This document shows positions 1 to 64,000 of a DNA stretch of 64,000 nt, piece after piece. Made by a program: the position numbers and the translations under genes. The notes beneath the pieces were generated by a model. The model saw nothing but the letters and a program-made list of their open reading frames with translations. It was not told where the DNA came from and did no database searches. Origin of the DNA: an uncultured bacterium (lineage in GTDB: Bacteria; Hydrothermota; UBA3073; NMUJ01; CBEVQO01); assembly GCA_965552055.1 (NCBI GenBank), contig CBEVQO010000001.1, positions 1 to 64,000 of the forward strand, given 5' to 3'. Numbering within the stretch: the stretch's first letter is position 1; each line of letters starts with the position of its first letter.

Positions 1-1653
1 CCTCAAATCCTCTGGGAAGATACCCTAATTCCAGGAACAACCTACGGAACATTCAAACCTAAACTCTACATAGAAAATGACACCGTTTTTGCTGGTGGTG
101 GTGGCGGTGGTATAGTAGCTAGAGAACCAGTAATAGCTGTAAAAATATACTTAGCTGATGGATCTAAAGTCCAAAGGAAGCTTATTCATTGGGGATCAAG
201 TGCTGGAATGGGTTTCTGCAGAACTCCAAGCAAAAATCACTTCCTGCTTGGAGACTCTTATGATGATACTCCTCTAATCCTAACTAAGCTATCTCCCAAT
301 CTTGACTCGCTATGGACTAAAACTTATGCTGACTCAGCTAGGGGTAAAGCTATAGCAGCTGATAATCTAGGCAGGATAATTGTTGCTGGCAATGCTCTAA
401 TAGACGGCTTTAAAATGTGGGTAGTTTATTGTTTAGATGAAGATGGTAACATCATTTGGGGTGACACAGTAACTTATGGAGAATGTGGTACAGATTCCCT
501 ATGGCCTAATGATTTTGTCTGGAGTGTAGCATGTGATAAGAGTAATAACATCTACGTTACAGGAACTGTTGATGACTTTGAAGGGAATCCTTATCCAAGA
601 ATAATTAAGTGGAATCCTGAAGGCCAAGTAGAATGGTATTGGGTCTGGTCATATATTGGAACAGCTGATGGTAATCTCAATATATGGAATGGAAAGGGTT
701 ATATAGGAAGAGCACCACCACTTCCGAGCTTCTTCGAAGTAAATCTCCAGACAGGAGAAGTTAAAGGATTATTTGTTCAGACAGCAAGCGGCAAGTGGCC
801 TGGACTTCAAGCAGTACGCAGAGTAGGCCCACCTCAAAGCAGGTCAGCTAATTTTCTCTATGTATGCGGTGTCTGCGGTGATTCAGGTTACATAGCAAAG
901 ACAGACACTCTCGGCAATCTAATCTGGGAATGCTTTATTTATCCTGACTGGATAAGCAACCTAGCTTATGTTGACTTCTACACCTTTAATATTTCTCCTG
1001 ACCAAGCAAGAATAGTTGCTGCCGGCTACATTCATCAAACAACAGCTCCCGCTGTTCGGTACGTAGTCTGCATAAACAACCCTTCAGACACCTTACCACC
1101 GAACCTAACCATTTTTAAACCTCAACCCAATCAAAGCTATGACACACTTAGCTACTTGGTTTACTTGCTAAGCGATTCCACCGGCTATGAAAATCAGGGC
1201 TGGCAGGGAAAGCCCAGAAAACTCGAAATAAAATTGATAAAGAAAGAAGCAGATACATTGATTGATACCATAATAAGTGAGCCATTGAACTTTGCTAAAG
1301 ATTCACTACCACTCGGTCTAACCGCACCAAAAGATACAGGCAACTACAATTTGATAATCAAAGCAACAGACTGGTTCTACAATACAACAAGAAAGGAATT
1401 ATCATTCTCAATAAAAGTATCCACAATTTATGAAACGAGAAAAGAAATCACAAAACTACATTTCAAATCACCTGCAAGGAAATTGATAATCAATCTGGAA
1501 AAACCGGAAAAAATAACAATCTGGGATGTATCAGGAAGAGTGGTAAAGCAATGCTACACCAGAAATCTTATCTTCAAGCCACAAAAATCGGGCATTTTCT
1601 TCTTCAAAATCGAAAACCAGCCCCAAATTCACAAAATAATCCTCATAAAATAA
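1..1653 (+). CDS. Secreted beta-propeller-type protein with C-terminal T9SS-like sorting domain (5' partial)
   Basis: Frame is open from base 1 (PQILWEDTLIPG...), so the true start lies upstream of the window. Propeller-like repeats (WTKTY, KTDTLGNLIW), an Ig-like segment, and a C-terminus (ITIWDVSGRVVK...GIFFFKI...KIILIK) typical of Por/T9SS-type CTDs. Confidence 0.7.
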   Translation, partial: PQILWEDTLIPGTTYGTFKPKLYIENDTVFAGGGGGGIVAREPVIAVKIYLADGSKVQRKLIHWGSSAGMGFCRTPSKNHFLLGDSYDDTPLILTKLSPNLDSLWTKTYADSARGKAIAADNLGRIIVAGNALIDGFKMWVVYCLDEDGNIIWGDTVTYGECGTDSLWPNDFVWSVACDKSNNIYVTGTVDDFEGNPYPRIIKWNPEGQVEWYWVWSYIGTADGNLNIWNGKGYIGRAPPLPSFFEVNLQTGEVKGLFVQTASGKWPGLQAVRRVGPPQSRSANFLYVCGVCGDSGYIAKTDTLGNLIWECFIYPDWISNLAYVDFYTFNISPDQARIVAAGYIHQTTAPAVRYVVCINNPSDTLPPNLTIFKPQPNQSYDTLSYLVYLLSDSTGYENQGWQGKPRKLEIKLIKKEADTLIDTIISEPLNFAKDSLPLGLTAPKDTGNYNLIIKATDWFYNTTRKELSFSIKVSTIYETRKEITKLHFKSPARKLIINLEKPEKITIWDVSGRVVKQCYTRNLIFKPQKSGIFFFKIENQPQIHKIILIK

Positions 1654-1689
1654 AACAATATAAATAAAGCAGGTTATAATCATAAATGC

Positions 1690-1716
1690 TTGACAAAATT
1701 TCATATTGTGTAAAAT
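1690..1716 (+). promoter_or_regulatory. Sigma70-type promoter TTGACA-N15-TAAAAT
   Basis: TTGACA 1690-1695, TAAAAT 1711-1716, GTG start 5 nt later. Confidence 0.75.
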
Positions 1717-1721
1717 AATCT

Positions 1722-2897
1722 GTGAAGTTGTTTTATTTTGCACCGAATACTGTTCAGTTGCCCCGTGCAGACAGTATCTGCATCGTGCAAGCATGTGAAG
1801 GCTTCTCACGAATTAAAGTAAACACCACTATCATAAGTTTATATTGCAGAATAAATAAAAAAGATAAACCTTCTGCTAACTTAAACAAATTATATAATGT
1901 TAAAAATGTAAATTTCATCATCTTACCTTCTTTCACTTTGAAATGGCCATTACAGGGCTTTATCCAGATTTTATCCTCAATTGAGCGCCTGATAAGATAT
2001 TCTCTATTCTCCTTACATCTATTCAGAAAATTCAAAAAAGAAACTGCGATATTTTATGTGAAAAACTTTTCTTTACTTTTTTCGTTTTATCTTTTGCGCA
2101 AAATTTTATCCGCACATTCTATAAAATTAATCTTTGAGATACACAATATAATTATGTGGAAGCCAAAACTTTTCTTTTTGCGTTTTGCCGATAAAATTAT
2201 CGCAAATAATGAATTTATCGGGAAAATTATAAGAGAAAAATTTCCACAAGCCAGGGTAATCGTCGTGCATCAGGGAATAAAAAGCGAATTGCTTACAGAT
2301 GTGAAGCCACACTCTTATTATCGGGAAAAATTAGGCATACCCCTGAATAAAAGAATCGTGGTTTATACCGGTAAAATCGCACCAAAGAAAAAGGAAATTC
2401 ATAATTATATAGAGGTGGCAAAAGAATTTGAAGATTCAAATGTCTTATTTTATCTGGTAGGAGGACGGTCGCAAAATGTAGAGTATTTTAAAAAATATAT
2501 AAAAAAGAAGGGCATCAGAAATATTGTATTTACTGGTTTCGTTTACGCTCCTCTTGTTTATTATTACCAGAGGGCAGCGGATATTTTACTTTTATGTTAT
2601 GATAAAACAGAATGCAATTCGCTATCTCCCCGTTCACCCACAAAACTTTTTGAATATATGAGCGCATGTCGCCCTATAATAACTACTCCTTGCCCGGGTG
2701 TTGACGAAATTTTAAAGGACGGCGAAAATGCTTTATTTGTCCCCTTTGGTGATATAAACGCTTTAAAAAAGGCAATCGAGAAGTTATTAAATGATGATAA
2801 GTTATCGAGAAAATTAGCTCAAAATGCAAGAAAATTAGTAGAAAATTATACCTGGGAAAAGAGAGCGCAGAAAATCATTGAATTTGTCTTCGATTAA
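1722..2897 (+). CDS. Glycosyltransferase family 4 (GT-B)
   Basis: SPTKLFEYMSACRPII motif; YTWEKRA C-terminus. Confidence 0.9.
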   Translation: MKLFYFAPNTVQLPRADSICIVQACEGFSRIKVNTTIISLYCRINKKDKPSANLNKLYNVKNVNFIILPSFTLKWPLQGFIQILSSIERLIRYSLFSLHLFRKFKKETAIFYVKNFSLLFSFYLLRKILSAHSIKLIFEIHNIIMWKPKLFFLRFADKIIANNEFIGKIIREKFPQARVIVVHQGIKSELLTDVKPHSYYREKLGIPLNKRIVVYTGKIAPKKKEIHNYIEVAKEFEDSNVLFYLVGGRSQNVEYFKKYIKKKGIRNIVFTGFVYAPLVYYYQRAADILLLCYDKTECNSLSPRSPTKLFEYMSACRPIITTPCPGVDEILKDGENALFVPFGDINALKKAIEKLLNDDKLSRKLAQNARKLVENYTWEKRAQKIIEFVFD

Positions 2898-2904
2898 AAA
2901 TCCA

Positions 2905-3633
2905 CTAATAGGTTACCATTCCGCCGTCAACATTTATCACCTGACCTGTTATATACGATGCCTCGTCGGATGCAAGGAATGCTACAAGGTTCGCAACATC
3001 GTCAGGTGTGCCTGCTCTTCCAGCCGGTATTATCTCCATATATTTTTTCTTGACATCATCCGGTAATTTTGCGGTCATCTCTGTTTCTATGTAACCAGGT
3101 GCTATGGCATTGCATGTTATTCCTCTTTTCGCTACTTCTTTTGCAACGGATTTAGTAAAACCAAGAATCCCTGCTTTTGATGCTGCATAATTCGCCTGTC
3201 CTGCATTACCCATAATTCCTATAACAGAAGATATGTTTATTATCCTTCCCCAGCGTTTCTTTATCATACCGGATAGATATACTTTTGTGCAATTGAAAAC
3301 ACCCTTTAAATTAACGGCAATAACTTTATCCCAATCTGCTTCTGTCATTCTCAGTAAAAGTTTGTCTATTGTTATTCCTGCATTGTTTACAAGTATATCG
3401 ATATCTCCTGTTTCTTTTGCCATGTTTTCAACTTCAGAATAATTCGATATATCCGCTTTTACGAACTTCACTTCGCCAATTTGTGATAACTCTTTTTCGG
3501 TTTTCTTTCCTGCTTCTTCGTTTATATCCACGATGTAAACTTTTGCACCTTCTTTGAGAAAGCGCTCGGTGATAGCTCTTCCTATGCCCCTGGCTCCACC
3601 TGTAACAAGGCAAACTTTACCTTTAAAACGCAT
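2905..3633 (-). CDS. fabG: 3-oxoacyl-ACP reductase
   Basis: TGGARGIG, NNAGIT, YAASK and DGGM motifs. Confidence 0.93.
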   Translation of the reverse strand: MRFKGKVCLVTGGARGIGRAITERFLKEGAKVYIVDINEEAGKKTEKELSQIGEVKFVKADISNYSEVENMAKETGDIDILVNNAGITIDKLLLRMTEADWDKVIAVNLKGVFNCTKVYLSGMIKKRWGRIINISSVIGIMGNAGQANYAASKAGILGFTKSVAKEVAKRGITCNAIAPGYIETEMTAKLPDDVKKKYMEIIPAGRAGTPDDVANLVAFLASDEASYITGQVINVDGGMVTY

Positions 3634-3642
3634 AACCCCTCC

Positions 3643-4530
3643 TTACTTCCTCGCAAAGATATCAGCAAGTTTACATTTAATAAGGTCTTCGGGAATGTTA
3701 TGCCTTATACCCCAGTAAATACCTTCAACATCCTTAATCATGCCGATTACTCTGCCTTTTTCATCTATTTCTTTCAATTTTTCTTTTAGATTCCACAGCA
3801 ATAGATGTAAAAATTCTTCCAAATCCTCTATCTCACCCAATATTTGCAACTTCTTTCTTACATCTGCTTCAATGAATTTCCTCACCATTTGATTTAGTGC
3901 AAGTAATTCACCCGATGCTATCTTCAAAGCGATATCAAGTCGCCCCTGTGAAATGCTGGCTATATCTTCTGCATAAGCACTTACCATATTCAGATTATCT
4001 TCAAGGTATTTCTTTATCTCTTCTTTTTTCAATTTCCTGAATCTTATTTTCTGGCATCTTGATATTATTGTTGGATAAAGTCCAAAAATGTTTCTTGTTA
4101 TCAGAATAAAAGTTGTATCCGAAGGTGGTTCTTCCAGTGTCTTAAGGAATGCATTTTGTGCTTCTCTATTCATCTTTTCTGCTTCCCTTATTATTACAAA
4201 ACGCCTCTTTAAATGCACTTTTTTAAATCCTACTTCTTTTTTTATATCCCTTATAGTATCAATTTTTATCTGGTCGGTATCTTCAGGTTCAACAATTTTA
4301 AAATCGGGAGTCCTTTTTTCATCTATCAATCTGCAATTTCTGCATTTATCGCAAAAATCCCATTCTTTTTCGAGACAATTCACTGCTTTTGCGAAAGCAA
4401 CAGCCACTAAAAATTTACCAACACCATCTTCGCCGTAAAATAAATAAGCGTTGGGTATTTTATTGTTTCTCATTGCATTCAAAAGTATTTTTTTAGCGAG
4501 CTCCTGACCTATTATTTTATTGAAACTCAT
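3643..4530 (-). CDS. holB: DNA polymerase III delta' subunit
   Basis: LFYGEDGVGK, C-x6-C-x2-C-x2-C zinc site, NAFLKTLEEPP, TIISRC. Confidence 0.9.
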   Translation of the reverse strand: MSFNKIIGQELAKKILLNAMRNNKIPNAYLFYGEDGVGKFLVAVAFAKAVNCLEKEWDFCDKCRNCRLIDEKRTPDFKIVEPEDTDQIKIDTIRDIKKEVGFKKVHLKRRFVIIREAEKMNREAQNAFLKTLEEPPSDTTFILITRNIFGLYPTIISRCQKIRFRKLKKEEIKKYLEDNLNMVSAYAEDIASISQGRLDIALKIASGELLALNQMVRKFIEADVRKKLQILGEIEDLEEFLHLLLWNLKEKLKEIDEKGRVIGMIKDVEGIYWGIRHNIPEDLIKCKLADIFARK

Positions 4531-5582
4531 CGCAGATACAAAAGCGGGTCAACGGCTTTACCTCTGTCACGCAATTCAAAATGCAGACAGGGGCGGTCAG
4601 CTGCTCCTGTATCCCCCACCTCACCTATAACATCGCCCTTCTTAACCCTATCTCCGTATTTCACATAAATATCCGCAAGATGAGCATAAAGCGAGAAGAA
4701 ACCATTTTGATGGTCTATCAAAATTATTTTACCATAACCAAGAAAAATACCTGTGTGCACTATCACTCCATCTGCACATGCACGAACAGGCGCACCATAA
4801 TCAGCTGCTATATCTATACCTTTATTAACAAGTACTGTACCATATCTCTTATCATAAATCTTTCCAAATTTCCTTATAATTTCACCTTTAACCGGCCATA
4901 TTATCGCAAAATGGCGAACCCTTCTATATTTCCTTTGCATCTTCTCTTTTATCAACTTCTCTAATTTGCTACGCTCCGAAAGTAATTCTTTCAACAATTT
5001 TTCCTTTTGAGACCTCTGACTTCTTATTTTCTTCAACAAATATGATTTCCTTTTCCTTTGCTTTTTTATCAATGCATATTCGCGTTCCAGTTTTCTACGG
5101 GTTTCTTTCAATTTTCTTAGTTTTTCGGAACTAACTTTAATGACAGTTCTTAAAGAATCCCTTCTCATTTTAAGCCGTGTAATTTTCCTGTAGTCATACT
5201 CCATCATTATCTCTAATAATTTTATCCTCATTTCTTCTTCTCCATTTAGTTTACTTTTGTAAAGTAGCAGTAATTTATCTGAAAGCAAATTTTTATATTG
5301 CTGTAGTTTATCCTGCAAAGAGAAATCTCTTTTATCGAGTGTTTCTAATTCTTTTTTCAATTTTTGCTCTTCTCTTTTTAATTTTTTTACTCTTTTTTGT
5401 GCCCGTTCAATGGTTTTGTCGATTCTTCTTAATTCGGCTAACAATTTTGTCTCTTTTTCTCTTAATTTTTTTTGTTCCTTCTTCGTTTCTATGATTTTCT
5501 TCTTTATTTGCTCAAGTTCTTTTTCTGGCTCTTTTGCCAGCAGTATTAAAGGCACTATCAAAAGAATTCCGGAGCTTCTCAT
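4527..5582 (-). CDS. EnvC-like coiled-coil M23 peptidase / murein hydrolase activator
   Basis: Signal peptide, long coiled coil, NKGIDI...YAHL...LHFELR M23 domain with a degenerate first zinc ligand. Confidence 0.85.
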   Translation of the reverse strand: MRSSGILLIVPLILLAKEPEKELEQIKKKIIETKKEQKKLREKETKLLAELRRIDKTIERAQKRVKKLKREEQKLKKELETLDKRDFSLQDKLQQYKNLLSDKLLLLYKSKLNGEEEMRIKLLEIMMEYDYRKITRLKMRRDSLRTVIKVSSEKLRKLKETRRKLEREYALIKKQRKRKSYLLKKIRSQRSQKEKLLKELLSERSKLEKLIKEKMQRKYRRVRHFAIIWPVKGEIIRKFGKIYDKRYGTVLVNKGIDIAADYGAPVRACADGVIVHTGIFLGYGKIILIDHQNGFFSLYAHLADIYVKYGDRVKKGDVIGEVGDTGAADRPCLHFELRDRGKAVDPLLYLR

Positions 5583-6061
5583 CCTTTAAATTTTATCTTA
5601 AACAGGTTTTCTTTTAAATTCTCATTATAGCGGACATCTTTAAATTTATAAATAATTTCTTCCTCTGTGATAATTTCTTTTATCTCGGGTATTCCCTTAC
5701 TTTTTTTTACATCAAATTGCATAACGAATTGATATTCGTCTGGCATTGTTATTCTGTATTTTCTTTTACCGATTTTCATAACCTTTGCGAATTCCCATGA
5801 GCTGAGAAAATACTCCACAGGATTTTCTTCAAGGGGACTTTCTGAAATTATAGTATCTTCTCCGATAATTTGACAAAAATCATTTCTGTTAAAGATTAAA
5901 ATTTGTCTCTGTGGATAATGGATATCTATTCGCAGCTTATCGGGGCGCTTTGAGTAAATTACACCATAAATTGTATCTTCATCTTCAATTTGATAAAAAT
6001 GAGCATAAAATGTTTTTATCTGGGATAGGAAATCGAGAACCATTATTAAAGCAATCACCAT
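5579..6061 (-). CDS. LolA-like outer-membrane lipoprotein carrier protein
   Basis: TFYAHFYQ, KRPDKLRIDIHYP and N..L..NLF pattern of the LolA fold. Confidence 0.65.
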   Translation of the reverse strand: MVIALIMVLDFLSQIKTFYAHFYQIEDEDTIYGVIYSKRPDKLRIDIHYPQRQILIFNRNDFCQIIGEDTIISESPLEENPVEYFLSSWEFAKVMKIGKRKYRITMPDEYQFVMQFDVKKSKGIPEIKEIITEEEIIYKFKDVRYNENLKENLFKIKFKG

Positions 6062-6186
6062 ATCTGCGTGCTCACACCCTCTCTTATAATACTTTCTGAT
6101 TCTGCTTCAAAACCAGAGTTCGCGAGTCCAGAAGTATTAACGCTTTTCTCCTTTACTTTTATCTCTATCTCCAATCTTAACGCCAT
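6055..6186 (-). pseudogene. 43-aa ORF, possible internally deleted retropepsin-like protein
   Basis: Read by hand: MALRLEIEIKVKEKSVNTSGLANSGFEAESESIIREGVSTQIW*, with GAGG upstream and stop overlapping the lolA-like ATG. ANSGFE resembles a clan AA-type motif. Confidence 0.4.
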
Positions 6187-6234
6187 AGCGCCTCTGTAAA
6201 TAACTTTTCTCTATCATATAACCTATGAATCTTC

Positions 6235-7284
6235 TCATTCTGTATCGAGTTCTTCCTGCAACTTATCTATTATTTCATCGAGTTCGCCTTCCAGAATTTC
6301 TTCAAGTTTATAGAGTGTCAATCCTATTCTGTGGTCTGTAACTCTATTTTGCATAAAGTTATATGTTCTTATTTTTTCTGCTCTCTCACCTTCTCCAACC
6401 TGTTCACGCCTCATCTTTTGTTCTTTCTCATGTTCTTCCTTCAATTTTTTCTCATACAATCTTGCGTATAAAATCCGCAATGCTTTTTGCTTATTTTGAT
6501 ACTGTGAGCGCTCATCCTGGCAGCTAACCGTAATACCCGTTGGTATATGCACAACTCTCACAGCAGTCACTGCTTTGTTAACATATTGACCACCATGACC
6601 CGATGCCTTAAAAGTATCTATCCTTATATCATTTGGATTTATCTGTATTTCGACCTTCGTTGGCTCAGGTAGCACCGCCACACTCGCAGTAGATGTGTGT
6701 ATCCTGCCACTGCTCTCTGTAACAGGTACTCTTTGCACTCTATGGACTCCGCTTTCGAATCTCAATCTTTCATAAGCATCTTTACCTTTTACCGCGAAAA
6801 TGACTTCTTTGTAACCGCCTATACCTGTTTTGTGTTCGCTTAAAATTTCAACATCCCAGCCTTTTTTCTCAGCATACTTCAAATACATTCTGAAGAGGTC
6901 AAGAGCAAATAGAGATGCTTCATCACCACCTGCACAAGCCCTTATCTCCATAACAACATTACCGGTGCCTATTTTTTTCTTCCTCAATAAATTCTTAATC
7001 TCCCTTTCTATTTTTTGAAGATTCTCCTTTAAATCTTCAATTTCTTCCTTCGCCACTTTTATTAGTTCTTCGTCATCTCCTGTTTCAATTATCTCCTCAT
7101 CTTCTTTTATCTGCTTTTTTATTTTCTTGTATTCTTCATATAAATTTTGCAACTGAAATAATTTTTTTTGCTCTTTTGATAGTTCTGCGAATTCCTCCTG
7201 TGTTAAATTTTTTGGATTTTGCAATTTTTCTGTTATTTCTTTAAGTTTTTCGAGAGCCGAATTTATTTTTTCTTCGATATTCAT
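6235..7284 (-). CDS. prfA: Peptide chain release factor 1
   Basis: PVT anticodon-mimic motif, GGQ, IRTYNF. Confidence 0.96.
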   Translation of the reverse strand: MNIEEKINSALEKLKEITEKLQNPKNLTQEEFAELSKEQKKLFQLQNLYEEYKKIKKQIKEDEEIIETGDDEELIKVAKEEIEDLKENLQKIEREIKNLLRKKKIGTGNVVMEIRACAGGDEASLFALDLFRMYLKYAEKKGWDVEILSEHKTGIGGYKEVIFAVKGKDAYERLRFESGVHRVQRVPVTESSGRIHTSTASVAVLPEPTKVEIQINPNDIRIDTFKASGHGGQYVNKAVTAVRVVHIPTGITVSCQDERSQYQNKQKALRILYARLYEKKLKEEHEKEQKMRREQVGEGERAEKIRTYNFMQNRVTDHRIGLTLYKLEEILEGELDEIIDKLQEELDTE

Positions 7285-7955
7285 TGTAATAATTTTTGAA
7301 ATAAAGGCAACAAATCCTGAAATTTTTCCACCTTATAATCTGCGTATTTTGATTCTCCTTTGCCTATCATCACGGTTGTGAAGCCCATTTCCTTTGCAGG
7401 TTTCATATCGTATTCTTCCATATCACCGACATAAAGCGCTTCTTCGGGTTTAACTTCTGCTCTCCTCAGTGCTTCTTCAAATATCCTTTTATCGGGTTTT
7501 GAAATACCAAAACCTTCCGATGTAACGATAGTATCAAAAAATTCTAAAATGCCATGCCGGTCAAGTTCCAAAAACAAAAATTCATCATCAATATTTGAGA
7601 TTATACCAAGATGAAAACCTTTTGATTTCACAAATTTTAATACATCAGGTACTCCTTCGTAAATCCTGCAATATAATCTGTGCATTCTATAATACCAGAA
7701 GTTTATCAAATATACTTCTTCATCCGTTAATTTTCTGTTTATCACTTTTTCAACCGCATTTCTGAATCTTTTTCTCGCGGATATCCATTTTTCCGTAACG
7801 GGTTCATATTCGAAAAAGTTTTTCAACAATTCTTCCGGAGTTATCTTCAACTTAAATTTATCTATTATAAGGCGTGCAATCTCATCATGTGCCTTCTTAT
7901 CCGATTGCAAATCCATTATAGTCCCACCATAATCAAAGAATACCGCTTTTATCAC
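7281..7955 (-). CDS. HAD-superfamily hydrolase
   Basis: FFDYGGT (motif I), SN, KPD, VGD...D. Confidence 0.88.
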   Translation of the reverse strand: MIKAVFFDYGGTIMDLQSDKKAHDEIARLIIDKFKLKITPEELLKNFFEYEPVTEKWISARKRFRNAVEKVINRKLTDEEVYLINFWYYRMHRLYCRIYEGVPDVLKFVKSKGFHLGIISNIDDEFLFLELDRHGILEFFDTIVTSEGFGISKPDKRIFEEALRRAEVKPEEALYVGDMEEYDMKPAKEMGFTTVMIGKGESKYADYKVEKFQDLLPLFQKLLQ

Positions 7956-7964
7956 CTCACCCCC

Positions 7965-9056
7965 TTATACCTTTCCACCTTTAAAAATTTCAACATCCAA
8001 TTCGGGTGGCTTAAATTTAAATTTTTTATAACTCCTTTTACCTATTTTTACTTTTATCTTTTTCTTTTTCCCTTTTCTTAAAATCAACATATCAACTTCT
8101 TCATCGGGATGCTCTTTTATCAACTTTGTTAGTTCTTCAACCGAATTTATTTTTTCGCCATTAAATTCAAGGATTATATCCCCTTCTTTTAATCCTGCTT
8201 TTTCTGCGGGAGAATTTTCTTCTACTTTTTCAATTATCACACCGTAATCTATATCGAGTGCAGATTTTAAAGCATCATCTAAATCTTTGAGCCATACACC
8301 TAAATATCCTTTTTCCTCTTTCTCGGGCTCTATTTTTATCTCATATCTGTATTTATACTGCTTCCTTTTGCCGATTTTCACTTTTATTTCTTTCTTTTTG
8401 CCTCTTCTTATTATTAAAATTTTTACCTTTTTCCCTGCTTTATCTTCTATTGCTTCTTCGAGGTCATTTTCGGAATTTATTTCTTTATCATTTATTTTTT
8501 GTATTATATCACCGATTTTTATACCTGCTTCATCTGCTGGTGAGCCAACCACCACATCTTCAACGAGCACACCTTTATCAACACCAAGACATGTTTTCAA
8601 AGCATCATCAAGCTCCCTTACCTTTACTCCAAGATAAGCAACTTCTTCCTCTACCTTTTCAAATCCACCAAAACGCTTATGCTTAAAAATATCGAAAAAT
8701 TCTTTAAAAAAGTCAAAGGGAAATTCGGGGAATTCGGGAAATTCGGGATACTCCTCTTCTTCTAAAATTGCCTTTACATTTATATCTTTGCCTTTCCTTT
8801 TTATAAAGATAGTAACCGTATCGCCTTCTTCTTTTTCCCCAACATAATCACGCAAATCATCCACATCTTCTATCTCTTCGTCATCTATTTTATAAATTAT
8901 ATCGCCCTTCTTTATGCCTGCTTTTTCAGCAGGAGAATCCTCAATCACTTCTTTAACAACAACTCCGTGCTCTATTCCGAGTGCATCATAAAGAGCATCA
9001 GGAATATCCTGAACCCTGACTCCAAGGAAAGCAAATATGAGGAACATGGCAAGCAT
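7965..9056 (-). CDS. Secreted triple-PDZ-domain protein
   Basis: Three LGV...SPAEKAG.K.GDII repeats, short signal peptide, no protease domain. Confidence 0.85.
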   Translation of the reverse strand: MLAMFLIFAFLGVRVQDIPDALYDALGIEHGVVVKEVIEDSPAEKAGIKKGDIIYKIDDEEIEDVDDLRDYVGEKEEGDTVTIFIKRKGKDINVKAILEEEEYPEFPEFPEFPFDFFKEFFDIFKHKRFGGFEKVEEEVAYLGVKVRELDDALKTCLGVDKGVLVEDVVVGSPADEAGIKIGDIIQKINDKEINSENDLEEAIEDKAGKKVKILIIRRGKKKEIKVKIGKRKQYKYRYEIKIEPEKEEKGYLGVWLKDLDDALKSALDIDYGVIIEKVEENSPAEKAGLKEGDIILEFNGEKINSVEELTKLIKEHPDEEVDMLILRKGKKKKIKVKIGKRSYKKFKFKPPELDVEIFKGGKV

Positions 9057-9074
9057 AACCCCTCCTACTTTATT

Positions 9075-9101
9075 ATTTTAATCATAAAGCACTTTTGTCA
9101 A
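9075..9101 (-). promoter_or_regulatory. Promoter TTGACA-N15-TAAAAT (PDZ operon)
   Basis: Minus strand TTGACA 9101-9096, TAAAAT 9080-9075, followed by AGGAGG SD. Confidence 0.75.
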
Positions 9102-9112
9102 GCATACATTTA

Positions 9113-9139
9113 TTGACAAAGATAAATTTTGGTTATTTT
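9113..9139 (+). promoter_or_regulatory. Promoter TTGACA-N15-TATTTT
   Basis: TTGACA 9113-9118, TATTTT 9134-9139, GTG 5 nt later. Confidence 0.65.
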
Positions 9140-9144
9140 CAATT

Positions 9145-10005
9145 GTGATAAAATTTTCGATAATCATCCCGCATCATAAAAATCCGGAGAATTTAAAAGA
9201 ATTGCTTAACTCATTAAAAACACAAAATAATTTTGAAATTATAATCGTAAACAATGCTTCAAATACAAACTTTTCTTTTCTCAGAAATTATCCTTTAAAA
9301 ATCAAGCTTTTAAATTTAAGCAAGAACAAAGGTTTTGCCGGTGGCGTAAATGCAGGCTTGAATGTGTGCACAGGCGAATGGATTGTAATAACAAATGACG
9401 ATGTGGTATTTTCAAAAAATTTCTTTAAAATTCTTAATAAACTTGTTGAAACCAAAAAAGAGATTAAAGTAATTGCCCCATTAGTTTTGAATTATTATAA
9501 CAAAAATGTTATAGATTCGTGCGGGATTCATTATCCTTTGAATTGTCGTCCTTATAACATTGGACATGGTGAAAAGCTATCTGCTGAATTTTTAAAAGAA
9601 AGATGGGTGATGGGCTTTACGGGTGCATGTGCTGTTATAAAAAGAGAAATTTTAATGAAAGAAAAATTTGATGAAAGTTTTTTCTGCTATTTTGAAGATG
9701 TAGATTTATCTCTCAGGTTATACAAAAAAGGCATAAAAACCTATTTTTCACCTGATTTAAAAGTTTATCACAAAGAAGGTTCCACAATTTCATCAAATCC
9801 CGGCTTAAAAGTATTTTTGATTTCGCGGAATAAAATCTGGACGATTTACAAGAATTTTAGCTTTTTTGAAATTTTAAAGAGGAGTCCTTTTATTTTCTGG
9901 GGATTGGTTCAAAGTGCTGGCTATCATTTTTTGATTTCGGATAAATTTCTGGAGTTTCTTACCGGCACTTTATCTGGCTTTCTTTATCCTTTAAAAGTGC
10001 TGTGA
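9145..10005 (+). CDS. Glycosyltransferase family 2
   Basis: SIIIP, NKGFAGGVN, NDD, FCYFEDVDL motifs. Confidence 0.9.
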   Translation: MIKFSIIIPHHKNPENLKELLNSLKTQNNFEIIIVNNASNTNFSFLRNYPLKIKLLNLSKNKGFAGGVNAGLNVCTGEWIVITNDDVVFSKNFFKILNKLVETKKEIKVIAPLVLNYYNKNVIDSCGIHYPLNCRPYNIGHGEKLSAEFLKERWVMGFTGACAVIKREILMKEKFDESFFCYFEDVDLSLRLYKKGIKTYFSPDLKVYHKEGSTISSNPGLKVFLISRNKIWTIYKNFSFFEILKRSPFIFWGLVQSAGYHFLISDKFLEFLTGTLSGFLYPLKVL

Positions 10006-11169
10006 AACTGCATTACCATAAGCATCTGTCTTTATGAGATAAACATCACATTCACCTGCACCGAAAGATTCAGTTTTGCCTGCAATTATGAAGCCACCAT
10101 CCTGTGTCTGCTGAACTGAATAGCCACAATCATCATCGCTTCCTCCATAAGTTTTTGTCCACTCGACATTACCATTGGCATCTGTCTTTATGAGATAAAC
10201 ATCACACCTACCTGCACCGAAAGAGTAAGTCCAGCCTGCAATTATATATCCACCATCCTGTGCTTGCTGAACTGATTTGCCCCAATCATCATAGCTTCCA
10301 CCATAAGTTTTTGTCCATTCAACATCGCCGTTTGCATCTGTCTTTATGAGATAAACATCATAACTGCCTGCACCGAAAGAAGAAGTTACGCCTGCAATTA
10401 TGAAGCCACCATCCTGTGTCTGTTGAACTGAAAAGCCCCAATCATAATCGCTTCCGCCATAAGTTTTTGTCCATTCAACATTACCATTGGCATCTGTCTT
10501 TATGAGATAAACATCAGCACCACCTGCACCGAAAGACTCAGTTTCTCCTGCAATTATATATCCACCATCCTGTGTCTGCTGAACTGAATAGCCTCGATCG
10601 TCATCGCTTCCGCCATAAGTTTTAGTCCATTCGACATTACCATTGGCATCTGTCTTTATGAGATAAACATCAGCATAACCTGCACCGAAAGAAAAAGTGT
10701 AGCCTGCAATTATATATCCACCATCCTGTGTCTGTTGAACTGAATAGCCACAATCCCAGCCGCTTCCGCCATAAGTTTTTGTCCATTCAACATTGCCGTT
10801 TGCATCTGTCTTTATGAGATAAACATCCTCATAACCTGCACCGAAAGAGTAAGTTTTGCCTGCAATTATAAAGCCACTATCCTGTGTCTGCTGAACCGAA
10901 TAGCCCCAATCATCATATCTTCCGCCATAAGTTTTAGTCCATTCGACATTTCCATTAGCATCTGTCTTTATGAAATAAACATCAGCCCCACCTACACCGA
11001 AAGAACAGGTGTATCCTGCAATTATGTATCCATCCTGTGTCTGCTGAACCGAATAGCCATAATCATAATCGCTTCCGCCATAAGTTTTAGTCCACTCAAA
11101 CTCTTTCCACTTCCTTTTACATGTTATCGCTATCAATAAGCAAAGTAGAATAAGGTAAAATTTTTTCAT
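9991..11169 (-). CDS. Lipoprotein with seven 52-aa beta-propeller repeats
   Basis: Lipobox IAITC; 7x WTKTYGG...DVYLIKTDANG repeats. Confidence 0.88.
   Translation of the reverse strand: MKKFYLILLCLLIAITCKRKWKEFEWTKTYGGSDYDYGYSVQQTQDGYIIAGYTCSFGVGGADVYFIKTDANGNVEWTKTYGGRYDDWGYSVQQTQDSGFIIAGKTYSFGAGYEDVYLIKTDANGNVEWTKTYGGSGWDCGYSVQQTQDGGYIIAGYTFSFGAGYADVYLIKTDANGNVEWTKTYGGSDDDRGYSVQQTQDGGYIIAGETESFGAGGADVYLIKTDANGNVEWTKTYGGSDYDWGFSVQQTQDGGFIIAGVTSSFGAGSYDVYLIKTDANGDVEWTKTYGGSYDDWGKSVQQAQDGGYIIAGWTYSFGAGRCDVYLIKTDANGNVEWTKTYGGSDDDCGYSVQQTQDGGFIIAGKTESFGAGECDVYLIKTDAYGNAVSQHF
10006..11094 (-). repeat. Coding tandem repeat, 7 x 156 bp (first unit 153 bp)
   Basis: gcatctgtctttatgagataaacatc recurs at 156-nt period (e.g. 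10022, 10178). Confidence 0.95.
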
Positions 11170-11177
11170 TTCCCCTC

Positions 11178-11840
11178 CTATCTTCCGAATTTGTAAATTT
11201 CTGATTTGCCACGGGTTGCAATGAAATATTCCCTTTCTGCTATTTTCCTGCCCTTTAACTCACAATATACCTTTATCGTCAGTCGCCCGGAGTGAAGATG
11301 GGGACCTCCCCTTACCGTTATCTTAACGGATTTTGTCTCCCATACACCTATTTTCCCGGTAGAAACAGGTTTGCTTATGATGATTTCATCTTCATATTCG
11401 GGTGATAACAACTCGCATTTAACTTTTAGTGAAGGTGCTGTTCTTTTCATAAGGTTTGTTACCCTGCAAACGAGTGTAAAAGTTTCGCCAGCATCGAGCA
11501 CACCGTTATTATTCGGGTCAACGATTTCTACATCCAGTCTCACATTCACTTTCTTTTCCTTTTTCTTTTCCTTCAACAAAAATCCACCAGCAAGAGATAT
11601 AACCCCCGTGACAAATGTAACATCTCTCACGATGTCGCATGTTATCGTCAATTTCTTATATCTGTCGGCTTCGTCCTGAGTTTCTGCATCCCAGTGTTTT
11701 CTGTAGAAATATTCGCCAAGTAGAGCCGATGCACCACAGCACAGTAGAGAGGCAATGCCTGCTTTGCGTAGAGCGTGCCTGAAATCACCCCACAATATGC
11801 TACTTATAAGTAAAGATATTAGCACTAACCTTAACTTCAT
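11178..11840 (-). CDS. Membrane protein with helical hairpin and C-terminal Ig/CARDB-like domain
   Basis: Signal peptide, two hydrophobic helices, DPNNNGVLDAGE Ca-binding-like motif, beta-rich tail. Confidence 0.6.
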   Translation of the reverse strand: MKLRLVLISLLISSILWGDFRHALRKAGIASLLCCGASALLGEYFYRKHWDAETQDEADRYKKLTITCDIVRDVTFVTGVISLAGGFLLKEKKKEKKVNVRLDVEIVDPNNNGVLDAGETFTLVCRVTNLMKRTAPSLKVKCELLSPEYEDEIIISKPVSTGKIGVWETKSVKITVRGGPHLHSGRLTIKVYCELKGRKIAEREYFIATRGKSEIYKFGR

Positions 11841-11865
11841 AATGCCTCCTTATTGATTATCCTAA

Positions 11866-11892
11866 ATTATAGCAAAGATATAAAATTGTCAA
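11866..11892 (-). promoter_or_regulatory. Promoter TTGACA-N15-TATAAT (perfect consensus hexamers)
   Basis: Minus strand TTGACA 11892-11887, TATAAT 11871-11866, AAGGAGG SD downstream. Confidence 0.8.
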
Positions 11893-11903
11893 TAATTTTT
11901 AAT

Positions 11904-12060
11904 GCGAGCGTAAGCGAGCTTATTACATATGGGTTGATATGTCAGCCCATTACGGGTTTTGGGTTGTGGCAGGGGTTGTGGCTTTATCTGCTGTTTGCGT
12001 ATTTTAGCGGTAGGAGTGGGCTGACTTAATCGGGAAGGCGGGGACAGCGGAGGCGGGGCT
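11904..12060. other. Unexplained GC/G-rich structured intergenic element
   Basis: Inverted repeat gtcagcccatt/agtgggctgac, direct repeat gggttgtggc x2 and several GGG runs, in an otherwise AT-rich intergenic region. Confidence 0.5.
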
Positions 12061-12071
12061 AAAAATTTTGC

Positions 12072-12098
12072 TTGACAAATTAAAATTTTGATTATAAA
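12072..12098 (+). promoter_or_regulatory. Promoter TTGACA-N15-TATAAA (rpmB)
   Basis: TTGACA 12072-12077, TATAAA 12093-12098. Confidence 0.65.
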
Positions 12099-12105
12099 AG
12101 ATGAT

Positions 12106-12300
12106 ATGGGTAGGTGTTATTTCTGTGGCAAGGGTCCTGTATCCGGTCACAGGATTTCGCATTCACATAGGGTTACGGGCAGGTGGTTTCATCCCAATTT
12201 ACAAAAAGTAAGGGCTATCATTGACGGCAAAGTGAAGCGTATATGGGTTTGTACCAAATGTCTTAAATCCGGCAAAGTCCAGCGTCCCCCTTTGAAATAA
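12106..12300 (+). CDS. rpmB: 50S ribosomal protein L28 (zinc-ribbon type)
   Basis: [12 protein letters not shown]...SHS....R.FHPNLQ...CTKCLK; ATG at 12106. Confidence 0.93.
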
Positions 12301-13176
12301 TTAAATCAAACCAAATTTTTTCAACTCTTCTTTCAGAACTTTGAGAGAAGTCTCTGATATAGGTGCAAGCGGTAAGCGTGGGTCTCCTGCTGGCATACCA
12401 CAAAGCTTCATCGCTGCCTTTATTGGAATTGGATTCGTTTCAATAAACATTACCTTAAAGAGCGGATACAACTTAAAATGTAATTCCCTTGCTTTCTCAA
12501 TATTTCCTTCAAGGAATGCATTCACCATTTCTGATACTTCTTTTGGCAATAGATTTGAAAGAACTGAAATCACCCCCTTACCTCCTGCGGACAGCATATA
12601 AAATGTTAGAGAATCTTCTCCCGATAGCAAAGTTATTTTATCACCGCACAATCTCATTATTTCTGTAACTTTATCCAAATCTGCCATCGCCTGCTTTACT
12701 GCACAGATATTTTTGATTTCACTGAGGCGCGCTATAGTTTGTGGCAAAATTTCCCTGCCTGTTCTCCCCGGCACATTGTAAATTATTATTGGCAAATCTG
12801 TTTCTTCTGCTACTTTTTTGTAATGGCGATATAATCCTTCTTGTGTTGGCTTGTTGTAGTATGGCACAACCACGAGTGCGTAATCAGCACCTATTTCTTT
12901 TGCAAGATTTGTCATCTTTATTGTCTTATCGGTGTTGTTTGTTCCTGTTCCTGCAATTATCGGAACTTTTCCTTTTGCCTCTTCAACTGCGATTTCAATA
13001 ACCCTTCTATACTCTTCTTCTGTAAGTGCTGGTGCTTCGCTTGTCGTTACACACACAGCTATACCCGATATTCCATTTTCAATCTGAAATCGTATGTTCT
13101 TGCGTAAACCCTCTTCATCGAGTTCACCTGTCTCCTTAAATGGTGTTATCATTGCAGTTATTGCACCCTTTAACAT
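12301..13176 (-). CDS. dapA: 4-hydroxy-tetrahydrodipicolinate synthase
   Basis: PYYNKP, YNVPGRT, catalytic Lys (AVKQA), ETNPIPIK; start at MLKGAIT after an SD. Confidence 0.88.
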   Translation of the reverse strand: MLKGAITAMITPFKETGELDEEGLRKNIRFQIENGISGIAVCVTTSEAPALTEEEYRRVIEIAVEEAKGKVPIIAGTGTNNTDKTIKMTNLAKEIGADYALVVVPYYNKPTQEGLYRHYKKVAEETDLPIIIYNVPGRTGREILPQTIARLSEIKNICAVKQAMADLDKVTEIMRLCGDKITLLSGEDSLTFYMLSAGGKGVISVLSNLLPKEVSEMVNAFLEGNIEKARELHFKLYPLFKVMFIETNPIPIKAAMKLCGMPAGDPRLPLAPISETSLKVLKEELKKFGLI

Positions 13177-13177
13177 C

Positions 13178-13588
13178 TCACCCCCTTTTATACTTTGCAC
13201 AAACACGGGTTTTGATACCACCCCTTACATTGGCTTCAAAAATTACTTCCATTTCTTTGGGATTTAACAAATTCACCAAGTCATCAAGGATTTTATTCAC
13301 AAGATGCTCATAAAAAATGCCCACCTGCCGATATTGCAATAAATAATATTTTAAAGATTTAAGTTCAACTATTTTTTCATCTGGCACATATTTTATTTTT
13401 AGGGTGCCAAAATCGGGTAGTCCTGTTCTGGGACATACTGATGTGAATTCGGGATGCTCTATTTCTATCACAATGTCCCTTTTTCCAGCATACTCGTAAG
13501 GTACGGCTTCCAGTATAGATGTATCGATTGCATTTATTTTTTCTATTTTCCCCTTCAGTTTCTCCCTGAATTCTTTTTCGGTCATCAT
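13178..13588 (-). CDS. queF: NADPH-dependent 7-cyano-7-deazaguanine reductase (type I)
   Basis: CPRTGLPDFG, ELKSLKYY QueF motif, RGGI. Confidence 0.92.
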   Translation of the reverse strand: MMTEKEFREKLKGKIEKINAIDTSILEAVPYEYAGKRDIVIEIEHPEFTSVCPRTGLPDFGTLKIKYVPDEKIVELKSLKYYLLQYRQVGIFYEHLVNKILDDLVNLLNPKEMEVIFEANVRGGIKTRVCAKYKRG

Positions 13589-13593
13589 CTATT

Positions 13594-15447
13594 TTAATTT
13601 TTATTTGATTTTGAAAAGTATTTTTTCAGTTTTTCAATCTCATACCTTGCGCCTTCTGCTGCTTTTCCATAAGGCACTAATTTCAAAAATCTCTCAAAAT
13701 AATTAATAGCTTTTTCATACTCTCCAAGTATTTCATAAACTCTACCAAGATTGTAATAAGGTTCTGGAAATTTTTCATTTAGTTTAAGTGCTTTTTCATA
13801 CATTTCTTTTGCCTTTATGTAATCTTTTTTAAAGAAATAAACATTCCCCCATATCAGATATATCTCTGGATTTTTGGGGTCTATTTTCACTGCCAGTTTA
13901 CAAGCAGTATCTGCCACCCATAGCAGATTTAATTTTAAAGCAACTTTCACTCCTTCAAGATAGGCTGGCAGGAAACTCGGTTCAATCGATACCGTCCTTA
14001 CAAGATAATTTAAAGAAGAATCAGGTTGCCCCAGATACATTTTCGCAATCGCAATCCCGAAATATCCCCTATAAGCAGATGGGTCGATTTTCACAACCTG
14101 ACGAAACATCTTCTCTGCATCTTTAAATTGCCCTGTCGCGATAAAAACATTTCCGAGGTTATAATACGCCTGCACATAAGATGGGTCAATTTCTATTGCT
14201 TTTTTATAATATTCATATGCTTTTCTGATATCGCCTTTTCTCTGATATGCTGTGCCAAGATTATTATAAGCAACAGCTTTCCCCGGTGATTGTTTTATCG
14301 TCTTTTGCCATAGAGAAACAGAATCATGCCAATCCCTGTTTCTCGTTACAACACGCACAGAATAAAGCAATAGAAGAACAATTAATGCCGAAAAACCTGC
14401 TTTCTCATTTTTATTGAATAGTTTAAGAAGATAATAAGCTAAAATCAAAGAAAAAGCAAATACAGGTAAATACATATATCTTTCTGCAACAATATAGTTT
14501 ATAGGTAAAATATTTGAAACAGGTAAAAAGTTTATGTAAAACCACAAAATACCAAACTTCATCAATTTTCTCTTCGTCTTAAAAGCATAATATATTGCCA
14601 GTGCTGTCAGGATAAAAGAAATCAAAACTTCCGGTTGATAAAACTTCGTAGCAAGTGCAACATCATGTTCCGCACATAAATTATAAGGGGAAATAAGCAA
14701 ATAATAATAAATCAAGAGCGCTTTCAACATCGTAAATGTAACAATGGGATATTCTTTTAATGTAAGCGGTACTTCCTTTACCTGAACAAAAATTTTTGCC
14801 CTGTATTTCCAGAAAAGTATAAAAATCAAAAGCATTATAACAAAATGAGGGATAGCATTTAATAACTCTTTTTTCTTCTTAAACACCCAGCTGTAAAGTA
14901 AAATTACAAGAGGTAAAGAAATCGCAACAAATTTAGAAAATAACGCAAGTAAAAAGCAAATCACGGAAATAAAAATAAACCATTTATTTTGCTCTGATTT
15001 TAAAAAAGTTAAAAAACTAATTAGGAAAAACAACGAAAATAACATTTCTTTTCTATTTGATATGCATGCAACTGCTTCTGTATGAATAGGATGAGATGCG
15101 AAAAGCAGTGCACACAAAAAGGCTAAAAATAAGTTTGAAAAAAGCTTAAATGTAACAAAATATACCAGAATAACAGTAAGAACATGCAAAATAATATTGG
15201 TAAGATGATAACCCGTGGGATTTAATCTGTAAAGGTGAAAGTCAAGCATAAAGGTAATCATTCTTACAGGCTGCTTAAAAATATCAAGATTTTTAATATT
15301 CGCAAAATTTCTTATAAGATAATTGTCCACTATCAATGTAAAATCATCATAAACAAACTTATTTTGCAATGTATTTGCGTATAGTAAAAAAGATATTGCG
15401 ATAAGGATTATAAGGTGTAACTTTTTATCGTGATAAAACCTCTTCAT
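13594..15447 (-). CDS. TMTC-like GT-C membrane glycosyltransferase with C-terminal TPRs
   Basis: FVYDD, HPIHTEAV, AERYMYLP, RNRDW motifs, many TM helices, then TPR repeats. Confidence 0.8.
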   Translation of the reverse strand: MKRFYHDKKLHLIILIAISFLLYANTLQNKFVYDDFTLIVDNYLIRNFANIKNLDIFKQPVRMITFMLDFHLYRLNPTGYHLTNIILHVLTVILVYFVTFKLFSNLFLAFLCALLFASHPIHTEAVACISNRKEMLFSLFFLISFLTFLKSEQNKWFIFISVICFLLALFSKFVAISLPLVILLYSWVFKKKKELLNAIPHFVIMLLIFILFWKYRAKIFVQVKEVPLTLKEYPIVTFTMLKALLIYYYLLISPYNLCAEHDVALATKFYQPEVLISFILTALAIYYAFKTKRKLMKFGILWFYINFLPVSNILPINYIVAERYMYLPVFAFSLILAYYLLKLFNKNEKAGFSALIVLLLLYSVRVVTRNRDWHDSVSLWQKTIKQSPGKAVAYNNLGTAYQRKGDIRKAYEYYKKAIEIDPSYVQAYYNLGNVFIATGQFKDAEKMFRQVVKIDPSAYRGYFGIAIAKMYLGQPDSSLNYLVRTVSIEPSFLPAYLEGVKVALKLNLLWVADTACKLAVKIDPKNPEIYLIWGNVYFFKKDYIKAKEMYEKALKLNEKFPEPYYNLGRVYEILGEYEKAINYFERFLKLVPYGKAAEGARYEIEKLKKYFSKSNKN

Positions 15448-16432
15448 AGACTTTTAAAGTTTTTTCTATCTCTCTTTTTACATCAAATTTTTGCCTTAAT
15501 TTTTCGATTTCTTTTTTAATCTCATCTCTTAAATTTTTATTGTTCAACACTTCTTTCATTTTGCTAATTATATCTGTGATATTCTTTTTGTCGCAGAATA
15601 AAATTTTTTGTGATATTTCTTTGAAAGGCGGCAAAGGTGTCGCAATAACGGGGCAGGCGTTTTTAAGAGCCTCAAGAACCGGATAACCAAAACCTTCGTC
15701 GTCCGTGAGATATAAAAGAGATAAAGCATTTTGATACAAAAAATCTAAAGAATCATAATCCACATATCCAGTGAATATAACTTTATCCTGAAGATTTTTC
15801 TCTTTTATCAATTTTACAATTTCTCTATATGCATTGTCTTTTTTGCCACAGATTACAAATTTTATATCTCTTTCCTTTGCAATTTCATAAAAAGAAATTA
15901 GCGCTTCTTTTAACCCTTTTCTTTTTGCTACTCGCCCTACATAAAGAAAATAGTCAAAATCCAAAATTTTGCTTTTATCATTCTTTCTAAATTCTATACC
16001 GTGCGGTATGACTTTTATTCTATTATTTTTCACTCCATATTTTTTTAATTTTTCTTTCACATAATTCGAAGGACAAATTAATTTATCTGCTTTTCTCAAC
16101 GCTAACTTTATATGAAAATTCCAATAAATTCTTTTCAAAAAATTTTCGGTCCAGGGATGTTCTAAAGGAATTGTATCATGTAGAGTCGTAATTACTTTTA
16201 CTGTTTTTACAACTGGGCATTCGCTCTTCGTGTAATGAAGTAATTTTATTCCCTTCACTAAAGCATAAAAAGGATAAACAAAATGAAGGAACAAAATTCT
16301 TAAAAGAGGTATTTTAGGACAGTCTAAAAATATTATTTCAAATTTAGGAGATTTTAAATATTTTTTTAAATTTTCAACATATGTTTTTACACCGCCGGCA
16401 CTTATAGCAGATATATCTACTCCGATTCTCAA
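15425..16432 (-). CDS. Glycosyltransferase family 4
   Basis: MRIGVD, TLHD, EGFGYPVLEA. Confidence 0.88.
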   Translation of the reverse strand: MRIGVDISAISAGGVKTYVENLKKYLKSPKFEIIFLDCPKIPLLRILFLHFVYPFYALVKGIKLLHYTKSECPVVKTVKVITTLHDTIPLEHPWTENFLKRIYWNFHIKLALRKADKLICPSNYVKEKLKKYGVKNNRIKVIPHGIEFRKNDKSKILDFDYFLYVGRVAKRKGLKEALISFYEIAKERDIKFVICGKKDNAYREIVKLIKEKNLQDKVIFTGYVDYDSLDFLYQNALSLLYLTDDEGFGYPVLEALKNACPVIATPLPPFKEISQKILFCDKKNITDIISKMKEVLNNKNLRDEIKKEIEKLRQKFDVKREIEKTLKVYEEVLSR

Positions 16433-18105
16433 GGTCTCCTGTAATACTTCACATTTCCTTCTGAATCTATCACCCTCACACTCAAAAATTTCTGAGGTAG
16501 TAAAAATTCTTCTTTTCTATCGTCAAATATTTTATCCAGAGGTGAAAGTTTCCTCCATTTAATGCCATCTTCTGTATATTCGCAATCTTTTATTAAACTC
16601 AAAGAATCTTTGGCGATCAGCTTATTGCCAATTATTTTTAAAACAGGTGGCGTATTATCAATTGTGAATTCTATCACCTTCTCATCTTCTTTTGCTCTAT
16701 CTTCGGGATTCGTTAAAATATCTTTTGCTATCAACTTAAGTTTATATCTCCCATCCGGAAATGCTTTTTTATCTACCTCAATTTCCTCTTCTTTATAATC
16801 TTCTTTTAAAGTAATCCATTTTTTAGCGAATAATGGCATTATTTTTATGGTGTAACTGATTGAATCTGTATCCGGGTCTTCAGCTTCCCATGTTATTTTT
16901 AACTTGCTTTCTTCAAATTCTGCTTTTAAATCTTTGATTTTAGGCTTTTGATTTTCCGGCAAATATGCAATTTTAATGCTTTTTATTTTACTGCCTTTCA
17001 GAATTGCTTTCAGTTGCAAATATTGAGAAGGCTTACTTTTTATTTTTCCGTTTATTACTTTTTTCCATTTTTCCCAGCTTGCATCGGGTTTCTCTTTTTC
17101 ACCGCTCCGTGTCCACAGCTCTACTTCGCCTTCTGCTTCTACAAGCACCCTGCCCCATTCAGCGTATCTACCGGCATTCAACACAGGGCTTATAAGAGTG
17201 CAATTTTTTACTTCTTTCAAAATCTTATAAACCGCCGAAGGCATTATCGTAGCTATATAATCACCGGAAATTTGCAAAATTTCTCCTTCTAATTTCGTCC
17301 AGAAAAATGTATCTCCAAGAAAAATATACAATTTATTTGAAACACCATAAATTATCGTATCTCCCATATTCCATGCACATTTTATAGCACCTGCAAAATT
17401 AAAAAGCAAATTCTTTTTTCCATCGTAATAATAAATACTCCCACTGTCGGAACTATTCGAGAAAATCAAAAAACCATTCTTATAAGGGAAAACTGCCACC
17501 ACTTCTTCATCGTATTGCCCCATGTTCCCTATTATTTTAAATTTCTTATTGAGTTTATACAAAAAACCTTTACCGGAAGTTCCTAAAAGGTAAAAATCTT
17601 TGCACTTTTTCAATAATACAATGTTATTTTCCGAAAAAGATGCTATTGTGTCTAATTTTTTCTCAATTTTAAACAACTTAGCAGGCACGCCCGAAAAAGC
17701 GATAATCCCGGATTTGTAGGGAAGAGCTCCCCACAGATACTTTGCTCCTGTTTCGTAAAATTTTCCAAACCGAAGTAAATGAACTCTTCCTGTGCCAGAC
17801 ATCAGGATGTAAGTTTTTCCTTTATTTGTCAAAATTCCTGTGATGTAACCTTTTTCTTTGTATTCCTTTAATTTTATCAGAGTATCTTTTAATAAATACA
17901 CGGATGGCGGACTCGCGAATGCACAGAGCAAATTTTTGCCATCCCAGTGTATCGCAGTCAACATTCTTTCGTCAAACTTCTTAAGTCGCTTCACATTATA
18001 AAATAAATGCACTTCACCTTTTTTAACGATACCTCCTTTGATTTCGCATTCCGAAAAATTAATTTTGAAAAATTTGGTGCTCAATAGTAAAACAAAAATT
18101 ACCAT
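16429..18105 (-). CDS. Beta-propeller + FN3-like secreted protein (partner of S55 peptidase)
   Basis: Propeller-like N-terminus, SPVLNAG..AEWG / TRSG..PD.SW / YLQLKA segment, W.A.DPD.D FN3-like region. Confidence 0.65.
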   Translation of the reverse strand: MVIFVLLLSTKFFKINFSECEIKGGIVKKGEVHLFYNVKRLKKFDERMLTAIHWDGKNLLCAFASPPSVYLLKDTLIKLKEYKEKGYITGILTNKGKTYILMSGTGRVHLLRFGKFYETGAKYLWGALPYKSGIIAFSGVPAKLFKIEKKLDTIASFSENNIVLLKKCKDFYLLGTSGKGFLYKLNKKFKIIGNMGQYDEEVVAVFPYKNGFLIFSNSSDSGSIYYYDGKKNLLFNFAGAIKCAWNMGDTIIYGVSNKLYIFLGDTFFWTKLEGEILQISGDYIATIMPSAVYKILKEVKNCTLISPVLNAGRYAEWGRVLVEAEGEVELWTRSGEKEKPDASWEKWKKVINGKIKSKPSQYLQLKAILKGSKIKSIKIAYLPENQKPKIKDLKAEFEESKLKITWEAEDPDTDSISYTIKIMPLFAKKWITLKEDYKEEEIEVDKKAFPDGRYKLKLIAKDILTNPEDRAKEDEKVIEFTIDNTPPVLKIIGNKLIAKDSLSLIKDCEYTEDGIKWRKLSPLDKIFDDRKEEFLLPQKFLSVRVIDSEGNVKYYRRP

Positions 18106-19583
18106 AGCGAATCCTCACCTATTGATTTTTCGGCTCTTCCCTGCACAAAATATCCCGTGTCTATCTTTTTTATAATCACTTCTCTTTCAACTTCAAAAAT
18201 CTCATATTTTGAAGGCGGTAACTTTTTATCCTCGAATCTTACTTTTATCACTATCTCATCGTTTTTTGGCAATCTTCCAAAGATTTTTTCTAACTCCTCA
18301 TAATAACTTATTGTACCTAATAGCGTCTGCCTTATATCCTTCCCTGCTTCCGCTGATATCGTTATATTTTTGATATCATCGGGTACAACAAACTCAAAAT
18401 CATATTTTTTTATGATGCCACCATAAAGATGAACAATTACACTGCCTTTTATCGTATCACCGCCTTCTATTTTTTCTTTATTAACCACAATGTCCTCTAT
18501 TTCGCAAATTCTCTTTTCTTTTATCGACTTCATTTTAATTTCAATTTCTTCAATTTCTTCTTCCTTAAAAGGATTTTCCGCAATGAGGTCTATATTTGAT
18601 GTTATATCTTTTATGATTTCATCATAATTTCCTGTAAAAATATTTTGCGTCTTCCACTCTTTTTCTTTTGTTTTGATTTTTAAAGAATATTCAAGTGTCC
18701 TTTCTCCTATTACGCTATTTTCCATATTAAGTGTTGCTGCAATCGCAATGCGACTCAATGGAGTTATTAGCCTCTTTTCCCCGGGTATCTCGTAGCAGTA
18801 ATTTATTCCATTGATTTTAATTTTGCATTTGCACATTTTTGGTTTCTCGCCTATTATTCCAAATATTCCACAAGGTGAGTCCCTTTTAACGGTTCCTATT
18901 ATTTCTCCGAATTCCCCTATTTTATAAGAATAATAATCACTTGGGACTGTTTTTTGTATGTATCCTCCTGTCATTGGTAAATTTGTTTCATGTAGTTCGA
19001 TGAATCCATGTCCGAAGCCCCATACTTTTTTGCCTTCACGATGGGTACAGGTACCGATAGCACCCAAAATTAAGTCTCCGCACATTAAAAGCACTCCTAT
19101 TGGCTTGCCGGGTGCAGGAAGCCATTTTTTGGGCTTTATACCGCCTGTGGCACTTATTACATCAAAGCCCTTTAAAAACTTTTTAATTTCAGGATATACT
19201 TTTTCCGGAAGATTTGTTATTATAACGGGTAATTTTTTATAAGAAGGTTCTGTTGTTCCCCTTTTTTCTTCAATCATATCCTTTATCGGCGTTATCCCGC
19301 ATATTGGTTCTTTTGAGAATGCACCTCCGATGTTGTAAGCAACTGCTCCAATGAGTTTTCCATTAATATAAACAGGACTACCAGACATTCCGGCAATTAC
19401 TCCGGCTTTATCAATCTCACCTCCCCATATTTTTGCCAAGATTATGTCTCTGCGAGGAAGAGCTTTCTCCAGCATCCCTATTATCTCAACTTTGAAAGTA
19501 TCTATTTCTTCTCCTTTGAAAACAGTTAACCCATATCCTTTTTGATTCAAGAGGGATAACAAAAGGAAGAAAATGATGTTCAT
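18099..19583 (-). CDS. SpoIVB-family peptidase S55
   Basis: GVIAGMSGSPVY catalytic Ser motif. True start is MNIIFF at 19583, because the longer ORF call runs through the tRNA. Confidence 0.88.
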   Translation of the reverse strand: MNIIFFLLLSLLNQKGYGLTVFKGEEIDTFKVEIIGMLEKALPRRDIILAKIWGGEIDKAGVIAGMSGSPVYINGKLIGAVAYNIGGAFSKEPICGITPIKDMIEEKRGTTEPSYKKLPVIITNLPEKVYPEIKKFLKGFDVISATGGIKPKKWLPAPGKPIGVLLMCGDLILGAIGTCTHREGKKVWGFGHGFIELHETNLPMTGGYIQKTVPSDYYSYKIGEFGEIIGTVKRDSPCGIFGIIGEKPKMCKCKIKINGINYCYEIPGEKRLITPLSRIAIAATLNMENSVIGERTLEYSLKIKTKEKEWKTQNIFTGNYDEIIKDITSNIDLIAENPFKEEEIEEIEIKMKSIKEKRICEIEDIVVNKEKIEGGDTIKGSVIVHLYGGIIKKYDFEFVVPDDIKNITISAEAGKDIRQTLLGTISYYEELEKIFGRLPKNDEIVIKVRFEDKKLPPSKYEIFEVEREVIIKKIDTGYFVQGRAEKSIGEDSLW

Positions 19584-19589
19584 CTTATT

Positions 19590-19681
19590 TGGCGGAGAGG
19601 GTGGGATTCGAACCCACGACTCCCCTTGCGGGGAGTATGGCGTTTCCAACGCCACTCCTTAGGCCACTCGGACACCTCTCC
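19590..19681 (-). tRNA. tRNA-Ser(GGA)
   Basis: GGAGAGG acceptor stem, anticodon arm TGGCG-TTGGAAA-CGCCA, long variable arm, GGTTCGAATCC, encoded CCA. Confidence 0.96.
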
Positions 19682-19688
19682 TTACACT

Positions 19689-19715
19689 ATTTTATCAAAT
19701 TTCAGAAAATGTCAA
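19689..19715 (-). promoter_or_regulatory. Promoter TTGACA-N15-TAAAAT (tRNA-Ser)
   Basis: Minus strand TTGACA 19715-19710, TAAAAT 19694-19689; tRNA begins 7 nt later. Confidence 0.8.
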
Positions 19716-19716
19716 G

Positions 19717-20667
19717 CTATTTTGTGAATTTTATCTCTATTATGTCTCCGTCTCTTACTTTATAATCTTTACCTACTAACTGCGGTTTTCCTCCAATCTC
19801 CTTAAAATTTATAACCTCTGCTTTTACAAATCCCTTTTGCATATCGCTGTGTATCAGACCTGCACATTCATAAACAGTCGCTCCATCCCTTACAAACCAT
19901 GCCCTCGCCTCTTTACCTGCTTTTGTGAAAAATGTAACTACTTTCATCTCACTCAATAACTCTTTCAAAATATCTTGCGCAATAAACTCTTTGATTCCAT
20001 ACTCTTTCATAAAAATTTTCCTGTCTTCTTCTGATAACTCAAGTAATTCTTCTTCAATTTTAAGATTTGTCACTTTAACTTTTGAAAATACTTTCTTCTC
20101 CATCCTTTCTATCTCTTCCTTATCCAACTTTTGCTCTTCTCCTGTATTTATTAAAAAAATATTGGGCTTTTGCGTAAGAAAAGCAAATCCCCTTAGCATT
20201 TTTTCTTCTGCTTCGGATAACTCAAGTAATTTCAGGGGCTTTTGTTCCTCAAGATATTGTTTACATTTTGATAATAATCTTTTCTCTAATGTATCCTCAA
20301 ATCTCAATTTCGAAAGTCTATTTTCACAAATTTTCAAATCAGAAAGTATCAACTCTGTGAGTGGCTTTATAACGCTGTCTAAATTTGGCTTTTGTTTAAA
20401 GAAAGGTACAAGTATTATTAGGGCTGTTGCCTCTTTACATTTTGCTAAAACTTTTTCATCGAGCGGTGGTGTATCAATCAACTCTATTTTTTCATATGAA
20501 AATTTCTCTTTTCCATAAAACTTAGCAATTTCATTGAGTCTTTCGTCTTTTATTTCAATTATGTGCTTTCTAAATTCTGCAAATTCTATCTCTTTTCCTG
20601 TTAAAATCTTAAAAAGAGTAGATTTGCCACTTTGTGCTTCACCTATTATCGCTATTGTAATCAACAA
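19717..20667 (-). CDS. Divergent YchF/Obg-like P-loop NTPase (DUF933 C-terminus)
   Basis: GEAQSGKST, FLTQKP, TFFT..G.EARAW, AGLIHSDMQKGFVKAEV, DGDII. Confidence 0.8.
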   Translation of the reverse strand: MLITIAIIGEAQSGKSTLFKILTGKEIEFAEFRKHIIEIKDERLNEIAKFYGKEKFSYEKIELIDTPPLDEKVLAKCKEATALIILVPFFKQKPNLDSVIKPLTELILSDLKICENRLSKLRFEDTLEKRLLSKCKQYLEEQKPLKLLELSEAEEKMLRGFAFLTQKPNIFLINTGEEQKLDKEEIERMEKKVFSKVKVTNLKIEEELLELSEEDRKIFMKEYGIKEFIAQDILKELLSEMKVVTFFTKAGKEARAWFVRDGATVYECAGLIHSDMQKGFVKAEVINFKEIGGKPQLVGKDYKVRDGDIIEIKFTK

Positions 20668-20670
20668 ATT

Positions 20671-20697
20671 ATTTTACTTATCTTACACCTTTGTCAA
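20671..20697 (-). promoter_or_regulatory. Promoter TTGACA-N15-TAAAAT (ychF-like)
   Basis: Minus strand TTGACA 20697-20692, TAAAAT 20676-20671. Confidence 0.75.
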
Positions 20698-20704
20698 TAA
20701 TTAG

Positions 20705-20765
20705 TTTATCCCACCCGCCCACCCAAAGATTTTTGAAGGGCTTCGCCCTCCATGACCCATTTCTA
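20705..20765 (-). repeat. Dispersed ~62-bp hairpin + G-quadruplex element, copy 1
   Basis: Near-identical reverse complement of 36148-36209. Confidence 0.9.
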
Positions 20766-20810
20766 TTTTTCAACACTTTTGTAAAGGAGATTACCGAAAA
20801 ATTTCGTTTT

Positions 20811-21983
20811 CTAATCTAAGGAAATCATAATCTGTTTACCCCGCCCGCCCAAAGATTTTCGTAAATTCCTTATGATAAATTTTAATAAATTATAATTTTT
20901 TGCAACCAATTTAAATACAAATTCATACATATTGATTTTTTCGAAATTCGTAAAATCTCTACCATCGGTCAGCATTTTCCCCGCTTTATATAATTCTTCT
21001 AAATCCTTTTCTCTCATATTTAAAACGATATTTTTTAATTTTTGTTTAAGCAAATATTCTTTGAATGTTAACTTTCTCCATTCTTTTTCATAATTTTTTG
21101 GTTCTCCCTGCAGTATAGCTTTTGCTGCCATCTCTGCTGTTAGCAAAGCGTTGCATATTCCTGCCCCTGATATGGGGTCTGCTACCCTTGCTGCATCACC
21201 TATTATCAGCACATTTTTATAAACTTTTTTAACATTCTCACCAACCGGAACAAAACCATCGTAACGCAAAATTTCTTTTACATTTTTGAATTTCTCTTTC
21301 AAAAATTTTTCCAGAAATTTTCGGGGTTTTGAAGCAACAACAGGTGAAACTCCAGCACCTATATTTGCAAACCCATCATTTTTAGGAAATACCCAAAGAT
21401 AACCTCCTGGGGCTATCCTTTCTCCAAAATAAAATTCAAGGTAATTAAAATCTTTACCTATTTCGTAAATCCCACCCGAACATATAAATAGATTGTCTTT
21501 AGAAATGGGCTTTGAGAGATTAAGCTGTCTTGCAATACGAGAAAGAGGACCATCAGCAGCAACAAGATAGTCAAATTTAATACTTATCTTTTTCCCTTCT
21601 CTTTCCATAATTAAAGAACTATTTTCTACACTTATTGCTTTTGTCTTTAACATTATTTGGGCGCCTTCTCTTTGTGCCTCTTCACACAACCATTTTTCAA
21701 ATAAAGGTCTGTTCAGAATGTATCCGGAATTTTTCGCAATTATTTTTATCGACTTTCCAGAAGGTGAATAGAACTTTGCCCCTTCTATCTTTTTCGCAAT
21801 GCAATTTTGAGGAAGTGAAAAAAATCTATTGATATACTTTGATACAGCTTCACCGCAACAAAGGGGATATCCTATTTCTGCGTGTTCCTCACATAGAAAA
21901 ACTTTTAACTTTTTCCTTGCAAGCAATAATGCACAATAAAGCCCTGCAGGACCTCCGCCAACTATTGCTACATCATACTTCAC
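20811..21983 (-). CDS. Geranylgeranyl reductase family FAD oxidoreductase
   Basis: GGGPAG, PLCCGEAVS, APGGYLWVFPK, GDAARVADPISGAGI. Confidence 0.85.
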   Translation of the reverse strand: MKYDVAIVGGGPAGLYCALLLARKKLKVFLCEEHAEIGYPLCCGEAVSKYINRFFSLPQNCIAKKIEGAKFYSPSGKSIKIIAKNSGYILNRPLFEKWLCEEAQREGAQIMLKTKAISVENSSLIMEREGKKISIKFDYLVAADGPLSRIARQLNLSKPISKDNLFICSGGIYEIGKDFNYLEFYFGERIAPGGYLWVFPKNDGFANIGAGVSPVVASKPRKFLEKFLKEKFKNVKEILRYDGFVPVGENVKKVYKNVLIIGDAARVADPISGAGICNALLTAEMAAKAILQGEPKNYEKEWRKLTFKEYLLKQKLKNIVLNMREKDLEELYKAGKMLTDGRDFTNFEKINMYEFVFKLVAKNYNLLKFIIRNLRKSLGGRGKQIMISLD

Positions 21984-23147
21984 TTATAATAATTTAAAGC
22001 ATTTTTTCAATCTGTCACAAACATATTCTACATCCTTAAATTTTAAATTTGTGTAAAATGGCAACGCTATCGTCCTTTTTGATACTGATTCTGTCACAGG
22101 GAAATCCCCTTCTTTAAATCCAAATTCTTTTCTATAAAATGGTTGTAAATGTATTGGCGGGAAATAATTTTTTGACTCTATGCCTTCTTTTCCGAGTAAT
22201 TCTATCAATTTATCCCTTTTACTCTCCAGTCCTTTTTGCAACATTATAACATATACGAACCAGCTTCTTTCAACATTTTCGATTTCCGCAGGAGTAATTA
22301 CTTCGTCGATATCCTTTAAAATCTGATTGTAATATTGAGCTATTCTTTTTCTTTTTTTCAAAATTTTTTCGATTCTTTTCATCTGGCTTATTCCGAGTGC
22401 ACAATTTATGTCCGATATTCTATAGTTATAACCGAGTATTTCGTGTGATAACCATCCTCCGCCCATTCTTCCCTGATTTCTCATACTTTTGAATAATTTG
22501 TCGAGATTTTCATCATCCGTCAAAATAATGCCTCCTTCACCTGTGGTTATTTGCTTATTTGGATAAAATGCAAAAACCGATGCTTCCCCAAATGTTCCTA
22601 CCTTTTGCCCTTTATAAGTGGCACCTATCGCTTCGCATGCATCTTCTATTATTCTCAAATTATATTTTCGAGCAATCTCCATAATCTCCTGCATAGCACA
22701 GGGTAAACCAAAAATATGGACTATTAGCATCAACCTTATCCTTTTACCTGTTTTTTTATTTACAAGTATTTCACCATCCCATTTACAATTTTCCTCTATG
22801 AATTCTTTTATCCTTTCGGGTGATATATTTTGAGTTTTTTCGTCAATATCTATAAACCTAGGAAATCCTCTTTCAAACAATATACAATTTGCGGAAGCGA
22901 TAAAAGAAAAAGGAGTAGTTATAACTTCGTCATTTTCTCCTATTTTTTCTGCACGGATACAAAGATGGAGGCCAGCGGTTCCGCAGCTCACAGCGGTTGC
23001 AAAGCGTCTACCGATATACTGACAAAATAAAGCCTCAAATTCTCGTAACTTCGGACCCAAACTTAAATAAGGAGTCCTTAAGACTTTAACTACACTTAAA
23101 ATATCACCCATCGTAATCCAGGGACGGGATAAAGGTATCTTTTTCAT
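21984..23147 (-). CDS. DegT/DnrJ/EryC1/StrS sugar aminotransferase
   Basis: EDACEAIG, FAFYPNKQITTGEGG, GYNYR. Confidence 0.93.
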   Translation of the reverse strand: MKKIPLSRPWITMGDILSVVKVLRTPYLSLGPKLREFEALFCQYIGRRFATAVSCGTAGLHLCIRAEKIGENDEVITTPFSFIASANCILFERGFPRFIDIDEKTQNISPERIKEFIEENCKWDGEILVNKKTGKRIRLMLIVHIFGLPCAMQEIMEIARKYNLRIIEDACEAIGATYKGQKVGTFGEASVFAFYPNKQITTGEGGIILTDDENLDKLFKSMRNQGRMGGGWLSHEILGYNYRISDINCALGISQMKRIEKILKKRKRIAQYYNQILKDIDEVITPAEIENVERSWFVYVIMLQKGLESKRDKLIELLGKEGIESKNYFPPIHLQPFYRKEFGFKEGDFPVTESVSKRTIALPFYTNLKFKDVEYVCDRLKKCFKLL

Positions 23148-24007
23148 TTTATCACCACAGCTATCGTTGTCAAAATTATTTGAATTAAAGCAAAAATAAA
23201 CAAAGTTTTTCTTTGAGACATACCCTTCTTAAGCATCTTATCATAAACATGTTCTCTGTCTCCGATAAAAATCGATTCACCTTTTTTAAATCTTCTAAGT
23301 ATCGCCAGCCCTGTATCTATGATGGGTATCAAAAACAATATGATAGGTTTTACAATGTAAACTTTTGATGGCATCAAGTTCAAGTAACCCACAGTTAAAA
23401 TTGCTGTGAGAACACCCAGAGTATAGCTCCCCGAATCACCCATGAATATATGTGCTGGTGGAAAATTAAGAGAAAGGAAGCCAAAAGATATGCCTGCAAA
23501 TACCATACTGAATAAGAAAAATGTAAAATTCAGCTTATAAAACAAAAGAGCAAATCCTATAAAAATTACGCCTGATAACAGAGAAAGAAGACCATCCATA
23601 CCATCCAGCAGATTATAAGAATTTATAAGGAAAATCATTATCATTAAAGTAAAAGGTAAAGAAAGGTAAATCGGTGCTTTTAATCTGATTCCGATTATCC
23701 ATAAAATTGCTGTAGATACTATGGTAAGAAGTAATTTCACAATTGGTTTTAATCTCTTTATATCATCGAGAAGTCCTGTCAAAAATACCGCTGCTATTCC
23801 TGCATAAAGCCAGCTTAACTCTTTTATCGCTGTTAATAACGCTATCATGAAAGCAATTCCTGCACCACGGGGAATAGGTTTTGAATGTATCGTTAAGGCA
23901 CCCGGTACATCCACCATCTTAATCCGTCGTAAAACTGGTATTAAAATAAGTGAAGTAATCATAGTAATTCCTGCTGCAAATATAAAATAGGCAATCCCCT
24001 TAATCAC
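23144..24007 (-). CDS. WecA/MraY-family polyprenyl-phosphate HexNAc-1-phosphate transferase
   Basis: GLLDD, NLLDGMDGL, NFPPAHIFMGDSGS, DREH. Confidence 0.9.
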   Translation of the reverse strand: MIKGIAYFIFAAGITMITSLILIPVLRRIKMVDVPGALTIHSKPIPRGAGIAFMIALLTAIKELSWLYAGIAAVFLTGLLDDIKRLKPIVKLLLTIVSTAILWIIGIRLKAPIYLSLPFTLMIMIFLINSYNLLDGMDGLLSLLSGVIFIGFALLFYKLNFTFFLFSMVFAGISFGFLSLNFPPAHIFMGDSGSYTLGVLTAILTVGYLNLMPSKVYIVKPIILFLIPIIDTGLAILRRFKKGESIFIGDREHVYDKMLKKGMSQRKTLFIFALIQIILTTIAVVIK

Positions 24008-24524
24008 GGCTTATATTCCATAAGTCATTAAAATAATTTTCACACTCTCTGGCAAAATCTTTATCCTCAATCAGCACAGATGTTTCATTGTTCTCATAAA
24101 GTGCCGAATAAGTCCAGTTTGTTGAACCTATTATAACTTTTTCACCATCGATGATTATAAGCTTCGTATGGGTGCATATTCCTATTGGGTCTTTCCTAAC
24201 CTGCACATTGTTTAATTTCAGGTATTCATAAGCCGGCGTATTAGTACGCACAACGCTTGAATCATAATCAAATTCAAGTATTACTTTTACATCAACACCA
24301 GATAATGCTTTCTCGCATAATGCATCTATTAATTCATTTACTCCTTTGTCATACCTTTTCATCACAAACATCGCAATGTGAATTGAATATTGGGCAAAGT
24401 TTATCAGTTCAAGTACTTTTTGTTCATAATCGCGGTTAAAAAGCGGGGTTAATGTATATGCCCTTTTTTCACCCAGCAGTATACATCCCGAGATCAATAT
24501 CACTATGAAGAATAATCTTTTCAT
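24000..24524 (-). CDS. PLD-family (single HKD) lipoprotein, Nuc-like nuclease/phospholipase
   Basis: Lipobox [13 protein letters not shown]...GSTNW...N.E; start at MKRLFF. Confidence 0.8.
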
Positions 24525-25189
24525 TTTCCCAGTATTTTCTTTGCTTTTTCCCAATCATTTAAAAATCTTTTAATTCCGTCGTCCGTTAAAGGATGTTTAA
24601 ATAGAAGTTTTAATACTTTATATGGAATCGTGCAGATATGTGCCCCCAAAATCATTGCTTCTTTTACATGAACAGGATGCCTTACACTTGCCACTATCAC
24701 CTGTGTCTTAAAACCGTAGTTATCTATTACCCTAAGGATATCCGATACGAGTTCCATTCCGTAATGTCCCCTGTCATCCAGCCTTCCGATAAACGGACTC
24801 ACAAATGATGCACCTGCTTTCAATGCAAACAAAGCTTGGTTCACCGAAAACACAAGAGTAACATTCGTCATTATGCCTTCGCTTTCCAATATTTTCACTG
24901 CTTTTACCCCTTCCTCCGTCATTGGTATTTTTATGCAGATGTTTTTATGAAGTTTTGACAGTTCTCTTGCTTCTTTTACCATGCCTTCCGTATCAAGTGC
25001 GATAACTTCTGCACTAACAGGTCCATCTACCATTTCGCAAATTTTAAGAAGAATGTCATTTGGCTTCATTCCTGTTCTTTCTACTTCCCTTGCGAGTAAT
25101 GTTGGATTCGTGGTCACTCCATCAAGTATACCCATTTCTGACATCTCTTTTATTTCTTCAAGATTGGCTGTATCAATGAATATTTTCAT
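24521..25189 (-). CDS. tal: Transaldolase / fructose-6-phosphate aldolase family
   Basis: [33 protein letters not shown]. Confidence 0.9.
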
Positions 25190-25695
25190 CTTGCCCCCCA
25201 CTTTAGCTGTAAGACAACAGCCCCTGCACCCACATCACCATAACACAGGAAGGGATTCAAAGAAGTATTTTCAAAGAATATGTAGCGATACTTTAAACAT
25301 ATTCCCAAAATCAAATTTCTTAAAATTTTCTGCTCGCATAAGAATATGGAAAATCCAATCGTATTTTGAGATAAGGGTATCCATTCTGTTATCCTGAGAT
25401 AATCTGTCTCGTAAATTGCGGTTATTAAATTACTTACAAGATGTAAATTGAACTCCAATCCTATTTTTACAAAGTTTTTTAAAGCAAATGCACAATAATT
25501 AGAAAAAACAATACAGGTTAACTTATGGTTTAAAGTCACGCTTCCTTCACTTTCTTTTTTAGTTTTTTGAATGTATTCTGCCATGAACCCGAAATTCCCT
25601 TTTTCATAAACAAAGCCAATAACAGGTGCATTACCAAATTCTGGCAAATTCGTTAAACCCGCATTCATTCCAATTGAGGTTATCAACATTAACAC
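25186..25695 (-). CDS. Hypothetical protein, possible small outer-membrane beta-barrel
   Basis: Alternating aromatic/hydrophobic beta-strands; coupled to tal. Confidence 0.45.
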
Positions 25696-25715
25696 ATAAT
25701 ATTTTTAGTTAATTC

Positions 25716-25742
25716 TTGACAATGTCAATAAAAGATTAAAAT
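25716..25742 (+). promoter_or_regulatory. Promoter TTGACA-N15-TAAAAT within palindrome TTGACAATGTCAA
   Basis: TTGACA 25716-25721, TAAAAT 25737-25742; reverse TTGACA at 25728-25723. Confidence 0.75.
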
Positions 25743-25764
25743 TTTAAGCTTAAAGGAGGGGGAT

Positions 25765-27252
25765 ATGAGGAAGGTAGTATTAATTGTTATGTTTCCTGTT
25801 GCGCTCTTTGGGAGACACTGGATAGTGTCGAAGACAGCGGATACTCTCAGAGGAGAATTCTTACGCATAATGGATGCTGTTCAGTATGTTGCGAAAGCAG
25901 GTGATACCGTGATAGTGAAGCCAGGCATTTATAAAGAAAGGATTATACTTCCGAGTGGCGTCATTTTCGTAAGTGAGAAACCCGGGAGCGCAATAGTTGA
26001 GTACGCAGGAGAAGGACCCTGTGTCTCTGGTAAAGACCTGATGTCCGGTGCATTAATCGGCTTTAAAATAATCAGAAAAGATTCACTAAAAGAACCCATT
26101 ATTTTTCTCGAAAATTCTTACTTTTTAATAAAGAACTGCGAAATCGGTGGGGGACAACTTTGTGGAATAGCATCAGAAGGCGGTTCTTTAACATGTGATA
26201 ACTGCAAAATTTCAGAAAACAAAGGCACAGGAATGGTTTTAAACGGAGGAGAGCATAAAATTTCAAACACAGAAATACGCAATAATAAAATAGGAATAGA
26301 AATATCAAAGGATGCAAAAGTTAAAATAGAAAAATGCAAAATTGAGAATAACGAAGAAATCGGTATTTATGCTACGAATTCCAAAGGAGAATTTGTTGAA
26401 AATGTAATTAAAGCAAATGGTAAATCAGGAATGCGTTTAGAAATGTGCAAAGAAACAGAGATAAAGAAAAACGAAATAACAGAAAATAATAGAGAAGGGT
26501 TGCTCGTGCTCAACTCAAAGGATATAAAGGTTTACGGAAACAACATTTATAAGAACAAAAAATATGGAATAAGAGCAACCGAAAGCGAAGCAGAAATCAA
26601 AAGCAACTTATTAAAAGAAAACATCGAAGGGATAAGAATAGTGCATAGCAGATGCTTAATTGATAGTAATTCCATCGAAACAAATAGCAAATTTGGGATA
26701 AATATTTCGACATGCGATAGTATTGTTGTAAAAAATAATTTGATAAAAAACAACAAGAGCCATGGAATACTTTGCAAATATTCGCACTCCGTAAAAATCG
26801 AGAGAAATACTCTCAGCGATAATAAAAATGGTATATACGCAAGGAATTCTTCCGGTGAAATAATGTATAATGTTATTTCAGGGAACTCCCGATACGGAAT
26901 TTATTGCCGTACTAATTCTAAATTTTTGATAAAGAATAATACAATTGTTAAAAATCGCTTCAGCGGTGTTTTTGCGATCGAAGGAGCTGAAGTAAATCTT
27001 GTAAATAATATTATTGCTTTGAATGGCTGGGGGATAGTAACTGTTACCGAAGGTTATACTCCCGGAACCGCTCATACCGAATTCAACTGCGTCTGGAGCA
27101 ACAAAAATGCAAATTACGCAGGAATAACCGATACAACGAAAAATATAAGAAAAAATCCTTTGTTTGTAAATCCAGAAAATGATTTTAGATTGAGAAAAAA
27201 TTCACCCTGTATTGGTAAAGGTAAAAACGGAGAGAATATAGGTGCATTTTAA
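25765..27252 (+). CDS. Secreted right-handed parallel beta-helix (NosD/pectin-lyase-like) protein
   Basis: Signal peptide, GDTVIVKPGIY, many I..N.I..N..GI repeats, DFRL..NSPCIG C-terminus. Confidence 0.85.
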   Translation: MRKVVLIVMFPVALFGRHWIVSKTADTLRGEFLRIMDAVQYVAKAGDTVIVKPGIYKERIILPSGVIFVSEKPGSAIVEYAGEGPCVSGKDLMSGALIGFKIIRKDSLKEPIIFLENSYFLIKNCEIGGGQLCGIASEGGSLTCDNCKISENKGTGMVLNGGEHKISNTEIRNNKIGIEISKDAKVKIEKCKIENNEEIGIYATNSKGEFVENVIKANGKSGMRLEMCKETEIKKNEITENNREGLLVLNSKDIKVYGNNIYKNKKYGIRATESEAEIKSNLLKENIEGIRIVHSRCLIDSNSIETNSKFGINISTCDSIVVKNNLIKNNKSHGILCKYSHSVKIERNTLSDNKNGIYARNSSGEIMYNVISGNSRYGIYCRTNSKFLIKNNTIVKNRFSGVFAIEGAEVNLVNNIIALNGWGIVTVTEGYTPGTAHTEFNCVWSNKNANYAGITDTTKNIRKNPLFVNPENDFRLRKNSPCIGKGKNGENIGAF

Positions 27253-27253
27253 A

Positions 27254-29584
27254 ATGGCTGAGAAAGTAGTAGAAACATTTGTAGAAGAAGAGCTTCGTCA
27301 ATCTTACATTGATTATGCGATGAGCGTCATAATAGGGCGAGCTATTCCGGATGTGCGCGATGGATTAAAACCTGTTCACAGGAGAATACTCTATGCAATG
27401 CGTAATCTCGGGCTTTATCATGACAGACCATTTAAGAAATGTGCCACTGTAATAGGAGAGGTAATCGGAAAATATCATCCTCATGGTGATATGGCTGTTT
27501 ACGATGCTCTTACCCGTATGGCACAGGATTTCTCCCTCCGCTATCCTCTTATTCAGGGTCAGGGTAACTTCGGCTCGATTGATGGAGATAGTCCAGCTGC
27601 TTACAGATATACGGAATGCAGACTGAATAGATTTGGCGAATTAATGCTTGAAGATATCGAGAAAGAATGCGTTGATTTCCGACCAAATTTCGACGGAACA
27701 ACCGAAGAGCCCGAAGTTTTACCATCAAAAATCCCCAATTTATTGATAAATGGAGCAGAAGGAATAGCAGTTGGAATGACAACAAGTATACCTCCGCATA
27801 ATCTCTCAGAAGTTATCGATGCAGTATGCGCATTAATCGATAATCCAAAAGAAGAAAATTTAATGAAATATATAAAAGGACCGGATTTCCCAACGGGTGG
27901 CAGAATTGTTGGAATAAAAGGTATAAAAGAACTTTACGAAAAAGGAACTGGAAGAATATCAATTGAAGGAATTGCGGAATTTGTTGCTTTAAAAGATGGA
28001 AGAAAAGCCATAATAATAAAAGAAATACCTTATCAGGTAAATAAAGCAGCTCTTGTAGAAAGGATTGCAAATCTTGTAAAGGAAGATAGAATCAGAGGAA
28101 TAAAGGATATAAGAGACGAATCAGATAAAACAGGGATAAGAGTAATTATAGAGCTCGAACATGGAGTAAACCCCGAACCTGTTTTGAATCAAATTTATGA
28201 ATACACACCTTTAAGAGTATCATATTTTGCCACAATGGTAGCAATTAAGGACAATGCTCCTAAACTTTTCTCCCTAAAAGAATTATTGCAGGAATTTATT
28301 GAACACAGATACAAAGTATATCGTAGAAAATGTGAATATGAGTTGCGTCAGGCAGAAGAAAGGGCACACATTGTTGAAGGCTTGCGCCGTGCACTCGATA
28401 AAATAGACCTCGTTATAAAAATAATAAGAAGTGCAGAAGATGATGAAAAAGCAAAGAAAGAATTAATAAAAGCACTTATACTGACCGAAAAACAGGCAGA
28501 AGCAATTTTACAAATGAGATTGAGAAGATTAACACGATTAGAACGCGGAAAGCTTGAAGAAGAATATTTAAATCTTATAAAAACAATCAGCAGATTAAAA
28601 ACTTTACTTGCAAGCAGAAAAGCAATATTACAGGAAATCAAAAAAGAATTACTCGAAATTAAAGAAAAATACGGAGATGAAAGAAGGACAAAAATCGTCG
28701 AAGAAGAACTGGAAAAGTTTACCAAAAAAGATCTGATTCAAAAAGAGGATGTCATTTTGACACTAACAGATGCCGGTATTATCCGCAGATTCTCGCTAAA
28801 GAGATTACCCAAGAGAATTTCTTTAAAAAATGAAAAAATCATACTCTGTTCCACTTCAAATACACATTCCGATGTCTTATTGCTTTCACAGGATGGTCGC
28901 TGTTTTAGATTAAAGGCATATGATTTTCCGGAGTCAGATAAAGGTAAAGTGCTAAAAAGCAAAATTGGTTTAAAATCTCCAGTTTGCACTATAATAGAAG
29001 TGGGAGAAGAACATTTTCTCGCACTCGCCTCTTTTTACGATAAGAAAAAGTTAGTGAGGATGAAAAAAATAAGTGCAAAAGAAATAGAAAAATTGCAAAA
29101 AAGTGGTTTAAAATTGCTTAGCAAAAATGAAATATTGACAGCCGGAACATTAATTGTAAATGAACCTGTTATAATAGTTACGGAAAAAGGAAGAGTTGGT
29201 AAAATTCCCCACGAAAAGATACCCGTAATCGAGCGTAATAAAGTAGGTGAAGAAGTTGTCAGATTACATGATGATAAAATTAAATTTATGTTCCCTGCGA
29301 AAGATAAAAATTCTTACCTTGTTTTAATCAGAGCAGATGGCAATGGTAAAGGAATACCTTTAAAAAGTATAGACAGACCTAAAATTGTGCTGACAGGGGA
29401 ACCTGTATGTGCCCAAATTCTTTCACCAAAGCAGAAGTTGCTGGTAATAACAGAAAAAGGAAAAATTTATGAAAAAAATCTGTCAGATATTGAAATCGAC
29501 AAAGAATTGAAAAAATCTAAGGGCGAAAAGATAGTTGCACCCGATAAAGGCGACAAAATCTGCGGTTTAATCCCTTTAAGCTGA
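27254..29584 (+). CDS. Type IIA topoisomerase A subunit (GyrA/ParC) with divergent CTD
   Basis: DVRDGLKPVHRR, YHPHGD, AAYRYTE catalytic Tyr, GPDFPTGG; no GyrA-box seen. Confidence 0.92.
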   Translation: MAEKVVETFVEEELRQSYIDYAMSVIIGRAIPDVRDGLKPVHRRILYAMRNLGLYHDRPFKKCATVIGEVIGKYHPHGDMAVYDALTRMAQDFSLRYPLIQGQGNFGSIDGDSPAAYRYTECRLNRFGELMLEDIEKECVDFRPNFDGTTEEPEVLPSKIPNLLINGAEGIAVGMTTSIPPHNLSEVIDAVCALIDNPKEENLMKYIKGPDFPTGGRIVGIKGIKELYEKGTGRISIEGIAEFVALKDGRKAIIIKEIPYQVNKAALVERIANLVKEDRIRGIKDIRDESDKTGIRVIIELEHGVNPEPVLNQIYEYTPLRVSYFATMVAIKDNAPKLFSLKELLQEFIEHRYKVYRRKCEYELRQAEERAHIVEGLRRALDKIDLVIKIIRSAEDDEKAKKELIKALILTEKQAEAILQMRLRRLTRLERGKLEEEYLNLIKTISRLKTLLASRKAILQEIKKELLEIKEKYGDERRTKIVEEELEKFTKKDLIQKEDVILTLTDAGIIRRFSLKRLPKRISLKNEKIILCSTSNTHSDVLLLSQDGRCFRLKAYDFPESDKGKVLKSKIGLKSPVCTIIEVGEEHFLALASFYDKKKLVRMKKISAKEIEKLQKSGLKLLSKNEILTAGTLIVNEPVIIVTEKGRVGKIPHEKIPVIERNKVGEEVVRLHDDKIKFMFPAKDKNSYLVLIRADGNGKGIPLKSIDRPKIVLTGEPVCAQILSPKQKLLVITEKGKIYEKNLSDIEIDKELKKSKGEKIVAPDKGDKICGLIPLS

Positions 29585-30850
29585 TAAAATTTCTCTATTG
29601 ATTTCTTTCTGTAAAAACTTCTCTTTATATTCTGGATTTCTGAATTTCGATGCTATCATCAATAATGTTTTTTTAGCACATTCTTTATGGTAATTTGCTT
29701 CTTCTTCATTTATTTTCTCAAGTGCTTTTGCGATTTTATAGTGTATTTCGGGCATTTCTACCATGCTGTTTGTTTTCTGTACTATTTCGAGCACTTTTGA
29801 GTAAAATTCCGATGCTTTTTCATAATCGCCTTTACTAAGTGCTATATCCCCGTGCAACTCATAAACAGATGACAATAAAGACATTTCTTCACTTTCTTTG
29901 GCATATTCTTCTATCTCTTTTAACAGTTTTTCTGCTCTCTCATATTCACCCATTTCTACATAAACTTTGCACAATAACGATTTTGCAGTACATTCTTTTA
30001 TCTTGCTACCAACTTCCTGAAATATTTTTATAGCTTCTTCAAAATGTTTAATCGCTCCTTTATAATCTTTTTTCAATCTGCATATTATGCCATATCCTTC
30101 GTTTGCCCAACCCTCACCAAGTCTATTATGAATTTCTTTATTTATTCTTTGATATTCATCGAAGTATTTTTTTGCCGTCTCAAGGTCGTTTATCTCAAGA
30201 TATTCCTCACCCAGGTTATAATTTGATATAGCTTCGCCCAATGCTTCACCGATTTCTTTATCAATCTGCAATGATTTTTTCAAACTTTCTATTGCTTTTT
30301 CGAAATCTCCCTGTGATGAGTAATATCCACATAAGTTATTATAAATAGATGCCATACCTCTTAAATAATTTACTTTTTCATATTCTTTTAGTGCTTTCAT
30401 ATAATATTCGTGTGATGCTTCTGTTTCGCCTTTCCTCACATAAATTGAGGCAAGCACATTGTAAATCCTTCCTCTTCTTATGATTACATCTTCATCTTCT
30501 TTTATTTTGTTAATTTCATCAAGTGCAGATTGTGCATATTTCAAGGCATCTTCCAATCTTCCTATTAGATAGAATACCCAGCTCATTTCGCTGTATGCAT
30601 TTGCACGCTCGATACACGGAGGTTTCCCCATAAGTGCATCGATTGCTTTTACAAGATAATAAAGTGCTTTATCATATTCACTCCGTCTTTGATAAGTTGT
30701 ACCTATTTCAGTAAATATATCTGCTTTTTCTTCCTGTGTTTCACAATAATTTAGGGCTTCTTTAAATTTTTCAATAGCTTCGAGCGTTTTCCCTGTTGTT
30801 GAATAAACTTTTCCAAGTTTTTTAAGTAATTTTAACTTTTTTGTGCGCAT
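29576..30850 (-). CDS. TPR-repeat protein (probable C-terminal half of the upstream cyclase-ATPase)
   Basis: MalT-like TPR repeats; overlaps the upstream ORF in the -1 frame at an A6 run. Confidence 0.75.
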   Translation of the reverse strand: MRTKKLKLLKKLGKVYSTTGKTLEAIEKFKEALNYCETQEEKADIFTEIGTTYQRRSEYDKALYYLVKAIDALMGKPPCIERANAYSEMSWVFYLIGRLEDALKYAQSALDEINKIKEDEDVIIRRGRIYNVLASIYVRKGETEASHEYYMKALKEYEKVNYLRGMASIYNNLCGYYSSQGDFEKAIESLKKSLQIDKEIGEALGEAISNYNLGEEYLEINDLETAKKYFDEYQRINKEIHNRLGEGWANEGYGIICRLKKDYKGAIKHFEEAIKIFQEVGSKIKECTAKSLLCKVYVEMGEYERAEKLLKEIEEYAKESEEMSLLSSVYELHGDIALSKGDYEKASEFYSKVLEIVQKTNSMVEMPEIHYKIAKALEKINEEEANYHKECAKKTLLMIASKFRNPEYKEKFLQKEINREILSA

Positions 30851-32694
30851 TCTTCAATTAACTTCAATGCTTTCTCATAATAATTTATAGCAGTTTCCGA
30901 CTGATTTATTTCTGCAAGGTTATCTGCTGCCATTTCAAGGTAATCAGCAGCCTTTCTGTAGTCACCGCTTTCTGCATAATGATATGCAAGCATCTCATAA
31001 TATTTCTCGAGCTCATGATAAAATAAGGATTTTATTGCTTCTGCAATTTTAAAATGTAATTCCCTTTTTCTCCTTTTCAATATTCTGCTTTCAAGCACAT
31101 CTTTTATTATTTCGTGTTTAAACCTATATTTTGTTTTTGTTTCCTTTTGTATTAATTCTGCATATTGTGCATAATCCATTGCTTTTTTTACTTCTTCATA
31201 AGAGCCCGTTATTTTTTCAATTATTCTTACATCAAATTGCTCGCCTATTAACGATGCTATCTCAAGTATTTTTGCTATTTCTTTTTCAATTCTATCTATC
31301 CTTGCCATAACAACTGCCTGCAATGTCAATGGAATTTCCTTCCATTCTCCCTTTGTCAATTCTTCAATAAACAATGGATTGCCTTTTGCTTTCTTGATTA
31401 TCATTTCAATGGAACTTTCTGTAAGATGAGGGGCTCTCTTCATTATCAGTTCAATACTGCATTGGGGAGAAAGTGGCATCAACTCTATTTCTGTAAGATA
31501 ATCTCTGTAGCTCAATCTTAACATATTCAGAAAATCTTCCACATCTTTACTCATCTCTCTCCTTGTTTCAAATATTAACATTACTCTCATCCTTTTCAAA
31601 TCTCTTAGCAGTAATTTCAAAAAACTAATCGTACCTTCATCTGCTTCATGGAAATCACTTATTGCAAAAACAATGGGCTTTTCTTTTGATAATTCAATAA
31701 ATAAATCTCTTAAAGAAAGAAAAATTTTCAATCTTTTTGATTCCGGTGGTAAATATTTTATTTTCATCTGGAGTCCTTCTGGAATTTCTTTTCCTGCAAA
31801 GAAAAGAATGTATGGGAGTATATCGCGCCACCTATCTCCAAATATTTCTTTTACTTTAGATTCAATGTCATCACCCATAACACTGTTAATGAAATCCTGC
31901 AGTGGTGCAAAAGTTTTTCCCCTACCATAGGATTTTATCTCTCCCTTTACTTTTATTAAATCATTATTTTCAAGGAATTTCTCTATCAATGCAGATTTGC
32001 CGATACCTGGCTCACCTATTATTATAACAAATTGAGAATCGCCGGATTTTAATTTGTTAAGCGCATTTTTTAAACGAAGTAATTCTCTTTCTCTATTCAC
32101 AAAAATTTTCTGTATTTCAATTTTTTCTGATAGCAACTCATAAATTTTTATGGGCTTCTCCCTTCCTTTTAAATATGTTGAACCAACTTCTTTAAAATTG
32201 AAACTATCTTTCAGTGCTTTGAAAATCACTTCCGATAAGTAGATTGAATTTTTCGGAGCCATTTCGGTTAGTCTTGCAGCAATATTAACTGCGTCTCCTA
32301 TCACAGTAAACTCTTTTTTGTAATTTGAACCTATTTCGCCACACAATACTTTGCCAGCGTTTATACCAATGTGTACACCAATTTCAACTCCCCTTTTATT
32401 TGAAAAATCTTCAACCTCTTTTTTAATTTTCAGAGAAGAATTTAAAGCTCTTTTCATATCATCTGCCCGTGCAACAGGCAAACCAAATGTTACCATAACC
32501 CTATCACCTTCATGCTTGTCTATCCTGCCTCCATAATCAACAACAATTCTATCTATAAGTGAAAAAATTTCCTCAAGTATTTCAGCAGCTTCCTCGGGTT
32601 CTAATTTTTCAGCCAACTTTGTAAATCCAGAAATATCTGCAAATAGTATTGTTACTGTTCTTAGTTCTTTACTGGATTCTGACGATTCCATCAA
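30832..32694 (-). CDS. Class III adenylate cyclase + AAA_16/STAND ATPase
   Basis: FADISGFT, KHEGD, IGDAVNIAARL, GEPGIGKS, GNPLFIEEL, F.HEII. Confidence 0.88.
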   Translation of the reverse strand: MMESSESSKELRTVTILFADISGFTKLAEKLEPEEAAEILEEIFSLIDRIVVDYGGRIDKHEGDRVMVTFGLPVARADDMKRALNSSLKIKKEVEDFSNKRGVEIGVHIGINAGKVLCGEIGSNYKKEFTVIGDAVNIAARLTEMAPKNSIYLSEVIFKALKDSFNFKEVGSTYLKGREKPIKIYELLSEKIEIQKIFVNRERELLRLKNALNKLKSGDSQFVIIIGEPGIGKSALIEKFLENNDLIKVKGEIKSYGRGKTFAPLQDFINSVMGDDIESKVKEIFGDRWRDILPYILFFAGKEIPEGLQMKIKYLPPESKRLKIFLSLRDLFIELSKEKPIVFAISDFHEADEGTISFLKLLLRDLKRMRVMLIFETRREMSKDVEDFLNMLRLSYRDYLTEIELMPLSPQCSIELIMKRAPHLTESSIEMIIKKAKGNPLFIEELTKGEWKEIPLTLQAVVMARIDRIEKEIAKILEIASLIGEQFDVRIIEKITGSYEEVKKAMDYAQYAELIQKETKTKYRFKHEIIKDVLESRILKRRKRELHFKIAEAIKSLFYHELEKYYEMLAYHYAESGDYRKAADYLEMAADNLAEINQSETAINYYEKALKLIEECAQKS

Positions 32695-33517
32695 TTTTCA
32701 AAATACTTGTATCCGGGATTTGCCAATCTGGTTCATAGTAAAACTCGGTGTAGAATATGTCGATGGGTGCTTCACCTGATGCTTCTGCTTTAAATTCAAT
32801 TACCACAATGCCTCCCGAACCTGTTATCCCAAGAGTATCACCGATTATTGCAATATTAAAGCCTATAAGTGTATCACCTCTGAAATAAAGGCTATCGAAT
32901 GCCGGTAAAAGCTTAACAGTGTAAGGTGAATGTTGCTCAAGAAAAGATTGCCCTGCTGTGTCCGGATATATTCTTAAAGGAGTAATCCATTCTTTATGTT
33001 TTATCAGTACTTCTCCTGTTTTAAACCTTTTTACATTTTCGAGCCACACTTTTACTTTAAAGGTATCGCCTCTTACCGTCCTTACTTCAAGGGGATTTAT
33101 CATGCAAGCGCTTACCCCTTCTCTGATGGAATCAACATAAAATATATGGGTATAAATATCGCTTTCGTCTCCTGTTGGATATCTTGATTGTATGTAAAAA
33201 GTACAGGGACCTTCGGCGCATCTAAATGTATCTGCTTCTTTTTTGCACCAATCCGACCATACGCTACCTGTAATTTTATAGCGGAATTCATACTCAAATT
33301 CTTTAACATCAAGGTCATAAGGCGATGGGTCGCCTCTCCATTTAAAAATTGCAGTAAGACTATGGGTTGTGTCAGCCGGTGCTGAAATGATTTTCACACC
33401 AGGTGGCTCATAACATTCTGATGATGAATCAAGTGGATTACAATATTCCTTCGGCTCCTTTGGACAACACAAATAAATTAAACTCAAAATCGGAATTATT
33501 TTTAGTAGCTTCCTCAT
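32669..33517 (-). CDS. Lipoprotein with Ig-like and cohesin-like domains
   Basis: Lipobox IYLC, NPLD motif, GDTFKVKVWLENV...GSGGIVVIEFKA cohesin-like pattern. Confidence 0.6.
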   Translation of the reverse strand: MRKLLKIIPILSLIYLCCPKEPKEYCNPLDSSSECYEPPGVKIISAPADTTHSLTAIFKWRGDPSPYDLDVKEFEYEFRYKITGSVWSDWCKKEADTFRCAEGPCTFYIQSRYPTGDESDIYTHIFYVDSIREGVSACMINPLEVRTVRGDTFKVKVWLENVKRFKTGEVLIKHKEWITPLRIYPDTAGQSFLEQHSPYTVKLLPAFDSLYFRGDTLIGFNIAIIGDTLGITGSGGIVVIEFKAEASGEAPIDIFYTEFYYEPDWQIPDTSILKIDGIVRIQ

Positions 33518-35109
33518 TTCTTTTTCTTACTTTTCACCTTCTTTTTCTTACCTTTCTCCTTTTTCTCCTTTTTAATTTTTTTTGGCATTTTTTTGGGTGC
33601 AGCGTGTTTTTTGCCGATCGTGGGCATAGTAATGATGGCATCCAGTACATTTAGTAAATGAACCCCTACCGCCACATAAAGTGAGTTCCTGTAGTTCCTT
33701 ACAGCTGCAACTGTAGCTGCATATTCGTTTCTGTATTTGCCTCCTATTATTTGCACCGAATCTTTCGGTGAAACTGTATTAAACCACTTTTCTTCAAGTC
33801 GTGTTAGCTTATCGTAATGCTTTTTATATTGCAAATAAAATATTCCAGCTGTCAAAAGGCATATTGCTTCCGCTGCCATAAAACCTATTCCCTCACCATA
33901 TCTTAAAGTATACATCTGTCCCCATCCAGGGAAAAGCAATGACAAAAAAGCAGCTTCTACAACCGAACGAGGCTTTAATTTTACTTCGAGGGACTTCATC
34001 TCATCCGGATTAAAAAGAATCCTTGTCTTATAAACTTTAAAGCCAGGATATTTTACAATAATCGTGCGCTCACCCGCTGGTATCTCCCTCATAGTTGTAA
34101 ATGGTACAGTATCAATGAAATCGCCGTCCACATATACTTTTGCTCCAGAAGGTCTGCCCTTTACCATTAAATAGGCTTTTAATGGAACAAGATTTGCCCT
34201 TACAGTGAATTTGCCGGGCTTATCAACATAAACAGAGGTAATATAATCGTGAAAACCATTCTTTATTAACCTTATCCTGTATTTGCCGAGTTTACGCAGA
34301 GGCAACGATAAATTTGTCATCCCAACATATTTTCCGTTTATTTCAACTTTAGCTCCCTTCGGCTTCGAAGTTATCAAAAGAGTAGCTGCACACTTCCTTA
34401 AGGGTGCGACTAAAGAAACCATTCTGTTTTTACTAACCTGCACTCGCCTGGACCATGTCAGATAACCTTCCTTCGATACTTCAACAAAATGCTCACCAAC
34501 AGGAATCTTGCCTTTAAAGATTCCACGCCTGTCTGTTTTGCCAATCTTCTCGCCATCAATTAATACATCGGCATTCGTAACATTTGACCTTACAAGAAGA
34601 ACAGTTTGCTCAGGTATTAGTTTTATGTATTTGAAAGAAGGCACTTCTATTGTCTGCACTATATCCTGATACCCATATTTTTTTATCTTTAAAGTATAGC
34701 TCCCGGGGGACAGGTCTGTTATAGCGCAGGGTGTCAGAGCTTTATATTCATCATTTATGTAAACTTCTGCCCCAAATGGTTCGGTAATTATGTAAAGGAA
34801 AGGACCTGCTTTCCTCAAAATTATATCCCCAATATCCGTCTCGATGCCAGGCATAACCTCTACAGAATAATTTTCCCTTATTGGTTCGTATCCCCTTTTG
34901 ATAACAACAAGAGTATAGTAAGCACCTGGCTCTACTTCAAACACAAACCTTCCCTTTGAATCAGTAGTTTGACTTATTTTACCGGGTCCAGGAGTGTGCA
35001 AAAAGAAAACCTGTGCACCTTCAACGGGTTTACCACTCTCATCAACAACCTTCCCCTTTATTTTACCCAGAAGCTGAACAATAAGTATGAGAAGCAAAAC
35101 TTTCATCAT
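33514..35109 (-). CDS. PEGA-domain protein with carboxypeptidase-regulatory-like N-domain and C-terminal membrane hairpin
   Basis: GKVVDESGKPVEGA, four P.GA.V.I.G..G.T PEGA repeats, SLLFPGWGQMY, Lys-rich tail. Confidence 0.82.
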   Translation of the reverse strand: MMKVLLLILIVQLLGKIKGKVVDESGKPVEGAQVFFLHTPGPGKISQTTDSKGRFVFEVEPGAYYTLVVIKRGYEPIRENYSVEVMPGIETDIGDIILRKAGPFLYIITEPFGAEVYINDEYKALTPCAITDLSPGSYTLKIKKYGYQDIVQTIEVPSFKYIKLIPEQTVLLVRSNVTNADVLIDGEKIGKTDRRGIFKGKIPVGEHFVEVSKEGYLTWSRRVQVSKNRMVSLVAPLRKCAATLLITSKPKGAKVEINGKYVGMTNLSLPLRKLGKYRIRLIKNGFHDYITSVYVDKPGKFTVRANLVPLKAYLMVKGRPSGAKVYVDGDFIDTVPFTTMREIPAGERTIIVKYPGFKVYKTRILFNPDEMKSLEVKLKPRSVVEAAFLSLLFPGWGQMYTLRYGEGIGFMAAEAICLLTAGIFYLQYKKHYDKLTRLEEKWFNTVSPKDSVQIIGGKYRNEYAATVAAVRNYRNSLYVAVGVHLLNVLDAIITMPTIGKKHAAPKKMPKKIKKEKKEKGKKKKVKSKKKK

Positions 35110-35112
35110 TAA

Positions 35113-35139
35113 TTATTAACCATCCTGCTCCATTGTCAA
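35113..35139 (-). promoter_or_regulatory. Promoter TTGACA-N15-TAATAA
   Basis: Minus strand TTGACA 35139-35134; imperfect -10; ATG follows within 3-6 nt. Confidence 0.55.
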
Positions 35140-35174
35140 GATAAAAATCGGCAAAAATTTATAAAAATTAACCC

Positions 35175-35201
35175 TTTACAATGTTATATTTTTCCTATAA
35201 T
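35175..35201 (+). promoter_or_regulatory. Promoter TTTACA-N15-TATAAT
   Basis: TTTACA 35175-35180, TATAAT 35196-35201, ATG 5 nt later. Confidence 0.75.
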
Positions 35202-35206
35202 TTAAG

Positions 35207-36124
35207 ATGCGTTGCATTGTAACAGGAGGCGCTGGATTCATAGGATCACATTTAGTGGACGCTTTAATAGAGAGAGGTTATAAAGTTTTAATAATTGATG
35301 ATTTATCTACAGGTAAAGAAGAAAACATTAACAAAAAAGCGGAATTTGAAAAAATAAAAATCGAAGATGAAAAAATATTTGATATTTTAAAAAAATTCAA
35401 ACCAGATGCTGTGTTTCATTTCGCAGCTCAAATCGATGTAAGAAAATCTGTAAAAGACCCTCTTTTTGACACAAAAGTAAATGTGCTCGGTACTGTGAAT
35501 TTATTAAAAGCATCAGCTGATTGTAAAGTCAAATCTTTTATTTTTGCTTCTTCAGGTGGAGTTATTTATGGTGATGTTTTTGAACCTGCAAAAGAGAATC
35601 ATCCTGTAAATCCTCAATGTCCCTATGGTATCGCTAAATTATCGGGAGAATATTATGTGAAATTTTTTGGTAAAGAATATAGTTTCAAATGGGGTATTTT
35701 AAGATTTGCCAATGTTTATGGTCCCCGTCAGGACCCGAAGGGTGAAGCAGGAGTTTGTGCCATTTTCATCGGCAATATGATGAAAAAAAGACCTTGCAAA
35801 CTTTATGGATATGGTAAACTCGTTAGAGATTACATTTATGTCGAAGACGCTGTATCTTTAACTTTACAGGTTTTTGACAAAGGCGTATGCGATATTTTCA
35901 ATGCCGGAACAGGCAAAGGTACAAGTGTGATTGAACTTTTTAACATTTTAAAAGAATTTTTTGATTATAATATAGAGCCGATTCTTGAGGAAAAGCGTCC
36001 CGGCGAGCTGGAAAGTAATATTTTAAGTTATGAGAAAGCAAAAATATTACTTAATTGGAAACCTAAATATAGTTTAAAGGAAGGTCTCAAGAAAACTATT
36101 GAATGGTTTAAAAGAAGGTGCTAA
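35207..36124 (+). CDS. NAD-dependent epimerase (UDP-glucose 4-epimerase-like)
   Basis: TGGAGFIGSH, YGIAK, NVYGPRQDP.GEAGV. Confidence 0.9.
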   Translation: MRCIVTGGAGFIGSHLVDALIERGYKVLIIDDLSTGKEENINKKAEFEKIKIEDEKIFDILKKFKPDAVFHFAAQIDVRKSVKDPLFDTKVNVLGTVNLLKASADCKVKSFIFASSGGVIYGDVFEPAKENHPVNPQCPYGIAKLSGEYYVKFFGKEYSFKWGILRFANVYGPRQDPKGEAGVCAIFIGNMMKKRPCKLYGYGKLVRDYIYVEDAVSLTLQVFDKGVCDIFNAGTGKGTSVIELFNILKEFFDYNIEPILEEKRPGELESNILSYEKAKILLNWKPKYSLKEGLKKTIEWFKRRC

Positions 36125-36147
36125 AAAGTTATGTAATATTGATGATT

Positions 36148-36209
36148 TAGAAACGGGTCATGGAGGGCGAAGCCCTCCGAAAAATCTGTGGGTGGGCGGG
36201 TGGGATAAA
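36148..36209 (+). repeat. Dispersed ~62-bp hairpin + G-quadruplex element, copy 2
   Basis: GGAGGGC-GAA-GCCCTCC hairpin (36162-36178) and GGGTGGGCGGGTGGG (36190-36204). Confidence 0.9.
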
Positions 36210-36216
36210 AATAAAG

Positions 36217-36243
36217 TTGACATTTTTGAAAAATGAGTATATT
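36217..36243 (+). promoter_or_regulatory. Promoter TTGACA-N15-TATATT (rnpB)
   Basis: TTGACA 36217-36222, TATATT 36238-36243, RNA starts ~36248. Confidence 0.75.
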
Positions 36244-36247
36244 AATT

Positions 36248-36521
36248 GAGTCGGGCAGGTGCGCTCGCCCGAAAGGGAGGAAAGTCCGGGCACCATGGTG
36301 GGCACCCGGGGTTAACCCGGGGGATGTGGCGCAATACACGCCACATCACGGAGAGTGCCACAGAGAGCAGTCAGCCCTTCGGGGCGATGGTGAAAGGGTG
36401 GGGTAAGAGCCCACCGGCCGGGCTGGAGACAGCCCGGTGCTCGGCAAACCCTGCCCGGTGCAAGGCGTTAGCCGCTTAGACGAATGAGCGCTAAACAGAA
36501 CCCGGCTTACCTGCCCGGCTC
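36248..36521 (+). ncRNA. rnpB: RNase P RNA (reduced type-A-like)
   Basis: GAGGAAAGTCCGGGC (CR-I), AGTGCCACAGAGA, GGTGAAAGG, GGCAAACC, ACAGAACCCGGCTTA (CR-V); P1 ends are complementary. Confidence 0.96.
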
Positions 36522-36531
36522 GTTTATTACT

Positions 36532-37020
36532 ATGAAAACCTTTATCTGTATCGGAACAAACATGGGAAATAAATTGGAAAACCTTAAAAAAGCTTTAAAA
36601 TTTCTACCAAATGTTAAAAGAATATCTCACATTTACGAATCAGAACCCCTTGGTCCTAAAAATCAACCTTATTTCCTGAATTGTGTTGCAGAAATTGACA
36701 CAAAGTTATCTCCAAGAGATTTACTCAGAATGTTAAAGTCAATCGAAAAAATCATGGGAAGGAAAGAAAAAAAGAGATGGGGACCCAGAATAATTGACCT
36801 TGATATCCTATTCTATGGAGATTTGATAATAAAAGAAAAAGATTTAATCATCCCTCATCCGGGAATTTCTGAACGCAAATTTTTCGTTTATCCTCTTTGC
36901 GACTTAATACCCGATTTTATACATCCTGAACTTAAAATAAAAATTTATGATTTAAAAAGGAGGCTTGATGCAAGTGGTTTTGAGTGTAAAAGATATGCAA
37001 GACCTTGCCTCCTCGTATAA
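36532..37020 (+). CDS. folK: 2-amino-4-hydroxy-6-hydroxymethyldihydropteridine diphosphokinase
   Basis: GTNMG, FLNCV, RWGPRIIDLDIL, PHP..ER.F; start MKTFI at 36532. Confidence 0.92.
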   Translation: MKTFICIGTNMGNKLENLKKALKFLPNVKRISHIYESEPLGPKNQPYFLNCVAEIDTKLSPRDLLRMLKSIEKIMGRKEKKRWGPRIIDLDILFYGDLIIKEKDLIIPHPGISERKFFVYPLCDLIPDFIHPELKIKIYDLKRRLDASGFECKRYARPCLLV

Positions 37021-37831
37021 AAGAAGGGGGCAGAAAATCGGCTTTGTACCAACTATGGGATATTTACACGAAGGTCATCTATCACTTATAAGAATTGCAA
37101 AAAAAATGTCAGATGTCTGTGTCGTAAGTATTTTTGTAAATCCTTTGCAATTTGGTCCCAATGAAGATTTCAATGAATATCCAAGAGATTTAATGAGAGA
37201 TAAAGAATTACTCGAAAAGGAAGGTGTTGATATTTTATTTTTACCTGACGAAAGAGAAATGTATCCCATTGATTTTTGCACTTTTGTTGAAGTTGAAGGT
37301 TTGAGTGATGTCTTATGTGGCAAATACAGGCCTGGGCATTTTCGTGGTGTAACAACGGTTGTAGCAAAACTTTTCAACATAGTGAAACCTGACATTGCGG
37401 TATTTGGTGAAAAGGACGCTCAACAGGCAATAATAATAAAAAGAATGGTCAGGGATTTAAATTTTGATGTAAAAATAGTAACAGCACCTACTGTGAGAGA
37501 AGAAGATGGACTTGCCATGAGCTCAAGAAATACTTATTTAACACCCGAACAAAGAAAAGAAGCACCTGTGCTTTATAAATCACTTTTGCTGGCAAGAAAA
37601 TTAATCGAACAGGGAGAAAGAGACCCAGAAAAAATAAAAAAAGAAATGGAAAAAATGATAAAAGAGAATGCAAATTGTGAGATTCAATATATCGAGATTG
37701 TAAGAAAAGAAGATTTAAAACCTTTAGACAGAATCGAAGGCGAAGTTTTAATAGCGCTTGCTGCTAAATTCGGGAGGGCAAGATTAATAGACAACATAAC
37801 AGTAAAGGTAAATCAAGAAAAAGGAAGATAA
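36968..37831 (+). CDS. panC: Pantoate-beta-alanine ligase
   Basis: VPTMGYLHEGH, RPGHFRGV, GEKDAQQ, AMSSRN, RLIDN. Confidence 0.96.
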   Translation: MQVVLSVKDMQDLASSYKRRGQKIGFVPTMGYLHEGHLSLIRIAKKMSDVCVVSIFVNPLQFGPNEDFNEYPRDLMRDKELLEKEGVDILFLPDEREMYPIDFCTFVEVEGLSDVLCGKYRPGHFRGVTTVVAKLFNIVKPDIAVFGEKDAQQAIIIKRMVRDLNFDVKIVTAPTVREEDGLAMSSRNTYLTPEQRKEAPVLYKSLLLARKLIEQGERDPEKIKKEMEKMIKENANCEIQYIEIVRKEDLKPLDRIEGEVLIALAAKFGRARLIDNITVKVNQEKGR

Positions 37832-38505
37832 TAGAAGATTTAATCTTCGTAATCGTAGTCGTTTTCTTTGTTCGTTCATTTATACTTGAATCTTATAGAA
37901 TACCTTCGGGCTCAATGGAAGATACGCTTTTAATTGGAGATTTTCTTTTTGCAACGAAATTTGACTATGGAATAAAAATACCTTTTACAAATATTTTTAT
38001 TGTGAGATGGCGTACACCCAGGAGAGGTGAGATTGTAATTTTTAAGTCACCTGTAGAATGGCGGACACTCGTGAAAAGGTGTGTGGCATTGCCGGGGGAT
38101 GTAGTTGAAATAAGAAACAAAGTTTTATATGTCAATGGAAAAGAAGTCAAAGAAGATTATGTAAAATACACAGATTCTAAGATTTTCCCTGGTATAAATA
38201 TGCCACATTTTACTTATCAAAGAGAATGGGAGGAACGTCGTTTTATTTATTATACTTCTCCTTTATCGAATCCGAGAGACAATTTTGGACCTGTTAGGGT
38301 GCCTCCCGATTGCATTTTTGTTTTAGGAGATAATCGTGATAATTCGTTTGATTCGAGATTCTGGGGACCTCTTCCCATTTCTCACCTGCTTGGCAGACCT
38401 CTTATCATCTGGTGGTCATGGGATGGCACAATTCCCTTATGGCATATAATTGACAAAATAAAGTCAATAAGATGGCGTAGAATTTTTAAAATAGTGAGGC
38501 AGTAA
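37783..38505 (+). CDS. lepB: Signal peptidase I (start probably non-canonical ATT)
   Basis: In-frame TM helix and IPSGSM catalytic Ser lie upstream of ATG 37915; VKR Lys; GDNRDNSFDSRFWG. Confidence 0.88.
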   Translation: MNRQHNSKGKSRKRKIIEDLIFVIVVVFFVRSFILESYRIPSGSMEDTLLIGDFLFATKFDYGIKIPFTNIFIVRWRTPRRGEIVIFKSPVEWRTLVKRCVALPGDVVEIRNKVLYVNGKEVKEDYVKYTDSKIFPGINMPHFTYQREWEERRFIYYTSPLSNPRDNFGPVRVPPDCIFVLGDNRDNSFDSRFWGPLPISHLLGRPLIIWWSWDGTIPLWHIIDKIKSIRWRRIFKIVRQ

Positions 38506-38723
38506 TGTGCCTCGGGATACCTGTTAAAATAGTCGAAATAAAAGGCGATATTGCAATTGTAGAGTCTGAAGGCGTCAGAAGAGAAGCCGTTATTACTTTC
38601 ATTGATAACCCTAAAGTTGGCGATTATGTCATTTTACATGCAGGTTTTGCCATACAGAAAATCGATGAAAAAGAAGCAAAAGAAACATTAAAACTTTTAA
38701 AAGAACTGGAAAAATGGAAGTAA
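38505..38723 (+). CDS. hypC: Hydrogenase maturation chaperone HypC/HupF
   Basis: MCLGIP, GDYVILHAGFAI. Confidence 0.93.
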   Translation: MCLGIPVKIVEIKGDIAIVESEGVRREAVITFIDNPKVGDYVILHAGFAIQKIDEKEAKETLKLLKELEKWK

Positions 38724-40111
38724 AAGTAACCATTGGTCTTGAAATACATGCCCAGCTTCTTACACATTCGAAGCTTTTTTGTTCGTGTCCTGTAACCTAT
38801 GATGCACCGCCCAATACTGCTGTTTGCCCTGTTTGCCTCGGCATGCCCGGCACTTTACCTGTGTTAAACCAGCGTGCAGTTGAATTCGCAGTAAAAGCAG
38901 CACTCGCTTTGAATTGTAAAGTAGAAAAAATATCAATTTTCGCAAGAAAAAATTATTTTTATCCAGACCTACCAAAGGGCTATCAAATAACCCAGTATGA
39001 TAAGCCACTTGCACATTCTGGATACCTTGAAGTAAATGGCAAAAAAATAAGAATAAGGAGATTACATTTAGAAGAAGAATCGGGAAAATTAATTCACACA
39101 GGAAATGAAGTGTTGATTGATTTTAACAGATGTGGAATACCTTTGATTGAAATTGTTACAGAACCCGATATTTCTTCACCCGAAGAAGCTGTTTTATTCA
39201 TGGAAAAGCTTCGTCGTATTTTGCGCTACATAGGGGTATGTGGCGGAGATATGGAAAAAGGACAAATAAGATGCGAACCTAATTTATCTATTGAAGTGAA
39301 CGGTAAAGTATCGCCCCGCAGAGAAATTAAAAACTTAAATTCTTTAAGAGCAGTTGAACGCGCTTTAAAATATGAAATCGAAAACTTAAAAAACGCAATT
39401 TTAAAAGGAATAGAACTTCATCAGGCAACACTTGGCTGGGATGAGAGATTATCGAAAACATTTGAAATGAGAGAAAAAGAAACATCAGCAGATTATAGAT
39501 ATTTCCCGGAACCAGACCTGCCACCACTTGTAATATCAGAGAAATTAATCGAAAAAATAAAAAAAGAAATACCAGAATTACCCGATGTAAGAAAGGAAAG
39601 GATGATTAAAGAATATCAAATAGATGTGAAGACAGCAGAAATACTTGTGGAAGAAAAAGAAATTGCAGATTATTTTGAAGAAACGGCAAAAAATTTTAAA
39701 GATTTCAGAATGTTAAGCAACTTCATTATAACCGAAGTTTTGCGAATCTTAAATGAGAAAAAGATAAAAATATGTGATTTAAAAACAAAACCCTCTGATT
39801 TAGCAAAACTGTTGAAGAATGTAAAAGATGGCAAAATAAATTTGTTATCCGCAAAGAGAATCTTTATGGATATCGAAGAGAAAGGCATAGCTTTAGAAGA
39901 TATTTTGAAAGAGAAAGAAAAAATCACAGATGAAGCAGAAATCGAAAAAATATTAAAAGAAATAATAGAAAACAGTCCAGAGCAGGTTAAAAAATATAAA
40001 TCAGGTAAAAAAGGAGTGATTGGCTATTTTATTGGTGAACTTATGCGAAAAACAAAAGGCAGAGCCGACCCCAAAATCGCAAATAAAATTCTAATAAAAC
40101 TGTTAGAGTAA
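38714..40111 (+). CDS. gatB: Asp/Glu-tRNA amidotransferase subunit B
   Basis: GLEIHAQL, RKNYFYPDLPKGYQITQ, DYRYFPEPDLPP. Confidence 0.96.
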   Translation: MEVKVTIGLEIHAQLLTHSKLFCSCPVTYDAPPNTAVCPVCLGMPGTLPVLNQRAVEFAVKAALALNCKVEKISIFARKNYFYPDLPKGYQITQYDKPLAHSGYLEVNGKKIRIRRLHLEEESGKLIHTGNEVLIDFNRCGIPLIEIVTEPDISSPEEAVLFMEKLRRILRYIGVCGGDMEKGQIRCEPNLSIEVNGKVSPRREIKNLNSLRAVERALKYEIENLKNAILKGIELHQATLGWDERLSKTFEMREKETSADYRYFPEPDLPPLVISEKLIEKIKKEIPELPDVRKERMIKEYQIDVKTAEILVEEKEIADYFEETAKNFKDFRMLSNFIITEVLRILNEKKIKICDLKTKPSDLAKLLKNVKDGKINLLSAKRIFMDIEEKGIALEDILKEKEKITDEAEIEKILKEIIENSPEQVKKYKSGKKGVIGYFIGELMRKTKGRADPKIANKILIKLLE

Positions 40112-40113
40112 AT

Positions 40114-46702
<6,589 letters not shown>

Positions 46703-47108
46703 CTCGCTCAGTTTTACCTATTTCGCCTTCTTCAAAAGAAACTTCAAGAACCTTTGAAAAAACAATTTGCGCTATCCTCATTCCTTTTTCAATTTTAAAT
46801 TTCTCTTTCCCAAAATTAAAAAGGATAACTTTTATTTCTCCCCTGTAATCTGGGTCTATTGTGCCCGGAGAATTCAATAGCCCTATCCCATATTTTGCAG
46901 CAAGACCACTCCTTGGTCGGACTTGTGCTTCAACATCGTTTGGAAGTTCTATCGCAATACCACATGAAACAACTGCATATTCACCTGGATTTAAAATCTT
47001 CTCTTCGACAGAAAAAAGGTCATAGCCGGCGGAATAAGGGGTTGCTCTTACAGGAATTTTTGCATCGGGGCAAAGTTTCTTAATCCGTATTTTTATCATT
47101 CATAATAG

Positions 47109-47180
47109 CGGCCCCAGCGGGAGTCGAACCCGCGCTTTTGGCTTGAAAAGCCAATGTCCTAACCGCTAGACGATGGGGCC
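47109..47180 (-). tRNA. tRNA-Glu(TTC), CCA not encoded
   Basis: GGCCCCA/TGGGGCC acceptor stem, TTGGC-TTTTCAA-GCCAA anticodon arm, GGTTCGACTCC; followed by CTA. Confidence 0.95.
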
Positions 47181-47187
47181 TCCACTT

Positions 47188-47214
47188 ATATTATCCAAAA
47201 TGCCAGTTTGTCAA
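47188..47214 (-). promoter_or_regulatory. Promoter TTGACA-N15-TAATAT (tRNA-Glu)
   Basis: Minus strand TTGACA 47214-47209, TAATAT 47193-47188; tRNA 7 nt later. Confidence 0.75.
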
Positions 47215-47223
47215 GCTCAAATT

Positions 47224-48057
47224 TTATATTTCTATCAGTAACTCTCCACGCCTTTGAGGCTTGCTCGAACGAGTAAATCTTATCTTACCTATCATCTCGA
47301 AGAAAACTTCACTGAATTCCTTCAGGATATCCATCTCCCTTTTTGTCAAATCCATCTTCTTCATAATACAATGAGTTATGAGAGAAGATAGAAACTCCTC
47401 TTTTGTCTGGGTTTTCAATTTTACCGCTACCTTTCTACCGCTTCTTATCGCAGAAATTACCCTATCGTAATCAAATGCATAGTCCCTTTTTACTTTTTCA
47501 CTTTCCTCTTCTGGCTCTTCACCCATAATTTCTGCTCTCGCACGCTCGGTAAGAGAGACCGCAGGAAATGTATGGCTCCTGTTAAAAAACGGGTCATCAA
47601 AAAATGAATCCTTAACCTCTTTTATGAGACCTTCACGCATCAACTTCGCAGAAGGCGAAAAAATCTTACGCATAAGCAAAACATCTGTCTTATTACCATA
47701 AATCATAAAAAGAATGTTATCTGCAGGTACTTCTTCCTCCCATTTAAAAAGCAAAATCAAAATTATTAATTTTTCTACCTCATTTAATCCATATTTTCTA
47801 AAAAATTTCACAATGGGTAACTTTTCGTCATACATCTTTTCCATCTCCCAGAGAATTTTTTTCTGCTCTTCTATCCTTTGTGTCAATACTTCTTTGCTTT
47901 CTTCTTTTCTGTAATCCCTTGCATCGCTCTCCGATATCGTTTCTTCACCCATCATAAAGAGGTCGCCAAAAGGAGATTCTCTCATCAATGCTAACCTTTT
48001 CTCAAAAAGATGTACCAATTCTTCTGCTTCTTTTAAAAAAAATCTCATCTCGTCCAT
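47224..48057 (-). CDS. Hypothetical protein with winged-helix-like segment
   Basis: SD AAGGAGGG before ATG 48057; YGLNEVEKLIILILL...IFSPSAKLMREGLI resembles the N-terminal domain of some AAA ATPases, but no Walker A is present. Confidence 0.6.
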   Translation of the reverse strand: MDEMRFFLKEAEELVHLFEKRLALMRESPFGDLFMMGEETISESDARDYRKEESKEVLTQRIEEQKKILWEMEKMYDEKLPIVKFFRKYGLNEVEKLIILILLFKWEEEVPADNILFMIYGNKTDVLLMRKIFSPSAKLMREGLIKEVKDSFFDDPFFNRSHTFPAVSLTERARAEIMGEEPEEESEKVKRDYAFDYDRVISAIRSGRKVAVKLKTQTKEEFLSSLITHCIMKKMDLTKREMDILKEFSEVFFEMIGKIRFTRSSKPQRRGELLIEI

Positions 48058-48074
48058 TTTACCCTCCTTCAAAT

Positions 48075-48101
48075 ATTATAATCCAAATTTTAAAAAGTCA
48101 A
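48075..48101 (-). promoter_or_regulatory. Promoter TTGACT-N15-TATAAT
   Basis: Minus strand TTGACT 48101-48096, TATAAT 48080-48075. Confidence 0.75.
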
Positions 48102-48118
48102 ATAATTTTATACGATTC

Positions 48119-51100
48119 TTGCTTAATATAATGATGGAAAAAATAATGAATGAAAAGTGTGCAATCATATTAGCTTTTAACGGTTTAAAGAAAGAAAAAG
48201 AATTAATTAAATGGATAAAGGAAATTAAAAAATGCACTTTTTATCCTCATGAAATAATTATTGTGTCAAATAAGGATTTAAAAGAAATTTCAGAGTATGA
48301 TGCAAAGGTGATAGAGGCAAGGCATTCATCTAACATTGCCTATATGTTTAACAAAGCGATACTTCTTACCGATGCCAACTTCATTATTTTCTTTTTCGAT
48401 TTATTTTATCCAACAAAAGGCTGGCTCTCTCCTTTAATAAAATTTCTTCAAAAGGACGATGTTGGTATCGTTTTTCCGAAGATAATTTATAAAAATGGGA
48501 AAATTTACTTCGCTGGTATTGCCTGGACTCCCAAATACACATTAAAATTTTTATATAGAAACATTCTTAAACATTCTCATCCTGCTGTCAATAAGATAAA
48601 AGAATTTCAAATTGTTAGTGAATGCTTCGCTACAAAAAAAGATAAATTTATATTAGCAGGCATGTTCGATGAAAATTTAAAACTTTTTGAGATCGATTTC
48701 TCTTATAAAATAAGGAAAATGGGATTCAAAATTTATCGCATACCACAAAGCACTTTGATATTTAAGGGTAAAAAGAAAGCAGATGAATATAAAGGAGATA
48801 ATGTAGTAGCAATTACAGATATTTGGATTAAAGACATTAAAAAGGACGAGTATACACATTATAAAGAGGATGACTTAATACCTGTCGGTAAAAAATTCAA
48901 AAAGTTCAAAAAAGGAAAGATAGCGATTTTCATTAAAAATTATTTCAAAATAGGGAAATATAAATTTTATTTCAACACTTCGAAATTAAAGAAAGAATTG
49001 ATCAAAAATGGTTATGAAGTTCATTTTTATCGCAATAATGTATTGGATAAAGCGAATTGTGAAAGCTTTGTAATTTTGACATCGGATCAGCGTACATCTC
49101 TGACCGATGTTCAAAAATTAATCAAATACTTAAAAAAAGACGAAGTCGCATGTGTATTCGGAATAGATTATTCACCTATAAGTCCTTTTTCGTGCTTTTT
49201 CGGTATAAAAACATACTTATATCATCAATTTAAAAATTATTATGGAGAATTAGAAATAGAATTTGTACCAGAATTAATAAAGCAACTGAAATTTATAGCA
49301 TATAATAATGAACAAAAAATATCTGCAATAAAATTAGAGAGGGAAAGATTACCCTTTAAATTTAAAAATCTTTCTTTCAAAAAAGAAAAGAAACCTCTTG
49401 TTTCGATTATCATACCTGTTTATAACAAATGGGAGTATACTTATTTCTGTCTGCTCGCCCTGAAAGAAAATACAAAGGATGTAAGTTATGAAGTGATTGT
49501 CATTGATGACTGCTCCACTGATTTTACCAAAGAAATGTTATCAAAGATTAAGGGCATAGAAGTAATAAGAAACAGCTCTAATCAGGGCTTTTTAAGAAAT
49601 TGTAATAAAGGGGCAGATGTCGCAAAAGGCAAATATCTTTTATTCTTAAATAACGATACCATACCTTTGAAAAATTGGCTTAAATATTTAATTGAAATAG
49701 CGGAAAAAGACCCTAAGGTAGGCGCTGTGGGAGCCAAATTAATTTTTCCTTCGGGAGCATTACAGGAAGCCGGTGGAATTGTATGGAATCATCCTGTTCA
49801 CTTTGGATGGAATTATGGAAAAGGACATTCTCCTGATTGGTATGAATTCAATTATGTAAAAGAAGTAGATTATTGCAGTGGAGCATGTTTACTCGTAAGG
49901 AGAGACCTTTTCTTTGCTGTTGGCAAATTCGATGAGCGGTATTCACCCGCATATTGCGAAGATACTGATTTGTGCTTTAAAATAAGAAAAGCGGGTTACA
50001 AAGTTGTTTATCAACCCAAATGTACAATCATACACTTTGAAGGTATATCATCGGGTAGAGACCTTACATCGGGTGTAAAGAAATATCAATTATTAAATCA
50101 ATTCAAATTTCACGAAAAATGGAAAGAAACCCTTGAGAAAGAACATTTTCAACCAGGTGAGCATGTTTTCCTTGCAAGAGATAGGTCTAAATTTAAAAAA
50201 ATATTATTATTTATTGATGCTGCAACCCCAACATGGGACAAAGATGCAGGTTCCCTCTCAACTTTCCAATATTTAAAACTCTTAAAAGAGATGGATTTCA
50301 AAATAATTTTTACAACACCATTTTTACTAAAGGTTGAACCTTACACTTCTTATCTACAATCTATGGGTATTGAAGTCATTTATGGAGCAATAGACTTTGA
50401 AAAATGGCTTTCTTCTTACGGTTCTTATATTCACTATGTATGGATTTCACGCCCCAATACTGCTTTATCTCTCGGTGAACTTATAAAGAAATACACAAAT
50501 GCAAAAATACTTTATTGTATGCATGATCTACATTTCTTAAGAAAAATGAGAGAGTATTCTTTTACTAGAAATTCTAAAGACCTTGAAGAGAGTTATATGT
50601 GGAAAAAAGTAGAAAGTCATGCTTTTAACATTGCGGATATAATATTAACATTTTCCCATAAGGAGAAAGAAATATTAGAAGGAAATCTAAAAGGAAAAAA
50701 AATTTGCGTCATCCCCTTATTTATTTTTGATAAAATACCTGTTAATGAGCCACCTCTCTTTAAAGAGAGAAAAGACATCCTTTACTTAGGTGGCTTTAAA
50801 CATTCACCTAATATTGATGCTGTTGAATGGCTCATTAAAGACATATATCCTTCTTTAAAGAAAAAAACAAAGGCAAAATTATACATTGTGGGAAGTGAAC
50901 CACCCGATGAAATAAAAAAGCAATCTTCACGATGGATTAAAGTAACAGGTTTTGTAGAAGATATTACTCCATTTTTTAATCGTATGCGAATATTTTTATC
51001 ACCCCTTAGATTTGGTGCTGGTTTAAAAGGCAAAATAGTAATGAGCATGGCTCACGGTCTGCCTGTTGTCACAACTCCTATAGGAGCCGAAGGATTCTTA

Positions 51101-51277
51101 TCAGATGAAATAATGATAGTTAGAGAAAATGCAGAAGAGATTATTGATGCGGCCGCAGAAATTTACACAAATGAAAAATTATGGAAAAAAATACAAGAAA
51201 ATGCCCTTGAATATGTAAAAGATAATTTCTCTAAATCCAAAGCACAAGAAATACTAAAAGAAATATGCGAAATATGA
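48119..51277 (+). CDS. Multidomain glycosyltransferase (degenerate GT2 + GT2 + GT4)
   Basis: VSIIIPVYN, LFLNNDT, YCEDTDLC, DKDAGS, PLRFGAGLKGK; exact start uncertain. Confidence 0.88.
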   Translation: MLNIMMEKIMNEKCAIILAFNGLKKEKELIKWIKEIKKCTFYPHEIIIVSNKDLKEISEYDAKVIEARHSSNIAYMFNKAILLTDANFIIFFFDLFYPTKGWLSPLIKFLQKDDVGIVFPKIIYKNGKIYFAGIAWTPKYTLKFLYRNILKHSHPAVNKIKEFQIVSECFATKKDKFILAGMFDENLKLFEIDFSYKIRKMGFKIYRIPQSTLIFKGKKKADEYKGDNVVAITDIWIKDIKKDEYTHYKEDDLIPVGKKFKKFKKGKIAIFIKNYFKIGKYKFYFNTSKLKKELIKNGYEVHFYRNNVLDKANCESFVILTSDQRTSLTDVQKLIKYLKKDEVACVFGIDYSPISPFSCFFGIKTYLYHQFKNYYGELEIEFVPELIKQLKFIAYNNEQKISAIKLERERLPFKFKNLSFKKEKKPLVSIIIPVYNKWEYTYFCLLALKENTKDVSYEVIVIDDCSTDFTKEMLSKIKGIEVIRNSSNQGFLRNCNKGADVAKGKYLLFLNNDTIPLKNWLKYLIEIAEKDPKVGAVGAKLIFPSGALQEAGGIVWNHPVHFGWNYGKGHSPDWYEFNYVKEVDYCSGACLLVRRDLFFAVGKFDERYSPAYCEDTDLCFKIRKAGYKVVYQPKCTIIHFEGISSGRDLTSGVKKYQLLNQFKFHEKWKETLEKEHFQPGEHVFLARDRSKFKKILLFIDAATPTWDKDAGSLSTFQYLKLLKEMDFKIIFTTPFLLKVEPYTSYLQSMGIEVIYGAIDFEKWLSSYGSYIHYVWISRPNTALSLGELIKKYTNAKILYCMHDLHFLRKMREYSFTRNSKDLEESYMWKKVESHAFNIADIILTFSHKEKEILEGNLKGKKICVIPLFIFDKIPVNEPPLFKERKDILYLGGFKHSPNIDAVEWLIKDIYPSLKKKTKAKLYIVGSEPPDEIKKQSSRWIKVTGFVEDITPFFNRMRIFLSPLRFGAGLKGKIVMSMAHGLPVVTTPIGAEGFLSDEIMIVRENAEEIIDAAAEIYTNEKLWKKIQENALEYVKDNFSKSKAQEILKEICEI

Positions 51278-52092
51278 AAAAAGTGATCGAAGAAGAGGTG
51301 TTTCTTCATAGGCTGTTAACAAGTCATATAAGAGTGCTACCGGACTTTATTATCATCGGAGCGCAAAGATGCGGTACAACTTCCCTATACAACTACTTAT
51401 CACAACACCCTTGTGTTGTCCCTGCTTTGGTGAAAGAAGTACATTTTTTTGATATTAACTTTCATAAAGGTATTCATTGGTACAGAAGTCACTTCCCAAC
51501 TTTTTTAGAAAAATATAAACAAAACATCATCACAGGAGAAGCAAGTCCTTATTATATTTTCCACCCACATGCCGCTCGAAGGATTTTTAAAATAATTCCT
51601 CAAGTTAAATTAATAGTATTGTTAAGAAACCCTGTTGACAGGGCTTATTCACATTACCATCACGAAGTAAGAATAGGAGCCGAAACTTTATCCTTCGAAG
51701 AGGCTATAGAAAAAGAAAGCGAAAGATTAAAAGGCGAAATAAAAAAGATGCTTGAAAATGAAAATTACTACAGTTTTAATCACCAGCATTATTCATACCT
51801 GTCTAGGGGGATTTATATAGACCAAATAAAAGTTTGGATGAGTCTTTTCCCTAAAGAACAGATTTTGATAATAAAAAGTGAAGATTTCTATGCAAATCCT
51901 TCTGCAGTCTTTAGACGAGTTCTCGAATTTCTGAATTTACCAATCTGGGAGCCTAAAGAATATAAAAAATTTAATTATGCTAACTACCCAAAAATGAATC
52001 CTGCTACAAGGAAGCGCTTAATCAAATTTTTCGAACCCTATAATCAAAAATTGTATGAATATTTAGGCGTTAATTTTGGCTGGGATAGATGA
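51274..52092 (+). CDS. PAPS-dependent sulfotransferase
   Basis: IIGAQRCGTTSL (5'-PSB), KEVHFF, LRNPVDRAYS (3'-PB). Confidence 0.92.
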   Translation: MKKVIEEEVFLHRLLTSHIRVLPDFIIIGAQRCGTTSLYNYLSQHPCVVPALVKEVHFFDINFHKGIHWYRSHFPTFLEKYKQNIITGEASPYYIFHPHAARRIFKIIPQVKLIVLLRNPVDRAYSHYHHEVRIGAETLSFEEAIEKESERLKGEIKKMLENENYYSFNHQHYSYLSRGIYIDQIKVWMSLFPKEQILIIKSEDFYANPSAVFRRVLEFLNLPIWEPKEYKKFNYANYPKMNPATRKRLIKFFEPYNQKLYEYLGVNFGWDR

Positions 52093-52100
52093 TAGAGCCC

Positions 52101-53336
52101 TCATAGATATCCGAGACCCTTTAATCTTTCAATCACTTCTTCTTCCTTTACTTCAATGTGTTTCCTTTCTAAACCATCATCATACGAATCTATATAACTT
52201 ATTTCTAATGGACGCTCAAATATATCTTCAAGAATCCTGCCATCCATATCCTTCGCGACCGGTAAACCAAGAAGCCAAAGAATAGTTGGAACTATATCAA
52301 CATCTCTTATCTCACCTTTATCACCCGGTTTTATATCGTTGCCATAAGCAATAAATACTCCGCCATCCCTATGTGTACCAGTCAAAAATACTTCAAAATC
52401 TTTCCCCTTTAGTTTTATTTCATCTTCTCGCATGGCTCTTGCACCGTGGTCAGAAACGATAAACAATATGCTTTTATCAGATAAGAAAAACATTAATTCT
52501 CCCAAGAATTTGTCAACATATCTGTAATACCTTTCTATCACATTACCGAAGGATTTTATCCCCTTTTCATTTATTTGTATAGTTTTATATCCTTTGAATT
52601 CTTCAGGAAAAGAAAAAGCCCAAAATCCATGACATACATAATCAATTCCTTTCAAATAAAATAAGCAAACTTCTGGTTTAAATCTTCTGAGTAATTTCCA
52701 AGCCATTCTCCTTATAGTTTCGTCTTCCTTCAAAGGCGTCACCAATCTACGGAAAAATAAATGATTATATATCCATTCTTCGCTCCCGTATTCAAATCTT
52801 TTTTTGTAATCTCTCACTGGTGTAAAATCAGTGAATCTCTTTGCTATCTCTACATCATCAAACTTAGGCAAAAAATAATATAAAAATTTGGGATAACAGA
52901 AATCAATATGCTTTGCAAAATGAAAATCTCCCACTGCAAATCCATTTAATGGCTTCACAGGATATAAAAGCAACCAGCCAAAAACTCCTACACTTTTGCC
53001 TTGCTCTGTTAAAATTTCCCATAATCTTTTCACCTTTACATCCTCACCTGTAAGCAAATTACCTTTTTCATCCACAAAATGATTTATGCCATGTTTATCT
53101 TTAAATTTACCAGTGGCTATTGATGTCCATGCTATTGGAGAAAATGGATCTGTCTTTAGTATACCTCTTGCACTTCTTTCAAAAACTTTTTTAAAATTCG
53201 GCATTAGTCCCTTTTCAATATAATTTGTAAGCAAACGCCAGTCAAGTGCATCTATGCCAAGTAGTACTATCTTCAAATGATCAGACCATTTAACATCCAA
53301 TTTGCTCATCAGAGAATATAAAATCTTATCCATCAC
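52101..53336 (-). CDS. Alkaline phosphatase superfamily (type I phosphodiesterase-like) protein
   Basis: GIDALD, SPIAWTSIATG, VSDHG, DIVPTIL, MDGR, ERLKGLGYL. Confidence 0.88.
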   Translation of the reverse strand: MMDKILYSLMSKLDVKWSDHLKIVLLGIDALDWRLLTNYIEKGLMPNFKKVFERSARGILKTDPFSPIAWTSIATGKFKDKHGINHFVDEKGNLLTGEDVKVKRLWEILTEQGKSVGVFGWLLLYPVKPLNGFAVGDFHFAKHIDFCYPKFLYYFLPKFDDVEIAKRFTDFTPVRDYKKRFEYGSEEWIYNHLFFRRLVTPLKEDETIRRMAWKLLRRFKPEVCLFYLKGIDYVCHGFWAFSFPEEFKGYKTIQINEKGIKSFGNVIERYYRYVDKFLGELMFFLSDKSILFIVSDHGARAMREDEIKLKGKDFEVFLTGTHRDGGVFIAYGNDIKPGDKGEIRDVDIVPTILWLLGLPVAKDMDGRILEDIFERPLEISYIDSYDDGLERKHIEVKEEEVIERLKGLGYL

Positions 53337-53368
53337 TTAATTTTTAACAATTATCGTGTCTTTATGTT

Positions 53369-53683
53369 TTATTTCCTAATATATTTCTTAAACAAATTGA
53401 ACTCTTTTTGTGACTCCTTTTTCTGATTCAATCTTCTTCTTATCAATCCTATGAAAAAGTGGGGAGCTGGTTCATCTTTCTTTAAAAATGATGCTATCCT
53501 GAAATATTCGAGAGCTTTTAAAATTTTGCCCTGTGCCTCTTTTACCAGCCCGAGAGCATAATATCCCCAAAAACTCTTTTTATTTTTGCGTATAAATCGG
53601 CGACAAATTTTTTCCGCTTCTTTCAATTTGCCTTCACAAAGTAATCTTTCTACATCAGAAAAAAATTCCATTCGCAACTGCAT
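53369..53683 (-). CDS. Small TPR protein
   Basis: YYALGLV...GKILKALEYF TPR pattern. Confidence 0.6.
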   Translation of the reverse strand: MQLRMEFFSDVERLLCEGKLKEAEKICRRFIRKNKKSFWGYYALGLVKEAQGKILKALEYFRIASFLKKDEPAPHFFIGLIRRRLNQKKESQKEFNLFKKYIRK

Positions 53684-54296
53684 AAACTTCCTTCTTCAAA
53701 AATTCTTTTACCTCTTCCCATTCAACCTGCTTTATCATCCTGGGCATCGGTTCCTTCTCTGCATCATCAAAATACAAAAGGGATTTCAAAGCAAGTGTTT
53801 CAAAACTTTGATAAGCAGGGAATTTCTTCTTGCCAAGTTGCAAAAGCTCATAAAGGTTTATTTCCTGCAAAATAAAATATAAATCAATAAAATCTTTCTT
53901 TTCACCCCTTCCTATTATTGCACTTATTTTCATCAAACCAATATCTTCAATGCTCGCAATCTTTATCCCGTTAAAATCTACTAAAGGTTTAACTAAATCA
54001 TAGGGATAGTGGAAAAAAGAAATTAAAGTTATTCCCTTGCGTATCTCAAGTGTGCCTTCTTTTTCTGCCAGAATTTTAAAATCCCATAACTTTTTTAATC
54101 TTTTGATAAGTAAAGCTCTATCTTTATTATCGAGTTTTTTGCCTTTTGAAAATAAATCGACATCTACAGAGATTCTGTGATTCAAAAGGATAGATAAACC
54201 TGTGCCACCTGCGAGATAAAAATCTGAAAAAATATTTATTTTTTGCAAATCTTTTAAAATTTTCTTTACCCTCGGTGGTAAAATCTCAAACCCCAT
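53655..54296 (-). CDS. AbiEii/AbiGii-family nucleotidyltransferase (toxin-like)
   Basis: FYLAGGTGL, HRISVDVDLF, MKISAI.GRG.KKDFIDLY. Confidence 0.88.
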   Translation of the reverse strand: MGFEILPPRVKKILKDLQKINIFSDFYLAGGTGLSILLNHRISVDVDLFSKGKKLDNKDRALLIKRLKKLWDFKILAEKEGTLEIRKGITLISFFHYPYDLVKPLVDFNGIKIASIEDIGLMKISAIIGRGEKKDFIDLYFILQEINLYELLQLGKKKFPAYQSFETLALKSLLYFDDAEKEPMPRMIKQVEWEEVKEFLKKEVYAVANGIFF

Positions 54297-54528
54297 TTAA
54301 AATAATTTCCCAGAAATTGTAATCTCTTTTATCAAGGCGCTTTTTACCCTTTATTCTTAAAAACTCTTTAACTTTTTCTTTAGAATAATTTTTAAAAAGC
54401 CATCTTATTTCTTTTACTCCGCCATAGCGTAAAATCCGCTCAATCACAATATCCGAATGCTTATCCAAATCAATGGATTTTATATCAAATTCGGGAAAAA
54501 GATAGGAAAATTGCGATGGTAAATTCAT
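54286..54528 (-). CDS. DUF6922-like small protein, putative antitoxin partner of AbiEii
   Basis: IERILRYG...IRWL...Y...FW pattern; overlaps the AbiEii start. Confidence 0.7.
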   Translation of the reverse strand: MNLPSQFSYLFPEFDIKSIDLDKHSDIVIERILRYGGVKEIRWLFKNYSKEKVKEFLRIKGKKRLDKRDYNFWEIILNGV

Positions 54529-55328
54529 TTCCTGTAAAAGTATCTGCCTTCTTTTTTCACAACATCAAAAAATTTATAACCATCAGGAATATAAATATCA
54601 AAAGTTGTAATTATACCTGCTTCTCTTAATCTTTCCTTTAAAAAATTCAATAATTTCTCAAAATTTTGTGGTTCTTCCCTGAATATCATTTCTCTACAAA
54701 GTATTATGTCGAATACATCATCGGGCAATGATTTTTGTAAAATTATTTTAAAAGGCAAATTCTCAAATCTTATTTTCATTTTCTTTTTGAAATCAACAGA
54801 AAACAATAGCTGGTGTTTTGCAACACGAAAAACCCTTTCATACATTTTTGTATCCATGTTTACCGATTTTTCAATGTTATAAACACCTTTCTTTGCTTCC
54901 TTAATCCAGTAATCACTTGGCTCTACTCCGTAAAATACAACATCCCAATCATGTAAAACCTGCCAGAAATATGCGGACATAAGAAAAATAAAAGAATAAA
55001 ACTCTTCCCCTGTCCTGCAACCCAAAAACAAAATCCTTAAACTTTTATCATCTTCCCTTTTTCTTATTATTTCTGGGATAAATTCTTTCCTTAAAATTTC
55101 AAATGTATCTTCATCTTTAAAAAACTTACTCCTCGTATTGAGAACATCGCACAAATATTGATGGAATAAAATTTTTGAATATGGTTGAAATTTTATGTAA
55201 TAATAAAATTCTTCATCGGTTTTTAATTTTAGTTTTCTTTTCATTTTTTGAATCGCTTCTCTTATCTTACCATCGGGTAATGATTTAAAATCTGTTATTT
55301 TTTTAACTTCAAGAAGAAGTTGCGTCAC
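54525..55328 (-). CDS. CheR-like SAM-dependent methyltransferase
   Basis: GCRTGEEFYS, AKKGVY, FDIILCRE. Confidence 0.75.
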   Translation of the reverse strand: MTQLLLEVKKITDFKSLPDGKIREAIQKMKRKLKLKTDEEFYYYIKFQPYSKILFHQYLCDVLNTRSKFFKDEDTFEILRKEFIPEIIRKREDDKSLRILFLGCRTGEEFYSFIFLMSAYFWQVLHDWDVVFYGVEPSDYWIKEAKKGVYNIEKSVNMDTKMYERVFRVAKHQLLFSVDFKKKMKIRFENLPFKIILQKSLPDDVFDIILCREMIFREEPQNFEKLLNFLKERLREAGIITTFDIYIPDGYKFFDVVKKEGRYFYRK

Positions 55329-57642
55329 CGATTGCTATCCTTACCACATCCTCTATTTTATCAACAAATTCAAATTTTAATCCTTCTTTTATATGCTCTG
55401 GCACTTTATCCAAATCTTTTTTATTCCATTTTGGCAAAATAACTGTTTCTATTCCTGCTCTTTTTGCAGCTGTTACTTTTTCTCTTATTCCACCTACTGG
55501 TAATACTTTTCCTGTCAATGTTATTTCTCCTGTCATCGCTACCTTTGGATTTACTGGTTTTTGTGTGAAAAGTGATACAAGTGCTGTTGCTATTGCTACT
55601 CCTGCGGAAGGTCCGTCTTTGGGTATAGCACCTTCTGGCACATGAACATGCACCGTGCACTTATCGAAAGCTTCTGGTTTTATTCCGAATTTTTGAGCAT
55701 TTGCTCTCACATAGGTCAAAGCAGCGTGCGCTGATTCACGCATTATATCACCAAGATGACCTGTCAGAATTAATTCTTCTTTGCCTTTCATTTTTGCTGT
55801 TTCTATAAAAATTATGTCGCCTCCAAAAGGTGTCCAGCTGAGACCTGTTGCCACACCCACTTCGCCCTGACGCGCAGCAACTTCAGAGTAATATCTGGGA
55901 GGACCCAAAAATTCTTCAACCTTATCGGGAGTTATTACCACTTTCATCTCCTTACCGCTTGCTATCTCTTTTGCCACTTTACGCAAACACGCTGCTATCT
56001 CACGCTCAAGATTGCGAACACCCGCTTCTCTCGTATAATCCGTTATTATCTTCTCAATAGCAGACCTCGTAAATTTAACAACTTCAGGAGTTAAGCCATT
56101 TTCTTTTATTTGCCTTGGAATCAAATAATTTTCTGCGATTCTTAATTTATCTTCAAGAATATATCCAGGGATTTCAATTATTTCCATTCTATCTCTTAAT
56201 GCTGGAGGTATCGTATCAACTCTATTTCCTGTTGCTATAAATAAAACTTTTGATAGGTCAAAAGGCACTTCGAGATAATGGTCAGAGAAGCTGTGGTTTT
56301 GCTCTGGGTCGAGCACTTCTAACAGTGCAGCAGAAGGGTCGCCTCTAAAATCTGCTCCAATTTTATCAATTTCATCAAGCATAAATACTGGATTTTTTGT
56401 ACCTGCGCGCCTTATTCCCTGAATTATCCTGCCGGGCAATGCACCAACATAAGTGCGCCTGTGACCCCTTATTTCTGCCTCATCCCTTATACCACCGAGC
56501 GAAATGCGAATGAATTTCCTGCCAAGAGCACGCGCTATGGACATACCAAGGGATGTTTTGCCCACACCTGGCGGTCCTATAAAACAAAGAATAGGACCTT
56601 TTGTATCTTTCCTCAATTTTCTTACAGCAAGAAATTCCAAAATTCTTTCTTTTACATCCTCAAGGTCATAATGGTCTTCATCCAGAATTTTCTTGGCTCT
56701 TTCAACATCAAGATTATCTTCGGTTTCAACAGACCATGGCAGATTTATAAGCCAGTCAAGATATGTTCTTATAACGGTGTATTCAGCAGCGGCTATCGGC
56801 ACCTTTTCCAATCTTGCTAACTGTCTTAATGCCTCTTCTTCTGCTTCCTTGGGCATTTTTGCTTCTTTTATTTTCTTCCTCAATTCTTCGATTTCTGCTT
56901 CTTTTTCATCAAGTTCACCCAATTCTTTTTTGATAGCTTTTAATTGTTCTCTCAAAAAGTATTCTCTCTGGGTTTTATCAATCTCCTCTTTTACTTCTTC
57001 TCTTATTTTTTCTCCAATTTTCAAAATGTTTTCTTCTTTAACAAGAAGTGGTATCAATTTTTGCAATCTTTCTTTTACATTTATCGCTGCCAAAATTTGT
57101 TGTTTTTCTTCTGTTTTTAGATTCACCTGAGATGCTATAAAATCTGCGAGTTTACCTGGCGATGTTATATTTTCAACTACTATTTTTGCCTCATCTGATA
57201 GATATGGTGCTCTATCCACTATCCTTGCAAATACGGATTTGACACTTCGCATAAGGGCTTCTGTTTCAACATCTATTTCTTCTTCTTTTTCTTCAATAAC
57301 TGTCACTTCACCAACAAGATAAGGTTCTTCTTTTATTATTTTGTCGAGTTTTATTCTTTTCATGCCCTGTACGAGTATTTTTACAGTGCCATCGGGTATT
57401 TTTAACATTTTCAAAATTACAGCCATTACACCGACTTTATGGATATTATCGGGATTATGAGGGTCTTTCTGTGGGTCAATTACCGTAAAAGCTGCCAGTA
57501 GTTTGTCTTTTGTAACAACTTCATCTATCAATTTAACTGACTTGTCGTCCGTTGCTGTAAGTGGTACCGCAAGAAATGGGAAAATGACTATATTCTCTAC
57601 AGGTAATATTGGCAATGTCTTTTTTTCTTCTTTTTTAATCAT
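55309..57642 (-). CDS. lon: ATP-dependent Lon protease
   Basis: GPPGVGKTS, LDEIDK, PKDGPSAG Ser, GGIREK Lys. Confidence 0.97.
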   Translation of the reverse strand: MIKKEEKKTLPILPVENIVIFPFLAVPLTATDDKSVKLIDEVVTKDKLLAAFTVIDPQKDPHNPDNIHKVGVMAVILKMLKIPDGTVKILVQGMKRIKLDKIIKEEPYLVGEVTVIEEKEEEIDVETEALMRSVKSVFARIVDRAPYLSDEAKIVVENITSPGKLADFIASQVNLKTEEKQQILAAINVKERLQKLIPLLVKEENILKIGEKIREEVKEEIDKTQREYFLREQLKAIKKELGELDEKEAEIEELRKKIKEAKMPKEAEEEALRQLARLEKVPIAAAEYTVIRTYLDWLINLPWSVETEDNLDVERAKKILDEDHYDLEDVKERILEFLAVRKLRKDTKGPILCFIGPPGVGKTSLGMSIARALGRKFIRISLGGIRDEAEIRGHRRTYVGALPGRIIQGIRRAGTKNPVFMLDEIDKIGADFRGDPSAALLEVLDPEQNHSFSDHYLEVPFDLSKVLFIATGNRVDTIPPALRDRMEIIEIPGYILEDKLRIAENYLIPRQIKENGLTPEVVKFTRSAIEKIITDYTREAGVRNLEREIAACLRKVAKEIASGKEMKVVITPDKVEEFLGPPRYYSEVAARQGEVGVATGLSWTPFGGDIIFIETAKMKGKEELILTGHLGDIMRESAHAALTYVRANAQKFGIKPEAFDKCTVHVHVPEGAIPKDGPSAGVAIATALVSLFTQKPVNPKVAMTGEITLTGKVLPVGGIREKVTAAKRAGIETVILPKWNKKDLDKVPEHIKEGLKFEFVDKIEDVVRIAIGDATSS

Positions 57643-58078
57643 CTTCTACCTCCACTTCGATTATTTTTGGCTTTTTCTTTCTAAATCTTATTTTGAAAAT
57701 GCCGTTTATATTTTCTATTTCACAGGTTGATTCTATTTTACAAGGTAACTTTATGTATCTGCTGAAACTACCGAAGGGTATTTCCATCTTATGGCATCTT
57801 CCTTTTTGTAAGGGAGGAAGTGGAAACAATCTCTGTCCCCAGATATGCAATACATTTTTATCGTTTATAGAAATGTTTATATCTTCTGGGTCAACACCTG
57901 GCAACTCCAAAAGCAAAATTATTTCTTCTGGTGTTTCATAAAGGTCTGTGGAAGGCGAAAATGTTTTTTCGATAAAAGCAGGCAACCTGTGATGGAAAAA
58001 AGTTTCAAAAATGGTTTCTATTTCTTTGTGAGCTTCTTCAATTATACGCAAAATATTTTTTGTAATCCTATCAGCCAT
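57635..58078 (-). CDS. Hsp20/alpha-crystallin small heat-shock protein
   Basis: DLYET, ELPGV, EI.FGSFSR.I.LP, NGIFKI. Confidence 0.9.
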   Translation of the reverse strand: MADRITKNILRIIEEAHKEIETIFETFFHHRLPAFIEKTFSPSTDLYETPEEIILLLELPGVDPEDINISINDKNVLHIWGQRLFPLPPLQKGRCHKMEIPFGSFSRYIKLPCKIESTCEIENINGIFKIRFRKKKPKIIEVEVEDD

Positions 58079-58083
58079 CAATT

Positions 58084-58110
58084 ATTTTAATCACTTTTTG
58101 TGGATGTCAA
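58084..58110 (-). promoter_or_regulatory. Promoter TTGACA-N15-TAAAAT (hsp20-lon)
   Basis: Minus strand TTGACA 58110-58105, TAAAAT 58089-58084, ATG 5 nt later. Confidence 0.75.
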
Positions 58111-58124
58111 CAAATTTCATTGGT

Positions 58125-58985
58125 TCAATCGTAACCAAATTGTTTTAGTAAAAATTTATTTTTACGCCAGCCTTTTTTAACTTTTACCCAGAGCTCAAGA
58201 TAAACAGGATGATTTAAAAATATTTCAATATCCCTTCTTGCTTCTATCCCGAGTTTTTTAATCGCTCTTCCGTCTTTTCCTATCAATATTGCTTTTTCGC
58301 CTTCTGTCTCAACATAAATCGTTGCTTTTATGTAATATTTCCCGGGTTTCTCCTGAAATTCATCTATTACCACGGTGGATGCATAGGGAACTTCCTGACC
58401 ATAAAGTTTGAATATCTTTTCTCTTATTATTTCCGCTACAAAAAAGCGTTCATCACGGTCAGAAACCTGATCCTCGGGATAATAAGGTTCTCTCTCCGGC
58501 AAATATTTTATTATCACATTTAAAAGGTCATCTATATTCGTCCCATAAAGTGCAGATATCGGCACTACTTCTTTCACCCATTCATATTTGCTATAAGATT
58601 CAATCAATGGAAGTAAAGACTCTTTTCTTTTCATAAGGTCTATTTTATTTATCGCAACTATTACATTATGTTCTTTTAATTTCTGTAGCAGTTCATCTTC
58701 GAACTGGAACGGTTCAACCATAAGAATTACAATGTCAACTCCTTCCAGTGCTTCAAAAGCAGTTTTTACCATTATTTTTTGTAATTCATAGGAAGGTTTA
58801 AAAATACCCGGAGTATCAACAAATATTATCTGTGCATCCTCTCTATTTAAAATGCCTACTATTTTGTGGCGCGTGGTTTGAGGTTTTGGAGTAACAGCGC
58901 TTAATTTCATTCCAAGTAAAAAATTCATAAGGGTAGACTTACCGACATTTGGTCTCCCTACAATTGTTACAAAGCCCGATTTCAT
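58125..58985 (-). CDS. era: GTPase Era
   Basis: GRPNVGKST, DTPG, NKID, KH domain, LELWVKV. Confidence 0.96.
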   Translation of the reverse strand: MKSGFVTIVGRPNVGKSTLMNFLLGMKLSAVTPKPQTTRHKIVGILNREDAQIIFVDTPGIFKPSYELQKIMVKTAFEALEGVDIVILMVEPFQFEDELLQKLKEHNVIVAINKIDLMKRKESLLPLIESYSKYEWVKEVVPISALYGTNIDDLLNVIIKYLPEREPYYPEDQVSDRDERFFVAEIIREKIFKLYGQEVPYASTVVIDEFQEKPGKYYIKATIYVETEGEKAILIGKDGRAIKKLGIEARRDIEIFLNHPVYLELWVKVKKGWRKNKFLLKQFGYD

Positions 58986-59579
58986 TTATTCCTCCGAAAA
59001 TTTTTCAATAACTTCTGATTTCTTCTTCTCAAGGCTACTTAAAACTTTCTGGATTTGTGGTTTTAATTTTTCCGGTGCCGCACCTTTTCGAAGCAACCTC
59101 ATTGCACTGTTTATCTCAGCGAGCAATATTCTTAATTTTTCAACATCTCCTTCAACCGGTTTTGACAAAATCTGCATCGCCTCTGCCAAAACATTTTCAT
59201 CCACATAATACTGGGGAATCAGTTCTTCTATTTTTTGCAACAATTTCTTTTTATCAAATGGCTTTACAAGATAACCTTCTGCTCCCAATGTAAGTGCCGT
59301 CTGTACATCTGATAGCTCTTTTTTTGCTGTCACCATAATAACAGGTATTTTGGCGGTTTCCGCTGCCTCTTTCAATAATTTTAAAAGTTCAAGACCACTC
59401 ATACCGGGCAACATTATGTCAAGCAGTAAAACTTCGGGAGGATTTTTTTGTAAATGCGGGAGAGCTTCTTCAGCTGTATGAAAAATATTGACGATATAAC
59501 CTTCTTTTTCGAGTGTGAGTTTTAGCATGTGTGCAAGTGATACATCATCTTCAACTATAACTATTCTCTCCCTTACCAT
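58986..59579 (-). CDS. Response regulator (receiver + helical C-terminal domain)
   Basis: VEDD, LLDIMLPG (phospho-Asp), VTA, KPF. Confidence 0.88.
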   Translation of the reverse strand: MVRERIVIVEDDVSLAHMLKLTLEKEGYIVNIFHTAEEALPHLQKNPPEVLLLDIMLPGMSGLELLKLLKEAAETAKIPVIMVTAKKELSDVQTALTLGAEGYLVKPFDKKKLLQKIEELIPQYYVDENVLAEAMQILSKPVEGDVEKLRILLAEINSAMRLLRKGAAPEKLKPQIQKVLSSLEKKKSEVIEKFSEE

Positions 59580-60508
59580 TATGCAGGTTTACCCGACAGA
59601 AGATAAAATATTGCCATACGCACAGCTACACCGTTTGTAACCTGAGATAGAATCAGAGATTTTTCACCATCTGCAACATCTGGTGCTAACTCAACCCCTC
59701 GATTTACGGGCCCGGGATGCATTATGACAGCACCTTTTTTCATCTTCGCAACGACATCTTTTGTTATGGAATAAAACTTTATGTATTCTCTTAAAGATGG
59801 GAACAGACCTTGACGCTGTCTTTCTTTTTGGATTCTCAAAACATAGATTACATCTTTATCTTTTATCGCTTCGTGCAGGTCATAATAAACTTTCACACCG
59901 GTTTTTTCGATACCATAAGGTATAAGTGTAGGAGGTCCGCATACCGATACTTTTGCACCCATTTTTGTCATCCCCCAGATGTTTGAACGAGCAACCCTTG
60001 AATGCAAAATATCACCCACTATTAAAATCTCAAGCCCATCAAGTGTGCCAAATTTCTCCTTTATCGTCAAAATATCTAACAATGCCTGAGTTGGATGCTC
60101 ATGGCAGCCGTCTCCTGCATTTATTACAGAAGCCTTTAAATGACGGGCAAGAAGATGGGGAGCACCTGGTGAAGAATGCCTCACTATTACAAAATCCACT
60201 TTCATAGCTTCAAGGTTCTTTGCGGTATCAAGCAATGTCTCTCCTTTCAGCACACTTGAAGACGAAGCAGAAACACTTACAACATTTGCAGAAAGTGAAC
60301 GCGCTGCTAAACTAAAAGAGTTAAGTGTTCGAGTGCTCGGCTCAAAAAACAGCATACAAGCAGTTTTACCTCGCAAATATGGTACAACTTTTATTGGTCT
60401 TTGAAGAATCTCTTTAAAAGATTTCGCCGTCTCGCAAATAAGTTCTATTTCTTCACGGGAAAGTTCTTTTATCCCTAAGAGGTCTTTTCTCCTGAATTCT
60501 CTTTGCAT
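59579..60508 (-). CDS. pyrB: Aspartate carbamoyltransferase catalytic subunit
   Basis: FEPSTRT, HPTQALLD, HPGP.NRGVE. Confidence 0.96.
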   Translation of the reverse strand: MQREFRRKDLLGIKELSREEIELICETAKSFKEILQRPIKVVPYLRGKTACMLFFEPSTRTLNSFSLAARSLSANVVSVSASSSSVLKGETLLDTAKNLEAMKVDFVIVRHSSPGAPHLLARHLKASVINAGDGCHEHPTQALLDILTIKEKFGTLDGLEILIVGDILHSRVARSNIWGMTKMGAKVSVCGPPTLIPYGIEKTGVKVYYDLHEAIKDKDVIYVLRIQKERQRQGLFPSLREYIKFYSITKDVVAKMKKGAVIMHPGPVNRGVELAPDVADGEKSLILSQVTNGVAVRMAIFYLLSGKPA

Positions 60509-61017
60509 TTGCGCTTTACAATACGGACTTCATCCTTACCATCAAGTTCTTTTACACAAACTTCCACTATTTCATCCTGTGTTGTTTTGACAAATTTACC
60601 AACATAATCAGGACAAATTGGCAACTCTCTATGCCCTCTATCTATCAGACAACACAATCTTATCCTTTTTGGACGACCAAGGTCAGCGAGCTCCGTTAAA
60701 GCAGCTCTTATCGTCCTGCCAGTATAAATTACATCATCAACAAGAATTACAACTTTATCGTCGATATTAAAAGGTATTTCCGTACCGTGAACAACAGGCT
60801 TTTTATCGATAGTTGTTAAATCATCTCTATAAAGCGTTATATCTATGCTTCCGATTTCTATTTTTTTACCTGCTTTTTTCATATAATCTGCAAGGCGTTT
60901 CGCAAGAATATCTCCTCTCCTTTTTATACCAATAACACAAAGATTATTTTCTCCTTCATTTTTTATTATATTTTCCGCTAATTCAGCAAGAGAATGCTCG
61001 ATTTCTTCGGCTGTCAT
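60475..61017 (-). CDS. pyrR: Pyrimidine operon regulator / UPRTase
   Basis: DITLYRDD, VDDVIYTGRT, DRGHRELPI; start MTAEEI after AAAGGAGGTGA. Confidence 0.93.
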   Translation of the reverse strand: MTAEEIEHSLAELAENIIKNEGENNLCVIGIKRRGDILAKRLADYMKKAGKKIEIGSIDITLYRDDLTTIDKKPVVHGTEIPFNIDDKVVILVDDVIYTGRTIRAALTELADLGRPKRIRLCCLIDRGHRELPICPDYVGKFVKTTQDEIVEVCVKELDGKDEVRIVKRKCKENSGEKTS

Positions 61018-61027
61018 TATAAGCACT

Positions 61028-62548
61028 TCACCTCCTTTGTGTGTAAACATAAGTTATCAAATCATCCAAAGTTTTTACCCTGTCTAAAATCTCTTTTGCT
61101 TTTTTAACCATTTCGTCGTCTTTCAACATCGCTTTATATTTCCCCTTTATACCGCTAATACATTCAGATAACTCCATTTCTAAAGTCCTCTTTATAAAAG
61201 GCTTTGCTTCATTAAAATCTTTTTCGGAATATTCAAAATCTTTCCTCTTTAAAAATGCTCTGAAATCATCAAAAATTTCTTCTGTGATCTCGATTTCCCT
61301 TTCTTCTTTTAACTCCTCATGTTTCGAAGTATAATATCCTGCGAAATCTATGAATAGTCCTTTTCTTGCGATTTTATCAACAATTTGCGGAACCTTTGGC
61401 ATTTTCATCACAATATCAGGGATTATAGCACCCCCTCCTTTCCTTTTTATTTTATATTTGCCAAAACTCTCAAACTCCTTACCTGCCGTGGGATTCCTCA
61501 AAAGATATTTCGTCGTATCTGTTTTATCAATGCATCTACCACATGGCGTATAATACCTTGCAGTTGTTAATTTTATCGCTTCTGTCCAGCTTATTCTGTA
61601 AATGTTTTGCACAGAACCTTTGCCGAAAGTCGTATCACCAATTAAAATACCTTTCTCCCAGTCCTGCACCGCCCCCGCAACTATCTCCGAAGCACTTGCA
61701 CTACCTCTATCTACCAGAATTACAAGAGGCTCATCATCGATGAGTGAAGGAGAGTTTGCCCGATACTCCCTGTAAGAATTTCTACCTTTTGTAAAAACTA
61801 TAATTTTGCCAGAATCAATAAAATTATCCGCAACTTTTACAGCTTCATCAAGAAGTCCTCCCGGATTTCCCCTCAAATCGAGGATAAATTTCTTTGCTCC
61901 TTCTTTTTTCAATTCTAAAATAGCATTTTTTACTTCTTTACCTGCACCTCTTATAAATTGGGATAATCTTATATAGCCTATATCTTTACCAACTTTGCCA
62001 TAGTATGGCACTGCTTTCAATTTTATCATTTCTCTTATTAGTGTAACATCAAAGGGTTCTAAATCTCCTCTTTTTATCGTAATGGTAATTTTTGTCCCTG
62101 GTTCTCCTCTCATCTTTGAAACAGCTTCATCAAGTGATATTCCTTTTGCAGATTCTCCGTTGATTTTTATTATTTTATCACCAGACCTTATTCCTGCTCT
62201 GTATGCAGGTGTGCCTTCTATTGGCGCTACCACTGTAACCCAATCACCGATTTTTGTGATTATTATACCAAGTCCGCCATACTTTCCTTTTGTCTTTATT
62301 TCAAGCTCTTTTAACGCTTTTTCATCAAGGTATGCAGAATGAGGGTCAAGTGAAGAAAGCATACCCTTTATCGCTTCTTTTATTAACTTATCTGAATCAA
62401 CATCCTCAACATAGTAAAGCTTTACATATCTAAAAACTCTCTCAAAAAGTCTCAGTGACTGATAAACATTTGTGGAAGCCCATATGATGAAACTAAAAGA
62501 AAAAATCAAAAATAAACTTAAAATTATTTTTTTAAACTTTGTAGCCAT
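61028..62548 (-). CDS. ctpA: Carboxyl-terminal processing protease S41
   Basis: LDPHS, PDZ, DLRGNPGG, SASASE, GKGSVQ. Confidence 0.92.
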   Translation of the reverse strand: MATKFKKIILSLFLIFSFSFIIWASTNVYQSLRLFERVFRYVKLYYVEDVDSDKLIKEAIKGMLSSLDPHSAYLDEKALKELEIKTKGKYGGLGIIITKIGDWVTVVAPIEGTPAYRAGIRSGDKIIKINGESAKGISLDEAVSKMRGEPGTKITITIKRGDLEPFDVTLIREMIKLKAVPYYGKVGKDIGYIRLSQFIRGAGKEVKNAILELKKEGAKKFILDLRGNPGGLLDEAVKVADNFIDSGKIIVFTKGRNSYREYRANSPSLIDDEPLVILVDRGSASASEIVAGAVQDWEKGILIGDTTFGKGSVQNIYRISWTEAIKLTTARYYTPCGRCIDKTDTTKYLLRNPTAGKEFESFGKYKIKRKGGGAIIPDIVMKMPKVPQIVDKIARKGLFIDFAGYYTSKHEELKEEREIEITEEIFDDFRAFLKRKDFEYSEKDFNEAKPFIKRTLEMELSECISGIKGKYKAMLKDDEMVKKAKEILDRVKTLDDLITYVYTQRR

Positions 62549-63158
62549 GGTTTTTCAAAAACTCTTCCACAATGGAAATAACTTCTTTTTTCAATTCGTC
62601 GAGTGATTTTGATGCATCGAGTATCTTAATTCTACCAGGTGACTCTTTTGCGAGTCTCAGATATTCTACTCTAACTGCTCTGTGGAATTCTATATTTTCG
62701 CTTTCGATTCTATCCTTCTGGCGTATGCGCTTTAGAGCTTTATCAGGTGGCACATCCAGCAGTATCGTGAGGTCAGGCGTAATACCCGAAGTTGCAATTT
62801 TATTTAATTCTTTCAATGTGCCTTTCGGAAGATGCCTTCCACCGCCCTGATAAGCTATTGTAGCATCGGAGTATCTATCGGATATCACCACTTTATTTTC
62901 TTTCAACGCAGGTTTTATTATTTCTTCAACATGTTGAGCCCTGTCCGCAAGATAAAGAAAGAGCTCGGTCAAGGGATTCATCTGATTATGCACATCAAGT
63001 ATCAGTTCCCTGATTTTCTGAGTAAGTCGAGTCCCCCCGGGTTCCTTTGTCAAAACACAATTTATCCCTTTAGATTTCAAGTAGTCGTATAGGAATTTTG
63101 CCAATGTGCTTTTACCGCTTCCTTCTATTCCTTCAAAAGTAATGAGCAGTCCTGGCAT
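62532..63158 (-). CDS. tmk: Thymidylate kinase
   Basis: FEGIEGSGKST, ADRAQH, DRYSD...YQG. Confidence 0.95.
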   Translation of the reverse strand: MPGLLITFEGIEGSGKSTLAKFLYDYLKSKGINCVLTKEPGGTRLTQKIRELILDVHNQMNPLTELFLYLADRAQHVEEIIKPALKENKVVISDRYSDATIAYQGGGRHLPKGTLKELNKIATSGITPDLTILLDVPPDKALKRIRQKDRIESENIEFHRAVRVEYLRLAKESPGRIKILDASKSLDELKKEVISIVEEFLKNHGYKV

Positions 63159-64000
63159 CAAGAGGAAACCTTCTCCTCTGCGAGTTTGCCGTATTTCTCT
63201 ATAAATTCTTCAACCTTGCGCTTCGCTATCTCATCCGGGAATTGTACCGGCGGTGATTTCATGAAGTAAGAGGATGGACCTATTAATGGTCCGCCTATTC
63301 CGTTATCCAGAGCGATTTTGCATGCTCTTATGGCATCTATTACAACACCAGCAGAGTTCGGCGAATCCCATACTTCGAGTTTCAGCTCAATATTTAAAGG
63401 AACACCACCAAAAGATTTTCCTTCTAATCTTATGAATGCGAATTTCCTATCTTTGAGCCATGCAACGAAATCCGAAGGTCCGATATAAATATTTTCTCCT
63501 TCCATACCATCCGGTAAGAGTGATGTAACCGCCTGGGTCTTGGATTTCCTCTTTGACGCTAATCTTTCTCTTTCAAGCATATTTAAGAAATCCGTATTTC
63601 CTCCCACATTCAATTGATATGTCCTTTCGAGTTTCACGCCTCTATCGTTGAATAAACTTACCAGCGTTCTGTGTACGATTGTAGCTCCTACCTGTGATTT
63701 TATATCATCACCAACAACAGGTACCCCTGCTTCTTCAAATCTCTTTGCCCACTCTTCGTTGCTCGCGATAAATACAGGAATGCAGTTTACAAAACCAACA
63801 CCTGCTTCCAGAGCTTTCTGGGCATACCACTTTGTAGCCTCTTCGCTACCGACAGGCAAAAAGTTAACCAGTACATCTGTCTCTGTTTCTTTTAGCACCT
63901 TTACGATGTCAACAGGCTCATCATCGGATGGTATCACAACATCCTTCAAATATTTTCCGATACTATCCTTCACTTCTCCTCTCATCACTTTCACACCTGT
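63158..64000 (-). CDS. ino1: Myo-inositol-1-phosphate synthase (5' partial)
   Basis: [33 protein letters not shown]; frame is open to the window end. Confidence 0.93.

Follow-up and report, generated by a model that had tools for sequence, protein, structure and literature searches.

Promoter Sites in the Window

The window, that is, the whole stretch of 64,000 nucleotides analysed here, comes from an uncultured bacterium of hot vents and harbors the RNase P RNA gene, genes for tRNA-Ser and tRNA-Glu, and protein-coding genes such as those of glycosyltransferases, a GalE-like epimerase and an HtrA/DegP-type protease, which are preceded by the 14 promoter sites collected in Table 1. The first-pass annotation of this DNA had claimed that exactly 15 nt separate the -35 and -10 hexamers at all of these sites, and re-reading each of them at its coordinates confirmed this spacing in 14 of 14. 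An exact TTGACA was observed in 12 sites, the remaining two presenting TTTACA and TTGACT, and TTGACA was combined with TANNNT in 10; each of the other four carried one deviation (TATAAA at 12072, TTTACA at 35175, TAATAA at 35139, and TTGACT at 48101). When the window was searched for TTGACA-N13..19-TANNNT, 20 matches were found, 11 of them with N15, against 6.7 ± 2.7 in shuffled sequences, and none of 100 shuffles reached 20.

Table 1. Promoter sites and RNA genes of the window. Distances are counted from the -10 hexamer.
Feature	Coordinates	Strand	Downstream gene and remarks
Promoter TTGACA-N15-TAAAAT	1690..1716	+	Glycosyltransferase ORF 1722-2897, GTG at 5 nt, putative leaderless type
Promoter TTGACA-N15-TAAAAT	9075..9101	-	HtrA/DegP-type protease gene 7965-9056; SD-like sequence, then ATG at 18 nt
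Promoter TTGACA-N15-TATTTT	9113..9139	+	Glycosyltransferase ORF 9145-10005, GTG at 5 nt; back to back with 9101 (-)
Promoter TTGACA-N15-TATAAT	11866..11892	-	ORF 11178-11840; SD-like sequence, then ATG at 25 nt
Promoter-like TTGACA-N15-TATAAA	12072..12098	+	-10 last base off consensus; ATG of 64-aa ORF at 7 nt
tRNA-Ser(GGA)	19590..19681	-	Mature 5' end at 7 nt
Promoter TTGACA-N15-TAAAAT	19689..19715	-	tRNA-Ser
Promoter TTGACA-N15-TAAAAT	20671..20697	-	YchF-like ORF 19717-20667; in-frame TTGs at 3 and 6 nt
Promoter TTGACA-N15-TAAAAT	25716..25742	+	SD-like AGGAGG, then ATG of ORF 25765-27252 at 22 nt; short leader
Promoter-like TTGACA-N15-TAATAA	35113..35139	-	ORF 33514-35109, in-frame ATGs at 3 and 6 nt; back to back with 35175 (+)
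Promoter TTTACA-N15-TATAAT	35175..35201	+	GalE-like epimerase 35207-36124, ATG at 5 nt, putative leaderless type
Promoter TTGACA-N15-TATATT	36217..36243	+	RNase P RNA gene
RNase P RNA, bacterial class A	36248..36525	+	171.8 bits (gathering score 100); model position 1 at 5 nt
tRNA-Glu(TTC)	47108..47180	-	Mature 5' end at 7 nt
Promoter TTGACA-N15-TAATAT	47188..47214	-	tRNA-Glu
Promoter TTGACT-N15-TATAAT	48075..48101	-	ORF 47224-48072; SD-like sequence, then ATG at 17 nt
Promoter TTGACA-N15-TAAAAT	58084..58110	-	147-aa ORF, ATG at 5 nt, putative leaderless type; upstream of lon (55309-57642)

Spacer Length across the Genome

The genome (2.23 Mb) was scanned for TTGACA-Nx-TANNNT, and the counts for x = 10 to 24 were 46, 40, 26, 32, 45, 416, 93, 106, 48, 41, 95, 54, 82, 80, and 36, which corresponds to a single sharp peak at 15, outside the 17 ± 1 bp of sigma70-type housekeeping promoters. 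With TAWAAT as the -10 hexamer, 253 sites were found at N15, 47 at N16, and 17 at N17, and when one mismatch to the 12 consensus bases was considered, N15 accounted for 283 sites versus 93-192 at the other spacers. By their midpoints, 323 of the 416 N15 sites lay outside called ORFs, which, as defined by a crude in-house caller, covered 92.9% of the genome and left about 7% of the DNA outside.

Among the 666 genes preceded by a gap of at least 40 nt, 275 presented an N15 match with at most one mismatch; in the same gaps, N16 was found 61 times and N13, N14, N17, N18, and N19 only 17-36 times each, N17 thereby remaining at background. Moreover, exact TT[GT]ANN-N15-TANNNT was located upstream of 20 of the 47 tRNA/tmRNA genes, with TTGACA in all 20. 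In the 176 upstream gaps devoid of an N15 match, no motif stood out except the Shine-Dalgarno sequence, and a scanner for promoters with 16-18-nt spacers, applied to positions 1-20000 of the window, returned 75 sites versus 72.9 ± 9.9, which is not above chance. The N15 type is the only promoter class detectable in this genome, and the earlier claim that its main promoter class has a non-canonical geometry is upheld, this class serving tRNA genes, rnpB, protease genes, and many others.

Motif Architecture and the Register of the -10 Hexamer

The full motif comprised an A/T-rich stretch, a C, TTGACA, aa, a T-tract, TGaT, and TAWAAT, with transcribed features 5-9 nt later. The position matrix built from the 416 sites presented the C before TTGACA, the T-tract, a TG 3-4 nt 5' of the hexamer, and A/G-T-G at +6 to +8 after it, and, in the TAWAAT consensus, A occupied positions 4 and 5 in 80% and 72% of these sites. 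An ORF of at least 80 aa began no more than 20 nt away in 304 of 414 sites, and, among the 522 TTGACN-N15-TANNNT sites, an ORF of this size opened with ATG or GTG at 5, 6, 7, and 8 nt in 152, 64, 27, and 23 cases, respectively. The presence of a start codon 5-8 nt downstream at about half of the sites suggests that these genes would be expressed from leaderless mRNAs.

These distances also bear on the register of the -10 hexamer. If the functional hexamer were located 2 nt further downstream, the geometry would simply be the canonical one with 17 bp, and two observations lean that way, since the hexamer shifted by 2 nt also reads TANNNT in 3 of the 14 window sites (35175, 11892, and 48101), exactly as few as the first-pass annotation had counted, and the genome-wide N17 count is somewhat above those of the neighbouring spacers. 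However, with the stricter TAWAAT hexamer N17 has 17 sites versus 253 at N15, and there is no space for the shift: start codons peak at 5 nt after the -10 hexamer, tRNA 5' ends are found at 6-9 nt (the mature end in 17 of the 20 tRNA/tmRNA genes with an N15 promoter), and RNase P RNA begins at 5 nt, so that a -10 box 2 nt downstream would place the start site, as deduced from these distances, inside the RNA. The 17-nt reading is therefore excluded by RNA 5' ends and start codons lying too near the hexamer, as had been argued from fewer sites, and mis-registration is almost certainly not the explanation.

Distribution of the 15-bp Spacing in the Phylum

The spacer peak at 15 was also found in the three genomes of the sister family, in which TTGACA-Nx-TANNNT occurred at N15/N16/N17 99/46/26 (G001), 89/35/20 (G002), and 62/27/14 (G003) times, the reversed-pattern controls yielding 11-19. 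In other families of this WOR-3-like phylum the peak was at longer spacers, 16 or 17: within the same class, family f4 harbored 146-265 sites at N17 and 0-3 at N15, and G035 harbored 224 sites at N16. Across the 272 genomes of the phylum, the studied one included, exact sites numbered 253 in the studied genome and 16 in the next highest. The 15-bp spacing is a trait of one order, and a search for a sequence feature unique to its four 15-bp genomes found none.

Sigma Factors of the 15-bp Order

The RpoD of the studied genome is intact (575 aa), with all regions present, and keeps the aromatic melting residues of region 2.3 and the RERIRQ motif of region 4.2, but it is altered in an otherwise invariant segment of regions 2.4/3.0. 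Its terminal branch was the longest in the RpoD clade (0.76 vs. 0.003-0.51), and its regions 2-4 were 46.7% identical to those of the other families of the class, which shared 61.5% among themselves. By the same comparison, RpoB acceleration was only small (54.8% vs. 58.8%), and a second, short sigma factor was not accelerated (40.0% vs. 37.3%). This short sigma, of 272 aa and without region 1.1, scored best with the RpoS and RpoD models, not with FliA. Members of its family occur across related phyla, some of the records being labelled Bacteroidetes, and the sources give its relatives the names RpoD/SigA or primary sigma factor. The operon containing it opens with a perfect TTGACA-N15-TATAAT, whereas no TTGAC-type N15 or N16 box pair was found within about 15 kb upstream of rpsU-dnaG-rpoD on the same strand.

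In the sister family, G001 (99% complete), G002, and G003 encode only one group-1/2-like sigma, of 281 aa, and one 175-aa ECF sigma, and classical RpoD was not found in any of the three. In the tree, the 281-aa sigma grouped with the short sigma of the studied genome (support 82/84), apart from the RpoD clade (support 100/99). The sister family thus lacks classical RpoD, and the RpoD of the studied genome is the most diverged in the class, two points that the first-pass annotation had missed. What changed is probably the choice of sigma. With confidence that is evenly balanced, the 14 sites are interpreted as copies of the main promoter type of the genome (TTGACA and TAWAAT at 15 bp), which, judging from these sequence comparisons, would be recognised by RNA polymerase bound to the short RpoD/SigA-type sigma of 272 aa instead of classical RpoD.

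In this scenario, the common ancestor of the order would have handed housekeeping transcription over to the short sigma, after which classical RpoD would have been lost in the sister family and would have drifted in the studied genome. In the short-sigma holoenzyme of the order, the distance from region 2 to region 4 would be reduced by about 2 bp, and the discriminator would be about 1 nt shorter. The wider proposal is more tentative, falling somewhat short of an even chance: that the order has re-set its initiation ruler, a principal short-sigma holoenzyme reading unchanged TTGACA/TATAAT-like boxes at 15 bp with a shortened discriminator, while RpoD was sidelined or lost. If true, region 4 would be repositioned relative to region 2 in a geometry not seen in any studied polymerase. 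With their 15-bp spacing, this bacterium and its closest relatives offer a natural system in which to examine how RNA polymerase gauges the length of a promoter.

The RpoD of the studied genome could itself read the N15 promoters: it is intact, its gene has its usual place in an rpsU-dnaG-rpoD operon, and it retains both the aromatic residues of region 2.3 and the RERIRQ motif that reads the -35 box. Its changes are clustered where sigma70 reads position -12 and the extended -10 box, and the TG of the N15 promoters is one base more distant from the hexamer than that of G007, a 17-bp relative. According to this alternative, RpoD remodelled in regions 2.4 and 3.0 would read the 15-bp promoters, and the short sigma of the sister family would have acquired the preference separately, or both would follow a change elsewhere in the enzyme. 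However, the 15-bp rule would then have arisen twice or from some unseen common cause, all three sister-family genomes that keep the rule are devoid of RpoD, RpoD evolves fast where the short sigma does not, and the rpoD operon has no nearby 15-bp promoter; we regard this alternative as unlikely.

The preferred reading, in which the short sigma took over, has to accommodate that a short sigma is also present in all 16- and 17-bp relatives. A short sigma alone does not give 15 bp, since the Calditrichales chromosome G274, which contains only a 287-aa sigma of this family, yielded 24 TTGACA-Nx-TANNNT sites at N15 versus 38 in the reversed control (48 versus 25 at N17), and no enrichment at N15 or N17 was found in the Melioribacteraceae genome G275. 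Moreover, the WW motif (region 2) and the RER motif (region 4.2) were 150-151 residues apart in 30 of 30 RpoD proteins, and in the short sigma they were separated by 147-148 residues both in the 15-bp order and in its 16-17-bp relatives. A remodelled geometry of sigma region 4, suggested by the first-pass annotation, thus finds no counterpart in sigma length.

Core Enzyme and DNA Topology

A remodelled beta-flap had also been suggested, and the comparison did not bear it out: the flap-tip segment of beta was free of indels in all four 15-bp genomes, and the first ~400 residues of beta' (zinc-binding domain, zipper, and clamp helices) contained no order-specific indel. Nevertheless, an accessory protein, or order-specific point substitutions in the core, might reposition region 4 on the flap in such a way that any bound sigma would measure 15 bp. 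One cause would then cover both sigma types of the order, for which sigma length changes do not account, and elsewhere in the phylum the spacing varies between 16 and 17 bp while RpoD stays canonical and unchanged in length, which suggests that the geometry is tunable by something other than sigma indels. This explanation draws on the absence of other explanations, however, and faces the lack of order-specific indels in the flap tip and the N-terminal 400 residues of beta'; it appears decidedly improbable.

Unusual DNA topology was the remaining cause put forward. In the relaxed or positively supercoiled DNA of a heat-loving cell, the best spacer might move to shorter lengths, and a published model with supporting data indicates that short spacers are favoured on relaxed DNA (Forquet et al. 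2022, PMC9303308). Reverse gyrase was detected above the cut-off in the 15-bp genomes G000, G001, and G002, and the sole GyrA homologue of the studied genome lacks the GyrA-box segment. However, G029 (16 bp) as well as G026 and G038 (17 bp) possess reverse gyrase too, and the GyrA-box loss is private to the studied genome, G001 and G002 using 15 bp despite keeping the box. Furthermore, by estimate, superhelical density would have to change very strongly for twist by itself to account for 2 bp, and the 7-angstrom distance would not be shortened. Since reverse gyrase does not track the spacer class and the GyrA-box loss is private, topology is at most a contributor, and as the cause itself it seems very unlikely. 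What PMC9303308 describes for E. coli is a spacer preference that varies with supercoiling around an optimum of 17 bp in a single organism; this gives short spacers on relaxed DNA a physical basis, but it is not a fixed 15-bp optimum of a lineage as found here.

Comparison with Known Promoter Systems

According to two surveys, covering 49 species, the predominant spacer, or the median of every genome, is 17 bp (PMC12641261; preprint 10.64898/2026.09.23.753901). The promoters described here share with the canonical sigma70/SigA type (TTGACA-17-TATAAT) both hexamers, the C that precedes TTGACA, the A/T-rich upstream stretch, and the role of main promoter class, being found upstream of 20 tRNA/tmRNA genes and rnpB; in family f4, which belongs to the same class, these flanks are combined with a 17-bp spacer. 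They differ in the optimum, which is 15 instead of 17, in the position of the TG, 3-4 nt instead of 2-3 nt before the hexamer, and in the interval from the hexamer to the first transcribed features, which is shorter by about 1 nt.

Some group-3 sigmas, among FliA/sigma28 and the sporulation sigmas, normally use spacers of about 15 bp, so a polymerase is able to function with its boxes this close together. These sigmas read different boxes and control small regulons, whereas the boxes reported here are of the housekeeping type and serve, besides rnpB and tRNA genes, hundreds of others.

A lineage-wide change of housekeeping promoters is also known from Bacteroidetes (-33/-7, TTTG / TANNTTTG), where it goes together with sigma-ABfr, a primary sigma that is short and lacks region 1.1 (PMC6847099). 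The short sigma discussed above, a putative primary sigma, belongs to a family that includes records labelled Bacteroidetes. The -10 boxes of the sister family resemble TAnnTT, as in the Bacteroidetes type. The -7 element TANNTTTG was considered for the studied genome and rejected, given that its -10 consensus carries A at positions 4 and 5 (80% and 72% of the 416 sites) and no TTTG follows. In Bacteroidetes, T-12 and A-11 are in the usual place, and the account of their promoters drawn upon here describes no 15-bp rule (PMC6847099). In the studied genome, by comparison, both hexamers stay canonical and only the distance between them has changed.

Spacer Length in the Window and in the Genome

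All 14 window promoters to which the first-pass annotation had assigned a 15-bp spacer were recovered in place, with 15 nt between the -35 and -10 hexamers. When the window was scanned for TTGACA-N13..19-TANNNT, in which N gives the number of nucleotides between the hexamers, 20 matches were found against 6.7 expected from shuffled sequence, and 11 of the 20 had the N15 spacing. In the whole genome (G000; 2.23 Mb in 15 contigs, 35.6% G+C, with the window as the first 64 kb of contig C1), the TTGACA-Nx-TANNNT histogram displayed a single sharp peak at 15, and not at 17, with 416 sites at N15 vs 26-106 at every other spacer from 10 to 24. Allowing one mismatch added a further 283 sites at N15 vs 93-192 at other spacers. 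It was observed that 323 of the 416 sites fell outside called ORFs, that is, in 7.1% of the genome as delimited by our own crude ORF caller. Of 666 upstream gaps, 275 contained an N15 site with no more than one mismatch, while N16 accounted for 61 and N13, N14, N17, N18 and N19 for 17-36 each. The aligned sites revealed an extended motif composed of an A/T-rich stretch, C, TTGACA, aa, a T-tract, TGaT and TAWAAT, with an A/G-T-G signal at the sixth to eighth base past the -10 hexamer. A promoter scanner fixed at 16-18 bp, run on window positions 1-20000, returned nothing above chance. The 15-bp spacing in G000 is real and strong.

Register of the -10 Box and Leaderless Starts

A search of sequencing runs retrieved 17 DNA runs with matching sequence, labelled mostly as hydrothermal vent or sediment metagenomes, and no RNA run for G000; fixed landmarks were therefore used to judge the register of the -10 box. 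An exact TT[GT]ANN-N15-TANNNT promoter was found upstream of 20 of the 47 tRNA/tmRNA genes, the -35 box being TTGACA in all 20, and the mature 5′ end lay 6-9 nt past the hexamer in 17 of these 20. Most of the other 27 genes were internal to tRNA clusters or had a -10 box one base off TANNNT. The RNase P RNA model started 5 nt past its -10 hexamer. At 304 of 414 sites, an ORF of at least 80 aa started within 20 nt, the distance from hexamer to start codon peaking at 5 nt, and among 522 TTGACN sites an ATG or GTG opening an ORF of that minimum length was placed at 5, 6, 7 and 8 nt in 152, 64, 27 and 23 cases, respectively. With tRNA, RNase P RNA and start-codon distances as short as these, a -10 box shifted 2 nt downstream would not fit.

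These distances also suggest that a start codon placed 5-8 nt past the -10 box, as at roughly half of the 15-bp promoters, would give leaderless mRNAs, a type that would dominate in G000, and that the -10 box would lie about one base closer to the start than is usual. Such short distances to the start codon were much rarer in partial genome samples of two relatives, being found at 9 of 45 sites in G001, from the sister family f2, and at 4 of 35 sites in G007, another member of the phylum. The samples of G001, G004 and G007 contained too few tRNA promoters for a comparison.

Coordinates of the features discussed
Feature	Location	Strand	Description
Leaderless-type promoter	window, hexamer end 1716, start codon 1722
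Leaderless-type promoter	window, hexamer end 9139, start codon 9145
Leaderless-type promoter	window, hexamer end 35201, start codon 35207
Leaderless-type promoter	window, hexamer end 58084, start codon 58078
Divergent promoter pair	window 9075-9139
Divergent promoter pair	window 35113-35201
Divergent promoter pair	G000:C1:111291-111358
Divergent promoter pair	G000:C1:164659-164722
RNase P RNA gene	window 36248-36525	+	278-nt match to the 367-position class A model
GyrA homologue	window 27242-29584	+	780 aa, below GyrA cut-offs
Reverse gyrase	G000:C4:82901-86113
RpoD	G000:C7:57373-59100 (L001:499-2226)		575 aa, regions 1.1 to 4
Short sigma factor	G000:C5:66579-67398		272 aa
Abutting tRNA genes	G000:C1:199112-199416 (outside the window)		Thr-Gly-Tyr-Thr
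Abutting tRNA genes	G000:C2:464723-464870		Cys-Gly
Abutting tmRNA/tRNA genes	G000:C6:77207-77669		tmRNA-Asn-Arg

Distribution of the Spacer Optima Across the Phylum

TTGACA-Nx-TAWAAT was counted in 40 relatives. Family f4, which belongs to the same class, peaked at 17 and the genome G035 at 16; many other families tended toward 16, families f8 and f12 toward 17, and f3 had its peak at 16-17. Even outside the order of G000, the preferred spacer is not constant but is 16 in some lineages and 17 in others. In family f2, the only family of the order besides f1, of which G000 is the sole genome, the -10 boxes resemble TAnnTT and TAWAAT is accordingly scarce; with the looser TANNNT pattern, the three f2 genomes peaked at N15, over reversed-pattern controls of 11-19.

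Counts of TTGACA-Nx promoters at three spacer lengths
Genome or family	-10 pattern	N15	N16	N17
G000	TAWAAT	253	47	17
f4 (8 genomes)	TAWAAT	0-3	0-9	146-265
G035	TAWAAT	5	224	17
G004 (f3)	TAWAAT	16	9	4
G001 (f2)	TANNNT	99	46	26
G002 (f2)	TANNNT	89	35	20
G003 (f2)	TANNNT	62	27	14

In a scan of 272 phylum genomes including G000, none apart from G000 had more than 16 exact N15 sites, a figure that refers to TAWAAT only, so that f2-like lineages could be missed. The family and phylum counts indicate that the 15-bp rule is a derived trait of one order, and the lineage-specific promoter geometry put forward by the first-pass annotation holds. A small 15-bp regulon in f3 was considered as a possible trace of the activity of the short sigma factor described below and was dropped because the four readable N15 sites of G004 showed no pattern.

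Polymerase Core and DNA Topology

A remodelled beta-flap had been suspected as the source of this geometry. Among 30 aligned RpoB sequences, the flap-tip segment was conserved and free of indels in the four 15-bp genomes. A change in the beta′ zinc finger found no support either, since the first ~400 residues of RpoC, which cover the zinc-binding domain, the zipper and the clamp helices, carried no order-specific indel; a 4-residue insert in the RpoC N-terminus was private to G000. The variable RpoB insert after the flap was short in G000 and equally short in 16-17-bp relatives, the shorter form being shared by G000 and its class-mates f2, f3, f5, f6 and f7 without tracking spacer class. This coiled-coil-like insert (G000 residues ~880-960) was 40-70 residues longer in f4, f8, f12, f13 and others.

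Unusual DNA topology was another cause that had been suggested. Reverse gyrase passed its score threshold in G000, G001 and G002, but also in the 16-bp genome G029 and in the 17-bp genomes G026 and G038, and it is thus not a sufficient cause of the 15-bp spacer. The only GyrA homologue of G000 lacks the segment that bears the Q-x-R-G-G-x-G motif (GyrA-box) in 28 of 30 other aligned relatives. This box, which has a role in negative supercoiling, is kept in G001 and G002 and degenerate in G031, and its loss, private to G000 and G031, was rejected as the cause of the 15-bp spacer. The presence of reverse gyrase together with a GyrA homologue without the box means that the DNA of G000 may not be negatively supercoiled. 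A published model, as outlined in PMC9303308, considers short spacers to be favoured in relaxed DNA. Topology may sharpen the 15-bp preference in G000; it cannot be the shared cause across the order, since reverse gyrase is not confined to 15-bp genomes and G001 and G002 retain the GyrA-box. Altogether, the lineage-specific geometry survived, and the specific mechanisms proposed for it were not upheld where they were testable (flap, beta′ N-terminus and topology).

A Short Sigma Factor as the Likely Reader of the 15-bp Promoters

Besides RpoD, G000 encodes a 272-aa sigma factor of RpoD/SigA type (short sigma), which matches the RpoS and RpoD models best but stays under the cut-offs of both, as well as one 252-aa and two ECF-size sigma factors. 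The sigma complement of all three f2 genomes consisted of two proteins, an orthologue of the 272-aa sigma and an ECF sigma of 175 aa, and RpoD was found in none of them by protein query or by the region 2 family (G001 being 99% complete). In the sigma tree, the RpoD clade (support 100/99) stood apart from the short sigmas, among which that of G000 joined those of f2 (82/84). Within its clade, the RpoD of G000 sat on a terminal branch longer than any other (0.76 vs 0.003-0.51), and the stretch of regions 2.4-3.0 that is otherwise invariant in RpoD, WWIRQAI(T/S)RAIADQ(A/S)RTIR(V/I)P(V/I)H, reads WWVRQQIMKAISEHSRVYRIPPH in this genome, in which the glutamate that the others have directly after it is also absent. 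In E. coli sigma70, the altered positions are those that recognise -12 and the TG of an extended -10 element. The identity between G000 and the other families of the class was 46.7% for RpoD regions 2-4, 54.8% for RpoB and 40.0% for the short sigma, vs 61.5%, 58.8% and 37.3%, respectively, among those families. Moreover, a perfect 15-bp promoter heads the operon containing the short sigma, and the ~15 kb searched upstream of rpsU-dnaG-rpoD, on the strand of that operon, contained no pair of TTGAC-type boxes at N15 or N16.

The sigma data are most simply read as a hand-over, which is at present also the best explanation: in the order's ancestor the short sigma would have taken on the housekeeping role, and RpoD, then freed, would have drifted in G000 and been lost in f2. 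The short sigma is likely the reader of the 15-bp promoters; the 15-bp measure may lie in this sigma or in the enzyme that surrounds it. A second promoter class served by RpoD was sought in the 176 upstream gaps devoid of an N15 match, and none was seen. The distance between the WW and RER motifs was 150-151 residues in all RpoD and 147-148 in the short sigmas of the order and of the 16-17-bp relatives alike, which makes the length of the sigma linker uninformative as a cause. Relatives such as G035, G014 and f4 show sharp peaks within one phylum, at 16 bp in some lineages (G035) and at 17 bp in others (f4), with RpoD regions 2-4 equal in length.

A short sigma is also present in all 16- and 17-bp relatives, and the family is widespread in neighbouring phyla, where members are often called RpoD/SigA by the sources; the best outside match of the G000 short sigma, like that of Lon, is labelled candidate division WOR-3. 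An intrinsic 15-bp measure of this family was rejected upon analysis of four outside genomes, the two having only short sigmas, compared at N15 and N17, showing no N15 enrichment: a Calditrichales chromosome gave 24 sites at N15 vs 38 in the control and 48 at N17 vs 25, and a Melioribacteraceae genome remained at background at both spacers.

By eye, the N-terminus of the G000 RpoD contains two similar region 1.1-like segments, each followed by a lysine-rich stretch, which makes a duplication of region 1.1 possible; Pfam places a single match to region 1.1, spanning residues 16-65.

Comparison with Known Promoters

The promoters of G000 have the same boxes as sigma70/SigA promoters and differ only in distances. 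In the accessible text of two 49-species surveys, 17 bp is predominant or is the median in every genome, the spacer is called essentially fixed and held near-constant in bacterial transcription, and predictors are fixed at 16-18 bp (PMC12641261; 10.64898/2026.09.23.753901). The supplement of one of these surveys tabulates spacer usage by phylum and may be relevant to the present case. A spirochete preprint, in its accessible part, gives 16-18 bp only (10.64898/2026.02.09.704077). The nearest precedent is the Bacteroidetes -33/-7 promoter, a lineage-wide change tied, in the portion of the source available, to a short primary sigma; in that case, however, the boxes changed and the register was kept (PMC6847099). 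Literature searches on 15-bp spacers, on WOR-3 promoters and sigma factors and on lineage-specific optimal spacers turned up no lineage described as having a 15-bp housekeeping optimum.

In this lineage, predictors restricted to 16-18 bp should overlook almost all promoters. One phylum displays the same hexamers with sharp optima at 15, 16 and 17 bp and one branch with and without RpoD, a natural series for tracing how the spacing of sigma regions 2 and 4 is determined, a question that is testable by sigma or core swaps between close relatives. The near-consensus layout of box, 15 bp, box, 5 nt and start codon is compact, and such promoters may serve expression in heat-loving hosts.

Genomic Surroundings

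The window has an ordinary chromosomal gene content (fabG, holB, prfA, dapA, a gyrA-like gene, gatB, tgt, lon, era, pyrB, pyrR and tmk), in addition to many glycosyltransferase genes, a PorU-like sortase gene, two tRNA genes and the RNase P RNA gene. The length of the RNase P RNA match relative to its model indicates that this RNA appears reduced. In three sets, tRNA or tmRNA genes abut without a spacer or overlap by one base, and this arrangement, together with a first tRNA placed 6-9 nt past the -10 box, suggests that leader and spacer sequence is kept to a minimum for processing by RNase P and at the 3′ end. Divergent promoter pairs were also found back to back, with -35 boxes ~10-35 nt apart, taking up nearly the whole intergenic DNA.

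Follow-up and report, generated by a model that had tools for sequence, protein, structure and literature searches.

How much of its catalytic domain can a bacterial RNase P RNA shed and still mature the 5′ ends of tRNAs with a single protein? The question is raised by an rnpB locus in a 64,000-nucleotide stretch of DNA (the window) from an uncultured bacterium, whose phylum appears as WOR-3 or Hydrothermia in the source names of two relatives' proteins; one protein from the same order bears an archaeal label at odds with these names.

Identity and layout of the RNA

The rnpB gene lies at positions 36248-36521 of the plus strand of the window, 274 nt from P1 to P1. The covariance model of type A RNase P RNA, RF00010, matched it at 36248-36525 (+), scoring 171.8 bits where the gathering score is 100 (E = 1e-53, cmscan), and was the best of its clan, in agreement with the reduced RNase P RNA of about 274 nt that the original prediction had read from the letters. 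An RF00010 search of the 2.23-Mb, 97%-complete genome found a single copy, and the GC content of the gene is 66% against 36% for the genome.

Thirteen helices were assigned by hand, with standard pairs throughout, and P11 was taken from the Rfam alignment. The hand-laid helices measure 12 bp (P1), 6 (P2), 3 (P3), 8 (P4), 4 (P5), 5 (P7), 6 (P8), 10 (P9), 2 (P10), 6 (P12), 6 (P13), 9 (P14) and 3 (P15). The features of the locus, with the basis of the main assignments, are the following.

36217..36243, plus strand: predicted sigma-70 promoter, with the -35 box at 36217-36222, a 15-nt spacer and the -10 box at 36238-36243 (from sequence)
36248..36294, plus strand: 5′ strands of P1, P2, P4 and P5, conserved region (CR) I and the 3-bp P3 hairpin (36268-36277, GAAA loop) (Rfam alignment, hand layout)
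36295..36299, plus strand: P5-P7 linker of 5 nt without the P6 5′ strand; same-order relatives have an 8-nt linker with the strand (comparison of relatives)
36300..36456, plus strand: complete specificity domain with P7, P8, P9, P10/P11, CR-II, P12, CR-III, P13 and P14 (Rfam alignment, hand layout)
36305-36321, plus strand: P8
36322-36349, plus strand: extended P9 with a 7-nt non-GNRA loop
36372-36389, plus strand: short P12
36397-36415, plus strand: P13
36417-36438, plus strand: P14 with a GNRA loop
36457..36473, plus strand: P5 3′ strand, then J5/15, then the P15 stub, with no L15 GGU, P16 or P17 (layout; in 16 stub RNAs the third pair shows a compensatory change)
36461-36463, plus strand: J5/15, intact
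36464-36473, plus strand: P15 stub of 3 bp with a 4-nt loop
36474..36521, plus strand: J15/2 running directly into CR-IV (no P18), P2 3′ strand, short J2/4 (no P19), CR-V with the P4 3′ strand, and P1 3′ strand (Rfam alignment, hand layout)
36532..37020, plus strand: folK, starting 10 nt after P1, with panC next

Conserved regions I-V and the P4 pseudoknot with its bulged U are all present, and P6, L15, P16, P17, P18 and P19 are missing. The 46 positions of the RF00010 P16/P17 block are covered by 4 nt and the 24 positions of its P18 block by none, and no GGU occurs in rnpB 3′ of the start of P15. The layout thus recovered what had been proposed by manual alignment: a P3 of CCC-GAAA-GGG, P5 passing into P7 with no P6 strand, a GGC-GTTA-GCC P15 followed by neither P16/P17 nor P18 and lacking GGU, and an absent P19, short P12, extended P9 and retained P13/P14, although the loss of P19 and the long P9 are common to relatives.

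The RNA is far more stable than its shuffles (z = -5.6; none of 200 was equally stable). Nearest-neighbour folding alone gives low pairing probabilities to P2, P4, P5, P7 and P15 (0.11 at 37 °C for the P15 stub), so that the core of the fold, and the stub with it, is supported by comparison. The same 9-nt stretch occurs at 36450-36458 (P10/P7/P5 3′ strand) and at 36510-36518 (P1 3′ strand); this repeat could possibly let P1 or the P4/P5 5′ strand mispair during transcription, and so act as a folding trap. A pseudoknot between the long P9 loop and the P1 flanks or L12 was rejected, since by eye it offers four weak pairs at most and is absent in the same-order genomes G001-G003. Genome motif searches for a P16/P17 piece acting in trans, a weak test, gave scattered short matches and no P17-plus-L15 motif.

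Known RNase P RNA types and relatives in the phylum

Bacterial and archaeal RNase P RNAs are divided into types A, B, C, M and T in PMC7191817, where type A is defined by P6, P16 and P17. The host RNA fits none of the five in full. It lacks P6, P16, P17 and the L15 GGU of canonical type A; it keeps P13/P14, given as a type A mark in PMC1874661, and has no P5.1, P10.1, P15.1 or P15.2, and we therefore describe it as type-A-derived and not as canonical type A. The elements of types B and C (P10.1 and P15.1/P15.2, with P5.1 in B) are absent, the 274-nt layout leaving no sequence over. Type T is missing most of the specificity domain, whereas P7-P14, CR-II and CR-III are present here, and the type M lack of L15, P16, P17 and P6 is shared but its lack of P8 is not, P8 having 6 bp in this RNA.

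With type A (RF00010), including its P18-less forms, the RNA shares CR I-V, P1-P5, P7-P14, J5/15 and a single RnpA. P18-less type A RNA is found in Chlorobi. The RNase P RNA of Mycoplasma fermentans is similar in total size (276 nt) and is derived from type B. That RNA lacks P12, as described in PMC8172020, whereas the host RNA has a complete specificity domain and its cuts fall in the catalytic domain. A P18-less type A is also indicated for Aquificales by the title of a reference in PMC8457005. Archaeal type M (Methanococci, Archaeoglobi) likewise has no P6, P16, P17 or L15 (PMC3001054, PMC1874661), but it lacks P8 and P13/P14 and works with several proteins, where the host has P8, P13, P14 and a bacterial RnpA. 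The mitochondrial RNA of Reclinomonas americana, as reported in PMC3001054, is of bacterial type and also devoid of P6, P16, P17 and L15; it is organellar, whereas the host RNA is cellular and has its own RnpA.

The nearest relatives compared belong to the same order (G001-G003, family f2), no same-family genome being among them. Their RNAs are 340-341 nt long and already lack P18 and P19; their P3 is short and their P9 long, the latter similar in length to that of the host and different in sequence. They keep P6 and a 54-nt P15-P17 arm with GGU, so that the distance from J5/15 to CR-IV is 54 nt in them against 14 nt in the host. On whether close relatives carry P16-P18, a check named in the original prediction, the same-order RNAs answer in part: they keep P16/P17, which counts against the prediction, and lack P18. 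The absence of P19 is thus ordinary (all three relatives lack it too), and what is specific to the host among those compared is the loss of L15/P16/P17 and of the P6 5′ strand, together with the short P12.

Across the phylum, 121 of 151 genomes passed the RF00010 cut-off, and the host RNA has the shortest full-length span (278; the next is 306). The L15 GGU is present in 43 of 45 relatives' RNAs (the motif search gave 44, G020 being misplaced by eye), and the remaining two have AGU at the L15 site in an intact arm. A pattern for a short distance between J5/15 and CR-IV matched 68 of 272 phylum genomes; by eye, all of these matches except that of the host begin inside P18 or P16/P17, and the P15 stub was not found in any other of the 272. 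(An earlier pattern, replaced as too loose, had matched 130 of the 272, mostly noise among the matches listed.) Loss of the arm is therefore specific to the host branch among the 272 genomes searched, which include none of its own family. Since the same-order RNAs show the state before the loss, reduction was likely stepwise: P18 and P19 would have been lost before the split from the same-order family, and L15/P16/P17, the P6 strand and most of P12 later, on the host branch.

Locus, protein partners and substrates

From the sequence of the predicted promoter, transcription of rnpB would start at or adjoining G36248, the first base of P1. Among promoter-like sites genome-wide, spacers of 15 nt (416 sites) are about fourfold commoner than those of 16 nt (93) or 17 nt (106), and purines rise at offsets 5-6 past the -10 box. 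Just upstream of the promoter, a GC-rich intergenic stretch (36123-36215) recruits many unrelated run contigs, which fits a multi-copy repeat. The genes flanking rnpB are an epimerase-family gene on one side and folK/panC on the other. No terminator was found between P1 and folK, and rnpB, folK and panC are likely co-transcribed; the 3′ end of the RNA would therefore arise by processing.

The genome encodes a reverse gyrase (TIGR01054, 1108 bits), an amino-acid index suggests about 66 °C, and of the sequencing runs with matching contigs X2 and X4 are labelled hydrothermal vent and X3 marine sediment. On these grounds the host is likely a thermophile. With RNAs of thermophiles, folding may hamper the complementation of an E. 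coli or B. subtilis rnpB strain, as PMC8457005 reports for Thermus.

The rnpA gene lies on another contig (G000:C6:122858-123169) between rpmH and yidD, in the order rpmH-rnpA-yidD. Its product of up to 122 aa scores above the TIGR00188 and PF00825 cut-offs, has an intact RNR motif and shows no extension when aligned with 18 relatives. HARP (PF08745) had no match in the 97%-complete genome, and neither RnpM/YlxR (PF04296) nor Pop5 (PF01900) matched in it, while the controls for all three did. The extra or unusual protein support that the original prediction had envisaged was thus not borne out among the known factors searched, and inspection of rnpA and HARP returned an ordinary RnpA (122 aa, RNR intact) and no HARP.

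Elsewhere in the phylum the enzymes are distributed differently. All eight members of family f4 (G005, G007, G009, G011, G013, G015, G017 and G019; loci L039-L044) have HARP and none has rnpB or rnpA; rnpB is absent from all five genomes of family f30, whose tested member, G093, has HARP (L137); and HARP, rnpB and rnpA occur together in all six genomes of family f12. Families f4 and f30 are apparent RNA-free RNase P lineages in WOR-3.

We consider it probable that the RNA, type-A-derived and with a catalytic domain of P1-P5 and a P15 stub, is the sole RNase P RNA of its host and matures tRNA 5′ ends with the ordinary RnpA. It would be transcribed from its own promoter at P1 and freed from the folK-panC transcript. 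The intact specificity domain would grip the tRNA elbow, J5/15 would contact base -1 and RnpA would bind the 5′ leader, as in the substrate contacts described in PMC3378863, and the substrate would be held without pairing between 3′-CCA and L15. The L8-P4 and L14-P8 contacts would be the remaining struts, aided by the short GC-rich helices. Removal of P15-P17 from the E. coli RNA reduces cleavage 10^3-10^4-fold with activity remaining (PMC3299987), the CCA contact is reported to benefit the RNA by itself more than the holoenzyme (PMC4919922), and one of the L8-P4 and L18-P8 contacts is described as able to maintain domain orientation (PMC8457005). From these results we predict RNA-alone activity far below that of the E. 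coli RNA, largely rescued by RnpA to an adequate holoenzyme. The B. subtilis enzyme cuts CCA-less precursors in vivo (PMC1874595).

According to the same report, the B. subtilis test strain was killed or crippled by L15 G-to-C mutations (PMC1874595), and the R. americana RNA was inactive under the conditions tested in PMC3001054 and active with archaeal proteins, so one RnpA may not suffice. It might then be that the stripped RNA, like archaeal type M and certain mitochondrial RNAs, needs a second protein in addition to RnpA, which we regard as rather unlikely. The losses in its catalytic domain match those of type M and of the R. americana RNA that needs archaeal proteins in vitro (PMC3001054); according to PMC12974513, losses in bacteria are often paired with added RNA elements and those in archaea were likely tolerated via proteins; the host RNA has no added element except the long P9 common to its relatives; and the reverse gyrase points to a high growth temperature. 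Against such dependence, HARP, RnpM/YlxR and Pop5 are unmatched in the genome and RnpA is unremarkable, the flanking genes are those of an epimerase family and of folK/panC, and three equally bare Patescibacteria RNAs come from genomes of 0.7-0.8 Mb that encode RnpA and gave no match to Pop5.

CCA is encoded in 7 of 46 host tRNA genes, and U stands at -1 in 22 of the 46. The proposal that CCA-less tRNA genes caused the loss of L15 is contradicted by two genomes: in G001, which keeps L15, CCA is encoded in none of 36 tRNA genes examined (loci around the 30 best of 46 matches), and in G467, which has the stub, in 17 of 35 distinct genes (30 best of 43 matches, three duplicates dropped). The scarcity of CCA-encoding genes may have relaxed selection on L15 here and was at most permissive. 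At the other end of the tRNA, the score of an RNase Z-like protein falls short of the curated cut-off, and there are two genes of the tRNA nucleotidyltransferase family (L237:1255-2724 and L239:361-1563, on host contigs C4 and C2), for one of which the A-adding model gives the highest score, under the cut-off of that model; the pair are possibly split CC-adding and A-adding enzymes.

For 20 of 37 last-in-cluster tRNA genes in the host (G000), the start codon (ATG) of an ORF of 80 aa or more lies no further than 15 nt downstream, against 9 of 27 in G001, 2 of 29 in G467 and 3% at random positions; examples in the window are at 19590-19681 and 47108-47180, both on the minus strand. Such tRNA genes may serve as punctuation, in which case processing would free nearly leaderless mRNAs. 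In G467, ARAGORN calls one tRNA with a stop-reading anticodon (tta) and one for Ile (tat).

A 15-nt-spacer promoter ends 6-11 nt before the mature end in 18 of 37 first-in-cluster tRNA genes, and the predicted pre-tRNA leaders are therefore only a few nucleotides long. Leaders this short, together with the long branch of the host rnpB in the tree (below) and the example of family f4, of the same class, with HARP in 8/8 and rnpB and rnpA in 0/8, could mean that the RNA is decaying under relaxed selection on its way to loss or protein-only replacement. This is improbable: none of the conserved regions is broken and every helix assigned by hand is fully paired, a second strain has no substitution within rnpB, the genome holds no HARP to take over, and G001, with its full RNA, also has promoter-like boxes near tRNA genes (by eye). 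Moreover, all nine tRNA-tRNA junctions have spacers of 0-1 nt, and tRNAs so clustered still require cutting, so the demand for RNase P remains.

Origin of the shape and its meaning

The same shape occurs in Patescibacteria. Strict patterns found 11 and 5 loci in the named genome collection, which are lower bounds, the anchors matching 8 of 46 known phylum RNAs. Five of the 11 are true short-P15 RNAs labelled Patescibacteria, three without P18 and two with it; the others are one full-length RNA, one non-RNase-P sequence, two loci that are masked and two short loci without an explanation. RF00010 matched 144 of 151 Patescibacteria genomes, and among nine short CPR RNAs aligned, four have lost P13/P14 and five have the P15 stub. 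The host RNA is not the smallest bacterial RNase P RNA, as G160, G236 and G283 have model spans of 267-275 through loss of P13/P14 and P18.

A looser pattern matched 52 of 401 Patescibacteria genomes, of which 18 have a closely similar stub, while in about five others the short stem is of another kind. Seventeen of the 18 were parsed (G450 was left out); in 14 the P5-P7 linker carries an additional hairpin, which may compensate for the losses and has no counterpart in the host, and in G249, G596 and G635 the linker is as bare as in the host. A neighbouring gene is named Dojkabacteria in G467 and only 'bacterium' in G249, and all five stub-bearing genomes tested encode RnpA. These RNAs share with the host a 3-bp P15 leading into CR-IV, the absence of L15 GGU, P6, P16, P17, P18 and P19, the retention of P13/P14 and an encoded RnpA. 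They differ in belonging to another phylum and to genomes of 0.6-0.9 Mb, compared with 2.2 Mb here with reverse gyrase and folK/panC; the aligned ones span 284-304 model positions against 278, and the host RNA is much GC-richer, with a 3-bp P3 and a long P9. In eight further Patescibacteria genomes (G657, G239, G644, G284, G507, G551, G605 and G670) L15 is seemingly a terminal loop, mostly with GGU, and P16, P17 and P18 are missing, an apparent intermediate form.

In an alignment of 16 stub RNAs (the host and 15 Patescibacteria), all 48 of 48 cells of the stub pair. Two of the pairs are invariant and the third is U-A in 13 RNAs and C-G in 3, a compensatory change; the covariation sought for the stub was thereby found, outside the host lineage. 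A tree of 62 RNAs over CR-I to CR-V (G029 was left out at parsing) placed the 17 Patescibacteria stub RNAs in one clade (100/100) and the host, with modest support, beside the same-order family (87/70) on a long branch (0.84). Joining the host to the 17 was rejected (p-AU 0.005, with the host RNA on a long branch), and because the AU test rejects a common clade, the stub shape likely arose in the host independently of Dojkabacteria.

A single origin, in which the whole of rnpB or its 3′ portion came from a donor resembling Dojkabacteria, would fit the 88% mean column identity over the 57 columns from P15 to CR-V. That stretch is mostly universal core, however, and from CR-I to CR-V the host RNA shows 57-68% identity with those of 44 relatives in its phylum, compared with 54-61% for the 17 stub RNAs; with the joint clade also rejected (p-AU 0.005, subject to the long-branch caveat), we hold acquisition to be very improbable.

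That the sequence is genuine was seen in contigs from four runs (X1-X4, from four studies and among 16 listed runs), compared over 36000-36800. One X1 contig spans 36000-36796 unbroken with 10 substitutions in 797 nt and none within rnpB, for which the chance is 0.015 if substitutions are uniform. The P15 junction is also crossed by contigs of X2, X3 and X4, with X4 running across the P5-P7 linker as well, and the metagenome contig L103 has the same junction with 8 differences elsewhere in 1572 nt. One of the compared contigs may be the window's own source, while X1, X2 and L103 differ from the window outside the junction. P6 has lost its two strands at sites about 170 nt from each other, an outcome that one collapse would not give. 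RNAs at L101:337-689 (labelled Pseudolabrys), L097:181-525 (labelled Desulfuromonadales) and L106 (unlabelled) have 17-30 nt from J5/15 to CR-IV and look like collapses from P16 to P18. Such errors may therefore exist, L097 and L101 of the collection scan being apparent examples, but with an identical junction in the contigs of four runs and in L103, and with two sites 170 nt apart both shortened, that the missing arm is an assembly collapse is hardly credible, and the deletion artefact that had been a concern is set aside by the recurrence of the junctions.

Short forms of RNase P RNA have precedents. PMC8172020, published in 2021, reports that CPR RNAs often lack P13, P14, P16 and P17, that 23 of 35 are without the CCA-pairing motif, and that one Dojkabacteria RNA lacks nearly all of P15; PMC12974513, a survey of 337 bacterial RNAs that may already include the host shape, describes P6 as lost independently multiple times in bacteria. 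The suggestion of a distinct minimal structural class accordingly holds in that the RNA falls outside the five types of PMC7191817, and does not hold as to distinctness, the same architecture being present in a Patescibacteria clade and in the one Dojkabacteria RNA of PMC8172020. In the literature searched, mostly non-subscription, we found no description of a WOR-3 RNase P RNA of this form. What is likely new is an independent case of the stub, found in a genome of 2.2 Mb that encodes reverse gyrase; the shape itself has the brief Dojkabacteria precedent. A bolder reading, which we think unlikely, is that a near-minimal two-domain ribozyme, with a type-M-like catalytic domain and without compensating RNA struts, matures the tRNAs of a thermophile through a further protein or a new RnpA contact, and forms with the Dojkabacteria RNAs an uncatalogued convergent bacterial type.

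The L15-CCA contact, like the struts formed by P6 and by L18-P8, is usually held to be important for bacterial RNase P, and model species are harmed when these elements are mutated. An RNA of 274 nt that occurs in nature, is GC-rich and likely thermostable, and lacks all three while its specificity domain is whole, is a test of rescue by a single protein, and the same-order relative, which differs mainly by the P15-P17 arm and P6, provides a natural add-back control. WOR-3, with its apparent HARP-only and dual-system families, offers a compact setting for the evolution of RNase P. Together with its Patescibacteria twins, the RNA suggests that a minimal catalytic domain has been reached on more than one occasion and is not just a quirk of reduced symbionts.
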